Shown: one piece after another, positions 1-35,533 of the stretch
Layout: each line of letters begins with the position of its first letter
Numbering within the stretch: the first letter of the stretch is position 1
Assembly (NCBI GenBank): GCA_964502865.1
Contig: CAZCXX010000002.1
Location: 1-35,533 of the forward strand
Length of the DNA stretch: 35,533 nucleotides
DNA from: Candidatus Woesearchaeota archaeon
Lineage (GTDB): Archaea; Nanobdellota; Nanobdellia; Pacearchaeales; GW2011-AR1
Reading direction: 5' to 3'
Made by a program: the position numbers and the translations under genes
The notes under the pieces: model-generated
What the model saw: only the letters and a program-made list of their open reading frames with translations
Database searches by the model: none
Told to the model about the DNA's origin: nothing

Positions 1-171
1 ATACTCTTACAGTATCCTCAGCTTCGTGAAAAACAGTCTTCATTTTCATATATTATGGTGGTGCCTCGCACTCGTGAAGAGGTGATTAAACAACTGGAAG
101 AGATTGAGAAAAATCCTAGTAAGTTTCCTATTCTACTCTTCTTTGAGAGGACTGATAAAATTAGTGAATAA
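1..171 (+). CDS. C-terminal fragment of an unidentified protein (gene begins left of the window)
   Basis: Frame 1 is open from the window edge to TAA at 169-171 (...EEVIKQLEEIEKNPSKFPILLFFERTDKISE*). It is shorter than the ORF-track cutoff and I recognise no family. Confidence 0.3.
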   Translation: MLLQYPQLREKQSSFSYIMVVPRTREEVIKQLEEIEKNPSKFPILLFFERTDKISE

Positions 172-234
172 GAAAGCTGAAAAGAGACAATATTCCGCTT
201 CCTATGTTGATATTTTTACATAAAGCAAAATAGC

Positions 235-1389
235 TTATGTCTCTAAGTTTTCCTTTACTAGTGTCTTAACCCATTTTTTTATAATGACCATCTCAGATTC
301 CAAGCATTTTACTTTTTCATTTAAAATCTCTTTCTCATTATCTGATTTTTCGAGTCTTTTCTCTATTTCTGCTTTTGTGATATCTATCAATAAATCTTCC
401 TCTGTTATTGTATCTCTCATGCCTAACAACTCTGAGTAATAGTGAATTTTATCTGAGCTTTTCCAGCCAAACCGATATTTTAAGGCACTTTCGCTCTTAT
501 ATCGTGGCATCCAGTAGCAGCATGAACAATGGCGAAAATCATACATTGTGAGTTCTGAATATTTCTGACCTGCTGGACTTTCTTTCTCACCGAATATTTT
601 TCTTGCTAGTCTTTTGAGATATCTATTTACAACCGCAGGGTTTATCTTGAAAAGGTAATCATCTAAAGAAATCTTTTTATTTGTTACATATTGCTTTATG
701 AGTTCTGGGCAGAGCATGAGTTTAATTCTTCTTCCAAAGGTTTTGCTTATCTCTTCTCGAATATTCACTTCTTTGAAATCACTATGAAAATCTGAAACTT
801 TAATGTTCATTAATTCTGTTGGAGCTCGTATCCCTGAATCGAATAAGAACATAATAAGCACTTTATACTCGTATTTTACATTATCATAGACTTTCTTAAT
901 GTCGCTTTCAGTTAAATACACCCAGTCTGGCTTTTCTTCTCTTGAATCTAAATCCCTTGTAATATCAACTACTTCTATTTTCTTTTTTCGATTAATCTTT
1001 TCATACCAATGCCAAAAAGACCTAAAGATTTTAATATAATCTGAGACAGATTTATACCTCTTGCCATCGGGTCTCTTAATTGTTCCATTCATCATGGAAT
1101 TAAATAAAGAATGTATTTTCTCTTCAGTTAAATCTGAGATTTTATCGAGGTTATAGAGTGCTTTAATCTTTTTTATGATAAATATCATCCTATCTTTTAA
1201 TGAAATAAGACGAGTAAAGCTTCTCGCACCTTTTTTTGAACCAACTCCTATATTAACGCCTATTTCCATATCGTTAAGATATTGCATGAGGATATTCTTA
1301 TTGAACTCTCCAATTTCAGGAATGCCTCTGCTAGCCATTTCTTTCCATTTTACATAGACTTTTTCGCTATTGTAGGGATCTATCTTCAT
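235..1389 (-). CDS. Tyrosine recombinase / phage-type integrase
   Basis: ORF 235..1449. The C-terminal catalytic region carries DSGIRAPTEL (Arg), FRHCSCCYW (His-x-x-Arg-like) and a KIHYY Tyr region. I prefer the start at internal MKIDPYN (ATG 1387-1389) because a TATA-like TTTATAAG lies about 22 nt upstream. The gene lies directly beside the 3' end of tRNA-Glu. Confidence 0.8.
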   Translation of the reverse strand: MKIDPYNSEKVYVKWKEMASRGIPEIGEFNKNILMQYLNDMEIGVNIGVGSKKGARSFTRLISLKDRMIFIIKKIKALYNLDKISDLTEEKIHSLFNSMMNGTIKRPDGKRYKSVSDYIKIFRSFWHWYEKINRKKKIEVVDITRDLDSREEKPDWVYLTESDIKKVYDNVKYEYKVLIMFLFDSGIRAPTELMNIKVSDFHSDFKEVNIREEISKTFGRRIKLMLCPELIKQYVTNKKISLDDYLFKINPAVVNRYLKRLARKIFGEKESPAGQKYSELTMYDFRHCSCCYWMPRYKSESALKYRFGWKSSDKIHYYSELLGMRDTITEEDLLIDITKAEIEKRLEKSDNEKEILNEKVKCLESEMVIIKKWVKTLVKENLET

Positions 1390-1467
1390 TTGTATCTTAT
1401 GCTTGTTATTCTTATAAATAACAGGTATCTTTTGGGTACATCCCTGCAAAATGCCAGAATGGTAAAC

Positions 1468-1687
1468 TGCCCCTGCCGGGATTTGAACCCGGGTTTAGGC
1501 CGTTCTCCATCGCCTCAAGACACCTCAAATCTTGCGATTCTCGGCGCGCGTGAGAACCAGTGGTTCTCGACATGAGGCGCTGGTTAAAATCAGTGCCTGT
1601 CTGTGAGCAGACTGAAGTTGTTATCTCATCGACTGCAACTTCGGCTATACGAGAGGGCCTCGTCCTTGACCTCTAGACTACAAGGGC
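1468..1687 (-). tRNA. tRNA-Glu(CUC) interrupted by a 147-nt intron at canonical position 37/38 (intron = 1503..1649)
   Basis: Read on the minus strand. Acceptor GCCCTTG/CAGGGGC (one G-U pair), D stem GTCT/GGAC, anticodon stem AGGCC/GGCCT, loop CTCTCG|intron|C, T arm CCGGG-TTCAAAT-CCCGG, discriminator A. A BHB-like fold is possible: CTCT pairs GGAG, with 3-nt bulges CG|T and AA|C. A TATA box lies about 25 nt upstream. Confidence 0.75.
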
Positions 1688-1711
1688 AATGAAAGGATGG
1701 AGAGGTGAAGG

Positions 1712-1719
1712 TTTAAAAG
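1712..1719 (-). promoter_or_regulatory. TATA-like box for tRNA-Glu
   Basis: The minus strand reads CTTTTAAA about 25 nt upstream of the tRNA 5' end at 1687. Confidence 0.5.
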
Positions 1720-1737
1720 CTATTTGGTAATCAGAAA

Positions 1738-1810
1738 TAGCCCTGCCAGGATTCGAACCTGGGTTTATGCCGCCAGAGGGCATCATACTTGACCGCTATA
1801 CGACAGGGCT
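1738..1810 (-). tRNA. tRNA-Gln(CUG)
   Basis: The minus strand reads AGCCCTG TC GTAT AGCGGTCA.. ATGCC CTCTGGC GGCAT .. CCAGG TTCGAAT CCTGG CAGGGCT A. The A1-U72 pair is typical of archaeal tRNA-Gln. A TATA-like CTTTAAAA lies about 25 nt upstream (plus 1835-1842). Confidence 0.9.
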
Positions 1811-1893
1811 ATTGTTCTGGGTAGGAGAAAGGTGTTTTAAAGCTTTCCTGGAAAGATTTTTATAGAAGCGTATCGGAGAAAGAGGGAGGAAAC

Positions 1894-2202
1894 ATGGTTA
1901 ATTGGCTTCTTATCGGCGTCCTTGTGGTAGCAGCAATGATTATTTTGAAATTCAAGGAAATCAGACATCAGGCAGGTATTTTTATCGGTCTTGGGATACT
2001 TGTGTTTCTCGTACTTTCGTTCGGTCATTTGTCCGCCACCCACGATATTGATTTAAACTCGTTTGATGGGTTCATGTATGCAAGCAAACTCTATATGGCC
2101 TGGCTTAAACATGCATTCGGAAACGTGGTTGAAACGACAGCTTATGTAGTTCACAAAGATTGGGGCTTGAACTCAACAGGCATTAATGCGAGCAAGCCAT
2201 GA
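1894..2202 (+). CDS. Small membrane protein (two predicted TM helices), paralog of the next gene
   Basis: The 102-aa ORF has a hydrophobic N-terminal half. GAGGGAGG lies 5-10 nt upstream of the ATG. Its stop overlaps the next start (ATGA). The C-terminal motif Y-AW...NV...T..VV..DW...NAS is shared with 2199..2423. Confidence 0.6.
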   Translation: MVNWLLIGVLVVAAMIILKFKEIRHQAGIFIGLGILVFLVLSFGHLSATHDIDLNSFDGFMYASKLYMAWLKHAFGNVVETTAYVVHKDWGLNSTGINASKP

Positions 2203-2423
2203 TTCGCGTCGGACTTGCAGTTTTTATCTTCTTTATCATTGGCGCTCTTTTTATTATCAGTAATGAGAATTTACAATTAGCAGATCGAGAGGAATATAAA
2301 GAATTTGTAGGTTTGTATTCTGCATGGATTTCATCCCTTGGTGAAAATGTTCGGCGCGTAACTGGGGCGGTTGTTGCAAGTGATTGGATACCAGATGCTG
2401 AAACTATGAACGCAAGCGAATAA
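2199..2423 (+). CDS. Small membrane protein, paralog of 1894..2202
   Basis: The 74-aa ORF has one N-terminal TM helix, is translationally coupled by the ATGA overlap, and shares the C-terminal motif of the upstream gene. Confidence 0.6.
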   Translation: MIRVGLAVFIFFIIGALFIISNENLQLADREEYKEFVGLYSAWISSLGENVRRVTGAVVASDWIPDAETMNASE

Positions 2424-2476
2424 TCGGCGCATTTTCGCTTACGCGGTTTTGCGTCAAGAGCGTAGCACAGGGACAT

Positions 2477-2584
2477 CTGAAGAACTCTGGGTTGAAACCC
2501 AGAGGTTCCTTGAGTTCTTCAGACCTCGAAAATTCATTTGCTTACTCCGGACTAAAGCCACGGAGCGTGCGCAAGTGAATTTTC
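2477..2584. other. Two adjacent nested-stem hairpins in the spacer upstream of tRNA-Thr
   Basis: CTGAAGAACTC (2477-2487) pairs with GAGTTCTTCAG (2512-2522) and encloses CTCTGGGT/ACCCAGAG. GAAAATTCATTTGC (2528-2541) pairs with GCAAGTGAATTTTC (2571-2584), 13 of 14 positions, and encloses CTCCG/CGGAG. Confidence 0.6.
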
Positions 2585-2654
2585 TCAGTGTCAAATGTGA
2601 GGCGGCAGCAATAAGCGGCATGTTTTTATACACATTTTGTGATCGTGATTATAA

Positions 2655-2726
2655 GCCTCTATGGCTCAGTGGTAGAGCGTTTCCTTGGTAAGGAAAAGGT
2701 CCCGAGTTCAATCCTCGGTAGAGGCT
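2655..2726 (+). tRNA. tRNA-Thr(GGU)
   Basis: GCCTCTA TG GCTC AGTGGT AGAGC G TTTCC TTGGTAA GGAAA AGGTC CCGAG TTCAATC CTCGG TAGAGGC T. A TATA-like TTTTTATAC lies about 20 nt upstream. Confidence 0.9.
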
Positions 2727-2821
2727 TTGGTTACTTACTTTCTATCGAAAAGAAGAAACCCTCTAAGCTGAACTACCGCTCTTGACGGTAGTTATATAAA
2801 CTCTTCTTTTTTTTGTTGGGT

Positions 2822-3295
2822 ATGACATTTGATTTCAATCATTTTTGTGAGCAGTACGATGCTCTTGCAAAACGCCATTCATTGCCTTTGTTTGCCGTGC
2901 TCAATAATGATTTTGAACTTGAAAAAATATCTCAGGAAAGCATAACTGTACTTCGCGTTGTACGAAAAACAATGATGGAAAAAATATTCAATCTTCTTAA
3001 TTTTCTTGAAATGATTCTCAATCCAGTGAATGCTCCACGAACCTATTTGCCATATATTAAAGTAATGACGAATGATCATCGTAAGATTATTGACAAATTA
3101 TATGGCACGTTTGGGAAATTAACACTTCGTGCTCTTCCCCTTGAAGTCAACTATACTGAAAAGCGTGAAGCAATTATGATAAAAGACATTTATGGAGTTT
3201 GGCTTGATGTTAAACCAGAGCTCGCTGAAATCATGGAACAGATTGCAATACCAATTGATGGTCTTGCAAAGAAAGAAAGAAGTTATTATGGGTAA
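2822..3295 (+). CDS. Hypothetical protein
   Basis: ORF 2813..3295. I prefer ATG 2822 because TATATAAA (2793-2800) lies about 22 nt upstream. No recognisable motif. Confidence 0.55.
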   Translation: MTFDFNHFCEQYDALAKRHSLPLFAVLNNDFELEKISQESITVLRVVRKTMMEKIFNLLNFLEMILNPVNAPRTYLPYIKVMTNDHRKIIDKLYGTFGKLTLRALPLEVNYTEKREAIMIKDIYGVWLDVKPELAEIMEQIAIPIDGLAKKERSYYG

Positions 3296-3362
3296 AAGAC
3301 GTAAGAAACCAAGGTTTCTTGCTGACAACTTCCTTTAAGTTACCCTTACTAACCCTCCTTAT

Positions 3363-5003
3363 TCAACGATCTTCCAGTTTCTTCAGCAAAGGTTCCAGTG
3401 AAATTTCCAAGACACAACCGGGCAGTTTCAGAGCATATGACCGGAGGGTTTCTGGATGGAGTTCACCGAAGTAACCAATTTCTTGATTGTTAATAAGAAT
3501 TATCGCGGTACGACCGTCAATACATCTTTTTTGCACACTTTCTATCAACGCATATTGCAGGGAAAGAGCCGAGCATAACGAATCAAGGATCTGTTTCATC
3601 TGAGTAAAATTACCGGGCATGAGTGTGATTGAGAGCTTAAGTGGTTCAGCGATGCCTGTTTCGGGTATTCTTTTGTCTTTCTTAAAGACACGACCTATTT
3701 CGAAGAAGTTTTGCGGGTATTCATTATCCTTGTTTTCTGCGAGAATGCGAAGTGCAGGCGTTATCAGATCGGGTCGGAGGGCTTTATATTCGGTTTTCGC
3801 GTTTTCAAGCTCAACCCGCTCATGTTCCGGAATAATTTTTGCTTCTTCATTGGTAATCAGATGATACGTTGCAATTTCAAGCAAACCAAGACCAACCAGC
3901 GTTTCTGATGTGAGTGTTCTTATGCTGCTTTCAACTGACTCTTCTGCGATGGTTGCTGCAAGTGCAGGCAATTGAGGGACGAGACGATCGTATCCATAAG
4001 CGATGGCGATATCTTCAATAATATCTACTTCGTGCATGACATCAGTGCGCCATGCAGGGATTGAAACGAGGTGGTTTTTGTACCCATATCCCATCCGAGG
4101 AAGGAGTTTTTCAAGGTCTCTCTCTTTGAGATCAAGGCCAAGATATCTATTTACTGCTTCCAACGAAAGTTTCTTTTTCTGGGGAGTAAGGTCTGGAGTT
4201 GTCAGTTTCTTTCCATTTGCTTGTATACAGGTAAGCGGGTAGATTGTTCCCCCCATTTCGGCTAGCATTGTTGCCATAATCGCAAGGACTTGCTCTAAGG
4301 TTTTTATGTTTGTTCCTGTTACTTCAACAAATACTTCTTTTGTTGCTTCATCTACTTTTCCGAGATCGTGAGAATTAATAATCGGCGGCATCGACATGAT
4401 TTCTTTTTTTGCGTCAATGAATAGAGGAAATGCCGACCATTCGGCACAGATATGGGCATATTCGCGACCGGTAGGATGGTCTGTCAATATTTGCCTTCCC
4501 GAAATTACTTTTGGATGCTCCAAAGGTCTGAATTTAATCTTATCCGGGTGCATGCCGATAAATCGAACAGGGAAATGAATTTTCTCAAGCGGGTAAACTC
4601 CAATGCCTCCTTTTTTTCGTTTGCGCAATAGCGTGCTTCCTAATTTTTCTTGAATATTCATAATTTCACGAATTCTTTCGTCAGTTAGCGATAATCCCTT
4701 TACGACACAAGCAACTGCGTAGGGCCATTCTTTAGGAACTGTCTTCTCCACAATAACTCGGTCTTTTGTTTGTTTGACTGTGTACTTAGGTAATCCGCTC
4801 TCTTTTCCGAGATATGCCCGGATAGCTCGCATAAACCCTGATAATGAAAGGAGATCTGGACGGTTGGGAAGTACTTGGAGCTCAAGCTCATTTTCAGTCA
4901 GGCGCTCTACTGGGACACCGAACATCATTATCTTGTCGAGTACTTCAGGAGTTAGTTTTATTTCTTTTTCAATTTCTGCGCGTGCGAATGTTACATTTGC
5001 CAT
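3363..5003 (-). CDS. pheT: Phenylalanine--tRNA ligase beta subunit (archaeal type)
   Basis: ORF 3363..5063. The length and layout fit archaeal PheT. I prefer the start at MANVTFARAEIEKEI (ATG 5001-5003), one nt after the pheS stop, which implies an operon with pheS. Confidence 0.9.
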   Translation of the reverse strand: MANVTFARAEIEKEIKLTPEVLDKIMMFGVPVERLTENELELQVLPNRPDLLSLSGFMRAIRAYLGKESGLPKYTVKQTKDRVIVEKTVPKEWPYAVACVVKGLSLTDERIREIMNIQEKLGSTLLRKRKKGGIGVYPLEKIHFPVRFIGMHPDKIKFRPLEHPKVISGRQILTDHPTGREYAHICAEWSAFPLFIDAKKEIMSMPPIINSHDLGKVDEATKEVFVEVTGTNIKTLEQVLAIMATMLAEMGGTIYPLTCIQANGKKLTTPDLTPQKKKLSLEAVNRYLGLDLKERDLEKLLPRMGYGYKNHLVSIPAWRTDVMHEVDIIEDIAIAYGYDRLVPQLPALAATIAEESVESSIRTLTSETLVGLGLLEIATYHLITNEEAKIIPEHERVELENAKTEYKALRPDLITPALRILAENKDNEYPQNFFEIGRVFKKDKRIPETGIAEPLKLSITLMPGNFTQMKQILDSLCSALSLQYALIESVQKRCIDGRTAIILINNQEIGYFGELHPETLRSYALKLPGCVLEISLEPLLKKLEDR

Positions 5004-5004
5004 T

Positions 5005-6552
5005 TTATTTCTTCCAGAGCGGCTTTGTGCGAAGCGCTCGTACGTCGTTTTGATAGACTTCACGCAAGTCTTTAATTTTGTAATATTCCATGATGATGCG
5101 CTCGAATCCTTGTCCCCACGCGAGTACGCGGACGTCTGGCCCCAGTAAGGTGGTCGTTATTTCCGGTCTAAACATGCCTGCACCTCCGAGTTCAATCCAT
5201 ATCTTTTTTTCTGGGTGGAATATGTGCACCTCGACCGAAGGCTCGGTGTAGGGAAAGAAACTTGGCACGCACTTGATTTGGCCGTATCCCATCTTCTTAT
5301 AGAATGCTTTAAGGTATCCAAGCAGATGTTGTAGCGTTACTTCTTTGCTTACGACAATGCCTTCTGTTTGGTAGAATTCAAATAAATGGCTCCAATCGAG
5401 CGTTTCATTTCTGAATACTTTTCCAATGGCAAAATATTTTGCAGGGAGCTGATTTATTTTGAGTTCGGCAAGCGTTCGTGCAGAGAGACCTGTTGTGTGT
5501 GTTCTGAGTACCAGCTTTGTTGCTTCGCGCTCTTGCCAGGGAGAGTGCCACCCGGTACTTCCCGCAACTCCTTCTTCATGGCTTTCTTTCACGCGCTTTA
5601 CCAGTGCCGCAGGTGGTAGCGTCCCTTGTGCGTTTTTAATAAAAAAAGTATCTTGCATTTCACGCGCGGGATGATCTTGCGGGGTAAAGAGCGCATCGAA
5701 GACCCAGAAGGAAGTATCTACCAGCGGACCGGACATTTCAATAAAACCGAGATCGAGCCAGATGCGGCGGGCATATTCGACCGTATGAGTGACGAAGTTT
5801 TTCTTTCCTCCTGAGCGATGTGGTACTTGAGCATGAATGTCATATTTACGAAAACGCTTTCCTTTACTCCATGTTTTTATGATTTCTGGAGTGACTTCTT
5901 CAATAAGGTCAATGTCAATCTTCTGCCCGGCAAGCGTTTTTCCGAGCTGTGTGAGTAAGATCACTACTTTTCTTTCTTCGCGGAACTCAATAATCTCTTT
6001 TCTCTTTTTAAGACTTTCAACAGCATGCAATAGTTCTGGAGGGAGAGATTCAAGTGGACGGGGAAGCATTTCCAAGAGTTGTTCTTCAAATGATTTTTTA
6101 ATAAGATCATCCTTTGATGCGGTGAGCGAGATTTTTCCATTTGTAAGTGAGATAAGCGCTTTTCCTTTTAAGACTCCGAGTGATACTTTAAACTCATTGT
6201 CTGAAAGCTTTGCTTGCTTTTGCGCTTCCTGGAGCAAACGGTGGTTCTTTTCTTCCAATGCAAGAAGAAGTGCACGCTCGGGAAGGTGATTTTTCTTATA
6301 GTAAATACCGTTCGTGCTCAGATCCACAATGGTCTTTCTTTCTATTTCGACTTTAAGGATTGCTTTATTTTCCAAGAATCTAAGCCCGCGCAAGAGGGAA
6401 ACATCATCAAGACCTGACTTTTCCTTGATTTCTCCGTAAGGGAACTTTAGAAAGGAGATAATTTTACGTTCTAACGGAGAGAGTTTATCAATTATTTCTA
6501 TTACAGGTTCGAGATGTGCAGGTACCGCACCATTTTTTTGAGAGGAGGACAT
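5005..6552 (-). CDS. pheS: Phenylalanine--tRNA ligase alpha subunit (archaeal/eukaryotic type with long N-terminal extension)
   Basis: The 515-aa protein has a class II catalytic core (HPAREMQDTFF, LRTHTT, FRNE, GAGM...GFERI) preceded by about 250 aa of helical or winged-helix-like sequence. Confidence 0.9.
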   Translation of the reverse strand: MSSSQKNGAVPAHLEPVIEIIDKLSPLERKIISFLKFPYGEIKEKSGLDDVSLLRGLRFLENKAILKVEIERKTIVDLSTNGIYYKKNHLPERALLLALEEKNHRLLQEAQKQAKLSDNEFKVSLGVLKGKALISLTNGKISLTASKDDLIKKSFEEQLLEMLPRPLESLPPELLHAVESLKKRKEIIEFREERKVVILLTQLGKTLAGQKIDIDLIEEVTPEIIKTWSKGKRFRKYDIHAQVPHRSGGKKNFVTHTVEYARRIWLDLGFIEMSGPLVDTSFWVFDALFTPQDHPAREMQDTFFIKNAQGTLPPAALVKRVKESHEEGVAGSTGWHSPWQEREATKLVLRTHTTGLSARTLAELKINQLPAKYFAIGKVFRNETLDWSHLFEFYQTEGIVVSKEVTLQHLLGYLKAFYKKMGYGQIKCVPSFFPYTEPSVEVHIFHPEKKIWIELGGAGMFRPEITTTLLGPDVRVLAWGQGFERIIMEYYKIKDLREVYQNDVRALRTKPLWKK

Positions 6553-6573
6553 AGGGGAGGAAGGAGAGTCGGG

Positions 6574-6581
6574 CTTAAAAA
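6574..6581 (-). promoter_or_regulatory. TATA-like box for pheS-pheT
   Basis: The minus strand reads TTTTTAAG about 22 nt upstream of the pheS ATG (6550-6552). No Shine-Dalgarno sequence is present, so the transcript is probably leaderless. Confidence 0.5.
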
Positions 6582-6582
6582 G

Positions 6583-6770
6583 CTATAGGAAATCGCTTTA
6601 ATAATCGTAATTTCTAACGCGATTTCCTATCTATCAAACAACACAACCACTACGAAAATTAATGTTGTTTGATATAGAGGACTTTGAAAAACCCCAAAGT
6701 CCTCTATCGAACCGCTTTGAAAACCCTCGAAGGACATCGAAATTGGAGGGTTATTCAAAGCTCTCTATAG
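6583..6770 (+). repeat. Hairpin-repeat family B, copy 1 (four consecutive TAG...CTA-footed hairpins)
   Basis: CTATAG-GAAATCGC[22 nt]GCGATTTC-CTATC; TATCAAACAACA[19 nt]TGTTGTTTGATA; TAGAGGACTTT[10 nt]AAAGTCCTCTA; CTTTGAAAACCCTC[17 nt]GAGGGTTATTCAAAG-CTCTCTATAG. The first two hairpins recur at 13258..13350. Confidence 0.85.
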
Positions 6771-7210
6771 TGATTGTCAATCAAGGTTGCTTGACTTGCT
6801 TGCTCGTTCGAGGCCCCCAGACAACGAAGCAAGGCTCTTGCTCCTTCCGGTGTGTATGCATGGAGCACGGAAAGCGGTGTAGAGGCTTTCCTACAGAGGA
6901 CAATCATCTGTTTTATACGTGCAAGCTCACGTCCACGCTCACGAGGTGAAAGTATGCGGAGTGCTTTGATATCAAATGCAAGCGCGATTTTCTTCTTTGC
7001 CGCTATGCGAGCACTGATATCGCTATACGGAAGGTCAAGAGAGCGCAGGGTGTCATGCTTTGGCATTGAGTGATTCATAACCAAGATATCACATTGTATT
7101 TTCTCAATCAATGCACGATTCCATTTCTCATCCTGCGCTAGAATTTTTACTGGCTTCGACATGCTTGTCACTAATTTTCGAATATTATTTAGCGATGTTT
7201 CTGAAATCAT
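6755..7210 (-). CDS. rnp3: RNase P protein component 3 (Rpp30-like), short form
   Basis: The 151-aa protein resembles archaeal Rpp30 in the segment DILVMNH...SDISARIAAKKKIALAFDI...RERGRELARIKQMIVLCRKASTPLSV...ARALLRCLGAS. It lies one nt downstream of pyrH. It is shorter than the typical 210-240 aa. Confidence 0.55.
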   Translation of the reverse strand: MISETSLNNIRKLVTSMSKPVKILAQDEKWNRALIEKIQCDILVMNHSMPKHDTLRSLDLPYSDISARIAAKKKIALAFDIKALRILSPRERGRELARIKQMIVLCRKASTPLSVLHAYTPEGARALLRCLGASNEQASQATLIDNHYREL

Positions 7211-7211
7211 A

Positions 7212-7898
7212 TTACTCAGTAATCAGCGTTCCTTTAAATGGCTTATTGTGGAGAATATTTGTGAGCTGTTTACAATCTGGACCTATAATGTAGGTGGTGA
7301 TACGCCTTTTCCGGATGATTGTCGCCGCTTTTTGATCTAAGACAAAATGCTGTCCTGGAACATAGGGTTTACTATGGGCGAGTTTTTCAAAAACAGCCCA
7401 TGACACTTGAGGGACCAGTTTAGCATTTGTATTGGTGTATGGATCTGCAGTATGGAGACCTGAAGTGTTAGTCATATTGATAAATTGCGTGTTTAAGTAT
7501 TGGGCAAGGCGAGCGGCAGTACTATCGGATGTTGAATCGGGCACGTAGCGGAGTGCGCCGCAGATGACGACATTATTCGTTGGAAGATTGTCTTTGACGG
7601 TTTGCATGGTTGCAGGCAGGATGTCATTGGCTTCCACACCGAAAAATTGCATGAGGAAGCGGGCATTCATACGTGTTGCACGAATGCCTGCAAGTGCTTG
7701 CTCGTATTCTGAGAGATGAACTGCACGCAAGGTGTCCATGTACTTTCTCGCGATGGAGCCGCCACCACAGACGATAACGAATCGGTAATGAGCATAATGG
7801 CTTCTGAGTTCTTCTCTGAACCGTTTCAGAAACGGAGTATCCATGGGATCGGGCACTATAAGCGAACCGCCGAGCGAGAGCACCACCACCTTTTTCAT
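7212..7898 (-). CDS. pyrH: Uridylate (UMP) kinase, archaeal type
   Basis: Amino-acid-kinase fold motifs are present: LSLGGS, VCGGGSIARKY, GIRATRMNA, STSDSTAARLA, TNTSGLHTADP and a ...GTLI C-terminus. TATTTAAATA lies about 25 nt upstream. Confidence 0.85.
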   Translation of the reverse strand: MKKVVVLSLGGSLIVPDPMDTPFLKRFREELRSHYAHYRFVIVCGGGSIARKYMDTLRAVHLSEYEQALAGIRATRMNARFLMQFFGVEANDILPATMQTVKDNLPTNNVVICGALRYVPDSTSDSTAARLAQYLNTQFINMTNTSGLHTADPYTNTNAKLVPQVSWAVFEKLAHSKPYVPGQHFVLDQKAATIIRKRRITTYIIGPDCKQLTNILHNKPFKGTLITE

Positions 7899-8120
7899 TC
7901 CACCAAAAAGAAGATTTGTTATTTAAATATGCCGGATTGACATTCCTTTTCTTTTTCAACTTTATTTTCTAACGTGGAGAGATATCCTTTCAGTTTTTCA
8001 TTTTTTTAAAAGAAAATTGTTTTTGGTTTATATGGCAGACAAAAAAATAGCCTCAGTAAATAAGGAGCGCCGTAGGCGCGACGCGCCCGACATGGAGATT
8101 TTGCCATTGGAAAAGAGGGA

Positions 8121-8333
8121 GTGAAAGTGCGCTTAAGGGTGATTAGGCGAAACTGACTTCTGTAGATTATTTTTTAAGAAACAATAGTTCGATAAACATG
8201 CACTCTTCTTTCTTCCGCTCCGCTTAAATCATGTCGTAGAAAATAACGCTCACGCGTTTAATCCGATTTAAAAGAAATTACCGAGAAATACTAAAAGAAA
8301 TTTGTTTTCCCGCCCAATAGGAGAAATTGTTGC
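8121..8333. repeat. Left arm of a degenerate long inverted repeat flanking ORF 8384..8668
   Basis: Seven collinear blocks have reverse-complement partners in 8699..8905: GTGAAAGT, GTGATTAGGCG, CTGACTTCTG, CATGCACTCTT, AATTACCGAG, AGAAATTTGTT, GAGAAATTGTTGC. Confidence 0.75.
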
Positions 8334-8383
8334 AAGACTATCTCAATCACAAAATATAAAAAGGTAAACTTTGTAGATTAAGT

Positions 8384-8668
8384 ATGTATAGCAAGACGGC
8401 AATCATTTCTCTTATTATCGGAATAATGACTATTGTTTCAATACCAGTTATGCATTTATACGGAGGTTTTATAATTCCAGATTTTCCAGAAGAGATGTCT
8501 TTATTTTCATTTTTGGGTGTAATATTAGCAATTGTCTCTTTTTTTATAATTAAGAAAAAAGATTTAGAAGGTTTATGGGTTGCTGTGTTTAGTGCGATAT
8601 TAAATCTAGGGGCGATACTTATCCACTTTTATTTTCAGTCCTTTAAAATAGGGCTTAATGTTTCATAA
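8384..8668 (+). CDS. Small membrane protein (about 3 TM helices)
   Basis: The 94-aa ORF is strongly hydrophobic. AATATAAAAA (8353-8362) lies about 22 nt upstream of the ATG. The gene sits between the inverted arms. Confidence 0.55.
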   Translation: MYSKTAIISLIIGIMTIVSIPVMHLYGGFIIPDFPEEMSLFSFLGVILAIVSFFIIKKKDLEGLWVAVFSAILNLGAILIHFYFQSFKIGLNVS

Positions 8669-8698
8669 AAACTTGTAGCTCACACGAAAAACGAAGAC

Positions 8699-8905
8699 GC
8701 AACAATTTCTCGGATTAAAATTTCCCACCCTAACAAATTTCTAAAAAGCTCGGTAATTACGCTCCAGAAAAGAGTGCATGCAGAAGTCAGCTCACGAGAG
8801 CTTTCGGAGCTAGCTCACGTTCCTTTGGAACCGCCTAATCACGAGCAAACGGCCGATTACTTACTTTATCCTAAAGTATTTCCTGCGTGGAAATCATACT
8901 TTCAC
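8699..8905. repeat. Right arm of the degenerate long inverted repeat
   Basis: Partner blocks occur in mirrored order: GCAACAATTTCTC (8699-8711), AACAAATTTCT (8732-8742), CTCGGTAATT (8749-8758), AAGAGTGCATG (8770-8780), CAGAAGTCAG (8781-8790), CGCCTAATCAC (8832-8842), ACTTTCAC (8898-8905). Confidence 0.75.
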
Positions 8906-9074
8906 CCAACTTCCAGCGCAGATTAATTAGAGGGAACGCTTATTTCTATTGGAATTGACATCCCAAGTTGTTTTAGAACTCTCTTGAGAATTTCCTCTTT
9001 TGCTCGCTTTTTGAAACTAAGTATTCCTATGCTTTTAATCTCTTGCGTTTCTCTATCTTTAGTAATTATAAATA

Positions 9075-9686
9075 TCACTTGAAGATCTCTCCTGTTTCAT
9101 GGCTCCAAAAAAGGAGGTCGAGGTGGTCGAGAGGGATGTTGATTTTTTGAGAGAAGGAAAGGAATTGTTTTTCTAATTCGAGGTAGTGGGCTTTGTTTTT
9201 TATTCTTAAATCAGAGGGAGAGATGACTTTCAATTTAGCGAGGTTACGGAGGATGTGGCGATCGAGTATGGCGACTTGGTTGTCGCTACAGCCTATATTG
9301 CGGAGAAAATGGCCTGCTTCTTTAAGGCCGTAGCCGTTAATGTTTTCAGCCAGCCAGTTGCGGAGGAAGAGGCGATCTGTGTCTTGAAGGCGTTTTTGGA
9401 CGTCAGGCCAAAGAGCGAGATTTTTGAGGATGTAAGAGGCCTTATTTTTATGGAAACGTGTACGAGTTTGGAGGATCGGAATGAGCGCTTGTTTGGTGAT
9501 GAGGTGGAGTTTGACTATTTCTTCAACGGCGGACCAACACCGATGAGCGTTGCTCTGGGGAGTAAGTGTACAAAATAGAAATTCGTGAAAGTGTTGTTCT
9601 GGAGAGAGTTTTTTGAATGATGCTAGTTTTGTTGTAATTACTTGCTTACATTTGGAGTAATGTGCACGTAATTCTTCTTTTTTCAT
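9075..9686 (-). CDS. ogg: 8-oxoguanine DNA glycosylase / AP lyase, archaeal Ogg2 type (HhH-GPD)
   Basis: The 203-aa protein contains FCTLTPQSNA, GYGLKEAGHFLRNIG and AILDRHIL, which are the catalytic Lys and Asp context of Ogg2 enzymes. Confidence 0.8.
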   Translation of the reverse strand: MKKEELRAHYSKCKQVITTKLASFKKLSPEQHFHEFLFCTLTPQSNAHRCWSAVEEIVKLHLITKQALIPILQTRTRFHKNKASYILKNLALWPDVQKRLQDTDRLFLRNWLAENINGYGLKEAGHFLRNIGCSDNQVAILDRHILRNLAKLKVISPSDLRIKNKAHYLELEKQFLSFSQKINIPLDHLDLLFWSHETGEIFK

Positions 9687-9716
9687 ACGCGGAAGAACAC
9701 TTAGGAGTTTAAAGAA

Positions 9717-9906
9717 CTATAGTGGAAGACCTAAGTCCTTCCCCTAATAGCAGACGACACATCAAGAATTATCGAGGCTTCAATTCTTGACTGCGCTCAA
9801 GGACTTCGAGAATATGCTTATTCTCGACAGTGATCAAGAATTGGTAAATTCTTGACATTAGCAAATCCTTGACGGAACGGGGAGAAACTTATGTCGTCTG
9901 CTATAG
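9717..9906 (+). repeat. Hairpin-repeat family A, copy 1 (longest, doubly nested)
   Basis: CTATAGTGGAAGACCTAAGTCCTTCCCCTAATAGCAGACGACA...[internal hairpin modules]...GGGGAGAAACTTATGTCGTCTGCTATAG. The ends match the copies at 18230, 23895 and 29681. Confidence 0.9.
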
Positions 9907-9914
9907 CGTATTTT

Positions 9915-11615
9915 TTAGATCAAACCTGCTTTGTGATGATTTTTAAGAAGTGATTTAACATGATGGACATCATCTATTTCATACGCAAAGTGATGTCCTA
10001 CTTTTGAGCCATGGCGGCGAGGTTTGTATTCAATCCAATATTTTTCAGGAGCAATTACCTGGGGAACGGGTAACACGAGGACCGGCTTTTTCTTTAGACT
10101 TTGAACTGGCGAGGTATTTGGATTTGGCGCAGCGCTCTGGGCAAGGGCTTCTGCTTCTTGTGCAACTTGTTCTTCCGCTATCTCGGCTTGCAATGCAATT
10201 TCCTCTTCAGTTGGTTTTGGTGGATGTATTTTTTCCCAGGTGGCGCTCGCAGTTTCCTTTACAGATTCATAATATTCTCGAGGATGGATCTTAGGAATAT
10301 GGTCAGTTACAGTATGTACATACTCACTTACTGGAAATTCCGAGATGTTCTCTTTTATGCGCTCATAATAGAGCAGAGGGTGAAATTTTGGAAGATGGAG
10401 TGCACGTCGGAGACGGGACGCACTGATCTGTGGATGAGGGAGATGGACTGACTTGATGTGCACGTCAGGGAGTTTAAGTTGCGGCAGATTTACATTTACA
10501 TCAGGCAATCGTAGTACGGGCAATTTTTCAATTAAATTATTTTTTTTTATGATACGAGCGCTTTTGTAAATCCTGTTCTTTAGGGCGGCGGTGGGAATCG
10601 TGTTTTTGATTCTATTGATAAGAGTGGAGAGCTTAATGCGAGGTCCATGGTTATCGTGAATGTTTATATGGGGAAGGGCAACTTTGGGAAGTTCCAAGTG
10701 ATGTAAGTGCACTGTGGAAAGCGAGAGGTGCTTTACATTGATTGGTGAGACCATCACACTCGAGAATTCCGGAAGTTTCAGTTCAGGCCAGTGTATTTGA
10801 GGGAGATGATGTACAGCATGTGGTGACGACGTTTCTTTTGAGAGAAGCAGTTGTCTCGCAGGTTTATTCGGCAGTTGAACACGTGTAAATACTTTAGTTG
10901 GGCGGATATTCTTGAGCTTATCGATAACCGATCGGACTTTATTTCTAAAGTTTTTCAGGTCTATCGTCGGAATATGGAACATGGGCTGAGTGGATGGCGG
11001 CAGTTGTGGGCTAACAGACATTAGTTTGTCAGCAAGTGCTTCCTGTTTCTGAATTGCTTTGGGATTTCTTTGTAATCGAAGTGCTTCTTTTTCCGCACGT
11101 TTTCGTGCTACATCTTCGATTATAAGTTTTTTGAAGTCAATTAGCAACTCGTGCATTTGTAGATCTTCGAGGGGTTTTCCTGAGTACGCGTATTCAATCA
11201 CTTTTTTCAGGATATTTGATGCAGAAGTCTGTTCTTTTTTTTCAAGTTGCAGTATCATCTCTGCGTAGGGTAATCTTTTCCCGACCTTGTATTCTTTAGA
11301 GAAATATTTACGAACTATGATGTCCATAACGTATAGTTTGTTAACCGCATCATCTTTACTAGAAATAAGCTGATTCAGTTCATCGATTAATTCGAGTTTT
11401 GGCGGTGGACCTTGGGCAAGTGTTGTTACCAGCCTTTCTTGTGGGGCAGGTTCTTTCTTAAAAAAACGGATGATTGTGGGAAATGGATTTAATGAATGTT
11501 CTTCCTGAACCGCCCCAGGAGTAATTTCTAATGCCTCAGGTTTTTTACTTTTTTTTAATTCGTGCTTTGCTTTAGCATGAGTAGCGTGCGACGCACGAAC
11601 CCTCTTTTTTTTCAT
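9915..11615 (-). CDS. Hypothetical protein with internal short LP-rich repeats
   Basis: ORF 9915..11672. I prefer the start at MKKKRVRAS (ATG 11613-11615), with TTTTTATAC about 20 nt upstream. It has a basic N-terminus and repeated (K/R)LP(D/E)(V/F)-type motifs (LRLPDVNVNLPQLKLPDVHIKSVHLP; LKLPEF...LELPKVALP). No known family. Confidence 0.6.
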   Translation of the reverse strand: MKKKRVRASHATHAKAKHELKKSKKPEALEITPGAVQEEHSLNPFPTIIRFFKKEPAPQERLVTTLAQGPPPKLELIDELNQLISSKDDAVNKLYVMDIIVRKYFSKEYKVGKRLPYAEMILQLEKKEQTSASNILKKVIEYAYSGKPLEDLQMHELLIDFKKLIIEDVARKRAEKEALRLQRNPKAIQKQEALADKLMSVSPQLPPSTQPMFHIPTIDLKNFRNKVRSVIDKLKNIRPTKVFTRVQLPNKPARQLLLSKETSSPHAVHHLPQIHWPELKLPEFSSVMVSPINVKHLSLSTVHLHHLELPKVALPHINIHDNHGPRIKLSTLINRIKNTIPTAALKNRIYKSARIIKKNNLIEKLPVLRLPDVNVNLPQLKLPDVHIKSVHLPHPQISASRLRRALHLPKFHPLLYYERIKENISEFPVSEYVHTVTDHIPKIHPREYYESVKETASATWEKIHPPKPTEEEIALQAEIAEEQVAQEAEALAQSAAPNPNTSPVQSLKKKPVLVLPVPQVIAPEKYWIEYKPRRHGSKVGHHFAYEIDDVHHVKSLLKNHHKAGLI

Positions 11616-11680
11616 AGGTGAAGGAGGGCACGCATGTATAAAAACATATCGAGGAGGTGTGTTGTCCCGCACTTAACCCT

Positions 11681-11924
11681 AAAGAAATCCTCTATCTTTA
11701 GATAGGGGTTTAATTTTGTAGAGGATTTCTTTGGTCTCACAAAACCACAAACAAACCTCGGCTTTTAAGCCGAGGTTAAAACCCGAAGGGTTTTGTGATA
11801 ACCGCAAGGCTGAGAGAAATTCCTGCCACGAGTATAGAGAACTGCGTAGGATAGATTACATTTTGTACGCATTTCTCTAATAGATAACTGCAGAACCATG
11901 TCATGCATCCCATGCAGTTATCTA
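11681..11924. repeat. Cluster of four TAG...CTA-type hairpins (unique stems)
   Basis: AAAGAAATCCTCTA/TAGAGGATTTCTTT; CACAAAACC/GGTTTTGTG enclosing CCTCGGCTT-TTAA-AGCCGAGG; TAGAGAA(C)TGCGTA/TACGCATTTCTCTA; TAGATAACTGCA/TGCAGTTATCTA. The junctions read TATAG, CTAATAG and CTATAA. Confidence 0.8.
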
Positions 11925-11949
11925 TAACGAAAGATCTTTACATAGATTT

Positions 11950-12648
11950 TTACCTGCGCCTTTGTTGGGAAGGCTGCGGTGAGGGGGCTTTTGGTTTCTT
12001 CTGAATTACAAACCGTGTACCGACAAATTCAGATAGAACGGCAGTGATAATGATGTCGCCAATCGCTGCTTTAAAAACGCCGCTTGAGTTGAGCGGAATC
12101 TTAGTTCGCGAAGATACTTCCCGGATAATTCCAGAAATTTCATCAGTTGAAAAGTGCACTGGTGTACTTTGAACAAACGAGCCTCGAGCGATCATGATGG
12201 GCATGCCCGGACCGGAACACTCTATGGTCGTAATTGTTGGATCAGTTAGTAAAGGTTGAATTCGAGAAAGGCTTGGCAGTGAAACGAGCCAAGATTTAGC
12301 TTGAGGCGCTAGGTAGACTTTTGGCGGCGGAGGTCGTTGCTTGAGGAAAATTGGATGCATCCCGTATGGGAGTGGCTGGTGTGAGCCTCCTGTAGGAAAT
12401 GGGCGGAATGATGTCATGGGCCGAAGCGCATTTAGAGCACTTCCCTTGCTCGTCTGTGTCAGTGCGGCAGATGCTATTGAATTTATATTCTTAGATTCGG
12501 TATCTAGAGAGGACATCGTAGGTTTTTGCTCATCTATATCAAGCTTTGCTGTTGAGCGTAATGAAGGGCGAATTGGCGAAGCGTGCAGGATCACTTCTCG
12601 CATAAACTGTTGCAAAAATATTTTTCTGAGGTCTTTTGTGGCACTCAT
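11950..12648 (-). CDS. Stand-alone N-terminal domain of a FlaI/VirB11/GspE-type secretion ATPase (no ATPase core)
   Basis: ORF 11950..12696. I prefer the start at MSATKDL (ATG 12646-12648), one nt after the upstream stop. The segment IQPLLTDPTITTIECSGPG...VHFSTDEISGIIREVSSRTKIPLNSSG...GTRFVIQKK matches the domain that precedes Walker A in these ATPases. The protein ends right after it. Confidence 0.6.
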   Translation of the reverse strand: MSATKDLRKIFLQQFMREVILHASPIRPSLRSTAKLDIDEQKPTMSSLDTESKNINSIASAALTQTSKGSALNALRPMTSFRPFPTGGSHQPLPYGMHPIFLKQRPPPPKVYLAPQAKSWLVSLPSLSRIQPLLTDPTITTIECSGPGMPIMIARGSFVQSTPVHFSTDEISGIIREVSSRTKIPLNSSGVFKAAIGDIIITAVLSEFVGTRFVIQKKPKAPSPQPSQQRRR

Positions 12649-12649
12649 C

Positions 12650-13081
12650 TTAGAACCGTGGCAGCGGCTTTGTAGGCGTTGACGGCGTATAATCATCTTG
12701 TTCTTTTGGTTCTGCAGGAGTTACCGTGCGCTGTGGGGCACCAAACATACGTTCACGAACACGTTCTTCTACGAGCGTGAGTGCCTTTGCAATCGTTTTA
12801 TTTTGTTCCAAGAGCTTATCAACTTTGTCGAGAAACTCTCTGTCTTTCTCGGCAACTTGGTTTGCAGGGTGTTCTCCAAAGCTGCGGGCTGCTTTTTCAA
12901 AGAGTGCGAGAAGCTGCGTAATCTGTTCAGCAAGTTTATCGAATTTTTCTGCTAGGTTCGTATGAACTTTTTGTAATTCAACTAAATTTTCAAGAATTTT
13001 ATGTTCAAGAGAAAAGTCTTTCTTTTCTGGAGGCGAAGGAGATGCTTCTACTTGGCGCTCATCAGCCTTCTTTTTTACCAT
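12650..13081 (-). CDS. Coiled-coil protein, hypothetical
   Basis: The 143-aa protein has heptad-like helical content (ENLVELQKVHTNLAEKFDKLAEQITQLLALFEKAA...) and is co-transcribed with 11950..12648. Confidence 0.55.
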   Translation of the reverse strand: MVKKKADERQVEASPSPPEKKDFSLEHKILENLVELQKVHTNLAEKFDKLAEQITQLLALFEKAARSFGEHPANQVAEKDREFLDKVDKLLEQNKTIAKALTLVEERVRERMFGAPQRTVTPAEPKEQDDYTPSTPTKPLPRF

Positions 13082-13159
13082 GCATAGATGATGGGTATTT
13101 TGTTTATAAAGGTTTGTAGGAAAAGCTTAAAACATCGTGTTGCGGTCTTCTAGGTTGTA

Positions 13160-13244
13160 GGATCTGTAGTTTCAATGGTAAAATGTTCGGCTCCAGAAGT
13201 TGTGGAGCAACCGAAAGTCGAGGGTTCGATTCCCTCCAGGTCCA
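13160..13244 (+). tRNA. tRNA-Trp(CCA) with a 13-nt intron (about 13197..13209)
   Basis: GGATCTG TA GTTT CAATGGTA AAAT G TTCGG CTCCAG[AAGTTGTGGAGCA]A CCGAA AGTC GAGGG TTCGATT CCCTC CAGGTCC A. The intron TGGAG pairs with the anticodon-loop CTCCA, as in BHB substrates. Confidence 0.85.
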
Positions 13245-13257
13245 TGCCATTTGCATT

Positions 13258-13444
13258 TATAGGAAATCACTTTAATAATCGTAATATTCTAACGTGATTT
13301 CCTATCTAGCAAACAACAAAAAAGCTACGAAAATTAATGTTGTTTGCTATAAGGAGAATTATAGGAAAAGAAATTAATTTTCGTATCTTTCTTTTCCTAT
13401 CTATCGAGTGAAAAACTTCCGAAAACTTATTTCCCTCGATATAG
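13258..13444 (+). repeat. Hairpin-repeat family B, copy 2
   Basis: TATAGGAAATCAC[22 nt]GTGATTTCCTATC; TAGCAAACAACA[19 nt]TGTTGTTTGCTA; ATAGGAAAAGAAA[14 nt]TTTCTTTTCCTAT; TATCGAG-TGAAA...ATTTC-CCTCGATATAG. It starts 13 nt after tRNA-Trp. Confidence 0.85.
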
Positions 13445-13515
13445 ATAGCCAGCCGCAGCAAGCTGCTGAGTATTGGACTCAAAATGGAATAAAAACAAAA
13501 AATTAATCTACGTCT

Positions 13516-13857
13516 TTACTTGCGTGCAAGATTAAAGACGTGTTTGATAGCAACGATAATCGTTGCTGGGACGAAGATTGCAAGCAATGCTTGGAAAATG
13601 TCGTTGACTGCATCTGGTGCTCCTTGCAATGATCTTCCCCCAAACTCTGCTGCGATAATAAGTACTGCACCTGCGATCAAAAACGGCGATACTTCTTCAT
13701 CAGCGATATTGAGGAGACCAACAATTAATCCAATGAGCATCAAAACCGTCAGAATAGTTCCGTTGGCTTCTCCGAGCGCTCCAAGGACAATTGCAAGGAC
13801 AACACCTATCAGGAAAGCCCAGCTTCCGATAAGGTTGCCTTTTTCACCTTTGGCCAT
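13516..13857 (-). CDS. Small integral membrane protein (about 4 TM helices)
   Basis: The 113-aa ORF is hydrophobic. A Shine-Dalgarno-like GGAGGT lies 5 nt upstream of the ATG. Confidence 0.6.
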   Translation of the reverse strand: MAKGEKGNLIGSWAFLIGVVLAIVLGALGEANGTILTVLMLIGLIVGLLNIADEEVSPFLIAGAVLIIAAEFGGRSLQGAPDAVNDIFQALLAIFVPATIIVAIKHVFNLARK

Positions 13858-13966
13858 AATAACCTCCTTTCATCATAAACCTAACTATGCCTATTTTACG
13901 TAGACAGTGTTTAAATAGGTTTCGACGTCGATTCTATAGACACCAAGGCCCGGTATATGGAAGAGA

Positions 13967-14026
13967 GTTTGAGCAATAAAGAATCCCAATCGCAGCAAGC
14001 TGCAGGGTATTCTTTAAGCCTCAAAC
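13967..14026 (+). repeat. Repeat family D copy (nested hairpin around CGCAGCAAGCTGC)
   Basis: GTTTGAG-CAA-TAAAGAAT-CCCAAT-CGCAGCAAGCTGC-AGGG-TATTCTTTA-AGC-CTCAAAC. The core also occurs at 13454-13466 and 18363-18375. Confidence 0.7.
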
Positions 14027-14071
14027 TGAGGAAGACGCACCAAGGTGCGGAGTATTTAACCCAATTTGAAA

Positions 14072-14749
14072 TCAAGGTATCTTTTTCATCACTTCAATTT
14101 CCTCATACGAAATGGCGCTTCCCTTACTTTTTGTTGCATAGAGTGCTGCTTCAAGCGCTTGTTTTCCCGTTACCCCTAGCACTCCTTTTTTATGCGCAAC
14201 GTACACGAGCTCAGATGAACGAATAAACTGATGCCCTCTGAATTCTGATAGGTCGCTGGCCGTAACTTTTGCCCATTGATGCATACGATCGCTAATGAGC
14301 CTTTCGAGCATATGGGGATTTTCGCACAACGTGCGTGTTGTGCGCTCATCGATTGCAATCAGTGTTTCAATTCCTTGTTCTTTTAGCATTGATGAAAGAG
14401 CGATACAGGAGATTTCTGCTTCACTCACAATATCAACCCAATTATCATTTACTTGAATGATGTGATTTGCTTTTTCAAGCAAGATGCTCGTGAGCTGCTC
14501 AAGTTCTTCATTGTTAATCTTGAATGCTTCGGGAAGTTCAAGAACTCCTCGTTGCATGAGCTGTCGCACGCGTAATGCTCCCAGTTCAAAACGCTGTACT
14601 TTCATTGGTCGATCGATCGTTTCATATTTGACCGGCAAGGTAATTATAAATTTCCCGTCAAATTTACTTTTTAGACTATCGAGAATATCGAGCAAACCGT
14701 TCATCGAGAGATTAATGAGTGTTCCTGAATCGAAGATGAGTGCTTTCAT
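14072..14749 (-). CDS. PIN-like domain protein, hypothetical
   Basis: The 225-aa protein has an N-terminal ALIFDSGTLINL, then SEAE and AIDERT acidic motifs spaced as in PIN-like nucleases. Its start lies one nt after the stop of 14751..15302. Confidence 0.45.
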   Translation of the reverse strand: MKALIFDSGTLINLSMNGLLDILDSLKSKFDGKFIITLPVKYETIDRPMKVQRFELGALRVRQLMQRGVLELPEAFKINNEELEQLTSILLEKANHIIQVNDNWVDIVSEAEISCIALSSMLKEQGIETLIAIDERTTRTLCENPHMLERLISDRMHQWAKVTASDLSEFRGHQFIRSSELVYVAHKKGVLGVTGKQALEAALYATKSKGSAISYEEIEVMKKIP

Positions 14750-14750
14750 G

Positions 14751-15302
14751 TTATGAGAAGAATTTCATTGCAATCTGGACACGCTTGCGAGCATCAATGG
14801 TTGCATATCCTCCTTCGTGCTTTTGACCAGTGTATTCAGCAAGCTCCCATTGGTTTATGCCGAGGAGCTGTGCGGTTTTTCCCAATGAAATACCATGCTC
14901 ATAGATGCGAGAGGCTTTATTGATTGATGCTTTGCGGAGCACTTCTTGAATATAGGGTTTAATACTTATGGAGATTGTGGCGAGGGATTTGCGTGCTTGC
15001 TCAAGATACGACTCATAGGCATTTTGGTTATCTTCACGTACTGCTTTAATCGCAAGAACAAACCATCCATCTAACTTCTTTACAAACATGGGCCAATTTT
15101 TAATCTTCTGATGATCATTGCGTTCGATGAGTTTACTGAGTGTGTAGACGAGCACTGCAAGGGCAATGCTCCCTCCATCTTGCACGTACGATGCGCTATG
15201 GATTGTTTGGTTTGAAAGGTCGCGAAGGCGTAGGGGATCACCTTCTGCAACTGCTACGCGCGTGCTTTCGAGAATTTCAATTTGATGCGCGGTCTCTTCC
15301 AT
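14751..15302 (-). CDS. Hypothetical protein with C-terminal helix-turn-helix
   Basis: The 183-aa protein has a C-terminal GISLGKTAQLLGINQWELAEY, which is HTH-like, and forms an operon with the PIN-like gene. Confidence 0.45.
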   Translation of the reverse strand: MEETAHQIEILESTRVAVAEGDPLRLRDLSNQTIHSASYVQDGGSIALAVLVYTLSKLIERNDHQKIKNWPMFVKKLDGWFVLAIKAVREDNQNAYESYLEQARKSLATISISIKPYIQEVLRKASINKASRIYEHGISLGKTAQLLGINQWELAEYTGQKHEGGYATIDARKRVQIAMKFFS

Positions 15303-15336
15303 ACGGAAAAAGGGGGAGGGATGTATATAAAGATTG

Positions 15337-15729
15337 TTAGCTGAGCTGTTTTAAGTAGGTTTTTGCAATCTTTACTACATCTTTTTCAGAGTCGTTCATA
15401 AAATCTTGCAATGTAATAATTACTTGTGTTCTGTATTCACCAGGCTCATGTGCTGCAAGCGCGCATGCTGCGCGGAATCTTATATACGGTGCAGTATCGT
15501 GTAAAAGAGGAACAAGCTTATCTCTAATTTCAGGCCACGCTTCATTATTGATCGGTGCTTTTTCCAGGATCGATGCACCCAGATCACGAAAATTCTCAAT
15601 CTTGCTTGATACCCCTTCATTCCATGCCCAAATTACTGTGCGGCTGTCTTGCGCAAGCGAAGGTATTTCTCTATCGACAATCTTCCAGTTTCCACTTTTC
15701 GCCGCCTTCTTGACCGATTCTAATCCCAT
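15337..15729 (-). CDS. HEAT/armadillo-like repeat protein, hypothetical
   Basis: The 130-aa protein contains LLHDTAPYIRFRAACALAAH, resembling a HEAT-like repeat. Confidence 0.4.
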   Translation of the reverse strand: MGLESVKKAAKSGNWKIVDREIPSLAQDSRTVIWAWNEGVSSKIENFRDLGASILEKAPINNEAWPEIRDKLVPLLHDTAPYIRFRAACALAAHEPGEYRTQVIITLQDFMNDSEKDVVKIAKTYLKQLS

Positions 15730-15790
15730 ATTTGCTAGAGTATCGGCATGTTTTTATACTTTGTGCGCTTTTATTAAAGAGGCAGTTTAT

Positions 15791-16156
15791 ATGGAAGTTT
15801 TACTCGATAGCAATTTTATTGTTGCATGTGTAAAGAAGAATATAGATTTTATGGAGGAACTCGCAGGTTTAGGTTTCCGCGTTGTGGTTCCACGTGAAGT
15901 CGTCGAGGAATTAAAAGACTTACGATTAAATGTTTCGCACAATGATCGTGCCGCGATCGACATTGCGCTCGCTCGATTTGCATCAGAGAAATTTGAAAAG
16001 GCAAAGCTTGGCAAAAGAACAGTTGATGAGGGGCTCATTGCAAAAGGGAAGCAAGGTGCTTACATTGCAACTCTTGATGCTGCTATAAAAAGAGTTGTGC
16101 CCAATAGAGTTACCATTTCTGCTTCACAGAATGCGCTGCAGATTGAGCGACAATAA
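15791..16156 (+). CDS. PIN-domain protein, Fcf1/Utp24-like
   Basis: I prefer the internal start MEVLLDSNF at ATG 15791 (the ORF track starts at 15548 but overlaps the antisense gene). Motifs VLLDSNF, VPREVVEELKDL and YIATLD fit archaeal Fcf1-type PINs. TATA-like boxes lie at 15752-15778. Confidence 0.7.
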   Translation: MEVLLDSNFIVACVKKNIDFMEELAGLGFRVVVPREVVEELKDLRLNVSHNDRAAIDIALARFASEKFEKAKLGKRTVDEGLIAKGKQGAYIATLDAAIKRVVPNRVTISASQNALQIERQ

Positions 16157-16206
16157 GTTTTTTGTCACGAAATGATTATAAAGCTGCTTTCTTCAGTGGG
16201 AGCGGT

Positions 16207-18228
16207 ATGAAAAAGAGATTGTCATTTAATGCTCAGGGAAAGCTTATTGGTGTTGATGGGGCATGGAATGGACAGGGTGGAGAGCGCGAGGAGGAACTTG
16301 AGGCTCCTGAGCAATTGAAACGATCCGAACATTTGAGTTTTTTACAGCAGCGAGAGTTACGAGAGTCTTCGGGTGAGGAGGGAGGGTGGAGCTTAAACTG
16401 CGATGGCAAAAAGCTTGCACCTTTGCAATTTTCTAATGGGAAGACACAAGAAGATGTTGTTAACGAAGTTATAACTTTGATCGAGCAGGGGAGTAAAATC
16501 GTGTTTATTCATGGCGTATGCGGTACGGGCAAATCCGCTATTGCGCTCAATATAGCCCGTCGCTTAGGCAAGGCATCTATTGTGGTACCTGTAAAAGGTT
16601 TGCAGCATCAATATGAAAGCGATTATACCACTAAGAAATATCTTGTTAAACCAGATGGGCATCGCTTAAGTATTGCAATGATCACCGGGCGTGAAAATCA
16701 CGACTCTCTTATTAAACCGGGAGTGAGTTGCGCGGATCCGTTCCTACCAGATACTATCAAGATCGCTGAAAAGAACTTTGGTCTTCTTCGTGAGTATTAT
16801 TTAGAAAATCCACTTATTTCAAACAAGGTTGAACCTACTGCAAAACAATTGAGACGTATCTCTATTGCTCCTGCAAATCCGTATTGGAGCCCCATTGCTC
16901 CTGCAGAGTTTGAATTGCCGCTTAAGGATGCCCGTAAAAAGGTATACCGGGGATTAGCTGGTAAGAAGTTTATCTTTTACCATCGGCAAGAGGGATGCTC
17001 TTATTATGATCAGTATCAAGCCTATATTGATGCAGATGTTATAATTTTTAATGCTGCAAAATTCTTAATCGAAACGGCTCTTGATCGGCGACCTGAGACA
17101 CGGGTCGATATTATTGATGAGGCAGATGAATTTCTTGATAGTTTCTCAACACAAGAGGAGTTAAACTTGAGTCGCTTAGTAAACGCACTAGGGTTGCTTC
17201 ATCCTGAGCGCTTGGATGTACGTGATGATGTTGATGCAATCATTGAACTTATTAAACTTGAAGAGAAAAATAAGCAGGCGCTCGGCATTGATGAAGGGCA
17301 GATATTTGAAAGCAAGGAGACGAAAATTCCTCGTATTGTCTCATTGCTACTTAAGTCTCCCGAGCTTGCTGCTGAAATTGCGCTCGATGAATTGAACTAT
17401 GCAAACATGGCTCTGGATGTTGCTGCTGCGTTTGAAGATTTTATGGATGATACATATGTCACTTATCAAAAGAAGGATGCCGACTTGTTTGTTCATCTGG
17501 TAACAACTAACTTGTCGAAAAAATTCGCGGGCTTACGAGAAAAAAGCAATGCCATGGTTTTAATGTCTGGAACATTACATTCTCCAGAAGTATTACGTGA
17601 AGTTTTTGGCGTCAACGATTTTCATGTCGTAGAAGCAGAAACGTTGCAACAGGGAACAGTTGAAATTCATCGTACAGGAAAAGAGATGGACTGTCGATAC
17701 TCACAACGGACCATTAATAAAGAGTTTCGAGAGCAGTATCTGCGAGCTCTCGAGAGTACGCTCGCACGTGCACGGAAACCGGCACTTATTCACGTACAAA
17801 CGTTTGATGATTTGCCTGCGGAATATGAGATTGCGCTTTATGGTCTTTCTGGGTTGATGACGCGGGAACAGCTCCAGCTTCTGCAAAGGCAGGACAAAAC
17901 AGGGAAACAGATTGCACGGTTTAAAGCAAAAGAAATTGATCAGCTATTTACCACTAAGTGTGGACGAGGAGTTGATTTTCCCGGAGAGATGTGCAATTCT
18001 GTTGTTTACACTAAATATCCCAACCCGAACGTAAGCGGTATTTTCTGGCAAGTGCTCAAGCGAACTCATGAAAAATATTTCTGGGACTTTTATCGGGATA
18101 AGGCGCGGCGAGAGTTTTTACAACGATTCTATCGTGCAATTCGATCAAAAGAAGATCATGTTTTTGTTTTGTCGCCGGACATTCGGGTTATAGAGGCAGT
18201 GAGGGATTTGCAGGGCGTGACTAGGTAA
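16207..18228 (+). CDS. Superfamily-2 DNA helicase, XPD/Rad3/DinG-like but without an obvious 4-Cys Fe-S cluster
   Basis: Walker A GVCGTGKS, motif II IIDEADEF, MSGTL, and the C-terminal TKCGRGVDFPGE...VVYTKYP typical of the Rad3-type helicase C-domain. I prefer ATG 16207 to the TTG at 16162. Confidence 0.7.
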   Translation: MKKRLSFNAQGKLIGVDGAWNGQGGEREEELEAPEQLKRSEHLSFLQQRELRESSGEEGGWSLNCDGKKLAPLQFSNGKTQEDVVNEVITLIEQGSKIVFIHGVCGTGKSAIALNIARRLGKASIVVPVKGLQHQYESDYTTKKYLVKPDGHRLSIAMITGRENHDSLIKPGVSCADPFLPDTIKIAEKNFGLLREYYLENPLISNKVEPTAKQLRRISIAPANPYWSPIAPAEFELPLKDARKKVYRGLAGKKFIFYHRQEGCSYYDQYQAYIDADVIIFNAAKFLIETALDRRPETRVDIIDEADEFLDSFSTQEELNLSRLVNALGLLHPERLDVRDDVDAIIELIKLEEKNKQALGIDEGQIFESKETKIPRIVSLLLKSPELAAEIALDELNYANMALDVAAAFEDFMDDTYVTYQKKDADLFVHLVTTNLSKKFAGLREKSNAMVLMSGTLHSPEVLREVFGVNDFHVVEAETLQQGTVEIHRTGKEMDCRYSQRTINKEFREQYLRALESTLARARKPALIHVQTFDDLPAEYEIALYGLSGLMTREQLQLLQRQDKTGKQIARFKAKEIDQLFTTKCGRGVDFPGEMCNSVVYTKYPNPNVSGIFWQVLKRTHEKYFWDFYRDKARREFLQRFYRAIRSKEDHVFVLSPDIRVIEAVRDLQGVTR

Positions 18229-18229
18229 C

Positions 18230-18304
18230 CTATAGTGGAAGATCTAAGTCCTTCCCCTAATAGCAGACGACAAACTGGGGAGAAACTAATGTCGTCTGCT
18301 ATAT
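18230..18304 (+). repeat. Hairpin-repeat family A, copy 2 (short form)
   Basis: CTATAGTGGAAGATCTAAGTCCTTCCCCTAATAGCAGACGACA-AACTGGGGAGAAACTAA-TGTCGTCTGCTATA. It starts 2 nt after the helicase stop. Confidence 0.9.
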
Positions 18305-18348
18305 TCAAGGGGCGCAGTGAATCGATACTGAGAAAGGCTTTTCTCTAA

Positions 18349-18413
18349 TAAAGAATCCCAGTCGCAGCAAGCTGCGGAGTATGGACTCAGTTTGAGCAAT
18401 CGAGTAAAGAATA
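18349..18413 (+). repeat. Repeat family D copy
   Basis: TAAAGAATCCCAGTCGCAGCAAGCTGCGGAGTATGGACTCAGTTTGAGCAATCGAGTAAAGAAT. It shares segments, in permuted order, with 13967..14026, and shares the core plus GAGTAT(T)GGACTCA with 13454..13481. Confidence 0.7.
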
Positions 18414-18460
18414 CGTTTAAATAAGCCGTTAGCGTAGGAGTTCTGCAAGGAGGTGAATAA

Positions 18461-18694
18461 ATGGTACGTGAAAAAACTGTAGCACAAACCGGTCGCGCGC
18501 TCGCTACGTTAGTAGCTATTGCAATGTGGCTTACCGGTATTATTGTAGCGTTGGCCGTTGGTTTTGGCATGACTTCCGGCGCTTTGAGCATTCCTTGGTT
18601 GCCTGATGTCATTACAATGGCAGCAGGTTGGATTGTGGTTATTTTGACGATTGTCGGTATTGTGCTTGCGATTATTGATCGCGTAACTGCATAA
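18461..18694 (+). CDS. Small membrane protein (2-3 TM helices)
   Basis: The 77-aa ORF is hydrophobic. AAGGAGGTG lies 6 nt upstream of the ATG. Confidence 0.55.
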   Translation: MVREKTVAQTGRALATLVAIAMWLTGIIVALAVGFGMTSGALSIPWLPDVITMAAGWIVVILTIVGIVLAIIDRVTA

Positions 18695-18775
18695 AACTGC
18701 TTGACTTTTACTTTTTTGTTTTTTATTATGCGACACCCGGGTAAAGTTTAAAAAGGTGATGTGGTTCAAGAAGGT

Positions 18776-19183
18776 ATGGTGGCACAGTCATTACGAAAGG
18801 TAGGTGAGCGATCTAGCGATGTTGCGTATGCACTCTTCCGTATTCTTGTTGGGCTCATGTTCTTCCAACATGGTGCCCAGAAGCTATTTGGCTGGTTCGG
18901 TGGGAAGGCGGTAACTGAACTCGCGAGCTTAATGGGTGCTGCAGGAGTTATTGAGTTCTTTGGGGGACTTTTGATTGCTCTTGGATTGTTCACTCGCTCA
19001 ACTGCCCTCGTTGCAGGCGTTGAAATGTTATATGCGTTCATTGTTGTACATAGCATTGGAAACAAGACCGTTATACCAATCGTAAATAATGGCGAACTTG
19101 CATTGCTTTATTTTGCAACTTTCTTGGTGCTTATGACGTACGGTCCAGGCATTTGGAGTTTGAGTCGTGCTCTGAAGAAGTAA
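18776..19183 (+). CDS. DoxX-family membrane protein
   Basis: FRILVGLMFFQHGAQKLFGWFGG is the DoxX signature, and four TM helices are predicted. I prefer ATG 18776 to the GTG at 18761. Confidence 0.7.
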   Translation: MVAQSLRKVGERSSDVAYALFRILVGLMFFQHGAQKLFGWFGGKAVTELASLMGAAGVIEFFGGLLIALGLFTRSTALVAGVEMLYAFIVVHSIGNKTVIPIVNNGELALLYFATFLVLMTYGPGIWSLSRALKK

Positions 19184-19236
19184 GGGATTGCCTTCTTTTC
19201 CATAATCTTTTTAATACATCATATGCTTGTACATCA

Positions 19237-20280
19237 ATGAAGCGAGTGGTGATTATTGGTGGCGGATTTGCTGGTACACTCATTGCAAAAAAATTACAAT
19301 CTCATTTTGCGGTTACACTTATCGACAGTAAAAACTATTTCGAGTTTACTCCAGGGATTTTAAGAACTATTGTTGAACCAGCACATTGGAAACATATACG
19401 CGTGCTTCATCGGCAGTATTTGAAAAGAACTAAACTTGTCCTTGGCATTGTTTCCAGCGTGGCAGAACATGATGTGCGCATTGGAAAACATCACTTGCCT
19501 TTTGATTACTTAGTTATTTGCTCTGGGTCAAGCTATAACTCGCCTATCAAAGAGCAACATGTCGTGCTGCCAGTGCGTGCGAGACATTTAATCGATGCTC
19601 ATCGAAGGCTCGAGAAGGCAGCGCGAGTGCTCATTATTGGCGGAGGGCTCGTCGGCGTTGAGCTTGCCGCAGAGATCATTACGCACTATCCCAATAAGGC
19701 GGTAAGCATTGTCCACCCATACCAATTTTTGATTGAGCGTAACCATTTGAAATCTAGAATATATGCTGCAGCCTTCTTAAAAAAGCGAGGAGTGGATATT
19801 ATTTATTGTGATAGAGTGAAGAGGAATGAGCATGGTGCATTTGTGACTGAACAAGGGAGAACATTACATGCAGATATTACATTTTTGTGTACCGGCATTA
19901 CTCCTAATTTTTCGTTTCTCGATGGTACTTTTAAACATGTTTTGAATGAACGAAATCAAGTTCGAATTAACCAGCATTTACAAGTTAAGGATTTTGAGCA
20001 TATTTTTGCTGCAGGAGATATTACTGACAGTGTTGTGGAAAAAACTGCACAAAATGCGGAAAAACAAGCAGCTGTTGTCGCGGCTAATATTCGCGCACTT
20101 GAGCGCGGAGAGGTATTGCGTTCGTATGCTCCACGCCGAACCTCACAAGTTATCAGCTTAGGAAAATGGGACGGTATTTTTGAAGTGGGGGAACATATCA
20201 TTACCGGTCTAGTTCCTGCGTATATGAAATCAGCGATTGAAAGACGAGAGATGTGGCGGCGCGGGTGCTTGTTTAGATAA
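19237..20280 (+). CDS. FAD-dependent pyridine nucleotide-disulfide oxidoreductase (NDH-2 / AIF-like)
   Basis: I prefer the start MKRVVIIGGGFAGT at ATG 19237. A second dinucleotide fold is VLIIGGGLVGVELAAE, and the C-terminal region has FAAGDIT. Confidence 0.8.
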   Translation: MKRVVIIGGGFAGTLIAKKLQSHFAVTLIDSKNYFEFTPGILRTIVEPAHWKHIRVLHRQYLKRTKLVLGIVSSVAEHDVRIGKHHLPFDYLVICSGSSYNSPIKEQHVVLPVRARHLIDAHRRLEKAARVLIIGGGLVGVELAAEIITHYPNKAVSIVHPYQFLIERNHLKSRIYAAAFLKKRGVDIIYCDRVKRNEHGAFVTEQGRTLHADITFLCTGITPNFSFLDGTFKHVLNERNQVRINQHLQVKDFEHIFAAGDITDSVVEKTAQNAEKQAAVVAANIRALERGEVLRSYAPRRTSQVISLGKWDGIFEVGEHIITGLVPAYMKSAIERREMWRRGCLFR

Positions 20281-21646
20281 AATTCTCGCTGGTGAGTACT
20301 TGTTCAAGCTCTTGTATTGCATTATCGGGCTTTTGATTGCTCTCGAGCGTATACTCCCAAAGCCGGTTTGCCTGCCCATCAAAAACCGCGATTCTATTCC
20401 AATCAAGCTCAATTCTTCCCCCATTTCTGAGCCCCTTGTTTTTGTAGGTGGCTGCTTTTCCTTTTACTGCAGCGATTGTTTGTGGAGGCGCATGCATTGC
20501 ATTTATGATTTCTTCTTCAGTAATCCAACGCTCGATCCAACCGTCATTATCCTGAATTTGATAAAATAAGCCCCCACTATCTATGCGGTGGTAATCCAGC
20601 CCAATACTTTGTATGAGTGCGCTTCCCGTATCTAGACCCGTATCTGTCATGTACTGTTCTATGAGGTATTTTTTTGTCACCCAGTCAAGTCTTCCTGCTA
20701 GTGCATACGGATCTTCTTTAATTCGTGCAAGGAGTTTGACCGTTTCTTCAAAACAATCGATAACGCTGTCTCTGAACGCATTTTGACCATAGAGTTCGCC
20801 CTTTATTGCCGAACAATACTTCTTGTAAACATCTGTCAGCCTTCTGTACTCTACAGGAGTTCCTTCCAGTGACCATTCAGCTTGCTGTTCTGAAAGAGAA
20901 TACATATCACTTACAGCTTTCTGCGTATCGTAAGGTATATGGGGAAGCAAATTGGCTTCAGCAAGATCAAGCATACATCTCCATAACTCTGTTTTTAAGA
21001 CAACCGCACTTTCACACATATTTCCATCGTTGCTAATATGATGAAACCGTTTCCAGGGTGCAAAATCTCCTTGATCGCGAAGATTAAGAAGTGCACGCCG
21101 TTGTGTTGTACAGTTTGAGAACGGTTCGAGAATGAACGGTCGTCGCTGGAGCAAATCATAACGTCCATTTAGATAATGGTATCCTGCGCCGGTAATCACT
21201 TTTTCAATAACTGACCAGAGTAAGAGGGGTGCTCGCGCTTCTTCTGAAGCAACAATCGTGGTACTGAAATTGAGATGACTTCCAAATGAAACTTTTGCAT
21301 CCCTATTTGTTTTGTATACCATCGGATTAAGATTTTTATCAATGAGCGTGAAGATTTGTTGTTCCATCGCTTTTTCATATCTTAGTAGGTCGAGGGTATT
21401 ATCAACAATTGGCGTGCATCCTTCAAGATGTTTTAAATCAATGTATGTTTCCCCTCCATTTTCGAAATAATGACGGCCCTTAATGAGATCTTGCAGATAT
21501 TCATCTCGCTTTTCGTCATCTTCTATTGCATTTAAGATTACTGCAAATTCGTGCTCAATGCCGCACAATCTATTTTCTAGTACACTTTCTTTTCTTTCAT
21601 GCTTTTGCTGTCTTTGTTTTAGAAGTTCTATTATTCTTTCTTTCAT
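20273..21646 (-). CDS. PafA/Dop-family carboxylate-amine ligase homolog (Pup-ligase-like)
   Basis: By-eye motif matches to M. tuberculosis PafA along the whole length: GIEHEFAV, NGGETYIDLKHLEG, YKTNRDAKVSFGSHLNF, ITGAGY, LLQRRPFI, LNLRDQGDFAPWKRFHHISNDGNMCE, LDWVTKKYL, LDYHRI, HAPPQTIAA, ELDWNRI. At about 457 aa it is PafA-sized and has no Dop-type loop. I prefer ATG 21644-21646 to the TTG at 21652. Confidence 0.8.
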   Translation of the reverse strand: MKERIIELLKQRQQKHERKESVLENRLCGIEHEFAVILNAIEDDEKRDEYLQDLIKGRHYFENGGETYIDLKHLEGCTPIVDNTLDLLRYEKAMEQQIFTLIDKNLNPMVYKTNRDAKVSFGSHLNFSTTIVASEEARAPLLLWSVIEKVITGAGYHYLNGRYDLLQRRPFILEPFSNCTTQRRALLNLRDQGDFAPWKRFHHISNDGNMCESAVVLKTELWRCMLDLAEANLLPHIPYDTQKAVSDMYSLSEQQAEWSLEGTPVEYRRLTDVYKKYCSAIKGELYGQNAFRDSVIDCFEETVKLLARIKEDPYALAGRLDWVTKKYLIEQYMTDTGLDTGSALIQSIGLDYHRIDSGGLFYQIQDNDGWIERWITEEEIINAMHAPPQTIAAVKGKAATYKNKGLRNGGRIELDWNRIAVFDGQANRLWEYTLESNQKPDNAIQELEQVLTSENFI

Positions 21647-21673
21647 GCTCAACAGGAAAGGGAAAAGGGGTTT

Positions 21674-22504
21674 TTATGGGTTGCTGTTTTTCTTGCTGTT
21701 CACTACTGAAGACTTTTGTATTTTTACGCTAGAAGCTCTCGTATCCTTTTTTTCAGAAGCGATATGCACATTAATCGTATGTTCCGGAATGGAAAACTTA
21801 CTTGCATGGGGCGAAAGGGGAACATTATCATGGATCAACTCTTCATACACTCTTCCGGTTAGTATCTCAATTCCGTTGTCTCGAGTCAAGAGTGTTACCG
21901 GCTGAGTATAGGCACGCACGAACGCGGTTGCAACCAAGTGCCGATCTGTTTCAAGTTTTTCTCCTAGATTTACCCTACCCCCTCTTTCTTCTTTTGCTCG
22001 ACGCTTATCAAGCATGAGGTCAAATGATTTTTCACGTGCAATATCCATAAAATCATTATATTTTGCTTGTTCGTCGTATGTACCGGGCGTTTTACTACAC
22101 GCCTGGAGTTTTTTAATGAACCGAAAGAGCGCAACATTATATGAGGTGATGCAATCAAGCACGCTTCGGTAATATTGTATTTCATCATCAGGGTATTCTT
22201 GGATATACTCGCGCAATTCGCTTGTAAGGTGTAACTGTCTATCATTGAGCGTTTTTAAGTGATATCTTATTTCAGTACACACTTGAGGAATGGTAATGAC
22301 TTCCTGTGCATCTATGAGTCGTGAGAGCTCTTGCAGGCGTTCAAAACGACGCGTGATGAGTTCCAGGTCAAGCGTTTCAAAACATGCCAATCCCTCATAC
22401 AGGAGCGTCGCGAATTGCGTATTTTCGTGAGGGGTAATTACTGAAGTGTCTATAAGTATGACGTCTCCATTCACTTTTTCTTCGAGATCGGCTTTCAGTC
22501 CCAT
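21674..22504 (-). CDS. PIN-like nuclease domain split by an approximately 100-aa helical insertion, hypothetical
   Basis: VILIDTSVI (first Asp), QVCTEIRYHL (Glu), TDRHLVATAF and LLTRDNGI (third and fourth Asp) follow the PIN pattern. The C-terminal tail is Lys/Ser-rich. The gene lies 27 nt upstream of the PafA-like gene on the same strand. Confidence 0.5.
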   Translation of the reverse strand: MGLKADLEEKVNGDVILIDTSVITPHENTQFATLLYEGLACFETLDLELITRRFERLQELSRLIDAQEVITIPQVCTEIRYHLKTLNDRQLHLTSELREYIQEYPDDEIQYYRSVLDCITSYNVALFRFIKKLQACSKTPGTYDEQAKYNDFMDIAREKSFDLMLDKRRAKEERGGRVNLGEKLETDRHLVATAFVRAYTQPVTLLTRDNGIEILTGRVYEELIHDNVPLSPHASKFSIPEHTINVHIASEKKDTRASSVKIQKSSVVNSKKNSNP

Positions 22505-22561
22505 CAATAGGAAACAAACAATCTCTTTTTAAATCTTTTTATATTAGTAACTACCTAGTGG

Positions 22562-23836
22562 TTACTGCTTGTTGATTTTATTCTTACCGAACATATAGGG
22601 CACAAGAACAGGGGGAATCAGGACAGAGCCATCTTTCTGCTGGAAGTTCTCGAGAATGGCGACCATTGCGCGGGAGGTTGCAATTGCCGTATTGTTCAGA
22701 GTATGGGGAGTGTAGCGTGTTTTGCCATCGACGCGAATTTTTAGGAGTTTTGCTTGCGCTTCGGTAAGATTCGAACACGAGCCGACTTCGAAATATTCTT
22801 CTTTCCGTGGTGACCACGCTTCGATATCGACTTGGATATGCTTGAGGTCGCTCAAGTTGCCAGAACAAATTGCAAGAACGCGCAACGGCAAACCGAGCGA
22901 GGTAAATATCTCAATTGTAATTTCTTTCATGCATTCGAAGAATTTCATGGAGTCTTCTGGTTTACAGATGACAATCATCTCAATCTTGTTAAATTGATGA
23001 GTTCGGAAGAGCCCCTTTTCATCAATTCCGTGGCTGCCAACTTCCTTGCGGAAACACATTGAGTAGCTTGTCTGCTTGATTGGAAGCTGCTTTTCTGGAA
23101 GGATTGTGTCAATGTAGCGGCCAATGAGGGCATGCTCACTTGTTCCAATAAGATAGAGATTTTCGTCTTGGATTTTATAAATTTGGTTTTTCTGGTCGTG
23201 CAGATCCGTTACGTTTTTGATTATCTTGTCTTGTACCATAAGTGGTGTTTCTACATAGAGAAACCCTTTTTTAACCATGGTCTCAATTGCAAACCTCAGG
23301 ATTGCTTGATTGAGAAGTGCAAGGTCTCCCTGCATGTAATAAAACCCATTGCCAGACGTTTGCGCTGATGCGTTAAAATCAAGCATCCCGAGAGACTCGC
23401 CAATTTCGACGTGACTTTTAATGGGAAAGTTGAACTTTGGCTTTTTCCCATATGTCTTAATCTCTACATTTTGAGAAGCGTCTTTTCCGATTGGAACCGA
23501 GGCGTGCATGACGTTCGGAAGGTTAACTAGCATTGCCTGTACGACGTCTTCAAGCGCTTGCGCTTTTCTTTCAACGCCATCAATCTGATCAGGGATTTTC
23601 TGTGCTTTTTTTAAGACTGCGTCAGCATTCTTTCCTGCTTTTTTGAGCAAACCCACTTCTTTAGAGAGTTTGTTTCGTTCTGCGCGGAGAGTATCTGCTT
23701 CGCCTTTTAATTTTCGCCATTCTGCATCTTTCTTGAGCGCTTCTTCTACAATCTTAAGCTTATCGTTCTGGAACTTTTTTTTAACTGTTTCACGAATAAG
23801 GTCAGGGTTTTCACGGAGGAACTTTATGTCGATCAT
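22562..23836 (-). CDS. serS: Serine--tRNA ligase
   Basis: The 424-aa protein has an N-terminal coiled-coil arm (MIDIKFLRENPDLIRE...) and a class II core (FRKE..GSHG..GLFRTHQF, GSCSN). Confidence 0.95.
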   Translation of the reverse strand: MIDIKFLRENPDLIRETVKKKFQNDKLKIVEEALKKDAEWRKLKGEADTLRAERNKLSKEVGLLKKAGKNADAVLKKAQKIPDQIDGVERKAQALEDVVQAMLVNLPNVMHASVPIGKDASQNVEIKTYGKKPKFNFPIKSHVEIGESLGMLDFNASAQTSGNGFYYMQGDLALLNQAILRFAIETMVKKGFLYVETPLMVQDKIIKNVTDLHDQKNQIYKIQDENLYLIGTSEHALIGRYIDTILPEKQLPIKQTSYSMCFRKEVGSHGIDEKGLFRTHQFNKIEMIVICKPEDSMKFFECMKEITIEIFTSLGLPLRVLAICSGNLSDLKHIQVDIEAWSPRKEEYFEVGSCSNLTEAQAKLLKIRVDGKTRYTPHTLNNTAIATSRAMVAILENFQQKDGSVLIPPVLVPYMFGKNKINKQ

Positions 23837-23856
23837 GATTAGGGAAGAGCGGAGGC

Positions 23857-23866
23857 ATATTTAAAA
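23857..23866 (-). promoter_or_regulatory. TATA-like box for serS
   Basis: The minus strand reads CTTTTAAATA about 21 nt upstream of the serS ATG, and no SD sequence is present. Confidence 0.5.
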
Positions 23867-23894
23867 GTTGCTTCTAAGGGATACCGATTACAAA

Positions 23895-23968
23895 TATAGT
23901 GGAAGACCTAAGTCCTTCCCCTAATAGCATACGACAAAACGAGGAAAAACTAATGTCGTATGCTATAG
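23895..23968 (+). repeat. Hairpin-repeat family A, copy 3 (short form, compensated stem)
   Basis: TATAGTGGAAGACCTAAGTCCTTCCCCTAATAGCATACGACA-AAACGAGGAAAAACTAA-TGTCGTATGCTATAG. It overlaps the last codons and stop of the antiporter gene. Confidence 0.9.
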
Positions 23969-25674
23969 GTGGAATTATCTTTCCCTTCTTTAAGTTGTTG
24001 ACGATGTTGCCTGCCGAGCTTTCGGTAGATATCTTTATTAGTATGATACTGACGAATCAAATGCGAAGCATATTGGCCGCCCAAGTGATGCGGAATTAGG
24101 ACATAATCGACTCCTGCTTCATAAAGGTTGAGCGCGGTACGCGGTTGTTCTGCCGTTGCGATGAATATCGCTTTTGAGCCCAACTTTTTAAGCCGCTCAT
24201 TAATCGTACGGTTTGATGCTTCATCAGGGATTGTGGAGATGATCATCTTTGCTTTATCTATCGGGATTTCCGTAAGGAAATCCTGGTCTCCTCCATCACC
24301 ATAAATGCAGTCTATCTTCTCATTAGCCAGTGCAAGGATGGTTTTTGGATTATAATCGACAACTACAAATGAGAGTTTCATCTTTTTGAGCATATCGATT
24401 ATCTTGTATCCAATACGGTGATATCCGAACAAGACGATGTCATAGTTTTTTTCATGCTGCTGTTTGCTTAGATGACTCTTTCCTTCAAAAATTGTTAGTA
24501 GGTGTGATATCTTATTGAAAATTGAGTGGGAGTAGTAAATGCTGTAACTGCTCACACCGATTGTAATAACGGCAATCAAAATTACAAGGCTCATAATTTC
24601 TTGGCTGAGATGGCCGAGCGTAAATCCGAGCAGCGCGATAATAAGAGAGAACTCGCTAATTTGCGCGAGACTTGATCCTGCTAAGAAGTTAGTTCTTTTT
24701 TTGTACCCAAAAAATCTAAGCGTAGCCATGACGATTAGCGGCTTGCCAATTATTACAAAAAGAGAAAATATTACCGCGCTCTTTATGAGAGAGTAATCAA
24801 TGGTACCTGCAAGTTGACTTCCAAAGAAGACAAAGAAAAGAACAACGAAGAAATCTCGTAAGGGTTTCATCTTCCCGCCCAGTTCCAGTGTGTATTTGCT
24901 GGAAGCGAGCGACATACCTGCAATGAGTGCACCAATCTCGAGCGAAAATCCGAGGACGTCGAAGAGCGTGGCAAGGGAGAGCGCCCAGGCGATACTAAAG
25001 AGGAAGAGCGCTTCTTGATTTCGTGCGAGGTAGTCCAGTACGCGGGGAAGAATGACTCCTGAAAGCATGAATACTCCTGCACTGATGCCTAGGGCGATCA
25101 CTATTTTTCCTCCGAGCCAGAATAGATTGCCTTGATGCTCGACGAGCGGGATTGCCATGAGCGCAACTGCCGCAACAAAATCTTCAACAATAAGAATTCC
25201 GAGGGCAATACGACCATGGAGTGTATCGATTTCTTTTTTATCAGATAAAATTTTAACAACAACAACTGTTGAGGAAAACGCCAATGCTGCACCGATATAG
25301 AGGATTTCTTTATCTCCAAATCCTAAGCCGATAGCTATGAGGGCACCGATGCCGCCAGTGATTGTGATTCCAGCAAGCCCTGCGAATGTTGCAACACCGC
25401 CGATTTCTTTGAGGACGCGGAAGTCAAGCGAGAGACCGACGATGAAAAGAAGAAATGCAACGCCAATGTGTGCGAAAGTTTGAATGAGTTCTGATGTCGC
25501 AACATTATCGCCAACGAACTCTGTCAATGCGCCACCGAGCATAGCAGGACTAATAAGAATCCCTGCTACGAGATACGCGATCAAAGGTGGCTGTCGTATC
25601 ATTCGGGCAATTACCGCCAGGATTGCAGCAATACATATAATTACGCTAAGATACAATAACACCTCTTGCACCAT
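23950..25674 (-). CDS. Kef-type cation:proton antiporter (CPA2) with C-terminal RCK/TrkA-N domain
   Basis: The 574-aa protein has about 12 TM helices followed by a Rossmann-like DIVLFGYHRIGYKI...VVVD segment. TATTTAAAAG lies about 25 nt upstream. Confidence 0.85.
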   Translation of the reverse strand: MVQEVLLYLSVIICIAAILAVIARMIRQPPLIAYLVAGILISPAMLGGALTEFVGDNVATSELIQTFAHIGVAFLLFIVGLSLDFRVLKEIGGVATFAGLAGITITGGIGALIAIGLGFGDKEILYIGAALAFSSTVVVVKILSDKKEIDTLHGRIALGILIVEDFVAAVALMAIPLVEHQGNLFWLGGKIVIALGISAGVFMLSGVILPRVLDYLARNQEALFLFSIAWALSLATLFDVLGFSLEIGALIAGMSLASSKYTLELGGKMKPLRDFFVVLFFVFFGSQLAGTIDYSLIKSAVIFSLFVIIGKPLIVMATLRFFGYKKRTNFLAGSSLAQISEFSLIIALLGFTLGHLSQEIMSLVILIAVITIGVSSYSIYYSHSIFNKISHLLTIFEGKSHLSKQQHEKNYDIVLFGYHRIGYKIIDMLKKMKLSFVVVDYNPKTILALANEKIDCIYGDGGDQDFLTEIPIDKAKMIISTIPDEASNRTINERLKKLGSKAIFIATAEQPRTALNLYEAGVDYVLIPHHLGGQYASHLIRQYHTNKDIYRKLGRQHRQQLKEGKDNSTYSIRH

Positions 25675-25836
25675 AGTGCAGGAGAAGGGATGTACTTTTA
25701 AATACCTAGCGTTTTTGTTGAGGTTCTACTTTGCAAAGCCTTAAAAGCACTTTTTTGTTCCATTAATCATCATATTCATCCCTGTTTAGGCTGGGATGAA
25801 GGGCTCATCGCACGCGGCGCGGTGAGCCCACTTTTT

Positions 25837-26274
25837 TTAGAACAAATCTGTGATCGTATTTCTTGGAAGTCTCTGTCCTTTGCAGTAATTTTCGAGTGCA
25901 GTGATCTGCGCTCGTGGCGCACGGACTTGATGAGCGCGTTCGTATTGTTTCCACTGGGGAAATGTAAGCCACTCTAGCAATTCGATTTCATCTGGACGTA
26001 CAATGTGCGGTTCTTTTTGAGGAGTTGCAGTGTAGACGAAGTTCATTATTGCGTTTCCCCGGTCGCTTTTGAAGTAATATATGCCTACTATGTATTTGAT
26101 TATTACATCCGTGCCAATTTCTTCTCGCATTTCACGTTGGAGTGCTTTTTCGAGATTTTCTCCTGGCTCAACTTTTCCTCCAGGGATTCCCCATTTTGCA
26201 TCTTTTTTTGTTTTTAGACCCAGATAAAAATGATCACGAGAGATTATTGCCGAGACGGTGAGTTTATGATCCAC
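25837..26274 (-). CDS. Nudix hydrolase (MutT-like)
   Basis: The canonical Nudix box GGKVEPGENLEKALQREMREEIG is present. Confidence 0.85.
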   Translation of the reverse strand: MDHKLTVSAIISRDHFYLGLKTKKDAKWGIPGGKVEPGENLEKALQREMREEIGTDVIIKYIVGIYYFKSDRGNAIMNFVYTATPQKEPHIVRPDEIELLEWLTFPQWKQYERAHQVRAPRAQITALENYCKGQRLPRNTITDLF

Positions 26275-26406
26275 CTTTCTTCAAATAAATGCACCTTTAA
26301 GAAGATTATGTCGATGAACTATCGTTTTTGACGTAGTTTAGTATTCACTTTCAGCGATTCTCGCTCTTTTCCTTCTGAACATAATGGTCTCCAATGTAGC
26401 ATAAGG

Positions 26407-26414
26407 TTTAAAAA
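26407..26414 (+). promoter_or_regulatory. TATA-like box for rps10
   Basis: TTTAAAAA ends about 22 nt upstream of ATG 26436. Confidence 0.5.
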
Positions 26415-26435
26415 GCATTTTCGATTCTTGAGTAA

Positions 26436-26744
26436 ATGTCAAAAGTACGAATCAAACTTGCAAGTATTGATATAGCTGCGCTGAATCCGGTTATTCAGAG
26501 TATCAAGGATATCACTACGAGAGCTGGCGTTGTCATGCGTGGACCGATTCCGATTCCTACGCGGCGCTTGAAAGTGACTACTCGAAAGTCTCCGTGCGGG
26601 AATGGGACCGCTACTTTTGACCGTTTTGAAATGCGCGTTCATCGGCGCATCATTGATATTCCCGCCGAGGACAGGATTTTACATCCCATTATGAAGCTTC
26701 AAATACCTCGTTCTGTTCAGATTAAAATTGAGATGAAAGACTGA
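26436..26744 (+). CDS. rps10: 30S ribosomal protein S10 (uS10)
   Basis: The 102-aa protein contains VRIKL...GPIPIPTRRLKVTTRKSPCG.G..TFDRFEMRVHRRIIDI, typical of uS10. Confidence 0.9.
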   Translation: MSKVRIKLASIDIAALNPVIQSIKDITTRAGVVMRGPIPIPTRRLKVTTRKSPCGNGTATFDRFEMRVHRRIIDIPAEDRILHPIMKLQIPRSVQIKIEMKD

Positions 26745-26916
26745 TTTCATCAGTCTTAGTATCTTCGCTTTCCTCAGCTCAGATGAAGGATTAACCTGCG
26801 AATGGTTGTTTTTCACTCGCTACATTCTTAAATACTCATTGTTTCTCTCTTTTTTATGAATGAGGTGACTCCTTTGCAGGATATAGAGAATTTCATTGAA
26901 AATGGGGCTATAAGTC

Positions 26917-27423
26917 ATGAAATTCTCTAATGGACAATTGCCGAAAACAGAGGACATAAGTAATGCAATTGTCCATATTTATTTTGCTGCGTCGATTCGT
27001 GGCGGACGCGAAGATATATCCGTCTATACTTCATTGATCACTCATTTGAGCAAGTACGCGCGAGTTTTAACTGAGCATGTAGGCAATCGAAATCTTGCAG
27101 CTTGGGGAGAAGATGGTCTAACTGACGAAGAAATTTACCAGCGAGACATGGGTTGGCTTGCATCTGCAAGGGCGGTGGTTGCTGAAGTTTCAAATCCTTC
27201 GCTTGGAGTGGGTTATGAGGTATGCGCGGGTTCGCTTATTTATCATCTTCCAACGCTCTGCCTTTATCGGAAACAAGAAGGCAAGCGTCTCTCTGCGATG
27301 ATTGCCGGTGCCCCCGGATTAATTGTTGCTCCATACGAGTCATTAGATGATGCACGGGCACTTCTTGATCAGTATGTTCCTCAATTGCTGGGGCTTCCGC
27401 GGAGACATCATGAAACTTCGTGA
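26917..27423 (+). CDS. 2'-deoxynucleoside 5'-phosphate N-hydrolase (DNPH1/Rcl-like, nucleoside 2-deoxyribosyltransferase fold)
   Basis: IYFAASIRGGRED, VLTEHV, VVAEVSNPSLGVGYE and LSAMIAG closely track human DNPH1 motifs (YFCGSIRGGRED, VLTEHV, VVAEVTQPSLGVGYE, LSAMIRG). Confidence 0.8.
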   Translation: MKFSNGQLPKTEDISNAIVHIYFAASIRGGREDISVYTSLITHLSKYARVLTEHVGNRNLAAWGEDGLTDEEIYQRDMGWLASARAVVAEVSNPSLGVGYEVCAGSLIYHLPTLCLYRKQEGKRLSAMIAGAPGLIVAPYESLDDARALLDQYVPQLLGLPRRHHETS

Positions 27424-28030
27424 GGCGCTTGTTGTCAAACGTGACGTCTTGTTTAAAGAAAGGCACTTTCAAGGTTTTTTGCCTGCACACGAGTATAATT
27501 TTGTCGACATTATTTTTAACAACTATGAATATCATCCACGTGGAGAGGCTTTAGAAGAAAATGATTTGCTACAGCAGATAATCCCTTATGTTTGGATTGT
27601 GAATCCACTCGAGAAGAAAGTGTTTGCTTATAGGCGGGCTGCAAATGAGAGTTATAGCGAAAAGAGATTAAGGAATAAATGGAGTTGCGGTTTAGGAGGG
27701 CACATAGAGAGGCATGACAATGGGAACCCCATTGAAAGCGCAATGATGCGCGAGCTTATGGAAGAAGTTAAAATGGCAGTGTATCCGCGGCCGAAGATTG
27801 TCGGATACTTAAAGGATGATCGAGGAGATGTTGAGAAAGTTCATTTTGGCGTTGTGGCTATTGCGGAAACTTTGGAACCTGTAGAGAAGGGAGATGATGA
27901 AATGGCAGAGGGGCTATTCGTGACGATTGCTGAGATTGAAGAGTTGTTTGCTGATAAAGAAAATGAAGTTGAAGCCTGGACAAGGCTTAGCTGGCCTTTT
28001 GTGAAGAGTTATTTGCTTTCTCTTGGATGA
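27410..28030 (+). CDS. Nudix-like hydrolase (degenerate box)
   Basis: I prefer the start MKLREAL at ATG 27410, which overlaps the upstream gene by 14 nt. The segment GLGGHIE...[14 protein letters not shown] resembles a Nudix box (REUxEE present). Confidence 0.5.
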
Positions 28031-28051
28031 TTGTTCTCTATCAGATAAATG

Positions 28052-28059
28052 TATATATA
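28052..28059 (+). promoter_or_regulatory. TATA-like box for thyA
   Basis: TATATATA ends about 22 nt upstream of ATG 28081. Confidence 0.5.
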
Positions 28060-28080
28060 GGTAGGACTTTTTTTAGAGGT

Positions 28081-29019
28081 ATGCAGGAATATCAGGATCT
28101 TTTGAGGAATGTGGTTATAGAAGGGGAGGTGAAGAGTGACCGTACCGGAGTAGGGACTTTGTCCACGTTTGGAAACCAGATGCGCTTTGACCTAGAGAAG
28201 GGATTTCCTCTGCTCACTACTAAGAAGATCCATACAAAGTCAATAATATATGAGCTTCTCTGGTTCCTTAAAGGCAATACAAACATACAATACCTAAATG
28301 AGAATGGAGTGACGATGTGGGATGAGTGGGCTGATGCGAAAGGGGACTTGGGAAGAGTATATGGAGCACAGTGGATAGATTGGAGGACGCCTGATGGGAA
28401 GAGCGTGAACCAGATTTATAACTTAGTTGAAGGCTTAAAGAAAAATCCTGATTCACGAAGGCATATTGTGAATGCCTGGAATGTTGGTGAGCTTGAGCAA
28501 ATGGCCTTAACGCCTTGCCATTGCATGTTCCAGTGCAATGTTGCCGGAGGGAAACTTGACTTGCAGCTATATCAACGCTCTGCGGACTTATTTCTTGGTG
28601 TGCCTTTTAATATCGCGAGCTATGCAATGCTGACACATATGCTAGCACAGGTTGCTGGCCTAAAGCCAGGGAAGTTTGTGCATACTTTTGGGGATGTCCA
28701 TTTGTATAACGGGAAGAGAGGGGAGTGGTATAAACAGAATAAGGGCGAGATAGCTAAGAGAGTTGGTGATATCCACCCTATTGATGGGCGTTGGGAATAT
28801 AATGAAGTTGCCTCATGGATTGTGGAAAATGCGCCAGGAGTTGATGACCGGAGCGACCATGTACCACTGGCACTGGAACAAATGGCTCGAGACACTAAAG
28901 CGTTGCCTAGCTTTGGGATGAATCCTTTAGTTAAGGATATTTTCGGATTCAGCTATGCTGATTTTTCAATTATTGGATATGATCCTCATCCAACTATAAA
29001 GGCGAAAATTGCGGTGTAA
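28081..29019 (+). CDS. thyA: Thymidylate synthase ThyA (bacterial-like) with an approximately 48-aa insertion
   Basis: [66 protein letters not shown] and the C-terminal [14 protein letters not shown] are present. The start is MQEYQDLL at 28081. Extra residues lie between HLYN and DHVPLAL (about 28711-28854). Confidence 0.9.
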
Positions 29020-29020
29020 A

Positions 29021-29710
29021 ATGGAGCGAGGCAGTGTGAAAAAAGGGCTTTTTATTGTCTTTGAAGGCATTGACGGCAGTGGAAAAACATCGCAGATTGA
29101 ACGTCTTGCACGATACATTCGCGCTCAGGATAAATATCGAGATGTTCTTTTGACACGGGAGCCTACTTGGCGTGCAACTGAATTACTTGAACAACTTCAA
29201 GGTAATGCAGACGCTTTTTCGAACGGTGAGCGCATGGCGTATCAATTTGTTTGGGATCGGAAAGCTCATACCGACGCACAGATTAAACCTGCCTTAGAGC
29301 AACGTGCGTTTGTTCTGTGTGATCGGTATGCGATGTCTACTTGTGCGTATCAAGCTGCGCAAGGTGTACTGCTTGATACTTTACTCCGCTACCATGAAGA
29401 GGCTCAAACACTTACTCCCCATATTACATTTTTTGTCGATGTCCCTCGTGAGGTAGCTGAAGCACGGATGATCAAACGAGGAGCTGCTCCTGAAAAGTTT
29501 GAGAAAAATGCAACGTTTACTGATTTACTTATTAAGCATTATCGTTTACTTGCAGAAAAAAGTCTTACAGATGAACGGTTACGCAGAGTTATCGGTCCTG
29601 TGGTGAGCATTGATGGAATGCCCTCTCTGGATCAAGTTGGTGAGCAAATTCAAGTTGCTTATGGTCAAGCGATGCGTGCTTATAGTGGAAGACCTAAGTC
29701 CTTCCCCTAA
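29021..29710 (+). CDS. tmk: Thymidylate kinase
   Basis: The P-loop FIVFEGIDGSGKTSQ and DRY motif (CDRYAMST) are present. The start is MERGS at 29021, 2 nt after the thyA stop. The last 9 codons and the stop lie inside repeat A4. Confidence 0.9.
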   Translation: MERGSVKKGLFIVFEGIDGSGKTSQIERLARYIRAQDKYRDVLLTREPTWRATELLEQLQGNADAFSNGERMAYQFVWDRKAHTDAQIKPALEQRAFVLCDRYAMSTCAYQAAQGVLLDTLLRYHEEAQTLTPHITFFVDVPREVAEARMIKRGAAPEKFEKNATFTDLLIKHYRLLAEKSLTDERLRRVIGPVVSIDGMPSLDQVGEQIQVAYGQAMRAYSGRPKSFP

Positions 29711-29816
29711 TAGCAGATGACACATCAAGAATTATTGAGGCTTCAATTCTTGACTGCGCTCAAGGATTAGCAAATCCTTGACGGAACGGGGAGAAACTTA
29801 TGTCGTCTGCTATAGT
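29681..29816 (+). repeat. Hairpin-repeat family A, copy 4 (intermediate form)
   Basis: TATAGTGGAAGACCTAAGTCCTTCCCCTAATAGCAGATGACA-[TCAAGAATT..AATTCTTGA; TCAAGGA..TCCTTGA]-GGGGAGAAACTTATGTCGTCTGCTATAG. Confidence 0.9.
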
Positions 29817-29857
29817 GAGCACAATACTTAAAAGTCTTGGTTGCGGGGAAGAAGTAA

Positions 29858-29939
29858 GCCCACGTGGGACAGCGGCACTCCGCATGCTTGGAGAGCATGT
29901 TTCCGAAAGGATTCCCAGGTTCGAATCCTGGCGTGGGCG
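29858..29939 (+). tRNA. tRNA-Ser(GGA)
   Basis: Acceptor GCCCACG/CGTGGGC, anticodon stem CATGC/GCATG with loop TTGGAGA, a long variable arm (TTTCCGAAAGGATTC), T arm CCAGG-TTCGAAT-CCTGG, discriminator G. Confidence 0.85.
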
Positions 29940-29953
29940 TGGCGATTCGTTTT

Positions 29954-30232
29954 TTATTCATTGTTTGAACTGTGCTTTTCTGCATTCTGGAACCACTCAG
30001 TTTTTTGATTTTGCGGAAGTTGTTTTATTGCATATTCACACTTACAAGCATCAGATTTGCTTGTGCAGCTTTTTGAAGCGAGGAGCTGCTTAAATCCTTT
30101 GCGCGCGACATACTTGCTTCCTTTGCCGAGCGCATGTGTTTTCATTCTCTTATCGAGATTGTTGGTCACTCCGGTATAAAATGATCCGTCATGACATTCT
30201 AGGAGATAGACGTACCATTGCTTTTTATCCAT
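29954..30232 (-). CDS. GIY-YIG nuclease-domain protein (UPF0213/YhbQ-like)
   Basis: The 92-aa protein contains WYVYLLECHDGSFYTGVTNNLDKRMKTH, a GIY-YIG core. TTTTAAATA lies about 22 nt upstream. Confidence 0.8.
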   Translation of the reverse strand: MDKKQWYVYLLECHDGSFYTGVTNNLDKRMKTHALGKGSKYVARKGFKQLLASKSCTSKSDACKCEYAIKQLPQNQKTEWFQNAEKHSSNNE

Positions 30233-30409
30233 TGGAATTAAGGGAAAGGCGTATTTAAAATTGATTTGCTTCCCGATTCACGACTTTTTCCTAAAGTACA
30301 AGATGCATTTTTTGCTTTCGTCAAGAAAATTGGATCAACGCGCGGCATTATGAAGACATTTACTTTAGTGTCATTTAAACAGCTCAAGAGCGAGTTTGTG
30401 GAGAGTTGA

Positions 30410-31129
30410 TCACTTCGTATCTTTCGCGTGCTCCCACATAAAATCGAAATAGGATTTGTAGGCTTTTGCGGCTGCGGCGTTTTCGATGATGATGCCTTCA
30501 GGCTCATCAGTCCAAACGAGAATGGCAATTTTGTCGCCATAGATATTCGTGACTGCAGGACTTTCGGCGATTGCAGGGAGGTAGCGATGGTTAGAGGTTC
30601 TCGAGTCGAGTTCTTCTCTGCCTTTACGGAGAATGAGCTGCGTTTTGATGCCTTTCTCTTTTTTCATACGATCGAATTGGTATGCAAACTCAGGCATTCT
30701 TTCTGAAAATTGACCTTCGGAACCGAAGACGTAGTTGTCTTTACCCGTCCGGATCATATCGAGAAAGACCGATTTAACTCCCTTGACTCCTTTAAAGAGG
30801 CGGACTTGACCCTCTATCTTCTTGCGTTTATGTCGTTCTTGGAGTTCTGGAAGGACTGCCATCACATCGTCCTGCTGCTCTTTGAGATATTCAAGAATTC
30901 TTTGCGGACCGGTTGCCTGAAACCATTTCACTTTTCCAATCAAAACATAACTCACCAATCCTTTATCAAGGAGCATTTGGATTGCATTGTACGCACTGCT
31001 GCGGTCTATGTGCGCAAGCTTTGCAATTCTACCAGCTTTCATGGAGCCTTGATCGTTCAGCGTCAAGTAGACCTTGATCTCGTTTTGCGCAAGGCCTATC
31101 TTCTCAAGGGTTTTTTCTATATTTGCCAT
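30410..31129 (-). CDS. TrmB-family transcriptional regulator
   Basis: The N-terminal winged HTH is LGLAQNEIKVYLTLNDQGSMKAGRIAKLAHIDRSSAYNAIQMLLDKGLV, followed by a C-terminal TrmB-like domain. Confidence 0.8.
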   Translation of the reverse strand: MANIEKTLEKIGLAQNEIKVYLTLNDQGSMKAGRIAKLAHIDRSSAYNAIQMLLDKGLVSYVLIGKVKWFQATGPQRILEYLKEQQDDVMAVLPELQERHKRKKIEGQVRLFKGVKGVKSVFLDMIRTGKDNYVFGSEGQFSERMPEFAYQFDRMKKEKGIKTQLILRKGREELDSRTSNHRYLPAIAESPAVTNIYGDKIAILVWTDEPEGIIIENAAAAKAYKSYFDFMWEHAKDTK

Positions 31130-31204
31130 TCTAAGCTTTAGTAAGGCGCCTTGCTATTTAACTCTTTCGAACTGTTGCTTATTTTTCTACTACACTTATT
31201 GAAT

Positions 31205-31774
31205 CTATCTGCCTAATCGAACTAAATCGTTCTTACCTTCTTGATTTAATGCTTGATATCGTTCATTAGAATTGCCCCTATCCCACTCGTACGTTTTCAT
31301 TCCACCTAAATCCGTATATTTGCAGAAAGGTTCATATTGCACGACTCTGGAACATGCAGCAACCAACCGTTCGAGTAAAGGTCCATCGTTTTTCATAGAA
31401 GCGAGTAGGAAAGTGTTCTCAGCATAAGTCACACAGAAAAATTCTCCTTCAATTCGTCCTTGACTCCAATGGTCTTTCAAATTAGATAATGCTTGTTTTA
31501 CACATTCAACATCGTTTTTCAGATATAAATTGTTCTGAATCTGAGGATCCTTAGTTTTTTGAGTTCGCCCATTGCGTTCTCGATAGTCCTTAGAAAGTTG
31601 TCCGAAAACAACTCCTGTGCAGATAGGTGTTAGTAAAACATCTCGAATTGCATCTCTCGTTTCAAGAGTAAGAATGTTACTTTGACGATTGTAAATATCC
31701 ATTAAGACTGTCGCTCTCTTTTCTCCATCTTGATATTTTCTTTCTAAGTGCTCCCAGATTTGCTGTCTATTCAT
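31205..31774 (-). CDS. Hypothetical protein
   Basis: The 189-aa ORF overlaps the upstream ATPase gene by 8 nt, implying an operon. No recognisable motif. Confidence 0.5.
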   Translation of the reverse strand: MNRQQIWEHLERKYQDGEKRATVLMDIYNRQSNILTLETRDAIRDVLLTPICTGVVFGQLSKDYRERNGRTQKTKDPQIQNNLYLKNDVECVKQALSNLKDHWSQGRIEGEFFCVTYAENTFLLASMKNDGPLLERLVAACSRVVQYEPFCKYTDLGGMKTYEWDRGNSNERYQALNQEGKNDLVRLGR

Positions 31775-32330
31775 GTTCTTCCCCCATGATTGCTAATTTA
31801 GGCTCGAATTCGATAAGGTCGAGTATAAGTTCTGTTCGGTAGTTGAGTGGGGTGGCAGGTATTTTGATAAGGTTGTAGCCAAGTTCTTTGTAGACTCTTT
31901 CTATCTCCTCATGTGTTCTTTTTGCCCTTTCAGGATCTTCTCTTCGAACTTCTGTCTTCTCATAAGGAAGCATGTCTAGCAAGAAGACTTTTTCATAGCG
32001 AGCGTTTCTGGCTGCCTCTTTCAGCTTTCGAGGAACTTCTAATCCGTCTAGTCGGTAGTAGGCTATTCCATCAGCTATCCCTCGGTCTTGGAAGCTTATT
32101 CTTGCTTCTTGAGGTATTTCTCTTTCCCATTCCAGTTGCGTTTCAAGAAGTCTCTTTTGGAAAGCATCTCGGTTTATCCAAGGCAGGATGTTTCCGCCTC
32201 TTTCGAGTTCTCCGTTTATGATATACTCTGCGACCTCCCTCATGCAGTAGATTCCTCTGCTCTGTAGTGCCTTGAGCAGGGTGCTCTTGCCTGAAGATGG
32301 CCCCCCTGTGAGTGCGTATTTCTTTGTCAT
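31767..32330 (-). CDS. P-loop NTPase/kinase of the AAA_28 (NadR C-terminal-like) type
   Basis: The 187-aa protein has Walker A LTGGPSSGKSTL, then FQDRG and VFLLD (Walker B-like), a layout typical of small AAA_28 ATPases. Confidence 0.65.
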   Translation of the reverse strand: MTKKYALTGGPSSGKSTLLKALQSRGIYCMREVAEYIINGELERGGNILPWINRDAFQKRLLETQLEWEREIPQEARISFQDRGIADGIAYYRLDGLEVPRKLKEAARNARYEKVFLLDMLPYEKTEVRREDPERAKRTHEEIERVYKELGYNLIKIPATPLNYRTELILDLIEFEPKLAIMGEEHE

Positions 32331-32470
32331 ACCTTTTTGCAGAGAAATATCTAATTAAATCTCTGTTGTAGAATAATCTTCAACAAGTAGAGAGAAAAGT
32401 TCACAAACATTATTACGAGTATGCTACAGGAAAAAGAAGGTTTTAAATAGAAGAAGAAAGTTAACAGTTC

Positions 32471-32734
32471 ATGGAAGAAAAGCAAATTACGATAAACAAA
32501 GTAGATAACTTAGGAGTTACTATTGTCGTTAGAGAAGAGAATATGGACGACCATAAAGTCTTCATTGTTAATAATGAGGAGTTGGGGGTGGCAGATTTCG
32601 GAGACACGTTAGATGAAGCAATACATAACTTCAGGAAATCGCTGCAACTTTATTTAGAGACGTATCCTGAGAAAAAAAGTATTCTTATAGAAAAACAAGA
32701 TTCTCCTCTTCTTGTTTCAAGGATTTTTCTTTAA
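32471..32734 (+). CDS. hicB: HicB-like antitoxin (UPF0150 fold only, no DNA-binding domain)
   Basis: The 87-aa protein has GVADFGDTLDEAIHNFRKSLQLYLE, which matches the HicB N-domain signature (G.T.eEA..n..eal..yle). Confidence 0.65.
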   Translation: MEEKQITINKVDNLGVTIVVREENMDDHKVFIVNNEELGVADFGDTLDEAIHNFRKSLQLYLETYPEKKSILIEKQDSPLLVSRIFL

Positions 32735-32961
32735 AAAAATTCATTCTCAAACGCTTCTTTGTCAATTCCAAGTTGTCTTAAAACATTTCCATAAATCCAA
32801 ACAGCGATCTCTTCACGATGCGTTGGAACATTCGTTGACTTGTTATTCTTTGGATTTTCAAGAATAACACCATGAGAGGTATTCCTCTTTTCGATGCAAC
32901 CATATTTTTTGAGTGCTTGTAAGAAATTCCGCACTTTTAAATTTCTCCGATTCATGCTCAC
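32731..32961 (-). CDS. hicA: HicA-like mRNA interferase toxin
   Basis: The 76-aa protein has LKVRNFLQALKKYGC....TSHGVILENP....TNVPTHREEIAVWIYGNVLRQLGIDKEAF, fitting the HicA pattern (SH...vP.H..ei....l..il.qlgi). Confidence 0.7.
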   Translation of the reverse strand: MSMNRRNLKVRNFLQALKKYGCIEKRNTSHGVILENPKNNKSTNVPTHREEIAVWIYGNVLRQLGIDKEAFENEFF

Positions 32962-33027
32962 CTCTTTCCGAAGAAGAGGCAGAGCTATTTAATTCCTCTG
33001 TTTACTACGAAGATTTTTACCTATTCT

Positions 33028-33441
33028 TCACTTTGATTGTTTATGGCTTTCCAAATAGTCTATGAATCCATTTACAAAAGTTACCTCATTCCGGTAGCTT
33101 CCGAGTTTGCATCTTGGTCCTTGAACTGGGTTTCTAGATGTTGAGTAAAAAATAGGCATAAGTAGATAAGACCCTATACTTCTAAGACCAGAAGATTCTC
33201 TTCTGTCTATGGTGCCAATCTCATCCCCTTCATTAAACTTAAATTGCTTTAGTACTAACTCTGCTAGGTTTTTACCTATATTTTGGTTTTCTGGATTGTT
33301 ACCTAGGCTACCACGTTCCATTACTTCTGTAAGTGGTTCCTTTTCTCTTTTAGAGCAATCATAAACTGAACACCCGACAAAACTTCGAGGCTCAAACATA
33401 ATCTCTTGGTATTCACTCCATATTTCAAATCTCTTTTTCAT
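33028..33441 (-). CDS. Hypothetical protein
   Basis: A 137-aa ORF in the AT-rich accessory segment with no recognisable motif. Confidence 0.45.
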   Translation of the reverse strand: MKKRFEIWSEYQEIMFEPRSFVGCSVYDCSKREKEPLTEVMERGSLGNNPENQNIGKNLAELVLKQFKFNEGDEIGTIDRRESSGLRSIGSYLLMPIFYSTSRNPVQGPRCKLGSYRNEVTFVNGFIDYLESHKQSK

Positions 33442-33595
33442 CTCTTTCCTCCCTTTGTGTCCCTTTCAGGCTGCTTCATTGCGTCGTGCTCCATACACTC
33501 GGAATATGAAGAAAAGAGATAAATCTCTGTTGATGAAGTTTCTACAACATATCCTAAGCGAAAGATTTAAATATATATAATTCTGGTTATATAAC

Positions 33596-34852
33596 ATGGA
33601 TTATATAATAGAAAGGCGAGATACTGCCTCCATTACTCAAGAAAGACAATGGCTGCTACTTTATGGCAGAAGAAAAGTTGGCAAGACCTTCCTTTTGAGA
33701 AACCTTTGTACTTTCAAGAAATACTATACAGTTAAAAAAGACCTTGGTATTATTGCTCATGATATAACCATCTCCCTTGATGATATGATGCGTGAAGTAA
33801 AAAAACTGCTTCATGATGGACAGACTGTGGTTATTGATGAATTTCAAAGGCTTCCTGAGAGCGTTCTTGAAGAGCTCACAGTCGTACATCCCCATGGTAA
33901 GCTCATATTATCAGGCTCAAGCTTGAGAATTCTTAAAAAGATTTTTGAGCCGCAATCTCCTCTCCTCGGCTTTTTAAATCCAGTAAAGATGGGTTTTATA
34001 AGCCCCTCTGATATTCTGATAGGGTTACATGCTCATGTGAAAAGTGAACTTCTCGTGGAACTTTCAACGTTCCTCAGGGAACCCTGGCTCATACCCTCTT
34101 ACGATGAAAAACCACTCATAGATTTTATCTATAAGCTTATTACGCAATCAAAACAGACGCTCACTGCGCTAGTTGGAGAAATCTTTGGCGAGGAGGAAAG
34201 AGAGCTCACGGGCAAATACTCTGCAATCATTGGGCTCATTGGCTCTGGCATATGGAATACTACGGAATTGACTTCGATTCTGTACTCAAGAAAACTTATT
34301 CCTGAACCCAGCCCCACGCATCTTGCTCAATACCTCAAGAATCTCGAAGAAATGGAAATTGTAGAAAGCATAAAAATGTATTCCTCTAAGAGAAAATATT
34401 ATCGGCTTGCTTCTCCTCTGATGAATGTATATTATTACTTAGAGAGCAGATATAATATTAATGACCGACAGATATCTTTAGAAGAAATTCGCCCAACGCT
34501 CCAAAAATCTATTAACTTTGAGATACAAAATTTCATTGCAGACTTATTTTCAGAAATTTACTCTGGAAGAAAAGAATATTTTATCTCGCCTGATAAAGAA
34601 ATTGATTTCATTATCACTGTAAGAAACAAGCCATCAATAATAGGGGAAGTAAAGTGGAAAGCATTAGAAAAAGAAGATATACGTAAATTTTTCCGTAATT
34701 CAGAAAAAATTTTTGGCAGGAAAATTATCTTCTGCAAAAGCAGCAAGTTTACCGAAGAAGATGTAGAAATTATGAATGTCGACACACTCTTGCCACTTAT
34801 AAAGGAAAAAAGAAAGATGCGTATCGAAGAATCTGCCAGGGGGTTCTCTTAA
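33596..34852 (+). CDS. Archaeal ATPase (Arch_ATPase + DUF234-type C-terminal PD-(D/E)xK-like domain)
   Basis: Walker A LLYGRRKVGKTFL, Walker B VVIDEFQRL, and a C-terminal EIDFIITVRNKPSIIGEVKWK that is nuclease-like (D...E.K). Confidence 0.75.
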   Translation: MDYIIERRDTASITQERQWLLLYGRRKVGKTFLLRNLCTFKKYYTVKKDLGIIAHDITISLDDMMREVKKLLHDGQTVVIDEFQRLPESVLEELTVVHPHGKLILSGSSLRILKKIFEPQSPLLGFLNPVKMGFISPSDILIGLHAHVKSELLVELSTFLREPWLIPSYDEKPLIDFIYKLITQSKQTLTALVGEIFGEEERELTGKYSAIIGLIGSGIWNTTELTSILYSRKLIPEPSPTHLAQYLKNLEEMEIVESIKMYSSKRKYYRLASPLMNVYYYLESRYNINDRQISLEEIRPTLQKSINFEIQNFIADLFSEIYSGRKEYFISPDKEIDFIITVRNKPSIIGEVKWKALEKEDIRKFFRNSEKIFGRKIIFCKSSKFTEEDVEIMNVDTLLPLIKEKRKMRIEESARGFS

Positions 34853-34853
34853 T

Positions 34854-35222
34854 ATGGGATGGTATGGAGTATTCTTAGTGCCAAAAGCAAAAATGATATT
34901 CTCTCTAAGAAGCGTAGATGAGGGGACACTTGATGATGCTTTTGAATCCCTGGAAAGGTTCTTTGGTAAGTATGATAAGATGAAAGAAGACATCTATGAA
35001 ATCACCTCCACTGCTGAAGAAAGCAAAACATTTTCAGCTAAAATAACTGCAAAGATGTTTGGTATCGTAGATGAGATTGGCGGGCTTCCCGAATTGCATC
35101 CTTCAGTTTTCTTACTTTACTTCTTACATAAACATGGATTTGAGATAAAGTATCATCACGAAAATGATATCAATACTGAGGATCTTGAAAAGAAAGGCTG
35201 GCAATTGGTAGAATATACTTGA
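34854..35222 (+). CDS. Hypothetical protein
   Basis: The 122-aa ORF starts 1 nt after the ATPase stop, implying an operon. No recognisable motif. Confidence 0.45.
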   Translation: MGWYGVFLVPKAKMIFSLRSVDEGTLDDAFESLERFFGKYDKMKEDIYEITSTAEESKTFSAKITAKMFGIVDEIGGLPELHPSVFLLYFLHKHGFEIKYHHENDINTEDLEKKGWQLVEYT

Positions 35223-35316
35223 ACAGCCAGCGATTATAGCATTGAACTTCTCTTCTCTTTCCACTAGAAGCAACAGTTAATGCCCTGACGGGCAGCTCCG
35301 CTCTACATATAGCTAA

Positions 35317-35414
35317 TTTGGCGGAGTACTCCGCCAAACATCGAGAATCCTGTGTTTTTGATTCTCGAGTGTGCTCAAGAATCTCAAAATAGACGAGAAG
35401 ATTCTTGACATTAG
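35317..35414 (+). repeat. Hairpin modules including family C (TCGAGAAT..ATTCTCGA-N6-TCAAGAAT..ATTCTTGA-CATTAG)
   Basis: TTTGGCGGAG-TA-CTCCGCCAAA (35317-35338); TCGAGAAT[12]ATTCTCGA (35341-35368); TCAAGAAT[18]ATTCTTGA (35375-35408); CATTAG. The same two-stem module sits nested inside repeat A1 at 9806-9861. Confidence 0.8.
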
Positions 35415-35533
35415 GAATAATGAAAAAGTGGTTATACTTTATATACAAAAATTTATCCATAGTCGAGTGGAGATAGAAATCACCACAGTGTTTTCCCATT
35501 TCTCTTGATTTCAGCTATCAGAGGGTCTGCTTT

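Follow-up and report, generated by a model that had tools for sequence, protein, structure and literature searches.

The intergenic spacers of the window (the whole 35,533-nt stretch analysed here, from a host described as a small groundwater DPANN archaeon) carry families of tiny (32 to 190 nt), palindromic, non-coding repeats of mobile type that lie in duplicated TA sites. Hairpins with at least 11 paired bases and a loop of 4 to 24 nt number 15 in the window; 100 dinucleotide-shuffled versions average 1.64, with never more than 5. Nine have a strict TAG...CTA foot, versus 0.04 in the shuffles, and three have near-variant feet (TAT...ATA at 6632-6674 and 13402-13441, TAATAG at 11878), so that 12 of the 15 start with TAG (or TAT) and end with CTA (or ATA), usually on a 12-bp stem. 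The hairpins noted in the initial annotation are largely real. However, its rule that all intergenic hairpins run from TAG to CTA has exceptions: hairpins of class 2 (TCRAGRAT...ATYCTYGA), those with a TAAAG foot, a GC-rich pair at 25775-25829 and the multicopy hairpins at 2476-2584. Since the common foot is shared by 12 distinct stem sequences, it does not reflect a single repeat counted repeatedly. The modules end in TA-TAGNNRA...TYNNCTA-TA, with a purine at position 5 in 24 of 24 ends and A at position 6 in 22 of 24 (12 distinct modules), and only about 7 terminal bases are common to all. Stem variation preserves pairing (97% of cells paired, compensatory changes in 9 of 12 pairs), a level equalled in 0 of 500 shuffles. 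A search of the hairpin modules against Rfam matched no family.

Most modules are organized in arrays, all given here on the plus strand. Array 1 (6584-6769) comprises a B doublet and family C inside one duplicated TA (C-TA...TA-G). The doublet consists of the inverted module H1 (6586-6629) and a second module, H2 (6632-6674), while family C (6673-6769, 97 nt, terminal inverted repeats (TIRs) matching at 20 of 26 positions) contains hairpin H3 (6675-6706) and the imperfect hairpin H4 (6714-6761) and ends in CTCTCTATA at 6769. Array 2 (11673-11926) combines the TAAAG-footed hairpin H7 (11679-11734), GC-rich nested hairpins (11742-11800) and the inverted doublet H8-H9 (11833-11926; H8 at 11835-11879, H9 at 11881-11924), again with a 20/26 TIR match; across doublets, 17 to 20 of 26 TIR positions match. 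Array 3 (13258-13443) has four modules of alternating orientation, H10 (13260-13304, inverted), H11 (13307-13349), H12 (13362-13399, inverted) and H13 (13402-13441), and adjoins a copy of the D3/D5 motif, CGCAGCAAGCTGCKGAGTAT (13445-13490). Other D3/D5 copies (13975-14055 and 18347-18395, with a joint at 14010>18361) lie inside TAAAG...CTTTA-footed hairpins, which are a related yet distinct family; the motif is also present in loci L012 and L002. Hairpins H20 (TAG...CTA, 26884-26929) and H21 (ATGG...CCAT, 26930-26976) together span 26884-26976 on the plus strand, overlap the annotated start of ORF 26917-27423 and have a low copy number (14-24x).

Family A is present in four plus-strand copies. 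In copy 1 (9718-9905), hairpin 1 lies at 9720-9746, and the arms of hairpin 2 (9748-9759 and 9893-9904) enclose a 115-nt cluster of class-2 hairpins (9760-9874), itself interrupted by a 54-nt insert (9803-9856); the joints 9759>9875 and 9802>9857 share zero or one letter, indicating nested class-2 insertion without duplication. Copy 2 (18231-18303, 73 nt) is the short-loop form and begins 2 nt past a helicase stop codon; it supplies the last five codons and the stop of a minus-strand ORF (18286-18612). Copy 3 (23895-23967) differs from copy 2 by a stem G-C to T-A change compensated on both arms, and likewise provides the last five codons and stop of a minus-strand Na+/H+ exchanger ORF. Copy 4 (29681-29814) has a 61-nt class-2 insert (29723-29783, joint 29722>29784) in the loop of hairpin 2, and a thymidylate kinase ORF reads into it (TAT AGT ... 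TAA). A further class-2 cluster (35308-35410, plus strand; TCGAGAATC...GATTCTCGA and TCAAGAATCT...AGATTCTTGA, ending in GACATTAG) is preceded by ATATAG, contains no TAG...CTA hairpin and is not multicopy at 90% identity. A marginal plus-strand hairpin (2719-2765, TAGAGGCTTT...AAACCCTCTA, nine pairs and one mismatch), which uses the 3' end of tRNA-Thr, may be due to chance.

The elements are multicopy, have unrelated flanks and are missing from syntenic relatives. In the source metagenome, contig depth over the modules is 55-2500x versus 6-8x over unique DNA, a ratio of up to about 300 (array 1, 55-690x versus 6x; array 2, 77-315x; family A copy 1, up to 2500x; copy 4, 332x), with steps exactly at 6583, 6769, 9718 and 9905/6, and joints reveal the modules in other combinations at other loci. 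The 73-nt family A with TATAG...CTATA ends is found between unrelated flanks in the four window copies, four copies in a Woesearchaeota MAG and four metagenome contigs, and units are also present in other DPANN assemblies. In relatives with the same gene order (about 53 kb compared), hairpins are near shuffle level and only one is TAG-footed.

Several observations suggest insertion at TA. The initial annotation had predicted pre-insertion sites reading CTAG, and the single orthologous empty site found, at locus L018 of a relative, does read C-TA-G: L018 has CACTAGCTTTTTAAGC, its G standing exactly 31 nt ahead of the PheRS-alpha ATG. The window PheRS promoter reads CAC-TA-[186-nt array]-TA-GCTTTTTAAGC with the same spacing, where L018 reads CAC-TA-GCTTTTTAAGC; the case consists of this one site, on whose distal side just three letters (CAC) match. 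Five ORFs read into an element with the codon TAT. Deletion of the element plus one TA places a stop at the junction in four of them (TAG in three, TAA in one) and two codons past it in the fifth, whereas under models with no duplication or a TATA target the ORFs run on for as many as 29 codons or never reach a stop. The termini of orthologues lie within one residue of the predicted ancestral ends. A counter-case occurs at L009, where an ORF stops on the element's own TAG and no early stop follows when the element and one TA are removed. Reconstructed targets fit YTAR in 11 of 16 cases versus a background of 0.20 (p = 4e-5). Together, the empty site, the restored stop codons and the YTAR targets support insertion at TA with TA duplication, making a TAG...CTA unit that duplicates TA the best-supported reading; however, CTAG is just one of the preferred contexts, with TTAA and TTAG/CTAA targets as common. 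Junctions within arrays read CTA-TAG, CTA-A-TAG or CTA-TC-TAG, and the CTA-TA-TAG expected from simple serial TA insertion does not occur within them.

The palindrome CTATAG, reported at essentially every hairpin boundary, is only partly a property of the elements. What the elements conserve at their ends is TATAG...CTATA, and base six already belongs to the host flank (C, T or A on the 5' side and G, A or T on the 3' side among the 12 family A copies), so the hexamer arises only by chance of the flank. The eight CTATAG hexamers of the window are confined to element or other non-coding DNA (Fisher p = 2e-7), but eight is no excess over the 6-8 expected, and CTAG is not notably depleted (observed/expected 0.84). 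Among 17 CTATAG-type positions listed, 15 are true element boundaries; the exceptions are 1645, which belongs to the anticodon arm of a tRNA with an intron, and 13934, a solo CTATAG (13934-13939, no strand) with no adjoining hairpin, which may be coincidental or may be a footprint left by excision (C-TA-TA-G). Co-orientation of all families was likewise an overstatement. It applies only to the composite units of the window (family A 4/4, B-type doublets 3/3, D3 motif 3-4 of 3-4; about 8-9 independent coin flips, p of about 1/256 to 1/512), but individual modules can lie either way round and alternate in direction along an array: H1, H10 and H12 contain, as its reverse complement, the loop motif seen in H2, H11 and H13. 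At L009 the relative orientation of families A and C is the reverse of the one seen in the window. The element strand has positive GC skew in seven of eight contigs.

We consider the hairpins to be probably (about 0.6) non-autonomous, MITE-like mobile elements that duplicate TA and are moved in trans by an IS630/Tc1-mariner-type enzyme. The basic module would be a near-perfect 12-bp inverted repeat with a loop of 8-20 nt and ends 5'-TAGNNRA...TYNNCTA-3'. The 73-97 nt doublets (families A, B, C and H8-H9) would be related modules in opposite orientation, an arrangement whose TIRs, about 26 nt long, are imperfect. A unit would integrate at TA, preferably within YTAR (CTAG included), and duplicate it to give TA-TAG...CTA-TA, the target often lying within a stop codon or immediately ahead of a BRE/TATA promoter. 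Later units would insert in loops or at the ends of resident units, producing mosaics in a putative order of insertions, with probable TA loss by slippage at CTA-TAG junctions; CTATAG would appear wherever an element end adjoins either a host C or G or a following unit's TAG. The enzyme, presumably encoded outside the window, is most likely a DDE transposase of the IS630/Tc1-mariner type since the units duplicate TA, favour YTAR and have symmetric TIRs at their ends; we infer this attribution from insertion behaviour. The window contains no transposase genes of any kind, and in about 200 kb of related loci no autonomous element with TATAG ends was observed; the ends of the IS66 gene of L009 and the IS200 gene of L021 are different. 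Counting against a DDE enzyme are the mere 7 or so shared terminal bases, very little for it to bind, single modules (32-47 nt) below typical MITE size, and uniform composite-unit orientation over 29 kb, which is not expected of a DDE element, as well as the missing CTA-TA-TAG junctions, the class-2 inserts without duplication, the single empty site and the L009 ORF.

Some of these features would suit REP/BIME/REPIN-like elements, an unlikely alternative in which an HUH enzyme (RAYT or IS200-type TnpA) recognises hairpins folded from single-stranded DNA, cleaves them at the (A)TAG foot and places them behind a TA of the lagging-strand template. Such an element, itself ending in TA, would leave the same one-TA empty site with no true duplication, consistent with the nested inserts. 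Module size, compensated stems, alternating modules in mosaic clusters as in BIMEs, the co-oriented composite units, the GC skew and a foot recalling the REP GTAG tag (PMC3733652) also fit, and an IS200-type Y1 gene is present in a relative (L021), IS200/IS605 being the commonest archaeal IS family (PMC13343696). However, the TAG here is base-paired and at both ends, which are symmetric TIRs, unlike the REP tag, which stays unpaired and marks one side; archaea are not known to have RAYT-class enzymes (PMC6006769); the end hairpins of the L021 IS200 are unrelated and TAG modules are absent from that locus; families A and C are oppositely oriented at L009; and the window has no HUH gene. The REP/BIME-HUH mechanism raised in the initial annotation fits in architecture and co-orientation but fails on the tag and on duplication.

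Somewhat less probable still is mobilisation or copying by a kind of enzyme not yet linked to such elements (e.g. a structure-specific nuclease or recombinase recognising a cruciform or hairpin foot), or that the modules are relics spreading today by TATAG-end recombination alone. This would accord with terminal conservation beside freely varying yet complementary stems, with recombination of modules at TATAG junctions, with known transposases not being found in the window or related loci, and with the similar Correia elements, whose mobilising enzyme was never identified either (PMC2649163); against it, a known superfamily already explains the TA duplication and YTAR preference. Host motifs evolved in place and never mobile (3'-end mRNA stabilisers or terminators, or protein-binding sites) are disfavoured as very improbable: elements occupy 9 of about 17 window spacers where at least one gene ends and 0 of 6 divergent ones, abut promoters and keep stem complementarity, but they are missing in syntenic relatives, have 73-nt copies 90-100% identical in unrelated contexts and other genomes, break stop codons and lengthen ORFs, are oriented independently of transcription (two copies lie between divergent genes, at L003 and L008), nest in one another and match no Rfam family.

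MITEs derived from IS630/Tc1-mariner elements include RUP of Streptococcus pneumoniae and Nezha of cyanobacteria, and IS630 itself prefers CTAG. The window elements share their TA target, 2-bp duplication, TIR boundaries, intergenic location and multicopy state, but the long TIRs of those MITEs are also those of an identified parent IS, whereas here all modules have only about 7 nt in common and a parent IS was not found. IS200/IS605-derived PATEs, known in archaea and strand-biased in orientation, are also hairpin-bearing and ORF-less, but have asymmetric ends with subterminal hairpins and integrate, with no duplication, on the 3' side of a target of 4-5 nt. The Correia/NEMIS elements of Neisseria are similarly short (69-157 bp, TIRs of about 26 bp), non-coding, near promoters and gene ends, and flanked by a duplicated TA, starting TATAG[CT]GGA (PMC5039591, PMC2649163). 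Family A starts TATAGTGGA, all window modules fit TAGNNRA, and the first nine bases (TATAGYGGA) match window ends. However, similarity ends after these 9 nt, and Correia elements are one bacterial family with a fixed core, in contrast to the many stem variants, 32-47 nt single-hairpin modules and mosaics here. REP elements resemble the modules as 20-40 nt extragenic palindromes with a conserved tetranucleotide foot, inverted doublets, alternating clusters, compensatory stem changes and TAG stops given to neighbouring ORFs (PMC3733652, PMC3116915), but their tag (GTAG or CGTC) is unpaired at one end only, insertion is without duplication and the RAYT gene is REP-flanked. The initial annotation went too far in stating that nothing similar was described in archaea: RAYT/REP systems have indeed not been reported there (PMC6006769, PMC3733652), but archaeal MITEs dependent on trans-acting transposases are known (PMC3718332), and IS630 and IS200/IS605 are catalogued in archaea (PMC13343696). 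The Sulfolobus SM/SMN MITEs are likewise non-autonomous archaeal TIR elements (PMC3718332), though as 164-320 bp derivatives of known ISs, and in a 2024 census one Woesearchaeal genome, with 105 MITEs per Mb, ranks with the archaea of highest MITE density (PMC11602168); that census gives counts alone, without anatomy, target or module structure. The elements of the window are a known kind of element, MITE- or REP-like, in an unusually modular and dense form.

The window is part of a DPANN archaeal chromosome and encodes housekeeping functions (PheRS alpha and beta, SerRS, ThyA, Tmk, Ogg, an RNase P p30-like gene, and tRNAs), and the closest relatives of its SerRS, 82% identical, are named Nanoarchaeota or Pacearchaeota. 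The DNA came from a groundwater metagenome, whose contigs provide the depths reported here. Hairpins with at least 11 pairs and a loop of 4 to 24 nt number 15 in the window, compared with a mean of 1.64 and a maximum of 5 in 100 dinucleotide shuffles. TAG...CTA feet are present in 9 of these 15 (0.04 in shuffles), and 3 more have near variants. The stem is nearly always 12 bp long, and the foot is common to 12 distinct stem sequences, with conservation reaching TA|TAG-N-N-R-A (a purine at position 5 in 24/24 ends and an A at position 6 in 22/24). The initial annotation had proposed that intergenic hairpins start with TAG, end with CTA, and meet at CTATAG. The hairpin excess and the feet bear this out; however, comparison of 12 copies of family A, a composite unit, shows that the constant end is TATAG...CTATA and that the sixth base follows the flank, so CTATAG is read only where the host base is C or G. 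Two of the 17 boundary examples are foreign, one being the anticodon arm of an intron-bearing tRNA (1645) and the other a solo hexamer (13934). CTATAG shows no overall excess (8 observed versus 6 to 8 expected); all eight hexamers are confined to DNA that is non-coding or belongs to elements (p = 2e-7).

Single modules have 12-bp perfect TIRs, and units, 32 to 190 nt in size and with no ORF of their own found, end in TATAG...CTATA throughout. Many modules have a loop motif in common (ACGAAAAYTAA or GGAGAAACTWA), and hairpins H1, H10, and H12 bear its reverse complement, indicating that single modules are present in both orientations; module orientation alternates in the arrays at 6584-6676 and 13258-13443. 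In an alignment of 11 distinct loop-motif modules, 97% of the cells of the 12-bp helix are paired and 9 of 12 helix pairs are changed on both sides, a value reached by 0 of 500 shuffles. Composite units pair related modules as inverted doublets and thus have imperfect TIRs of ~26 nt, with 17-19/26 matches in family A (73 nt; window copies at 9718, 18231, 23895, and 29681), 18-20/26 in family B, and 20/26 in both the H8-H9 doublet and family C (97 nt). The family A copies at 9718 and 29681 have a cluster of "class-2" hairpins within the loop of hairpin 2 (115 and 61 nt, respectively), the longer one differing through an additional 54-nt insert. The junctions of these inserts are without duplication, and uninterrupted forms are present in contigs at 53-77x.

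The elements are highly repeated. Unique window DNA has a depth of 6-8x, compared with 2100-2500x for hairpin 1 of family A, ~750x for the 3' arm of its hairpin 2, 350-690x for family C, and 55-160x for family B, so that element depth reaches up to ~300 times that of unique DNA, possibly spread across several related genomes in the sample. Steps in depth coincide exactly with the TATAG and CTATA ends, and contig joints reveal the same modules differently combined elsewhere (for example, H4 joined to H8 with one common TATAG). Family A also occurs, at 90-100% identity and with unrelated flanks, as four copies in a Woesearchaeota MAG and on four contigs from three metagenome datasets, one of which (L009) contains family C as well. 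No copy of family A was found in viral contigs, Rfam searches at the gathering threshold and in E-value mode recovered tRNAs only and gave no hit to the elements, and the RNA runs searched for window sequence gave no match. About 53 kb of syntenic relatives (L012, L014, L015, and L018) contain seven hairpins of comparable strength, one of them TAG-footed. This near absence from relatives with the same gene order shows the elements to be additions to particular lineages rather than conserved host motifs. L017, another assembly from the same organism, matches the window at 99.9% identity across 9.9 kb with zero indels, and no metagenome contig skips a whole element.

Three lines of evidence, namely one empty site and, indirectly, the restoration of stop codons and target context, agree that insertion duplicates TA. 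Of 16 units, 15 are flanked by the dinucleotide at either end; in the remaining one, the array at 13258-13443, the ATA foot of H13 provides the right-hand TA and is not followed by another. The empty-site evidence is one orthologous site, in L018, where CACTAGCTTTTTAAGC is the sequence of the PheRS-alpha promoter and the G of GCTTTTTAAGC precedes the ATG by 31 nt. Its window counterpart consists of CAC-TA, the 186-nt array at 6584-6769, and TA-GCTTTTTAAGC, with the 31-nt spacing kept. The single TA in L018 identifies C-TA-G as the pre-insertion site, in agreement with the CTAG target and TA duplication proposed in the initial annotation. No nucleotide-level empty sites were recovered at the SerRS, helicase, and Ogg junctions, where the relatives are too diverged (65-75% nucleotide identity). 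Five ORFs enter an element, each via the codon TAT: Tmk, ORF 18286-18612, the Na+/H+ exchanger, the p30-like gene, and one ORF in another element-bearing locus (L004). Removing the element and one TA places a stop at the exact junction in four of the five (TAG in three, TAA in one) and two codons on in the fifth, whereas models with no duplication or with a TA^TA target give several ORFs long or endless extensions. Orthologues of the exchanger in L014 and of the p30-like gene in L018 end, respectively, one residue before and one residue beyond the predicted ancestral end. The family C case in L009, in which the ORF stops on the element's own TAG, is a poorer fit to the restoration model. Reconstructed NTAN targets are YTAR in 11/16 units, against a background of 0.20 (p = 4e-5), and CTAG in 2/16.

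The IS630/Tc1-mariner superfamily, together with its MITEs, is characterized by TA duplication, a preference for YTAR or CTAG, and symmetric TIR ends. Members of IS630 have been catalogued in archaea (PMC13343696). These features, together with the analogy to the Correia element of Neisseria, favor MITE-like elements that duplicate TA and are mobilized in trans, a reading to which we assign a probability of about 0.6, with an IS630/Tc1-mariner-type enzyme as the inferred mover. The Correia element is the closest described analogue, having a 26-bp TIR that begins TATAG[CT]GGA, a TA duplication, forms of 69-157 bp, and no identified transposase (PMC5039591, PMC2649163); family A begins TATAGTGGA. 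However, Correia/NEMIS elements have a 26-bp repeat (TATAG[CT]GGATTAA...) and a conserved core, and only the first 9 nt match here (PMC5039591); the window elements are an analogue, not a member. Several properties count against a simple DDE picture: only ~7 nt are common to the modules, single modules are very small, composite units are all one way round, and array junctions read CTA|TAG rather than CTA-TA-TAG. Loss of TA by slippage in TATATA could yield such junctions.

The initial annotation had looked to HUH or DDE transposases as movers. Neither is present in the window, where a Pfam search of 30 ORFs found no transposase and housekeeping genes only, and an autonomous IS with the same ends was absent from the window and ~200 kb of loci, the source genome being known from the 35.5-kb contig, the 9.9-kb duplicate assembly L017, and short Logan contigs. 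In the element-bearing loci L009, L001, and L005, Pfam searches of ORFs likewise detected no transposase gene with TATAG ends. Transposases found elsewhere have other ends. An IS66-family DDE gene (L009, 5631-6908) is 260 nt from a family A copy but lacks TATAG ends, and its proximity was judged coincidental; an IS200-type Y1_Tnp in a relative (L021, 6926-7327) was rejected as the mover, having unrelated end hairpins (CCCTGCCCTAAAGGGCAGGG) and no TATAG ends. The 585-aa ORF flanked by arrays was also rejected as a transposase, being low-complexity and P/K-rich, matching nothing in PDB or Pfam, and having orthologues in relatives.

REP/BIME/REPIN-like elements moved by single-strand HUH transposition would resemble these repeats in architecture (small palindromes, a conserved foot, inverted doublets, mosaics, and compensatory changes), and the 20-40 nt extragenic palindromes of those systems, present at high copy in clusters that alternate in orientation, have their counterpart here. 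We consider this origin unlikely. Known REP tags (GTAG or CGTC) are unpaired and one-sided (PMC3733652), whereas the (A/T)TAG tag here is paired with CTA(T/A) at both ends. RAYTs have not been reported in archaea (PMC6006769), no RAYT gene is present in the window, and the hairpins of the sole IS200 found in a relative are unrelated. Orientation points both ways. Single-strand transposition would give co-orientation, and the composite units are indeed co-oriented in the window (equivalent to ~8-9 coin flips, p ~1/256 to 1/512) and in the element-bearing loci L002 and L003; the earlier claim that all families run the same way does not hold for single modules, which lie both ways round, or for L009, where families A and C have opposite relative orientation. 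The suggested correlation with GC skew is weak and confounded by gene orientation, the strand that carries the elements having positive skew in 7 of 8 contigs. PATEs derived from IS200/IS605 have asymmetric ends and subterminal hairpins and insert 3' of a 4-5 nt target, which they do not duplicate, whereas the ends here are symmetric, the hairpins terminal, and TA present on both sides; the single-TA empty site is also compatible with an element ending in TA.

It is similarly doubtful that an enzyme specific for the hairpin foot, either an archaeal counterpart of RAYT/REP or one from a class that has yet to be associated with repeats of this sort, mobilizes the modules in the form of folded single-stranded DNA. 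Such an enzyme would need only the ~7-nt TAGNNRA foot and a 12-bp stem, which would explain both the free co-variation of stems and the uniform strand orientation. Since the foot is the Correia repeat end, and the Correia mover is itself unidentified, one kind of enzyme might act on both. An origin as functional motifs that were never mobile is disfavored by the unrelated flanks, high copy number, near absence from syntenic relatives, and orientation independent of transcription direction, with two copies between divergent genes. Integron attC sites were dismissed on their feet (not RYYYAAC...GTTRRRY), housekeeping neighbors in conserved synteny, and lack of an integrase in the window, and sequence inspection found the motifs or spacing of C/D-box, H/ACA, attC, and CRISPR absent.

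The TAG...CTA rule fails as a description of all intergenic hairpins, as other repeats in the window lack the foot. Class-2 hairpins (foot TCRAGRAT...ATYCTYGA, often ending GACATTAG) are present at 9760-9874, 29723-29783, and 35341-35410, as well as in the relatives L020 (4864-4891) and L021 (1900-2080), and are also found in relatives without TAG modules. Hairpins with TAAAG...CTTTA feet bear the CGCAGCAAGCTGCG motif and enclose CGCAGCAAGCTGCGGAGTAT in uniform orientation (13445-13490, 13975-14055, 18347-18395, and ~600-640 in L012); CGCAGCAAGCTGCGGAGTAT is present in L012 and L002 too. Two strong hairpins without the TAG foot (TCTGAAGAACTC...GAGTTCTTCAGA and GAAAATTCATTTGC...GCAAGTGAATTTTC) lie upstream of tRNA-Thr at 2476-2584 and are multicopy (120x versus 6x in metagenome depth), making them another repeat family.

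An intron-bearing tRNA gene (1463-1690, minus strand; intron ~140 nt, roughly 1503-1645) was missed by both ARAGORN and Rfam. Six contigs of the same metagenome fuse the tRNA 3' half straight to the 5' half, which means that other genomes in the sample are without this intron. The proline/lysine-rich 585-aa ORF (9915-11672, minus strand) has orthologues of 538 aa in L020 and 549 aa in L021 and is missing from syntenic L015; its true start is probably the ATG of MKKKRVRAS, after the conserved promoter GATATGTTTTTATACA. The Pup-ligase family is known chiefly from actinobacteria; in this DPANN archaeon a member (PF03136, E = 2e-47) is encoded at 20273-21652 on the minus strand and kept in syntenic L014 and L015. 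Between the amino-acid kinase and Ogg, 1.2 kb (7899-9074) contain no convincing gene and no Rfam match; the interval is only 167 nt in L015, and metagenome contig variants skip 76 nt (8228>8305) and 390 nt (8331>8722) of it. Depth is doubled (18-19x) at 32904-33567, where a second contig is ~10% different and has a 3-nt deletion; either a paralogue of the gene at 33028-33441 or a second strain may lie behind this.

DPANN archaea have among the smallest and most compact cellular genomes. Parasitic hairpin modules make up ~1.3 kb of this 35-kb housekeeping stretch, where they destroy stop codons, lengthening ORFs by 4-9 residues, and adjoin the BRE/TATA of PheRS-alpha and Ogg. They may donate start codons as well, as ORFs begin inside elements in two cases. 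Hairpin 2 of family A has GGAG-N6-ATG in its loop, and in L005 (811-883 and 869-2437) a 522-aa HerA-like ORF begins at that ATG; ORF 26917-27423 begins within the 3' arm of H20 (26884-26976). The SD-like GGAG...ATG was rejected as a general translation start, an ORF following it only in L005. MITEs, REP-like repeats, and archaeal MITEs are already known, and a MITE census includes one Woesearchaeal genome with 105 MITEs per Mb (PMC11602168). The novelty lies in the anatomy, in which minimal modules with a 12-bp stem share a terminal consensus of 7 nt, have stems that co-vary freely, and join into doublets and mosaics, as well as in a TA/YTAR target that often falls on stop codons and in the Correia-like end. 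The shared TATAGYGGA end is a weak lead to the Correia-mobilizing activity. Short-read contigs end inside elements, and the families both serve as metagenomic markers of related DPANN lineages and account for the breaks between contigs in MAGs of those lineages. The elements form a natural series of minimal transposon ends, with ~7 conserved bases and any 12-bp complementary stem, which allows the sequence needs of a TA-specific transposase or a hairpin-specific enzyme to be tested.

Follow-up and report, generated by a model that had tools for sequence, protein, structure and literature searches.

Genes and hairpin repeats of the window

The window, by which we mean the whole 35,533-nt stretch of DNA analyzed here, encodes RNase P p30, archaeal-type PheRS alpha/beta, SerRS, thymidylate synthase, and other housekeeping functions. 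The best named matches for PheRS are from Pacearchaeota, Woesearchaeota, and Nanoarchaeota, that is, from DPANN archaea. Judging by these genes, with p30 and PheRS as markers, the host of the window is a DPANN archaeon, Woesearchaeota-like. DPANN genomes are small and streamlined, and are usually considered poor in mobile DNA. Approximately 3.8% of the window consists of hairpin repeats, namely 75- to 100-nt double-hairpin units and smaller doublets nested in them. Perfect hairpins with a stem of at least 12 bp number 13 in the window, compared to 0.09 expected from dinucleotide shuffles. The same repeats are present in the MAG "Ca. Woesearchaeota archaeon" CAZKON01.

Two double-hairpin units of family B lie on the forward strand. 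B1 (6584–6676; 117.7 bits with the covariance model of the family) is located between the 3' end of the p30 gene and the promoter of pheS. A likely pheS TATA box, CTTTTTAAG, can be read from the sequence on the minus strand at 6574–6582, where it abuts the end of B1; it would lie approximately 30 nt upstream of the ATG at 6552. The promoter sequence GCTTTTTAAGC is kept upstream of pheS in L002, a relative's locus. B2 (13258–13351; 114 bits) begins 14 nt downstream of the tRNA-Leu(CAG) gene (13160–13244, plus strand), which directly precedes it. The 12-bp stem of the first hairpin (H1) is ATAGGAAATCGC / GCGATTTCCTAT with a 22-nt loop in B1 (6585–6630) and ATAGGAAATCAC / GTGATTTCCTAT with a 23-nt loop in B2 (13259–13305). 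The second hairpin (H2) likewise has a 12-bp stem, TATCAAACAACA / TGTTGTTTGATA in B1 (6632–6674) and TAGCAAACAACA / TGTTGTTTGCTA in B2 (13307–13349), with a 19-nt loop in both.

The original prediction had recognized both shared hairpins and one compensated stem pair in each (G:C versus A:T and T:A versus G:C), and the sequence agrees. It had also treated two longer regions as copies of each other. Their first 93 nt are indeed homologous (6584–6676 versus 13258–13351), but the 3' halves belong to two other families: the former B1 region is B followed by a unit of family E, the former B2 region is B followed by a unit of family H5H6, and both E and H5H6 occur elsewhere free of B (E, for example, in L020, L008, and L024). 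The loops proved less alike than had been described. What was read as a T/A substitution in the H1 loop is a 1-nt indel (AAT-TTC versus AATATTC), and the "almost identical" H2 loops differ at 5 of 19 positions.

By its sequence features, family B is one of at least six double-hairpin families in this Woesearchaeota-like DPANN lineage. The units are 75 to 100 nt long with ends YTATAG...CTATAR, and five families are represented in the window: A by four copies, B and F by two each, and E and H5H6 by one each. The feet of families A, B, E, F, G, and H5H6 are TATAG/ATAG, and nearly all of the long hairpins in the window have a stem that starts with (T)ATAG and ends with CTAT(A), a loop of 8 to 24 nt, and a paired arrangement. 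The family E unit (6672–6770, plus strand) comprises H3 (6674–6707) and the imperfect H4 (6714–6761). Its last 16 nt encode the end of the minus-strand p30 gene, namely its final four codons and stop codon, and the p30 proteins of relatives stop seven residues earlier than that of the window. The H5H6 unit (13358–13444, plus strand), composed of H5 (13361–13400) and H6 (13402–13441, with one T·C mismatch), belongs to the closest paralogous family of B; a second copy is found at 3635–3720 on the minus strand of L016. The B covariance model also finds H5H6 (57–60 bits; for the window copy, 57 on the plus strand and 40 on the minus strand) and, more weakly, G and A. Its scores are always better in one orientation, which indicates that the families have a common architecture and polarity.

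The four family A units are all on the plus strand. The unit at 18231–18304 is uninterrupted and begins 2 nt past the stop codon of a helicase gene, and the second hairpin of the unit at 23895–23968 is one compensated pair (G:C to T:A) away from that of the copy at 18260. The other two have insertions in the loop of the second hairpin: a 116-nt class-II block (9760–9875) in the unit at 9718–9906 and a 62-nt class-II doublet (29723–29784) in the unit at 29681–29815, the left arm of which also has one uncompensated C-to-T change that leaves a T·G pair. Family F is represented by a double hairpin at 11833–11929 and by a diverged paralogue at 26882–26978, in which both stems remain perfect (both on the plus strand). 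The class-II hairpins themselves are 21 to 22 nt long, follow the pattern TCRRGRAYY-N3-4-RRTYCYYGA (ends TCAAG...CTTGA), and occur in doublets of approximately 53 to 62 nt. In 144 kb, 35 perfect copies were counted, with 15 different stems among them, where none is expected. Some doublets are nested in larger units of families B, A, and E; a free-standing one lies at 35341–35408 on the plus strand (TCGAGAATC...GATTCTCGA and TCAAGAATCT...AGATTCTTGA). Metagenome assemblies break at repeat positions.

The loops of neighboring hairpins are related as well. As had been proposed, the H2 loop of B2 is complementary to the loop of the next hairpin over 13 nt (TACGAAAATTAAT / ATTAATTTTCGTA), in that the loops of H5 and H2 are reverse complements (z = 5.0–6.3); the H1 loop also resembles an H2 loop in reverse complement (z = 3.2). 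Loops of first hairpins (H1, H5) are reverse complements of loops of second hairpins (H2, H6), so any adjacent H2–H5 pair is complementary. The variable position of both loops is A/T in the window and G/C in L016, where the units are 1 kb apart; this match of loop states is a two-genome anecdote. A flip-flop inversion of the loop between the family F paralogues found no support (z = 1.4).

Maintenance of the paired stems

The predicted folds of the regions are stable (z-scores between −6.4 and −10.9 for RNA and approximately −9 for ssDNA, equal on both strands), and the minimum-energy fold of the units is two separate hairpins. If the stems of B1 and B2 had changed at the rate of their loops (d = 0.12), one would expect 5.5 mismatched pairs, whereas the stems contain none (P = 0.002); exactly compensated pairs, of which 0.12 would be expected at the same rate, number two (P = 0.007).

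Additional copies allowed the covariation test called for by the original prediction, and compensated stem changes exceeded the neutral expectation. In H2, which did not serve as search bait, 3 of 12 pairs have changes on each side, for a covariation score of 0.148 compared to 0.077 in shuffles, with none of 500 shuffles reaching the score, and slid controls gave 0. Across the whole B unit in seven full copies, 4 of 24 pairs are changed on both sides (score 0.111 versus 0.052; 0 of 500 shuffles; slid controls again 0). Twelve hairpin sets, small samples whose arms were curated by eye, contain 13 compensated and 14 uncompensated pair classes. When their 40 base changes were placed at random, as under neutrality, compensated classes averaged 1.6 and numbered at most 8 in 20,000 runs (P < 5e-5). 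The clearest case is F2, for which four versions exist (ATAGATAACTGC, ATGGATAACTGC, ATACATCACTGC, and ATGGACAATTGC), all perfectly paired. The G:C to A:T change at position 5 of H2 could be due to deamination at CpG, but the remaining 12 compensated changes could not.

Imperfect copies are also present. At H2 position 5, four copies have G:C, two have A·C (L006 and L012), L017 and also L021 have G·T, and both window copies have A:T; in one copy in L008 (L008a), T·C stands in place of the T:A of B1. Two mismatches are conserved, namely a T·C in A1 (8 of 8 copies) and the closing A·A of H2 (7 of 9). Decayed copies include a truncated one in L005 and one with an arm deletion in L021, which shows that maintenance of the stems is not automatic. 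Uncompensated decay at the neutral rate was not seen in the larger set of copies, in line with the earlier claim that the hairpins persist: the hairpin stems are maintained.

How they are maintained is a separate matter. Stems change clearly more slowly than loops in families A and F, which fits constraint on the stem, and the existence of mismatched intermediates argues against obligatory symmetrization of the arms. On the other hand, the variable columns of H2 are about equally frequent in stem (7 of 24) and loop (6 of 19), and a stem changing approximately as fast as its loop is a hint of some correction between the arms. Among the 13 compensated changes are four transversion pairs, for which there is no wobble intermediate. 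Selection and some fold-back symmetrization are both compatible with the present data. We think that the main filter is propagation, in that only folded copies spread, and that arm-to-arm correction may contribute.

Dispersal, orientation, and putative insertion sites

Family B is known from 12 copies: two in the window, two in the MAG CAZKON01, and eight on JGI metagenome contigs. A scan of the genome collection with a family A 20-mer returned four loci, all in CAZKON01, and B was also found on those loci; one B copy there has a class-II doublet in the right arm of H1 (L006) and the other is truncated in the loop (L005). A metagenome scan with the H1 loop returned 16 matches, of which seven were true B loci and nine were chance or coding matches, and a second copy in L008 was added by inspection. 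Conservation of the H1 loop is therefore not evidence in its own right, since copies were retrieved by it. The seven full copies have a mean column identity of 94%. No flanking ORF is common to any two of the 12 copies, the 5' flanks all differ and contain no conserved external promoter, and the neighbors are ordinary genes, such as those for GlyRS, FtsY, ATPases, and tRNA-Ser. What is maintained is a dispersed, apparently mobile element rather than a structure specific to one locus.

The comparison of orthologous loci that the original prediction had recommended points the same way at the p30–pheS spacer. Where the window has B and E, the spacer is empty and 46 nt long in L003 (PheRS 72% identical), the array is absent from L002 (77% identical), in which the promoter is kept, and L024–26 (67%) have E alone, inverted relative to the genes and interrupted by two class-II doublets. 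The order of modules varies, as E lies on the right side of B in the window and on its left side in L017. Nested insertions have exact edges, both in hairpin 1 (GTGAT[53 nt]TTTCC) and in the loop of A2 (ACA[62 or 116 nt]AACGGGG), and L006, L017, and L021 each have a 53-nt class-II doublet at an identical position in the right arm of H1. Both window copies have A:T, C:G, and A:T at H2 positions 5, 8, and 12; these three common derived states suggest that one lineage-specific master copy was their ancestor. The two B copies in L008 similarly have a loop variant in common. The strain-level contigs L001, L027, and L028 are identical in sequence and showed no insertion polymorphism. Patterns for B, A, E, and class-II had no matches among IMG/VR viral contigs, so there is no sign of a viral vector, and blastn searches of phage and plasmid collections gave no match. 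An assembly artifact was rejected, as the same units appear in ENA, Logan, GTDB, and JGI assemblies, and CRISPR, tandem repeats, and coding sequence were rejected as identities. Literature searches for such repeats in DPANN archaea turned up nothing.

The units follow the orientation of the contig rather than that of the genes. The eight clusters in the window are all on the plus strand, whereas their flanking genes are both on the minus strand in four cases, both on the plus strand in two, and mixed in two; L008 has four clusters on the plus strand, and all clusters of L017 are on the minus strand. Within contigs, 14 of 15 comparisons between clusters agree when families are mixed (P about 5e-4), as do 7 of 8 when comparisons are restricted to the same family (P about 0.035). 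In the four short loci that are uniformly oriented and have |GC skew| > 0.05, the sign of the skew matches the orientation. Co-orientation irrespective of gene strand points to DNA, as does the composition of the stems: the 702 stem cells include 672 with Watson-Crick pairing but only 5 with G·T and 3 with A·C, and G·T would be expected to exceed A·C under selection on an RNA, which would tolerate G·U on its own strand. The original prediction had left RNA, ssDNA, and cruciform as options. These patterns favor DNA over RNA as the level at which pairing is maintained. From the co-orientation and the GC skew in four short loci, we infer that insertion may be replication-coupled and strand-specific.

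Every unit has the form YTA|TAG...CTA|TAR, from which the targets TTAA, TTAG, CTAG, or CTAA can be inferred. The TA flanking both sides of all units is indistinguishable from the foot of the stem, and of the 8 CTATAG hexamers that the window contains, 7 mark the end of a unit. Complementarity across the whole unit covers only approximately 5 to 6 bp, and the conserved pairing is within each hairpin. The class-II insertions have no TA at their edges. On the minus strand, the junctions of the array at B1 read CAC-TA-[array]-TA-GCTTTTTAAGC, and L002 has exactly CACTAGCTTTTTAAGC. This 16-nt match, which extends 3 nt beyond the conserved promoter, is a hint of a putative empty site with insertion at TA. 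It is the only candidate empty site, and no filled/empty pair was found for B itself. The window and approximately 190 kb of loci yielded no transposase or HUH/Y1 gene and no RAYT gene, and no DDE transposase was seen in them. A probe for IS200 TnpA (an approximate query sequence) likewise revealed no Y1 gene. Searches of 40 ORFs against Pfam, NCBIfam, and PHROGs identified a single mobility-type gene, for a divergent tyrosine integrase (235–1449, minus strand), and nothing ties it to the hairpins.

Origin of the repeats and relation to known systems

We consider it reasonably probable that B is a 93-nt non-autonomous mobile double-hairpin element that depends on its stems in cis, probably in the form of folded ssDNA. 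The stems would act in cis, most likely as ssDNA hairpins exposed at the replication fork, and a trans-acting, structure-specific enzyme would recognize them. Copies with a broken stem would cease to spread, and copies that regain pairing would found new ones; B1 and B2 may both derive from a single lineage-specific master copy. Compensation may be accelerated by mismatch correction from arm to arm in the folded strand.

One alternative is that the units are structured RNAs that function for the host, as 3'-end stabilizers, terminators, or small RNAs, and that their dispersal is secondary. Nearly all units begin 0 to 60 nt past a stop codon or the 3' end of a tRNA gene, their predicted RNA folds are very stable, and with perfectly palindromic stems a transcript of either strand would fold. 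Bacterial REPs are similarly placed and are thought to be RNA elements (PMC3733652). This alternative seems improbable to us in view of the rarity of G·U, which is no commoner than A·C, the contig-wise orientation whatever the gene strand, the absence or inversion of the units at the orthologous spacer of relatives, and the differing 5' flanks with no conserved external promoter. Nested insertions would disrupt the function of an RNA, and no Rfam family matched; at the gathering threshold and at E <= 1, Rfam searches returned tRNAs only. It is also unlikely, if slightly less so, that no selection is involved and that inert palindromes are kept perfect by template switching or fold-back mismatch correction. 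Watson-Crick pairing on both strands, the transversion pairs, and the rate at which the H2 stem varies, too fast for two-step compensation, would all be expected from such copying. The 14 uncompensated classes would not be, nor would the pair that shows both intermediates (A·C and G·T), the two conserved mismatches, or the slower stems of A and F, and copying leaves dispersal, nesting, and co-orientation unexplained. An arm-copying process more likely contributes to the pattern than accounts for all of it.

Cut-and-paste insertion is a further alternative, in which the units are MITEs of the IS630/Tc1-mariner type that enter dsDNA at TA with duplication and the hairpins are a by-product. The form of the unit ends and the targets inferred from them, the concentration of CTATAG hexamers at unit ends, and the inferred empty site CAC-TA-GCTTTTTAAGC, which equals the L002 16-mer, are all compatible with it. 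We nonetheless regard it as a poor candidate, on a par with structured RNA: the inverted repeat of the whole unit is so short, with the conserved pairing inside the hairpins, and at least six unrelated stems with only a foot in common are a misfit with sequence-specific binding of terminal repeats. Co-orientation would not be expected of dsDNA insertion, no DDE transposase was seen in the loci covered, and class-II insertions lack TA. Least probable of all, and in our judgment very remote, are sites for a host DNA-binding protein or cruciforms with a role in chromatin, partition, or recombination, including integron attC-like sites. A palindromic architecture with a conserved foot, the integrase gene in the window, and co-oriented units behind gene ends, as for attC, could be read in this way. 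However, the interiors of the stems vary freely, which is inconsistent with a sequence-specific site; attC cores, extrahelical bases, and a cassette array are lacking; and the units have housekeeping neighbors on both strands and are absent from the orthologous spacers of relatives.

Nearly 4% of a 35-kb housekeeping stretch of a DPANN genome is hairpin repeats, and these have rewritten the C-terminus of p30 and directly abut promoters and tRNA genes. Mobilization as ssDNA would imply an unrecognized structure-specific transposition system in archaea. The repeats also form a natural data set on stem pairing, on which selection can be weighed against arm-to-arm correction, and they could possibly be put to use as strain markers for uncultured Woesearchaeota.

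The closest functional analogues appear to be bacterial REP/BIME/REPIN sequences and miniature elements derived from IS200/IS605, although membership in either is not established. Like REPs and REPINs, the units described here are short extragenic palindromes with many copies, found at the 3' side of genes and in doublets or clusters (PMC3116915, PMC6006769, PMC3733652). Compensatory changes are common in bacterial REPINs (PMC3116915), as they are here, and several families may occur in one genome. The two also resemble each other in having a 4- to 5-nt foot that ends in TAG (GT[AG]G in REP and TATAG here), and "double-foot" forms exist. The foot is nevertheless (T)ATAG rather than the GT[AG]G required of REPs, in the minimum-energy fold two hairpins lie side by side instead of one long REPIN hairpin, the loops are long (14 to 25 nt), the host is archaeal, and the loci covered yielded no RAYT gene; records of class-2 TnpA-REP proteins are restricted to bacteria (PMC6006769). 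IS200/IS605 elements, which are present in archaea, insert as ssDNA in a strand-specific, replication-coupled manner (PMC6006769), and insertion of this type would explain co-orientation. Their miniature derivatives also resemble the units in having a hairpin near each end, probably structure-dependent recognition, and no long terminal inverted repeats. They differ in that the hairpins here reach the very ends, are perfect, and have TA on both sides, the target tetranucleotide here is undefined, and neither TnpA nor TnpB was found in the loci covered.

Other small repeats offer further parallels. The pneumococcal RUP and the Correia elements of Neisseria are TA-duplicating MITEs of the IS630/Tc1-mariner type with conserved terminal inverted repeats of at least 20 bp. 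They are likewise approximately 100 nt long, TA-flanked, intergenic, and foldable, whereas the units here share only the ends TTATAG/CTATAA (approximately 5 to 6 bp) and covary within each hairpin. Among mitochondrial repeats, the DHEs of Allomyces are double-hairpin elements. RHEs of sponges (PMC2800124) and GC clusters of yeast (PMC4478555) are also hairpin-forming mitochondrial repeats. All are small mobile units of one or two hairpins that invade the intergenic DNA of compact genomes, with a structure kept by compensated changes and no known enzyme. They are organellar and unrelated in sequence, which would make the likeness convergent and does not imply common ancestry. In heterocystous cyanobacteria, hairpin-forming repeats of approximately 21 to 27 nt called SDR, reportedly described by Elhai et al. 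in 2008, are said to be inserted inside other repeats. Comparable to these are the class-II hairpins found within B, A, and E, although SDR are bacterial and have another sequence and architecture. Integron attC sites are alike in the recognition of a folded single strand, in structure taking precedence over sequence, in co-orientation, and in position at the 3' side of genes. An identity with attC was rejected, as the stems here are perfect and there are no R''/R' cores (RYYYAAC...GTTRRRY), extrahelical bases, or cassette array. A bolder reading, which we put forward tentatively as possible but doubtful, is that the repeats are the first archaeal REPIN-like system, moved as ssDNA by an unrecognized enzyme and spread horizontally among DPANN archaea, with stems kept perfect partly by arm-to-arm correction and with a functional contact between the complementary loops of the first and second hairpins that joins the ends.

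A second class of small hairpins

Besides the larger double-hairpin units, we found a second hairpin class, class II, which is 21-22 nt long and has the consensus TCRRGRAYY-N3-4-RRTYCYYGA. Thirty-five perfect copies with 15 different stems are present in 144 kb, compared to an expectation of 0. Class-II hairpins are arranged in doublets with 6-nt linkers between the members, and their insertion points, which show no obvious duplication of the target, lie in the arms or loops of larger hairpins. In the window they occur at 9760-9875, 29723-29784 and 35341-35408, and among the fetched loci in L002, L004-L008, L012, L016, L017, L020, L021 and L024. L002, from a relative with 77% PheRS identity, has class-II hairpins and is without family B.

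Other hairpin types were also observed. The conserved core CGCAGCAAGCTGCGGAGTAT is a small hairpin in its own right (window 13445-13473, 13975-14016 and 18347-18382; L005 73-125; L016 5099-5154). In L005, from the MAG CAZKON01, and in the repeat-bearing locus L016, larger hairpins carry this core in their loop, and their stems are unrelated to one another. Additional hairpins are unassigned to a family (window 11679-11798; L002 1261-1306 and 2769-2813; L016 7670-7711); among such hairpins are the type AAAGAAATCCTCTA...TAGAGGATTTCTTT and the terminator-like AACCTCGGCTT..AAGCCGAGGTT, and relatives carry the type AACTTTCAAA...TTTGAAAGTT.

Conserved and variable positions in the larger units

In family A, all eight copies of the first hairpin, TAGTGGAAG/CTTCCCCTA, retain an identical T·C mismatch (window 9718-9744, 18231-18257, 23895-23921 and 29681-29707, and also L004-L007), and this mismatch may serve in recognition. 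The whole window contains eight occurrences of CTATAG, a palindromic hexamer, and seven of these are ends of hairpin units; only one lies elsewhere (13934), compared to approximately 6 expected. The variable base in the loop of H2, the second hairpin of family B, and its partner in the loop of H5, the first hairpin of the H5H6 unit, are A/T in the window (13326-13385) versus G/C in the two L016 units, which are 1 kb apart (3680-3719 and 4709-4755).

Effects on genes and assemblies

Four codons and the stop of the RNase P p30 ORF (YREL*; 6755-6770, minus strand) are read within element E, the family-E unit in the p30-pheS spacer, and the p30 proteins of relatives are 7 residues shorter at this end. 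Hairpin elements also cause fragmentation of metagenome assemblies: same-strain contigs from other assemblies, L001 and L028, terminate within repeats, at window positions 9855 and 23921.

Neighboring ORFs and a putative structured RNA

Hairpin arrays adjoin, on either side, a 585-aa minus-strand ORF (9915-11672) of repetitive, Pro/Lys/Leu-rich composition, for which Pfam, NCBIfam and PHROGs gave no match. The non-coding stretch 1466-1728 (minus strand) is 86-91% identical to positions 6818-7027 of L003, from a relative with 72% PheRS identity, whereas the proteins are only ~70% identical. It terminates in a tRNA-like T-arm and acceptor (CCGGGTTCAAATCCCGGCAGGGGCA) and is probably an intron-containing tRNA or other structured RNA, for which ARAGORN and Rfam made no call.

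The ORF at 235-1449 (minus strand) had no sequence match in Pfam or PDB, and XerA/IntI-like models scored far under cut-off. It encodes a tyrosine integrase of divergent sequence, matching the PHROG integrase with E = 1.4e-16. This ORF is located at the window's left end, where GC content is low (33%), and may be the sign of an integrated element.

What the first reader, a model, noticed from the sequence alone, without database searches (positions are those of the whole stretch)
8121..8905. A small membrane-protein gene with its own TATA box is bracketed by degenerate inverted arms of about 210 bp (foldback-like cassette)
Seven sequence blocks of 8-13 nt in 8121-8333 have reverse-complement partners in mirrored order in 8699-8905. 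An example is GAGAAATTGTTGC (8321) pairing with GCAACAATTTCTC (8699). Another is GTGATTAGGCG (8139) pairing with CGCCTAATCAC (8832).
The blocks are separated by unequal, unrelated spacers. Between CTGACTTCTG and CATGCACTCTT there are 34 nt on the left and 0 nt on the right. The arms enclose only ORF 8384-8668 (94 aa, about 3 TM helices) and its promoter-like AATATAAAAA.
This many collinear inverted matches is very unlikely by chance. The layout fits either an old cargo-carrying element with long terminal inverted repeats, or the nested-hairpin process seen elsewhere in the window with a gene caught in the innermost loop.
Basis: seen in the sequence. Interest (0 to 1): 0.65.

Follow-up and report, generated by a model that had tools for sequence, protein, structure and literature searches.

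The report
Gene cassette bracketed by matched inverted arms
A small membrane-protein gene in a DPANN archaeon (Pacearchaeota) sits between two ~250-300-bp inverted non-coding arms that belong to a dispersed, apparently undescribed family whose arm pairs enclose different genes in related genomes and co-vary module by module, which points to a new kind of gene cassette.

Summary
There are 7 collinear exact inverted blocks (74 nt); 1000 shuffles gave at most 37.

The arms are not decayed transposon ends. Profiles built only from other genomes find the left arm (8121-8337, minus strand, E=1e-45) and the right arm (8675-8929, plus strand, E=3e-43). Both belong to one family of non-coding elements in Pacearchaeota/Woesearchaeota metagenome genomes. 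The family has a distinct left type (T3) and right type (T12).

The layout T3-gene(s)-T12 recurs around unrelated genes in five other modules (L102/L107 gene 1, L107 gene 2, L101, L104, L021). The two arms of one module carry complementary blocks with module-specific sequences. Arms of neighbouring modules usually do not match.

The "unrelated spacers" are arm-specific hairpins, some with strong covariation.

Ten relatives keep ogg next to pyrH, so the ~0.9-kb module (about 8040-8960) is an acquisition. ORF94 is a real, rare, leaderless 3-TM gene. Its homologues elsewhere lack full arms.

The mechanism is not established. I favour pairing of the arms in single-stranded DNA that serves cassette movement or exchange. 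No recombinase, empty site or circular form was found. There is no Rfam or viral-contig match, and two targeted full-text searches returned nothing describing this.

The parts
8041..8120 (-). Outer part of the left arm. It holds an A-run plus TAGCC (8041-8052), a GC-rich hairpin module (8064-8091) and junction-like sequence. The junction-like part contains ATTGGAA (8106-8112) and AGAGGGA (8114-8120), both repeated directly at the right end.
   Evidence: Homologous to L102 1-100 and to the L021 T3 3' region, with a compensatory hairpin (GGCGC-GAA-GCGCC versus GCGCC-GTA-GGCGC). The GC hairpin module also stands alone upstream of the ORF94 homologue in L009.
8121..8337 (-). Left arm, family type T3. 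The family 'sense' orientation is on the minus strand. Blocks: A 8121-8128, B 8139-8149, C 8153-8162, D 8197-8207, E 8276-8285, F 8296-8306, X (direct motif) 8307-8315, G 8321-8333.
   Evidence: A T3 profile built without the window hits 8337-8121 on the minus strand, E=9.8e-46.
8349..8383 (+). Promoter of ORF94. The TATA box AAATATAAAAAGG is at 8352-8364, and its TATAAAAA core (8354-8361) ends 22 nt before the ATG, so the mRNA is probably leaderless (inferred).
   Evidence: DNA homology with L002 and L003 starts at 8349, and the TATA box is conserved.
8384..8668 (+). ORF94, a 94-aa protein with three hydrophobic helices and no known family.
   Evidence: Three homologues at 85, 70 and 58% identity. 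Nine representatives at E<1e-3 among 1.8 billion proteins. No Pfam or NCBIfam match. Hydropathy.
8675..8929 (+). Right arm, family type T12; it starts at the stop codon of ORF94. Blocks: G' 8699-8711, X 8722-8730, F' 8732-8742, E' 8749-8758, D' 8770-8780, C' 8781-8790, B' 8832-8842, A' 8898-8905. Local hairpins: 8793-8819, 8819-8831, 8863-8877, 8878-8894.
   Evidence: A T12 profile built without the window hits 8675-8929 on the plus strand, E=3.2e-43. 8748-8788 is identical in the window, L101, L102 and L104c. Hairpin covariation: 91% of cells paired, 13 of 17 pairs compensatory, 0 of 500 shuffles as high.
8929..8960 (+). Outer tail of the right arm (AGAGGGAACGCTTATTTCTATTGGAATTGAC). It resembles the junction region at the start of the left arm (8114-8157), so the module has a diverged direct repeat at its two outer ends.
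   Evidence: Comparison by eye with intact tail-to-tail units in L104, L105 and L106. This is weak and counts as inference.

Best explanation
The segment from about 8040 to about 8960 is one copy of a family of gene cassettes found in Pacearchaeota and related DPANN archaea.

Each cassette has a left arm (type T3) and a right arm (type T12). Each arm is roughly 250-300 bp, and the two lie in inverted orientation around one to five genes. The genes next to the arms read outward into them. The two arm types share a fixed series of short segments (here A-G). Between those segments each type has its own hairpin inserts.

Within one cassette the shared segments are exact Watson-Crick complements of each other. 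Between cassettes their sequences differ. So each gene is enclosed by its own long interrupted stem.

In this window the cassette carries a leaderless, TATA-driven gene for a 94-aa membrane protein. It was acquired in the spacer between ogg and pyrH, which are direct neighbours in several relatives.

Shown: family membership of both arms; recurrence around unrelated cargo; co-variation of arm pairs per cassette; covarying local hairpins; ancestral ogg-pyrH adjacency.

Inferred:
- The arms pair in single-stranded DNA, for example during replication or DNA transfer. This would bring the two outer junctions together for a recombinase acting in trans, or keep a defined unit for cassette exchange.
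- The arms, into which the cargo genes read, also act as transcription stops or insulators.
For: 1. The inverted blocks are far above chance.
2. Leave-one-out profiles find the left arm (E=9.8e-46) and the right arm (E=3.2e-43).
3. Family copies were found in two JGI metagenome contigs, in GTDB metagenome-assembled genomes (MAGs) and in ENA contigs.
4. T3-cargo-T12 with significant collinear inverted chains occurs in six modules:
   - window: 74 nt
   - L102/L107 gene 1: 45 nt
   - L107 gene 2: 68 nt, shuffle maximum 25
   - L101: 52 nt
   - L104 b-c: 46 nt
   - L021: 56 nt at k=7, shuffle maximum 49, so this one is marginal
5. The complementary blocks are module-specific. Examples are CATGCACTCTT/AAGAGTGCATG, GATTTGCTCTT/AAGAGCAAATC and CTTCCCGAGT/ACTCGGGAAG.
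6. Arms of neighbouring modules in one tail-to-tail unit mostly do not match: L104 a/b 10 nt, L107 U1 17 nt, L106 not significant.
7. Local hairpins of T12 covary: 13 of 17 pairs, 0 of 500 shuffles as high, slid controls 31-46% paired against 91%.
8. The order ogg-pyrH-p30-pheS holds in 10 related loci, with ogg-pyrH gaps from 26 nt.
9. Block edges show no excess of G-U-type mismatches (6 and 14 against 18 transversions). The TATA box lies between the left arm and the ATG. Both points favour DNA over the cargo mRNA as the pairing molecule.
10. Predicted single-strand folds enclose the gene in the window and in L107 gene 2.
Against: No recombinase, transposase or integrase is in the window ORFs scanned (28 ORFs in 1-29710; ORFs beyond ~29.7 kb were not scanned) or next to the other modules.

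No empty site, excised circle or clean target duplication was seen.

ORF94 homologues (L002, L003, L009) and homologues of the 365-aa cargo (L111, L112/L113) lie in other contexts without full arms. Arms and cargo are therefore not obligately linked.

T12 always starts at the stop codon of a gene on the same strand. That also fits a plain 3'-end element.

Two adjacent-arm pairs (L105, L107 U2) are partly matched.

Only six modules were examined, all from metagenome assemblies. No transcript data exist.
Confidence: 0.6

Rival explanations
1. The arms are two independent copies of an intergenic mosaic repeat that settles at gene 3' ends, in the manner of bacterial REP/BIME, BOX or Correia elements. 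Their inverted placement around ORF94 is incidental, and the shared blocks only reflect common descent.
For: T12 begins at or within about 50 nt of the stop codon of a gene on the same strand in every copy seen. T3 follows a gene on the same strand in L104, L106 and L021. The arms are mosaics of small modules that also occur alone: the GC hairpin in L009, G'-X-G in L003 and a 51-nt insert in X. The window holds other abundant hairpin repeat families. ORF94 homologues lack full arms.
Against: The two arms around one gene carry module-specific complementary blocks in 6 of 6 modules. Arms of different modules that lie next to each other mostly do not. Independent insertions would not give this pattern. 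In the window, L102 and L101 the T3 copy has no gene reading into it.
Confidence: 0.17
2. The arms act as RNA. A read-through transcript, for example the ogg-to-pyrH transcript on the minus strand, folds the two arms into a long stem. The stem loops out the inserted gene, insulating or processing it in the way archaeal rRNA processing stems do, or circularising the enclosed RNA.
For: The RNA fold of 8100-8930 is more stable than shuffles on both strands: z=-3.65 on plus and z=-5.38 on minus. ogg and pyrH are ancestrally adjacent and co-oriented. The architecture of helices separated by unequal side hairpins, with compensatory change, is what structured RNAs show.
Against: The helices are almost purely Watson-Crick, with no excess of G-U on either strand. 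The left arm lies upstream of the cargo promoter in four single-gene modules, so it is not part of the cargo mRNA. No bulge-helix-bulge geometry is visible at the helix junctions; the B/C junction has 3 nt opposite 41 nt. There is no Rfam match and no RNA runs are available.
Confidence: 0.13
3. This is the nested-hairpin process of the first reader. A cassette [G-promoter-ORF-G'] was inserted into the loop motif X (TTCCCRCCC) of a pre-existing long foldback hairpin (...F-X-F'...) and duplicated X. The outer blocks are older layers of the same process.
For: X is a direct repeat on both sides of the innermost stem in all modules. L003 has G'-spacer-X-TAG-G right after the ORF94 homologue, which is the junction expected from a circularised cassette. 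X is split by the same 51-nt hairpin insert in a T12 copy (L105/L021) and in a T3 copy (L106). Elsewhere in the window a hairpin (9747-9904) carries a 115-nt multi-hairpin insert at its stem-loop border, and the uninserted form exists in the metagenome.
Against: No empty F-X-F' hairpin was found in 106 loci. The left X (CCCGCCC) and right X (CCCACCC) differ in the same way in three modules. They are therefore inherited with the arm types and not made anew at each insertion. G/G' are shared by modules with different cargo.
Confidence: 0.1

Closest known systems
Integron gene cassettes (ORF plus attC), including clusters of attC sites that lack an integrase, as reported in Archaea (PMC9668308)
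   Same: Short accessory genes, including ParE toxin-antitoxin genes, small membrane proteins and ORFans, are separated by imperfectly palindromic non-coding sites. Arrays occur. The sites are more alike within a genome. Folding of single-stranded DNA is the likely working form. The site follows the gene on the same strand.
   Different: The arms are 250-300 bp each, so a unit is about 500 bp, against 57-141 bp for attC (from my own knowledge of attC). The pairing is between the two sides of a gene, not within one site. No R''/R' core sites (RYYYAAC/GTTRRRY) were recognised. No IntI was found. Cargo genes have their own promoters. The left and right arms are different types.
MITE-flanked or TIR-bounded cargo units (composite MITE structures, foldback-type elements)
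   Same: Two related non-coding repeats in inverted orientation bracket cargo. The units are non-autonomous, present in several copies per genome, and here inserted between conserved neighbours.
   Different: The inverted similarity lies next to the cargo and fades towards the outer ends, the reverse of terminal inverted repeats. No target-site duplication or transposase was found. The complementary segments are module-specific rather than one shared transposase-binding sequence.
pdif modules of Acinetobacter plasmids (genes bracketed by inversely oriented XerC/D sites)
   Same: Discrete gene modules are bounded by inverted sites. Neighbouring modules share or abut a junction. The cargo is accessory and includes toxin-antitoxin genes.
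   Different: pdif sites are 28 bp and uniform (from my own knowledge). Here the arms are about ten times longer, structured and module-specific. No Xer-type site was identified.
Bacterial intergenic mosaic repeats (REP/BIME, pneumococcal BOX, Neisseria Correia elements)
   Same: Extragenic and often at gene 3' ends. Built from conserved modules and variable hairpin modules. Many copies per genome.
   Different: Those are 30-300 bp units that fold on themselves. They are not known to occur as subtype-matched pairs enclosing a gene, and they are bacterial.
Archaeal rRNA processing stems
   Same: Long inverted repeats on both sides of a gene form a helix that encloses it.
   Different: Those act in RNA and carry bulge-helix-bulge cleavage motifs. 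Here the enclosed genes code for proteins with internal promoters, the helices lack G-U pairs, and no such motif was seen.

Membership tests
The T3/T12 arm family defined here | Sequence match of each arm to a profile built from copies in other genomes only | tested here: met
   Left arm 8337-8121 on the minus strand: E=9.8e-46, 148.6 bits. Right arm 8675-8929 on the plus strand: E=3.2e-43, 141.1 bits.
The T3/T12 arm family defined here | Architecture T3 (antisense) - gene(s) - T12 (sense), with arm-to-arm complementary blocks in fixed order | tested here: met
   Window chain of 7 blocks, 74 nt. The same layout occurs in L102/L107 gene 1, L107 gene 2, L101, L104 b-c and L021.
TIR transposon / MITE | Inverted repeats at the very termini of the element | tested here: not met
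   Beyond blocks A/A' the outer 80-60 nt of the two arms are not inverted copies. They share short direct motifs instead (AGAGGGA, ATTGGAA).
TIR transposon / MITE | Target-site duplication flanking the element | tested here: inconclusive
   The outer ends can only be placed to within about 10 nt (about 8036-8041 and about 8960). No clear duplication is present at those points.
TIR transposon / MITE | A cognate transposase in the genome | not testable with these tools
   None among the 28 ORFs scanned in 1-29710 of the 35.5-kb window (ORFs beyond ~29.7 kb were not scanned) or in the fetched flanks. The rest of the genome is not available.
Integron cassette / attC | attC site of about 57-141 nt that folds on itself, with R''/R' core sites | tested here: not met
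   Each arm is about 250-300 nt. As a whole, the individual arms fold little better than shuffles (z from +0.6 to -4.0). The complementarity is between the arms. No core sites were seen on reading the sequence.
Integron cassette / attC | Integron integrase nearby, or arrays of cassettes in one orientation | tested here: inconclusive
   No integrase was found. Short arrays of 2-3 modules exist (L104, L107), but with genes in both orientations.
Known RNA families (Rfam 15) | Match to a covariance model | tested here: not met
   Only tRNAs reach the gathering score in the window. Nothing meaningful appears at E<=10 in 7850-9120 or in L101/L102.
Archaeal bulge-helix-bulge processing stem | Two 3-nt bulges on opposite strands separated by a 4-bp helix | tested here: inconclusive
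   No systematic scan was run. The helix junctions read from the sequence are 3/41, 34/0, 68/11, 10/6 and 14/20 nt, and none has the 3-4-3 geometry.
REP/BIME- or BOX-like intergenic mosaic repeat | Multi-copy, extragenic, modular, with hairpin modules | tested here: met
   Three arm copies lie within 3.5 kb of L104. Further copies at the window genome's depth are in run X1. Modules also occur singly. This describes the building material and does not explain the matched pairing around genes.

The most novel reading that the evidence does not exclude
DPANN archaea may carry a so far undescribed class of gene cassette. Each gene or small gene set would be enclosed by its own 'addressed' long-range DNA stem, formed by differentiated left and right arms whose pairing segments co-evolve per cassette. 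A structure-specific recombination system, not yet identified, would use the folded single strand to excise, insert or swap whole cassettes at variable slots such as the ogg-pyrH spacer.
Probability: 0.3. Interest if true: 0.9.

Novelty: new variant of a known kind. Interest (0 to 1): 0.72.

Why it matters
DPANN archaea have tiny genomes and few recognised mobile elements. How they gain and shuffle accessory genes is poorly understood.

A cassette system with long, module-specific pairing arms would be a new route of gene flux in these organisms. It would also be a new example of folded single-stranded DNA (or RNA) used as a recognition device.

There is a practical point as well. The arm profiles give a handle to find such cassettes and their cargo across metagenomes. 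They also explain long 'empty' intergenic regions in these streamlined genomes.

If the arms turn out to be only 3'-end repeats, they are still an unreported, strongly conserved structured element family in Pacearchaeota.

Tried and rejected
- A gapped local alignment of the left arm against the reverse complement of the right arm found only the 13-nt block. It was no better than shuffles, so block chaining was needed.
- An exact 30-mer from the window is not in the GTDB genomes.
- Rfam gave nothing at gathering score or at relaxed thresholds.
- Scans of viral contigs with three arm patterns gave nothing.
- No RNA runs hold the region.
- The joints reported when contigs of run X1 were laid on the window (8228>8305, 8331>8722) first looked like an 'empty' hairpin. 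They are separate arm copies on one contig of another genome (L104), chained by the tool.
- The idea that block A is a split hairpin 5 of T12 was dropped after aligning intact units.
- The idea that AGAGGGA is a host target duplication was dropped because the motif lies inside sequence homologous to other T3 copies.
- Comparing sense and antisense folding energy gave a strand bias that disappears in z-scores, so it is a composition effect.
- A tail-to-tail 'unit' (T12 followed by T3) as one palindromic RNA was rejected because its two halves mostly do not match.
- Nested inverted chains in other AT-rich loci consist of low-information AT-rich 10-mers spread over more than 1 kb, so I did not treat them as comparable; no shuffle control was run on them.
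- Literature searches for such repeats in DPANN or Pacearchaeota found nothing relevant.
Full report
**1. The observation**

The window is a chromosomal stretch of a DPANN archaeon of the Pacearchaeota/Woesearchaeota group.
- It encodes PheRS alpha and beta, an RNase P p30-like protein, a PyrH-type kinase (7212-7898, minus strand) and Ogg (9075-9686, minus strand).
- The nearest GTDB genomes are Pacearchaeota, Woesearchaeota and Nanoarchaeota metagenome-assembled genomes (MAGs).

- Between 8100-8345 and 8690-8930 there are 7 exact inverted matches of at least 10 nt. Dinucleotide-preserving shuffles give 0.11 on average and at most 3.
- The best collinear chain is 74 nt in 7 blocks. Shuffles give a mean of 8.5 and a maximum of 37 in 1000 trials.
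- A second, independent assembly of the same population (L001) is identical in this region.

**2. The gene inside**

ORF 8384-8668 encodes 94 aa with three hydrophobic helices.
- It has three homologues at 85, 70 and 58% identity among 5.8 billion clusters.
- A profile search of 1.8 billion representatives finds nine proteins at E<1e-3, eight of them 64-101 aa long.
- There is no Pfam or NCBIfam match.
- DNA homology to the relatives runs from 8349 to 8675-8680. That span covers the TATA box (8352-8364), the ORF and a few bases more.
- The TATA core (8354-8361) ends 22 nt before the ATG, so the mRNA is probably leaderless (inference).

The homologues lie in other contexts and have no full arms:
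- L002: behind a tRNA gene that I read by eye as tRNA-Gln, and RIO1
- L003: behind a tRNA gene that I read by eye as tRNA-Glu
- L009: another context again

**3. What the arms are**

A 21-nt piece of the right arm found two JGI metagenome contigs. A gapped pattern found three GTDB contigs. A left-arm pattern found one more.

Reading and aligning these showed that the right arm is one copy of a roughly 300-nt non-coding element, which I call T12.
- In every copy it starts at or within about 50 nt of the stop codon of a gene on the same strand.
- A stretch of 41 nt (window 8748-8788) is identical in four copies from different samples.

The left arm is a copy of a second, related type, T3.

Profiles built without the window sequences recover both arms:
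- left arm 8337-8121, minus strand, E=9.8e-46
- right arm 8675-8929, plus strand, E=3.2e-43

T3 and T12 share the same ordered series of short segments. In the window these are A, B, C, D, E, F and G. Other copies have a further inner one, GGCGGCTCAC. Each type also has its own inserts:
- T12 has two hairpins between C' and B' and three more beyond B'.
- T3 has 68 nt between E and D, a hairpin between D and C, and a GC-rich hairpin at its outer end.

So the 'unequal, unrelated spacers' are type-specific modules conserved across genomes. They are not decay.

Three T12 hairpins show strong covariation:
- 91% of cells are paired, against 31-46% when the partner columns are slid.
- 13 of 17 pairs show compensatory changes.
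- 0 of 500 shuffles reach the observed values.

No Rfam family matches. The arm patterns are absent from the viral contig collection.

**4. The arms come in matched pairs around genes**

Mapping both profiles on all loci gives the same layout around unrelated cargo: T3 (antisense), then gene(s), then T12 (sense).

| Module | Cargo | Collinear inverted chain | Shuffle maximum |
|---|---|---|---|
| window | ORF94 | 74 nt (7 blocks) | 37 |
| L102/L107 gene 1 | 365-aa protein | 45 nt | 33 |
| L107 gene 2 | 278-aa protein | 68 nt (7 blocks) | 25 |
| L101 | 216-aa protein plus an ORF of about 50 aa | 52 nt | 34 |
| L104 b-c | two divergent genes | 46 nt | 33 |
| L021 | five genes, including a ParE toxin gene | 56 nt (k=7) | 49 |

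The L021 chain is only marginally above its shuffles.

The complementary segments differ between modules but stay complementary within a module. At the position of block D:
- window and L102: CATGCACTCTT/AAGAGTGCATG
- L021: GATTTGCTCTT/AAGAGCAAATC
- L107 gene 2: CTTCCCGAGT/ACTCGGGAAG

The positions of blocks B, C, E and the inner block behave the same way.

Where two modules abut, the T12 of one meets the T3 of the next tail to tail. Those two arms mostly do not match:
- L104 a/b: 10 nt
- L107 U1: 17 nt
- L106: not significant
- L105 and L107 U2: partly matched

The unit that evolves together is therefore arm-gene-arm. In multi-gene modules the outer genes read outward into the arms.

**5. The module is an acquisition here**

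The order (orf248)-ogg-pyrH-p30-pheS holds in ten related loci, with ogg-pyrH gaps as short as 26-103 nt. In the window the gap is 1176 nt.

In five relatives the same spacer holds other single genes on the opposite strand, without arms. The spacer looks like a variable slot.

In L021, the closest relative by PyrH (74%), a T3/T12 module with different cargo lies on the same side of pyrH and in the same orientation.

Homologues of the 365-aa cargo in other genomes (L111, L112/L113) have short flanks without arms.

**6. DNA or RNA?**

Predicted single-strand folds enclose the gene in a long interrupted stem.
- Window, RNA parameters: z=-3.65 on the plus strand and z=-5.38 on the minus strand.
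- Window, DNA parameters: z=-2.48.
- L107 gene 2: the same topology is predicted.
- The individual arms fold only modestly better than shuffles.

Two points argue against pairing within the cargo mRNA:
- The helices end sharply. At their edges there are 6 and 14 G-U-type mismatches (sense and antisense) against 18 transversions.
- In the four single-gene modules a TATA-like box lies between the inner end of the left arm and the ATG. The left arm would then lie outside the mRNA (inference).

I therefore favour pairing in single-stranded DNA. Read-through RNA is the main alternative. No transcript data are available.

**7. Hints of nested insertion**

The 9-nt motif TTCCCRCCC (X) lies between F and G in the left arm and between G' and F' in the right arm. 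It is in the same orientation on both sides, in all modules.
- In L003 the ORF94 homologue is followed directly by G'-spacer-X-TAG-G.
- X is interrupted by the same 51-nt hairpin in a T12 copy (L105/L021) and in a T3 copy (L106).

These fit insertion into a hairpin loop. Two observations weaken that reading:
- The left and right X differ in the same way in three modules, so they are inherited with the arms.
- No uninterrupted F-X-F' was found.

**8. What is missing**

- There is no recombinase among the 28 window ORFs scanned (1-29710; ORFs beyond about 29.7 kb were not scanned) or in the fetched flanks.
- There is no empty site or circular form in the one public run that holds the locus. That run is available only as contigs.
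- The outer ends can be placed only approximately, at about 8036-8041 and about 8960. They carry a diverged direct repeat, AGAGGGA...CGCTTA...TGAC, rather than inverted termini.

**9. Comparison with known systems**

The nearest analogues are integron cassettes, including attC clusters without an integrase in Archaea (PMC9668308), MITE-bracketed cargo units, pdif modules and bacterial mosaic repeats.

The defining features of a TIR transposon (inverted repeats at the termini) and of attC (size, self-folding, core sites) were tested and not met. The mosaic-repeat description fits the building material but not the matched pairing around genes.

Two full-text searches (DPANN with 'miniature inverted-repeat'; Pacearchaeota with intergenic, repeat and non-coding RNA terms) returned nothing describing this architecture.

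**10. Verdict**

The finding is real. What the element is rests on good evidence. How it moves or acts is inference.

Noticed in passing
window 9747-9904; also 18260-18302 and 23924-23966: A 13-bp-stem hairpin family (ATAGCAGACGACA ... TGTCGTCTGCTAT, 17-nt loop) sits just beyond gene ends. The copy at 9747-9904 carries a 115-nt multi-hairpin insert right at the stem-loop border. Contigs of run X1 hold the uninserted form, and depth there reaches about 740x against about 6x for the genome.
   Followed up: partly
window 6585-6707 and 13259-13400: There are two copies of a composite of 12-13-bp-stem hairpins (ATAGGAAATCRC..., TAKCAAACAACA...) in intergenic DNA. A further hairpin set with TCAAGAATT stems occurs at 9762-9855, 29725-29781 and 35341-35408. 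This genome is unusually rich in perfect intergenic hairpins.
   Followed up: no
window 9915-11672 (minus strand): A 585-aa ORF without Pfam domains lies between ogg and the orf248 homologue. In eight related loci orf248 is directly next to ogg, so this gene looks like a second insertion beside the cassette.
   Followed up: no
L011, L012, L022, L028, L049 (ogg-pyrH spacers): In five relatives the ogg-pyrH spacer holds a single gene on the opposite strand (134, 160, 196, 158 and 62 aa), without arms. On reading, these genes look unrelated to one another. The spacer seems to be a recurrent slot for foreign genes.
   Followed up: partly
L009 170-215: The GC-rich hairpin module of the T3 outer end (GAGGCGCGAAGCGCCGATCGCGCCCGAC) stands alone directly upstream of the promoter of the 58%-identical ORF94 homologue.
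   Followed up: no
L002 4883-4955 and L003 4766-4838: In two relatives the ORF94 homologue lies just downstream of a tRNA gene. By eye I read the anticodons as TTG (Gln) and TTC (Glu). This is a classic position for integrated DNA. The tRNAs were not confirmed with ARAGORN.
   Followed up: no
window 20273-21652 (minus strand): A 459-aa ORF matches Pup_ligase (PF03136, E=2e-47). A PafA/Dop-like protein is unexpected in a DPANN archaeon.
   Followed up: no
window 29858-29939: ARAGORN calls a tRNA-Ser (GGA) that Rfam's tRNA model did not report at gathering score.
   Followed up: no
L102:388-1485 / P0013: The 365-aa cargo of the L102 module has a weak Mrr/HSDR_N-like restriction-endonuclease signal. 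It has at least 146 homologues at 54-100% identity in Pacearchaeota/Nanoarchaeota. It is thus a widespread lineage gene rather than a rare accessory gene, yet it is enclosed by arms in this one genome.
   Followed up: partly

Follow-up and report, generated by a model that had tools for sequence, protein, structure and literature searches.

Four copies of a two-hairpin element lie in one contig of a Candidatus Woesearchaeota archaeon, and the locus raises the question of what kind of sequence these copies represent and how they came to be there. The window, by which we mean the whole stretch of DNA that was analysed (35,533 nucleotides), is the entire 35.5-kb contig and has a GC content of 41.5%. 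Its housekeeping genes include PheRS alpha and beta, SerRS, ThyA, Tmk, Ogg, a Pup-ligase homologue and a helicase. A Na+/H+ exchanger, ribosomal protein S10 (named via its orthologue in the related contig L013) and tRNAs are also encoded. Among the homologues of Tmk, more distant ones carry the labels Nanoarchaeota or Pacearchaeota. No transposase domain was found in the 33 ORFs of the window, which is expected if the copies are non-autonomous. Rfam covariance models run on the window matched only four tRNAs, and the elements stayed unmatched even at E values up to 1. The ORF at 235-1449 encodes a probable tyrosine recombinase, as judged from motifs recognized by eye; its weakest PDB match was IntI4 (E 0.68).

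An earlier note on this DNA had described the copies as members of one family, here called family A, with short, medium and long nested forms. Their positions are as follows.

9718..9905, plus strand: family A copy 1 in its long form, 188 nt when the TA at either end is counted, with the element proper at 9720-9903; its neighbours are the start of an Ogg-like gene (9075-9686, minus strand) and the stop of an ORF at 9915-11672 (minus strand)
18231..18303, plus strand: family A copy 2, short form, 73 nt, with a G-T wobble in hairpin 1
23895..23967, plus strand: family A copy 3, a short form whose hairpin 2 contains a compensated pair
29681..29814, plus strand: family A copy 4, medium form, 134 nt

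The four co-oriented plus-strand copies are real. Matches to a 42-nt 5' core start at 9718, 18231, 23895 and 29681 with 0-1 mismatches, and the four matches to a 24-nt 3' end finish at 9905, 18303, 23967 and 29814; shuffled sequences contained none of either, and none is expected from them. The two hairpins were described correctly as well. Hairpin 1 pairs GGAAGAC with GTCCTTCC, hairpin 2 pairs TAGCAGACGACA with TGTCGTCTGCTA, and the hairpin-2 loops of the copies measure 17, 17, 78 and 132 nt. The copies are 73-188 nt long, have no ORF of their own and fold as RNA with z-scores of -5.0 to -6.5 against shuffles. The compensated change in hairpin 2 of copy 3 (G-C to T-A) and the one T opposite G in copy 4 are both present, and copy 2 has a further T opposite G in hairpin 1. 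Covariation inside family A is anecdotal, with a single compensated pair and 37 of 500 shuffles scoring equally high. The bounding CTATAG proposed earlier stands only in part: TATAG...CTATA is conserved, but the base before it (C/C/A/T) and the base after it (G/T/G/G) vary.

Neighbouring genes lie on the strands claimed for them, copies 1 and 3 being placed between minus-strand genes and copies 2 and 4 after plus-strand genes. Copy 2 begins 2 nt past the stop codon of the helicase gene (16162-18228, plus strand). Other copies extend into coding sequence. The last four codons (SIRH) and the stop (23950-23952) of the Na+/H+ exchanger (23950-25674, minus strand) come from copy 3, and the 9-aa tail and stop (29708-29710) of the thymidylate kinase Tmk (29009-29710, plus strand) come from copy 4.

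The longer hairpin-2 loops of copies 1 and 4 hold hairpin pairs of a second kind, designated E, which also occurs alone in the window.

9760..9875, plus strand: nested E insert in the hairpin-2 loop of copy 1, TCAAGAATT/AATTCTTGA plus TCAAGGA/TCCTTGA
9804-9857, plus strand: second, 54-nt E-type pair inside the second-hairpin loop of the copy 1 insert
29723..29784, plus strand: nested 62-nt pair of E hairpins within the loop of hairpin 2 in copy 4
35341..35408, plus strand: solo E-type hairpin pair, matching in kind the inserts of copies 1 and 4

The copy 4 insert consists of the hairpins TCAAGAATT/AATTCTTGA and TCAAGGATT/AATCCTTGA, 6 nt apart, and the copy 1 insert equals the copy 4 insert with the extra 54-nt pair of E type. 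Family A copies from other genomes have the short form in 10 of 10 cases. The medium and long forms consist of the short form with one or two nested hairpin-pair inserts. Solo E pairs were also found in two related contigs (L008 and L013), and further E pairs sit within a family B stem (L003) and, in L013, separate the two hairpins of a family C copy. E inserts show a duplication of at most 1 nt. Such pairs form an uncharacterised class of insert in their own right, and one single hairpin similar to E also sits within a long tRNA intron of the window.

Family A is not the only family of its build. The window holds six further elements with the same architecture and different sequence.

6584..6676, plus strand: family B copy 1, with end motifs TTTAATAATCGTA and TTAATTTTCGTA, which are those of the repeats of an IS630-family IS
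6673..6769, plus strand: family D copy, abutting family B with one TATA common to both
11833..11926, plus strand: family G copy
13258..13351, plus strand: family B copy 2, 14 nt downstream of the tRNA at 13160-13244
13360..13443, plus strand: family C copy, whose 5' end TATAGGAAAAGAAATTAATTTTCGTA is an exact fit to the IS repeat pattern
26882..26977, plus strand: family H copy, with the 3' end CCATA, not CTATA

All share a plan that runs from TATAG through hairpin 1, a short linker (CTAATAG or CTATCTA) and hairpin 2 to (C)TATA. With a covariance model trained on family B only, families C, A, G, H, I, J and additional ones were detected in the window and at four related loci, at E values from 2e-9 to about 0.01 (9e-5 to 0.012 for the family A copies); family D scores only E ~1. 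In 17 non-redundant elements, standard pairs occupy 353 of 370 stem cells (95%), against 39-48% when the 3' partners are slid, although the alignment was fitted to the covariance model and pairing is somewhat inflated. Most stem columns in these 17 elements contain three to five pair types, and the family B copies differ by several compensated pairs. Structure is kept across families unrelated in sequence, and the strong covariation is found between families, not inside family A. In every family, the outer ~26-27 nt form imperfect terminal inverted repeats, made of a TATAG (or TATA) tag, a 9-10-nt arm and an inner motif. The inner motif is TTAATTTTCG or TTAATAATCG in families B and C, and TAAGTYYYTCC in family A. 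The two arms of one element differ, and each arm is followed by its own inverted internal copy, which results in two hairpins rather than one long stem. Single fold-back half-elements exist as well, for example at 6794-6837 of L013. Together the elements make up ~3% of the contig.

All 10 elements of the window face one way, which has a probability of ~0.002 if orientation is random; orientation here means the strand with the higher model score, with family H a near tie and family D and the long A copies placed by eye, and the window had been picked partly for this very pattern. Orientations are mixed on other contigs, so that co-orientation does not hold as a general property. A cut-and-paste DDE mechanism does not predict it. 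A replication-strand bias was also considered, given the positive GC skew over most of the window. As a rule it was rejected: the orientation of family A agrees with the sign of GC skew in only ~6 of 9 loci, and other families are mixed.

Family A extends well beyond the window. A search with the core recovered short forms, 90-100% identical, in one Woesearchaeota MAG and six metagenome contigs, and the flanks of these copies have no nucleotide similarity to the window except for repeats of the same superfamily. Within the species collection, exact family A cores occur in only one genome, a Woesearchaeota MAG; a scan of viral contigs for family A and C cores gave no matches. Syntenic relatives are informative about insertion. 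Contig L013, and probably L008 too, is collinear with the window from 19.5 to 30 kb, with genes at ~70-73% nucleotide identity. In L013, both the SerRS/exchanger spacer (the site of copy 3) and the Tmk/tRNA-Ser spacer (the site of copy 4) are empty, and a tandem of families C and D lies between two genes that overlap in the window. Insertions are therefore lineage-specific. Element sequence is also far more conserved than that of genes (90-100% in family A against ~70%). Other comparisons were less productive. The contigs L008/L009 and L013/L014/L015, compared for insertion polymorphism, are 100% identical and contain no empty site. An exact-protein look-up and the relatives of ThyA yielded no useful strain variants or empty sites, and the spacer upstream of S10 is too diverged between the window and L013 for a clean empty site of a 44-nt single-hairpin element.

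The sequences flanking family A point to a TA target. All 14 of the sequenced copies have TA...TA flanks, and the outer TA on either side is the target duplication, outside the element proper (TAG...CTA); the duplication as such was demonstrated for the IS described below, and the empty sites of family A come from a relative of ~70% identity. With copy 4 removed and one TA kept, the sequence reads GCT TAG, which places a stop at the target. Under this TA model, the ancestral Tmk would have ended in ...MRA-TAG, within one residue of its closest homologues, and the ancestral exchanger in ...NSTYL*, where the orthologue ends in ...NSVY*. Some copies overwrite start or stop codons, providing a new stop and tail in two genes of the window and a new start in a relative. 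Tandem neighbours are less simple. TATA alone stands between families B and D in the window, D and C in L013, and J and D in L007, whereas a simple insertion next to an existing element, into its flanking TA, should leave TATATA on one side. Tandem composites may have transposed as units after they formed, which would give single TATA junctions.

A candidate source of the transposase was found outside the window. A scan for the pattern TATAG-N9-TTAATTTTCGTA over 185,579 species genomes returned at least 115 loci. About 80 of the matches listed lie in DPANN-type MAGs of Woese-, Pace-, Nano- and Aenigmatarchaeota and in contigs labelled "uncultured Methanosarcinales"; the remainder of those listed are isolated bacterial matches without a hairpin. 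Most archaeal matches listed are the same doublets, and a few run into a promoter-like TTTATATA, GAGGTGA and an ORF. At one locus (L066), ends of the form TATAG-N9-TTAATTTTCGTA and ...TTAATAATCGTA enclose an IS of 1102 bp. Its orfA (191 aa) carries HTH_33/HTH_32/HTH_23/HTH_29 domains and its orfB (142 aa) a DDE_3 domain, and the two cover positions 2-136 and 162-294 of the NCBIfam model NF033545, "IS630 family transposase". The left and right repeats of this IS contain exactly the two motif variants found at the ends of family B.

The IS has further copies. That of one Woesearchaeota MAG, 64% identical, is truncated where the contig stops, and that of another Woesearchaeota MAG was partly recovered at 65% identity over orfA, with the ends not located. 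A Micrarchaeota MAG has a complete copy of 1109 bp with repeats identical at 24 of 26 positions. Metagenomes contain many 1102-bp copies, including Ga0209541, the sample from which two of the family A copies come (L006 and L010). At E <=1e-10, orfA belongs to a family of 503 proteins; among the 120 listed, a length of 191 aa is nearly universal, often on contigs of ~1.1 kb. Four of four aligned orfA sequences end after ...DMRSxFW.K..SS, just before the DDE_3 frame. This common stop suggests that orfA and orfB are joined by a conserved frameshift.

The target of the IS could be read from its junction. When the L066 IS is removed and one TA kept, two hydrophobic half-ORFs fuse into an 87-aa protein, which aligns end to end and gapless at the junction (GFIGAAIYY|IQAATGFW) with intact homologues of 89-90 aa. 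Keeping TATA, or nothing, does not restore the 87-aa ORF. The IS thus duplicates TA, as IS630/Tc1/mariner elements do. A 4-bp TATA duplication, or TATA as an unduplicated target of HUH type, had at first been favoured because tandem neighbours share exactly one TATA, and is ruled out by this junction. The IS and the short elements differ in one respect. IS ends have no fold-back, whereas nearly all MITEs have one. Among the matches listed in the pattern scan, a fold-back with at most one mismatch is present in 57 of 74 archaeal and 2 of 35 bacterial cases, and several other archaeal matches have a looser one. Since the fold-back is absent from IS ends, recognition by the transposase does not explain the hairpins.

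How firmly family A itself can be tied to this IS depends on its termini. Compared by eye, the right end of family A (reverse complement TATAGCAGACGACATAAGT) and the IS right repeat TATAGCATAAGACATTAAT agree at 15 of 19 bases, and the left end agrees with the IS left repeat at 12 of the 19 terminal bases. In family C, the right end ATAAGTTTTCGG forms a bridge between both inner motifs. Like the other families, family A carries TATAG and TA flanks, and it resembles them in size, layout, hosts and samples. A regular-expression search of ~0.95 Mb of DPANN DNA found no full-length IS with the inner motif of family A (TAAGTYYYTCC in place of TTAATTTTCG), and neither did a protein-guided genome scan, look-ups of encoding contigs and the IS copies examined bring up an IS with repeats of family A type. 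Family A is therefore assigned to IS630 on the strength of common termini, architecture, TA flanks and co-occurrence. On these grounds, family A is very probably an IS630-family MITE moved in trans by a DDE transposase. Its cognate IS may be unsampled, or family A may be cross-mobilised. The earlier interpretation is supported in part: a structured or mobile family is borne out by copies at non-orthologous sites, empty sites, the IS and the structure common to different families.

We propose that a DDE transposase would excise the gene-less copies and insert them at TA dinucleotides. This enzyme would consist of an HTH orfA and a DDE_3 orfB joined by a frameshift, and be supplied by a 1.1-kb IS elsewhere in the genome. 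In its build, the MITE amounts to two fold-back half-elements joined tail to tail with their complete repeats outward; a simple origin would be the joining of two such halves, each made of a complete repeat and its tip copied in inverse orientation. Short forms would later have taken nested insertions of the second hairpin-pair kind, leading to the medium and long forms. Both the movement of family A by such a transposase and the origin of the doublet are what we infer from the comparisons above.

The fold-back has been kept with compensatory changes across more than 10 sequence families and many DPANN lineages. The matching of the arms could reflect either selected pairing or template switching at quasi-palindromes, a process that can give apparent compensation without selection. 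The fold-back doublet might be a selected feature, serving structure-dependent mobilisation or exapted as RNA or DNA modules at gene ends, which we regard as unlikely. In the mobilisation variant, the doublet would present cruciform or single-strand ends to the IS630-type transposase or to a second enzyme. If the fold-back is indeed selected, the near-identity of family A across genomes would mean frequent horizontal spread among DPANN archaea or purifying selection.

Three further explanations place the copies outside this type of mobile DNA, or outside mobile DNA altogether. The repeats could be structured-RNA genes or cis-elements, such as small RNAs, 3'-end stabilisers or terminator-like sequences, with a selected fold and no mobility. 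Very stable folds (z -4.3 to -7.8), stems that covary across families, the compensated pair in copy 3 and a location mostly at gene 3' ends are consistent with such a role, as is the very high identity of the repeats across genomes whose genes are ~30% different. Plus-strand wobbles occur in copies 2 and 4, of which that in copy 4 had earlier been read as a hint of a plus-sense RNA; the hint is not supported, as these two positions alone favour it and a T-to-C change in L005, L007 and L008 breaks the pair on the plus strand and leaves a wobble on the opposite strand only. Two neighbouring genes have the copies in sense orientation and two in antisense. Copies also occupy different positions in syntenic relatives, in some cases overwrite stop or start codons, and have no Rfam match. 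Apparent compensation is obtainable by template switching, and an autonomous transposon with the same ends exists. A primarily RNA-based role is thus quite improbable. Splicing of introns at bulge-helix-bulge motifs, an idea prompted by a long tRNA intron beginning with TATAG and a hairpin, was rejected because no such motif fits the element ends and half of the copies are antisense to their neighbours.

Mobility by a different enzyme has to be weighed too. REP/BIME/REPIN-like elements, or PATEs of the IS200/IS605 type, would depend on a Y1 HUH transposase that acts on tagged single-strand hairpins without target duplication. Each module here is a conserved tag followed by a hairpin (TATAG, compared with the GTAG of REPs), and two modules with different stems stand head to head with the tags outside, similar to the head-to-head heterodimers of REPs (PMC3733652). 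Stems covary and tags are fixed, tandem neighbours have one TATA in common, and the ten elements of the window are co-oriented in a stretch of mostly positive GC skew. However, the tag is TATAG in all families (or TATA) and not GTAG or CGTC, the same ends enclose a DDE_3/IS630 IS instead of a Y1 enzyme, and that IS duplicates TA. The ends are inverted repeats, so that the loop motifs are inverted and the two hairpin loops complementary, unlike the left and right ends of IS200/IS605, which are alike on one strand, have no terminal inverted repeats and belong to elements that insert 3' of a fixed tetra- or pentanucleotide. Element orientation is mixed in other contigs, no Y1_Tnp gene is present in the annotated loci examined, and RAYT-class proteins were absent from Archaea in a 2018 survey (PMC6006769). 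We consider a Y1 HUH system highly improbable. The hairpins could finally be sites of a tyrosine recombinase, attC-like as in integrons or dif-like, perhaps for the ORF at 235-1449. They are conserved in structure and variable in sequence with fixed base sequences, and, located at gene 3' ends, all point one way in a window that encodes a probable tyrosine recombinase. An attC site borders a mobile gene cassette beside an intI gene. The intervening genes here, though, are housekeeping genes on both strands and syntenic with a relative without the elements, and hence are not cassettes. R''/R' core sites (RYYYAAC/GTTRRRY) are absent, the integrase match is not significant, and here too the same ends enclose a DDE transposon. 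This leaves recombination sites with almost no probability, and an IS630-family MITE as our preferred reading of family A.

Under the preferred reading, the repeat family is explained as ordinary selfish DNA and tied to a specific transposase family, which aids the annotation of DPANN genomes. These elements rewrite gene ends and break assemblies. An abundant IS630-type IS and at least 10 derived MITE families are present in MAGs of Woese-, Pace-, Nano-, Aenigm- and Micrarchaeota. With their near-identity across divergent genomes, family A copies could serve as a marker of gene flow between these uncultivated archaea. Such a load of mobile DNA is noteworthy in very small genomes, though it had already been noticed in a census that placed a woesearchaeal genome among the archaea of highest MITE density (PMC11602168).

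IS630-family ISs and TA-flanked MITEs are textbook elements. The claim that no archaeal element of this description was known applies to the exact sequence, but not to the kind, as MITEs derived from IS630 are well known. Family A is thus ordinary mobile DNA with an unusually regular two-hairpin build. The partner IS resembles other IS630 ISs in its size of ~1.1 kb, its HTH and DDE_3 domains and its duplication of TA. ERIC-type elements are TA-flanked (PMC3184786), and MITEEc1 (= ERIC) is filed under IS630 (PMC11602168). Like ERIC and other IS630 MITEs, the elements described here are ORF-less, TA-flanked, strongly folded, bounded by inverted repeats and mostly placed in intergenic regions or at gene ends. 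They differ from ERIC in their hosts, which are DPANN archaea, in their unrelated sequences and in having two separate hairpins from the fold-back of 9-nt arms, where ERIC has one long end-to-end stem. Compared with IS630 MITEs in general, the parent IS here lacks the fold-back, and the cognate IS of family A was not found in the DNA searched.

REPs offer a formal resemblance. They combine a short conserved tag with a palindromic stem-loop, form head-to-head heterodimers and occur as singletons, clusters and occasional intragenic copies (PMC3733652). The likeness to REPs, BIMEs and REPINs lies in the tag beside a stem-loop and in the outward tags of head-to-head pairs; the difference lies in the TATAG tag in place of GTAG/CGTC, the duplicated TA and ends that match a DDE-type IS and not a Y1 HUH one. 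Correia elements (CREE) of Neisseria are closer at the termini. Their terminal repeat begins with tatagtggatta... (tatagtgga) (PMC5039591). The first 9 bases of that repeat equal the left end of family A (TATAGTGGA), and the rest is unrelated. Correia elements are ~100-160 bp long and multi-copy, as here, but they are bacterial and, unlike family A, have one long stem with IHF and promoter sites. They are reportedly TA-flanked, a finding credited to Buisine and colleagues (2002), and we know of no transposase identified for them to date, whereas a plausible one was identified here for the superfamily. Among archaea, MITEs such as the IS630-related SM1 of Sulfolobus are non-autonomous elements that an IS630-family transposase reportedly moves with TA duplication, as attributed to Redder and colleagues (2001) and Filee and colleagues (2007). 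The elements described here differ from SM1 in phylum, in sequence and in their fold-back doublet architecture. The MITE-specific fold-back of each end is the sole unusual feature of family A, and its conserved doublet is the one feature that deserves a specialist's second look.

The TATAG elements, the two-hairpin, TA-flanked MITEs of which the window holds ten, can rewrite gene starts besides gene ends. In L013, a contig collinear with 19.5-30 kb of the window at about 70-73% nucleotide identity, a family D copy (6300-6398) provides the called ATG and roughly the first nine codons of an 85-aa gene, and the window orthologue starts with MNFVYTAT. Repeats also seem to have colonised the intron of one of the following tRNA genes.

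Window 1467-1688, minus strand: tRNA gene interrupted by a very long intron (ARAGORN, introns allowed)
Window 13160-13244, plus strand: tRNA, Leu(cag) or Gly(ccc), the call depending on the intron setting
Window 29858-29939, plus strand: tRNA-Ser(GGA) (Rfam, E-value mode)

The apparent colonisation is suggested by TATAG and a hairpin at the start of the intron of the first gene, and by a further hairpin within it (TCGAGAACC/GGTTCTC) resembling the small inserts of class E. The ARAGORN call for this gene, obtained solely with introns allowed, is Gln(ttg) and an intron of 124 nt; on inspection by eye, the gene could be Glu(CUC) with an intron of about 150 nt at position 37/38. For the second gene the call is an intronless Leu(cag), which changes to Gly(ccc) and an intron of 13 nt once introns are permitted. 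The tRNA-Ser(GGA) gene scores 50.4 bits in the E-value mode of Rfam and is missed in gathering mode; its orthologue is present after Tmk in L013.

Tandem neighbours among the TATAG elements have exactly one TATA in common (B-D, D-C and J-D), and each of these junctions involves family D. A new TA-duplicating insertion beside a resident element would be predicted to leave TATATA on one side. All ten elements in the window lie on the plus strand, where the GC skew is mostly positive, and those of related contigs occur in mixed orientations. The uniform orientation in the window may be due to chance. Two further kinds of repeat accompany these elements in the window and related loci.

Window 6673-6676; L013 1094-1098; L007 8622-8626: single-TATA junctions
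Window 9760-9875, 29723-29784, 35341-35408; L003 5951-6000; L008 9082-9141; L013 6596-6708, 10848-10907: E-type inserts
Window 13972-14069, 18347-18400, 13445-13490; L013 15331-15427: repeat family F

E-type inserts are hairpin pairs with the pattern TC(A/G)AG(A/G)A.. / ..T(C/T)CT(C/T)GA, the two hairpins lying 6 nt apart. They occur solo, nested in the loops or stems of TATAG elements or nested in their own kind, with a duplication of at most 1 nt. In family F, GAGTAT comes after a pair of hairpins, CGCAGCAAGCTGCG and GCACCAAGGTGC, and the copies of this family in the window and L013 are 89% identical at non-orthologous sites.

In the aligned copies of the IS630-type transposase, the split falls at a common point close ahead of the DDE_3 domain, where ...DMRSxFW.K..SS is followed by a stop.

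L066 5377-5392, and the equivalent place in L101, L133 and L134: transposase split site

In L133 the segment stops short of this point by a few residues. The position of the split just ahead of DDE_3 suggests programmed frameshifting rather than decay.

Contigs labelled 'uncultured Methanosarcinales archaeon', namely L066 (CAYNNM010000034.1) and about 20 other loci, carry DPANN-type MITEs and IS. More distant homologues of the gene interrupted in L066 are labelled Woesearchaeota or Nanoarchaeota, and these MAGs may therefore be mislabelled or DPANN-contaminated, or the elements may cross between DPANN archaea and putative hosts. The same explanations may apply to single contigs that carry doublets under the labels Gammaproteobacteria, Uhrbacteria and Patescibacteria.

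Two stretches of the window recur in L013, and two open reading frames of the window lack family matches.

Window 2478-2594: structured stretch upstream of tRNA-Thr, 85% identical to non-syntenic L013 10904-11020
Window 25769-25844: GC-rich hairpin, 90% identical to L013 6000-6077 in the same syntenic spacer
Window 21674-22507, minus strand: 277-aa ORF between a Pup-ligase homologue and SerRS
Window 235-1449, minus strand: 404-aa ORF with tyrosine-recombinase-like motifs, by eye

Rfam gave no match for either stretch; the GC-rich hairpin may be either a terminator or a small RNA shared by the two genomes through conservation. The 277-aa ORF, without a family match, is missing from the elsewhere collinear L013. 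The 404-aa ORF contains RAPTEL, YDFRHCSCCYW and HYY. It had no match in Pfam, and its sole match in PDB, the integron integrase IntI4, was not significant (E 0.68). Its position at the contig end, adjoining two tRNA genes, suggests that an integrated element has its border here.

Follow-up and report, generated by a model that had tools for sequence, protein, structure and literature searches.

A divergent gene of the Pup_ligase (PafA/Dop) family downstream of serS in a Pacearchaeota (DPANN) clade

Pupylation is regarded as a bacterial invention, found chiefly in Actinobacteria and otherwise accounted for by sporadic transfers. Archaea, to our knowledge, tag proteins only via SAMP/ubiquitin-like systems. 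Our literature search found no paper on archaeal members of the Pup_ligase (PafA/Dop) family, in agreement with an earlier sequence-only reading of the DNA described here, according to which no archaeal PafA/Dop system has been characterised.

The family comprises PafA of Actinobacteria (PDB entries 4b0t and 4bjr), the depupylase/deamidase Dop (4b0r and 5lrt), and, outside Actinobacteria, the ligases of UBact-type Gram-negative systems and single-copy planctomycete homologues. The UBact and planctomycete loci have adjacent tag ORFs ending in RTGE/RTGQ or GGE, and UBact loci also contain two ORFs of 257–280 aa between the ligase genes, at the place where the actinobacterial pupylation locus has its proteasome subunit genes. 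We analysed a stretch of DNA of 35,533 nt (the window) in which one gene, gene A, encodes a protein that is 23–28% identical to the UBact-type and planctomycete homologues. Unlike their loci, the window and the related Pacearchaeota loci have neither such tag ORFs adjacent to the ligase nor the two 257–280 aa ORFs. In contrast to PafA, gene A has an archaeal host, with no pup, mpa, prcBA or dop nearby. The features of the region are listed below.

19153..20280, + strand: NDH-2-like pyridine-nucleotide-disulphide oxidoreductase, convergent with gene A (Pyr_redox_2, E 6e-35)
20273..21646, − strand: gene A, divergent carboxylate-amine ligase of 457 aa in the Pup_ligase (PafA/Dop) family, type 1 Pacearchaeota clade (PF03136)
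21647..21673, − strand: spacer of 27 nt between gene B and gene A (sequence read)
21674..22504, − strand: gene B, 276 aa, probable PIN-like metallonuclease from a DPANN-type family that is uncharacterised (alignment and AF2 model)
22505..22561, − strand: spacer of 57 nt between serS and gene B, with a hairpin right after the serS stop (sequence read)
22562..23836, − strand: serS, seryl-tRNA synthetase (TIGR00414, 423.6 bits)
23895..23968, + strand: structured intergenic repeat, one of four copies, in the interval that separates the stop of the Na/H exchanger from the start of serS

Family membership and active site of gene A

The ORF of gene A occupies 20273..21652 (−) with its ATG at 21646 and its stop codon at 20273-20275, and that of gene B occupies 21674..22507 (−) with its ATG at 22504. 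Coordinates, strands and the 27-nt gap between the two genes on the same strand were thus as the sequence-only reading had given them. The product of gene A matched PF03136 (Pup_ligase) with 162.6 bits and an E-value of 2e-47 over model positions 69–439 of 441, the gathering threshold being 25 bits, so the profile-HMM check proposed by that reading bore out its family assignment. The PDB sequence matches were Dop (4b0r, 5lrt) and PafA (4b0t, 4bjr), with E-values of 1e-20 to 2e-19, the best (1.2e-20) being to Dop; such values lie well outside the range of chance. The protein is full length, including the Trp of the C-terminal domain (W416). Judged from these matches, gene A is a genuine full-length member of the Pup-ligase/Dop family, with a glutamine-synthetase fold predicted from family membership. 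It is neither PafA proper nor Dop proper: it scored 111 bits against the PafA equivalog TIGR03686 (cut-off 551.3) and lacks PafA-specific positions, and it scored 104.1 bits against the Dop equivalog TIGR03688 (cut-off 492.3) and lacks the Dop loop. In a neighbour-joining tree, the type-1 clade of ligases had 100% bootstrap support and the deep nodes had 2–50%, so that the proposed PafA/Dop phylogeny left the deep branching weakly supported.

We mapped the active site using the Dop residue list and numbering of PMC8599861, in which E8, E10, Y92, E99, H155 and H241 are the Mg2+ ligands. Dop E8, E10, Y92, D94 and E99 correspond to E31, E33, Y68, D70 and E75 of gene A, and Dop H155, R205, R227, R239 and H241 to H124, R168, R190, R200 and H202. 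The GhExE nucleotide-binding motif is present as G29-I-E31-H-E33, and the contacts to the residue at Pup's C-terminus, Dop T217 and PafA R201, have their equivalents in T180 and R184. Gene A hence retains every Mg ligand and the catalytic Asp, and also the residues that keep Pup's terminal Glu/Gln in place. Two departures were found among the mapped residues: the phosphate-binding Arg R90 of Dop is replaced by E66, and the Glu of the HEN motif by L125. The PDB alignments and the active-site map thereby confirmed the PafA-like motifs noticed earlier in the 457-aa product, among them the change of H-E-N to H-L-N.

The active-site residues are kept in seven type-1 orthologues at 38–48% identity, which argues for purifying selection on gene A; across these proteins no change occurs in the six Mg ligands, in the catalytic Asp or in four conserved Arg. 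The HEN Glu is absent from six of the seven type-1 proteins, and the position equivalent to R90 is V, R, E or K.

The positions that distinguish PafA from Dop are mixed in gene A. Like PafA, it has a similar length and the two-domain layout, shares GhExE, the catalytic Asp, the Mg ligands, phosphate-binding Arg and the Arg that salt-bridges the C-terminus of Pup, and has no Dop loop: GhExE and the NGG strand lie 30 residues apart (E33 to N63), whereas in Acidothermus Dop the distance is 77, so that the loop of about 37 residues is missing. Like Dop, it conserves T217 and has the D-x-x-H spacing (D70-L-K-H73), without the residue that PafA inserts after the catalytic Asp, and it has the S/C-T-P motif after the catalytic strand (C77-T78-P79) with a Dop-type Pro where PafA has Ala (A-T-A after HPEY). 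The alpha-loop is itself mixed and, together with E66 for R90, separates gene A from Dop. With its diagnostic positions mixed in this way, gene A might catalyse the reaction in either direction.

A conserved archaeal gene block around serS

Archaeal marker genes stand on both sides of gene A, and the contig carries pheT_arch (410 bits, cut-off 283) and uS10_euk_arch (125 bits, cut-off 96), which upholds the archaeal context described before; ARAGORN predicted four ordinary tRNAs in the window. The neighbours, too, were as reported, with serS on one side and DoxX and the Pyr_redox_2 NDH-2-like gene on the other. The gene order is Na/H exchanger, serS, the PIN-like gene where present, ligase, NDH-2, DoxX, a 77-aa membrane protein and a DinG-like helicase. 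This block recurs in independent Pacearchaeota assemblies with 41–48% protein identity, and the synteny was also seen in two named Pacearchaeota MAGs. The 3′ ends of gene A and the NDH-2-like gene, which probably starts downstream of 19153, overlap by 8 nt, and an NDH-2-like gene follows the ligase also in loci L005, L009 and L011.

The contig is archaeal, and gene A is vertically inherited in a Pacearchaeota (DPANN) clade. Since it is inherited inside a conserved block, it is neither part of a chimera nor a recent transfer, and the suggestion that the ligase had been horizontally acquired does not stand in any recent sense, given that the GC content of gene A matches its surroundings and that the block recurs in independent assemblies. 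An assembly artefact, in which bacterial DNA was fused to an archaeal contig, would have as its sole ground that one expects Pup ligases in bacteria beforehand, and we found no evidence for it. The same serS, ligase and NDH-2 junctions are repeated in assemblies of different samples from ENA, JGI, NCBI and Logan, the GC content is flat across gene A, and archaeal markers flank it on both sides, so this explanation is in practice refuted.

The constant neighbour of the DPANN ligase is serS, not gene B. In every DPANN locus examined (L001, L002, L005, L007, L009, L011 and L014), serS lies directly upstream of the ligase or of gene B plus ligase, and the gap between serS and the next gene is 24–62 nt across the DPANN loci. 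In the window, the 57-nt spacer contains a TATA-like element, TTTAAAAA, about 26 nt upstream of the gene B ATG, which is a candidate promoter of gene B. About 29 nt upstream of the gene A ATG, an A-rich stretch, CATAAAAA, overlaps with where gene B ends; the sequence would be compatible both with co-transcription of gene A with gene B and with a leaderless promoter of its own.

The PIN-like neighbour and its pairing with the ligase

Gene B belongs to a family of 108 representatives. Across 50 aligned homologues, D19 and E78 never vary, and D187 and D209 reach at least 90% conservation; the motifs around the four residues are LLDTS, IpEVxxE, TDxxhhATA and hhTRDxG. [quoted passage not shown] The AF2 model (pLDDT 88.4) has an order of strands and helices compatible with a PIN core, split by a four-helix insert of about 100 aa (approximately residues 73–173). 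A Pfam search of gene B itself gave no match, and the only recurrent weak Pfam match was PIN_4, in 4 of the 50 homologues (best E 0.027). HARP (RNA-free RNase P) was the top match in the Foldseek search (E 0.16, probability 0.6, TM 0.26–0.40) as well as in the profile search (E 0.027, with three motif matches in collinear order), both non-significant. An hhalign comparison with local PIN_9 proteins was negative, and no PIN_5 (PF08745) match was found in the family even at E-values up to 10. Gene B is thus not a PF08745/TIGR03875 HARP member, the likeness being one of architecture: both have the acidic quartet in PIN-typical contexts and a PIN core broken by a helical insert, but in gene B the insert has four helices and roughly double the length. 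HARP is reported absent from DPANN (PMC6380272). Gene B is probably a PIN-like nuclease, closest to HARP though weakly so. The PIN-like neighbour named by the sequence-only reading is therefore plausible but not proven: the conserved quartet and the modelled order of elements agree with it, whereas no known PIN family is matched significantly. The PIN/HARP-like family formed by these 108 clusters has not been described previously.

The same reading had proposed a two-gene module of ligase and nuclease, regulatory or defence-like, that works without a proteasome. In such a module, which would also dispense with Pup, the nuclease might be modified or regulated by the ligase, or a single RNA-protein substrate might be shared by the two. 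The five closest gene B members (window, P0022, P0023 in L001, P0024 in L011 and P0025 in L014) all lie between serS and a Pup_ligase gene; gene B stands beside two very different ligase subtypes, since its neighbour is of type 1 in the window but in L011 is a type-2-like ligase of 25% identity; and, where the window has its gap of 27 nt, the gene B stop in L014 abuts the ligase start. These five loci share the entire surrounding block, which marks them as close relatives, and the adjacency may be inherited synteny. Furthermore, the ligase directly follows serS without an intervening gene B in L002, L005, L007 and L009 (a B-like gene lies 3–5 kb away in L007 and L009), and distant gene B homologues adjoin a DUF87/HerA-like ATPase or a CDC48 ATPase, without a ligase. 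The pairing is accordingly conserved among the closest members of gene B and not beyond them, and the idea of an obligate module failed on these loci. A search of PADLOC-DB gave no match for either protein at E-values up to 0.01, and the locus is a housekeeping block; we saw no sign of the suggested defence role. The 57 nt upstream of gene B, where the next gene is serS, contain no ORF and no small antitoxin-like gene, so the two genes are not a VapBC-type toxin–antitoxin pair. Because gene B fills the spacer between serS and the ligase in one sub-lineage only, lineage-specific synteny is more likely than an obligate two-gene machine, and we consider a functional module unlikely.

Related gene clusters and candidate functions

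A tag was sought as a small disordered ORF ending in GG[QE] or [ST]G[QE] and encoded with the ligase. The window contained no Pup-like ORF and no Mpa/PAN or proteasome gene, as had been stated before, and no AAA unfoldase or PF00227 protein was present among its ORFs of 100 aa or more. The scan for small tag ORFs and proteasome/PAN genes, which had been proposed for the whole genome or bin, covered the 35.5-kb window. Seven Pacearchaeota/Nanoarchaeota loci likewise had no tag, second paralogue, Mpa, PAN or proteasome gene within about 8 kb. As a positive control, the same tag scan found tags in L019, L022, L024, L031, L037 and L039, bacterial loci included.

Pup-type clusters were found on related contigs. 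In L037, an Mpa-like AAA ATPase is followed by a Dop-like gene, by an ORF of 83 aa that ends in RYRQPGGQ and contains an ILDEIDGIL helix, and then by the ligase P0010; two marker genes, including a Dph6_archaeal equivalogue, indicate that this contig is probably archaeal. In L039 a ligase stands with an AAA ATPase and with an ORF of 56 aa that ends in KGGE, and in L038 a ligase accompanies two proteasome subunits together with a proteasomal AAA ATPase. Such relatives, and a scan that spans 35 kb, leave the earlier idea of a module independent of the proteasome unsupported. By BLASTP, gene A had its highest score, 147 bits, with P0010, which holds the ligase position, whereas the paralogue in the Dop position reached 98.6 bits; every other DPANN ligase also scored best against P0010. 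On these scores, among complete systems the nearest relative of gene A is the L037 paralogue in the ligase position, which is a PafA-like trait. Different genomes retain just one of the two ligase paralogue types.

The reading that we lean towards is that gene A encodes a catalytically competent, divergent PafA/Dop homologue, vertically inherited, whose tag or substrate would be encoded outside the window, and whose pairing with gene B is synteny. The enzyme is apparently active, to judge from its conserved residues. By homology, it would bind ATP and Mg2+ and activate a terminal Glu/Gln at its gamma-carboxylate (or gamma-amide), forming an acyl-phosphate, which would then be joined to an amine, a lysine if the reaction is pupylation-like, or the enzyme may carry out the reverse hydrolysis. 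The substrate would most likely be a Pup/UBact-like disordered tag, or another protein C-terminus. From these comparisons we infer which reaction takes place, on what kind of substrate, and that the enzyme would act as a ligase rather than as a hydrolase.

Gene A could instead be a small-molecule or tRNA-linked housekeeping amidoligase, tied to serS and without a part in protein tagging, with the HARP-like nuclease as a second tRNA-directed partner. Such a role would fit the position of serS directly upstream at 24–62 nt in all DPANN loci examined, including L007, where the ligase is 31% identical (tblastn) and the other neighbourhood differs; it would also fit the missing tag gene, the tRNA-processing HARP enzymes as the best, weak, fold and sequence matches of gene B, and the small-molecule ligases in the GS/GCL superfamily, to which the Pup_ligase family belongs (PMC7947786). 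We regard it as quite unlikely: the nearest relatives with interpretable context sit in Pup-type clusters, tiny genomes often conserve gene order without a functional link, and nothing points directly to tRNA-related chemistry. In a more far-reaching version, which we consider decidedly unlikely, Pacearchaeota would have redeployed the Pup-ligase fold for a job without Pup or a proteasome, and the block of serS, HARP-like nuclease where present, and ligase would be built around an ATP-dependent amidoligase whose substrate is linked to tRNA or to a tRNA synthetase, or is a tag without relation to Pup; if true, ultra-small archaea would modify macromolecules in a way not known before. Very unlikely, in our estimate, is a decaying or non-catalytic relic of lost pupylation, kept as a pseudoenzyme or scaffold. 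The loss of the HEN Glu, the variable R90 position, the differing choice of the single remaining paralogue and the lack of partner genes nearby would agree with decay, but the ORF of 457 aa is intact, the Mg ligands, catalytic Asp and four Arg are invariant at the identities given above, and the gene is retained at a fixed position in strongly reduced genomes.

A clade of vertically inherited, apparently active PafA/Dop homologues in DPANN archaea, together with related contigs in which such ligases stand beside Pup-like GGQ/GGE tags, Mpa-like ATPases and proteasome subunits, suggests that the range and history of the PafA/Dop family are wider than described. The DPANN ligase loci provide concrete genes for testing archaeal pupylation; the orphan, serS-linked form is the harder case, with a tag encoded elsewhere or a new substrate.

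The intergenic repeat upstream of serS had no match in Rfam. A second short copy lies at 18231-18304, at the other end of the block. The repeat has a 13-bp stem with a compensatory G-C to U-A change between copies, and its folding z-scores were -4.6 and -5.7.

The ligase and its archaeal setting

The window carries a Pup_ligase (PafA/Dop) family gene, gene A, which is separated from the seryl-tRNA synthetase gene serS by a second gene, gene B.

serS: 22562-23836
Gene B: ATG at 22504, stop at 21674-21676, minus strand, 276 aa
Gene A: ATG at 21646, stop at 20273-20275, minus strand, 457 aa

The spacers are 57 nt between serS and gene B and 27 nt between genes B and A. A Pyr_redox_2 (NDH-2-like) gene is convergent with gene A, with an 8-nt overlap, and beyond it lie DoxX, a 77-aa ORF whose predicted product is probably a hydrophobic, membrane-spanning protein, and a DinG-like helicase gene. 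By its marker genes, the window DNA is archaeal: pheT_arch scored 410 bits (cut-off 283), uS10_euk_arch 125 bits (cut-off 96), and pheS is of the archaeal type (PRK04172); pyrH_arch scored 150 bits, slightly below its cut-off of 158, and RNase P component 3 gave a weak match. The GC content is flat over genes A and B (0.40–0.44). A sigma-70 promoter scan gave background-level signals only; such a scan is unsuitable for archaea.

Gene A matched Pfam PF03136 with 162.6 bits (E 2e-47), which, with the archaeal markers, upheld the claim of a sequence-only reading that a Pup ligase family gene lies in an archaeal context. Residues 20–418 matched solved structures of the depupylase Dop and the ligase PafA (E 1e-20 to 2e-19). 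Scores against the NCBIfam equivalogues were far below the cut-offs (PafA, 111 bits against 551; Dop, 104 bits against 492), and gene A is therefore neither PafA nor Dop; judged from its sequence, it is a true but atypical member of the family.

Gene A was mapped to Acidothermus Dop numbering, with residue roles taken from PMC8599861. The Mg ligands of Dop (E8, E10, Y92, E99, H155, and H241; PMC8599861) are retained, in this order, as E31, E33, Y68, E75, H124, and H202, the catalytic Asp (D94) as D70, and R205, R227, and R239 have R168, R190, and R200 as their counterparts. The residues contacting the C-terminal residue of the protein tag Pup, Dop T217 and PafA R201 (PMC8599861), are likewise present as T180 and R184. 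Gene A departs at two sites: the alpha-phosphate Arg (R90) is replaced by E66, and the Glu of the H-E-N motif by L125. The positions diagnostic for PafA versus Dop, taken from table 1 of PMC7947786, were mixed, the Pro being Dop-type and the alpha-loop mixed, and both the Dop loop and the PafA-type insertion after the catalytic Asp are absent.

Relatives, synteny and the neighbouring gene

The nearest homologues of gene A (38–48% identity) came from Pacearchaeota and Nanoarchaeota MAGs. In a neighbor-joining tree, whose resolution is confined to shallow clades and from which no deep evolutionary conclusion is drawn, they formed the type-1 clade of DPANN ligases, with a 100% bootstrap value. 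The HEN Glu in this clade is usually Q, L or R, and HEN is retained in ‘type 2-like’ ligases (proteins P0009 and P0011, the ligase of locus L011, and the second paralogue of locus L002). A scan of GTDB genomes with gene A alone as the query gave no matches; the successful scan used the type-1 alignment. One database entry already bears the NCBI name ‘PafA2 family protein’, and our literature search on archaeal, CPR or DPANN Pup ligases found nothing relevant.

In every DPANN locus examined, serS was located directly upstream of the ligase gene, with a gap of 24–62 nt or with gene B between them. This adjacency persisted in locus L007 although its ligase is only 31% identical (tblastn) and the wider neighbourhood differs. 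After serS, L002 has types 1 and 2 in tandem, the window type 1 only, and L011 type 2 only. The L002 paralogues (L002:8001-11038, Pacearchaeota MAG VGKP01000002.1) are very divergent, type 1 lacking and type 2 having HEN; the arrangement recalls a PafA/Dop pair, and other genomes have just one of the two types at that position. The whole gene block recurs in independent assemblies, which rules out both a chimera with bacterial DNA and the horizontal acquisition that had been proposed, insofar as this was recent.

Gene B alone had no match in Pfam, NCBIfam, PADLOC or PDB sequences (phmmer for the last). A full HMMER search yielded a family of 108 cluster representatives of 230–320 aa. In an alignment of 50 sequences, D19 and E78 were invariant and D187 and D209 at least 90% conserved, all four in PIN-typical contexts. 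The AF2 model built from this alignment (pLDDT 88.4, pTM 0.84) showed a small beta/alpha core split by four long helices (~73–173); an earlier model from four sequences (pLDDT 47) was unusable and was set aside for it. Foldseek found nothing significant in PDB or BFVD, and four of its top seven matches, with non-significant E values of 0.16–1.8, were HARPs (RNA-free RNase P). Four of the five top matches of the family profile to PDB sequences were also HARPs, all weak (best E 0.027), the best one comprising three collinear motif matches. PIN_4 was the sole recurrent Pfam family among the homologues (4/50, weak, best E 0.027), and an hhalign comparison of the family with the local PIN_9 proteins was negative. 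Since the matches, though all weak, agree in direction, we accepted the PIN-like reading of gene B as likely: from its alignment and model, it is probably a PIN-like nuclease with a helical insert and a HARP-like architecture. HARP has been reported absent from DPANN (PMC6380272).

A module of ligase and nuclease, regulatory or defence-like, had also been proposed. All five of the closest gene B proteins are encoded between serS and a ligase gene, as a paired function would predict, but their genomes have the entire gene block in common and other ligase loci lack gene B at this position; an obligate functional pairing of the two genes is therefore unlikely. In L007 and another ligase locus, L009, a B-like gene lies 3–5 kb from the ligase. 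The defence-like role found no backing, PADLOC giving no match for gene A or gene B. The observation was confirmed; of its interpretation, part was supported. On the most economical reading, gene A would be an enzyme of the pupylation type, with its tag or substrate encoded beyond the window, and would have been retained beside serS throughout a DPANN clade, with the PIN/HARP-like gene B as a putative lineage-specific occupant of the serS–ligase spacer.

Two distant gene B homologues adjoin ATPase genes, one directly after a CDC48-type AAA ATPase (L034:2671-5858) and one directly before a DUF87/HerA-like ATPase (L015:6001-8216), which hints that the family is perhaps often paired with ATPases.

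Candidate tags and pupylation-type clusters in related contigs

Tags were sought among small ORFs with a GG[QE] or [STAG]G[QE] C-terminus, and by tblastn with known tags. Neither search found any in the window or the Pacearchaeota loci, in agreement with the sequence-only reading that no Pup lies nearby. Three candidates were rejected: a 65-aa ORF after the tandem ligases of L002 lacks a Pup-like end, the product of a conserved 74–77-aa ORF looks hydrophobic and probably spans the membrane, and the C-terminus of serS, which ends in Q in the window, was dismissed as a substrate of gene A because this ending is not conserved in orthologues.

The same scan detected UBact-like ORFs (...RYRQRTGE/Q) in loci L019 and L022, directly after the first of two ligase genes; they are followed by two ORFs of 257–280 aa that, by position only, occupy the slot of actinobacterial proteasome subunits. 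It also detected a GGE-ending ORF upstream of every planctomycete-type single-copy ligase. This conserved ORF of ~52–57 aa, ending in VP[YH]GGE, lies directly upstream of the single-copy homologue of Planctomycetes and related taxa (L024:172-345, L031:4821-4979) and at matching positions in L025, L027, L028, L029, L030, L032, and L033. Its sequence suggests a Pup-like tag for a homologue that the literature employs only as an outgroup.

Orphan Pup_ligase homologues were also found in CPR, at L021:5983-7371 (Saccharibacteria, single) and L026:5132-8199 (Patescibacteria, tandem pair). The scan gave no Pup-like ORF at either locus, and no proteasome subunit turned up among the neighbouring ORFs tested, which parallels gene A of the window and the DPANN loci.

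Pacearchaeota and Nanoarchaeota ligases aside, the closest relative of gene A with a complete system at its locus was P0010 (654 aa, 30% identity), the ligase of L037. Related arrangements were present in L038 and L039, low-GC (0.31) metagenome contigs of unassigned taxon.

L037:2442-7965 (GCA_964502785.1, contig CAZCXW010000026.1): AAA ATPase, Dop-like gene, 83-aa ORF, then P0010
L038:3265-8407: two proteasome subunits, proteasomal AAA ATPase, ligase
L039:2556-2726: Pup-like 56-aa ORF after AAA ATPase and ligase, ‘...DDLIDDLEDVLNETEERRKVPRKGGE’ (...DDLIDDLEDVLNE...KGGE)

The L037 AAA ATPase has a coiled-coil N-terminus, and its best NCBIfam match was pup_AAA/Mpa, the unfoldase of bacterial pupylation (256 bits). 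The Dop-like gene scored 416 bits against TIGR03688, and the 83-aa ORF (‘...ILDEIDGILQDQPVRKRYRQPGGQ’) ends in RYRQPGGQ. Every DPANN ligase scored higher against the L037 paralogue in the ligase position than against the one in the Dop position. The contig encodes a Dph6_archaeal equivalogue (diphthine–ammonia ligase) above the cut-off and a DRG-type GTPase, and is therefore probably archaeal; if so, an archaeal genome would here carry a pupylation locus.

Intergenic repeat and other window features

An Rfam search of 17500-24500 (E up to 1) gave no match, including none for an intergenic repeat present in four copies.

9718-9906, plus strand: repeat copy
18231-18316, plus strand: repeat copy
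23895-23980, plus strand: repeat copy
29681-29815, plus strand: repeat copy

The copies have a common 5′ part, TATAGTGGAAGAcCTAAGTCCTTCCCCTAATAGCAgACGACA, a variable insert (~20 nt in two copies, 60–115 nt in the other two), and a terminal TGTCGTCTGCTATAG, complementary to the 5′ part, with which it makes a stem of 13 bp. Between the two short copies there is a compensatory G-C to U-A change; both fold much more stably than shuffled sequence does (z −4.6 and −5.7), and they flank the block from the 77-aa gene to serS, one at each end.

A small PIN_9 protein is encoded at 15797-16156 (plus strand), directly 5′ of the DinG-like helicase gene (16162-18228, plus strand), which matched PADLOC typeIV_DinG (E 1.6e-34). 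A called PIN_9 gene adjoins the helicase gene in L002 and L009, and in locus L001 a gene aligning with these PIN_9 proteins (60% identity to that of the window) occupies the equivalent place. Convergent, slightly overlapping small ORFs at 32471-32961 were read, by eye only, as a toxin–antitoxin pair with a HicB-like (87 aa, plus strand) and a HicA-like (76 aa, minus strand) member. A 92-aa ORF at 29954-30232 (minus strand), with an N-terminal motif that by eye is GIY-YIG-like (WYVYLLECHDGSFYTGVTNNLDKR), adjoins a tRNA-Ser gene and one copy of the intergenic repeat.
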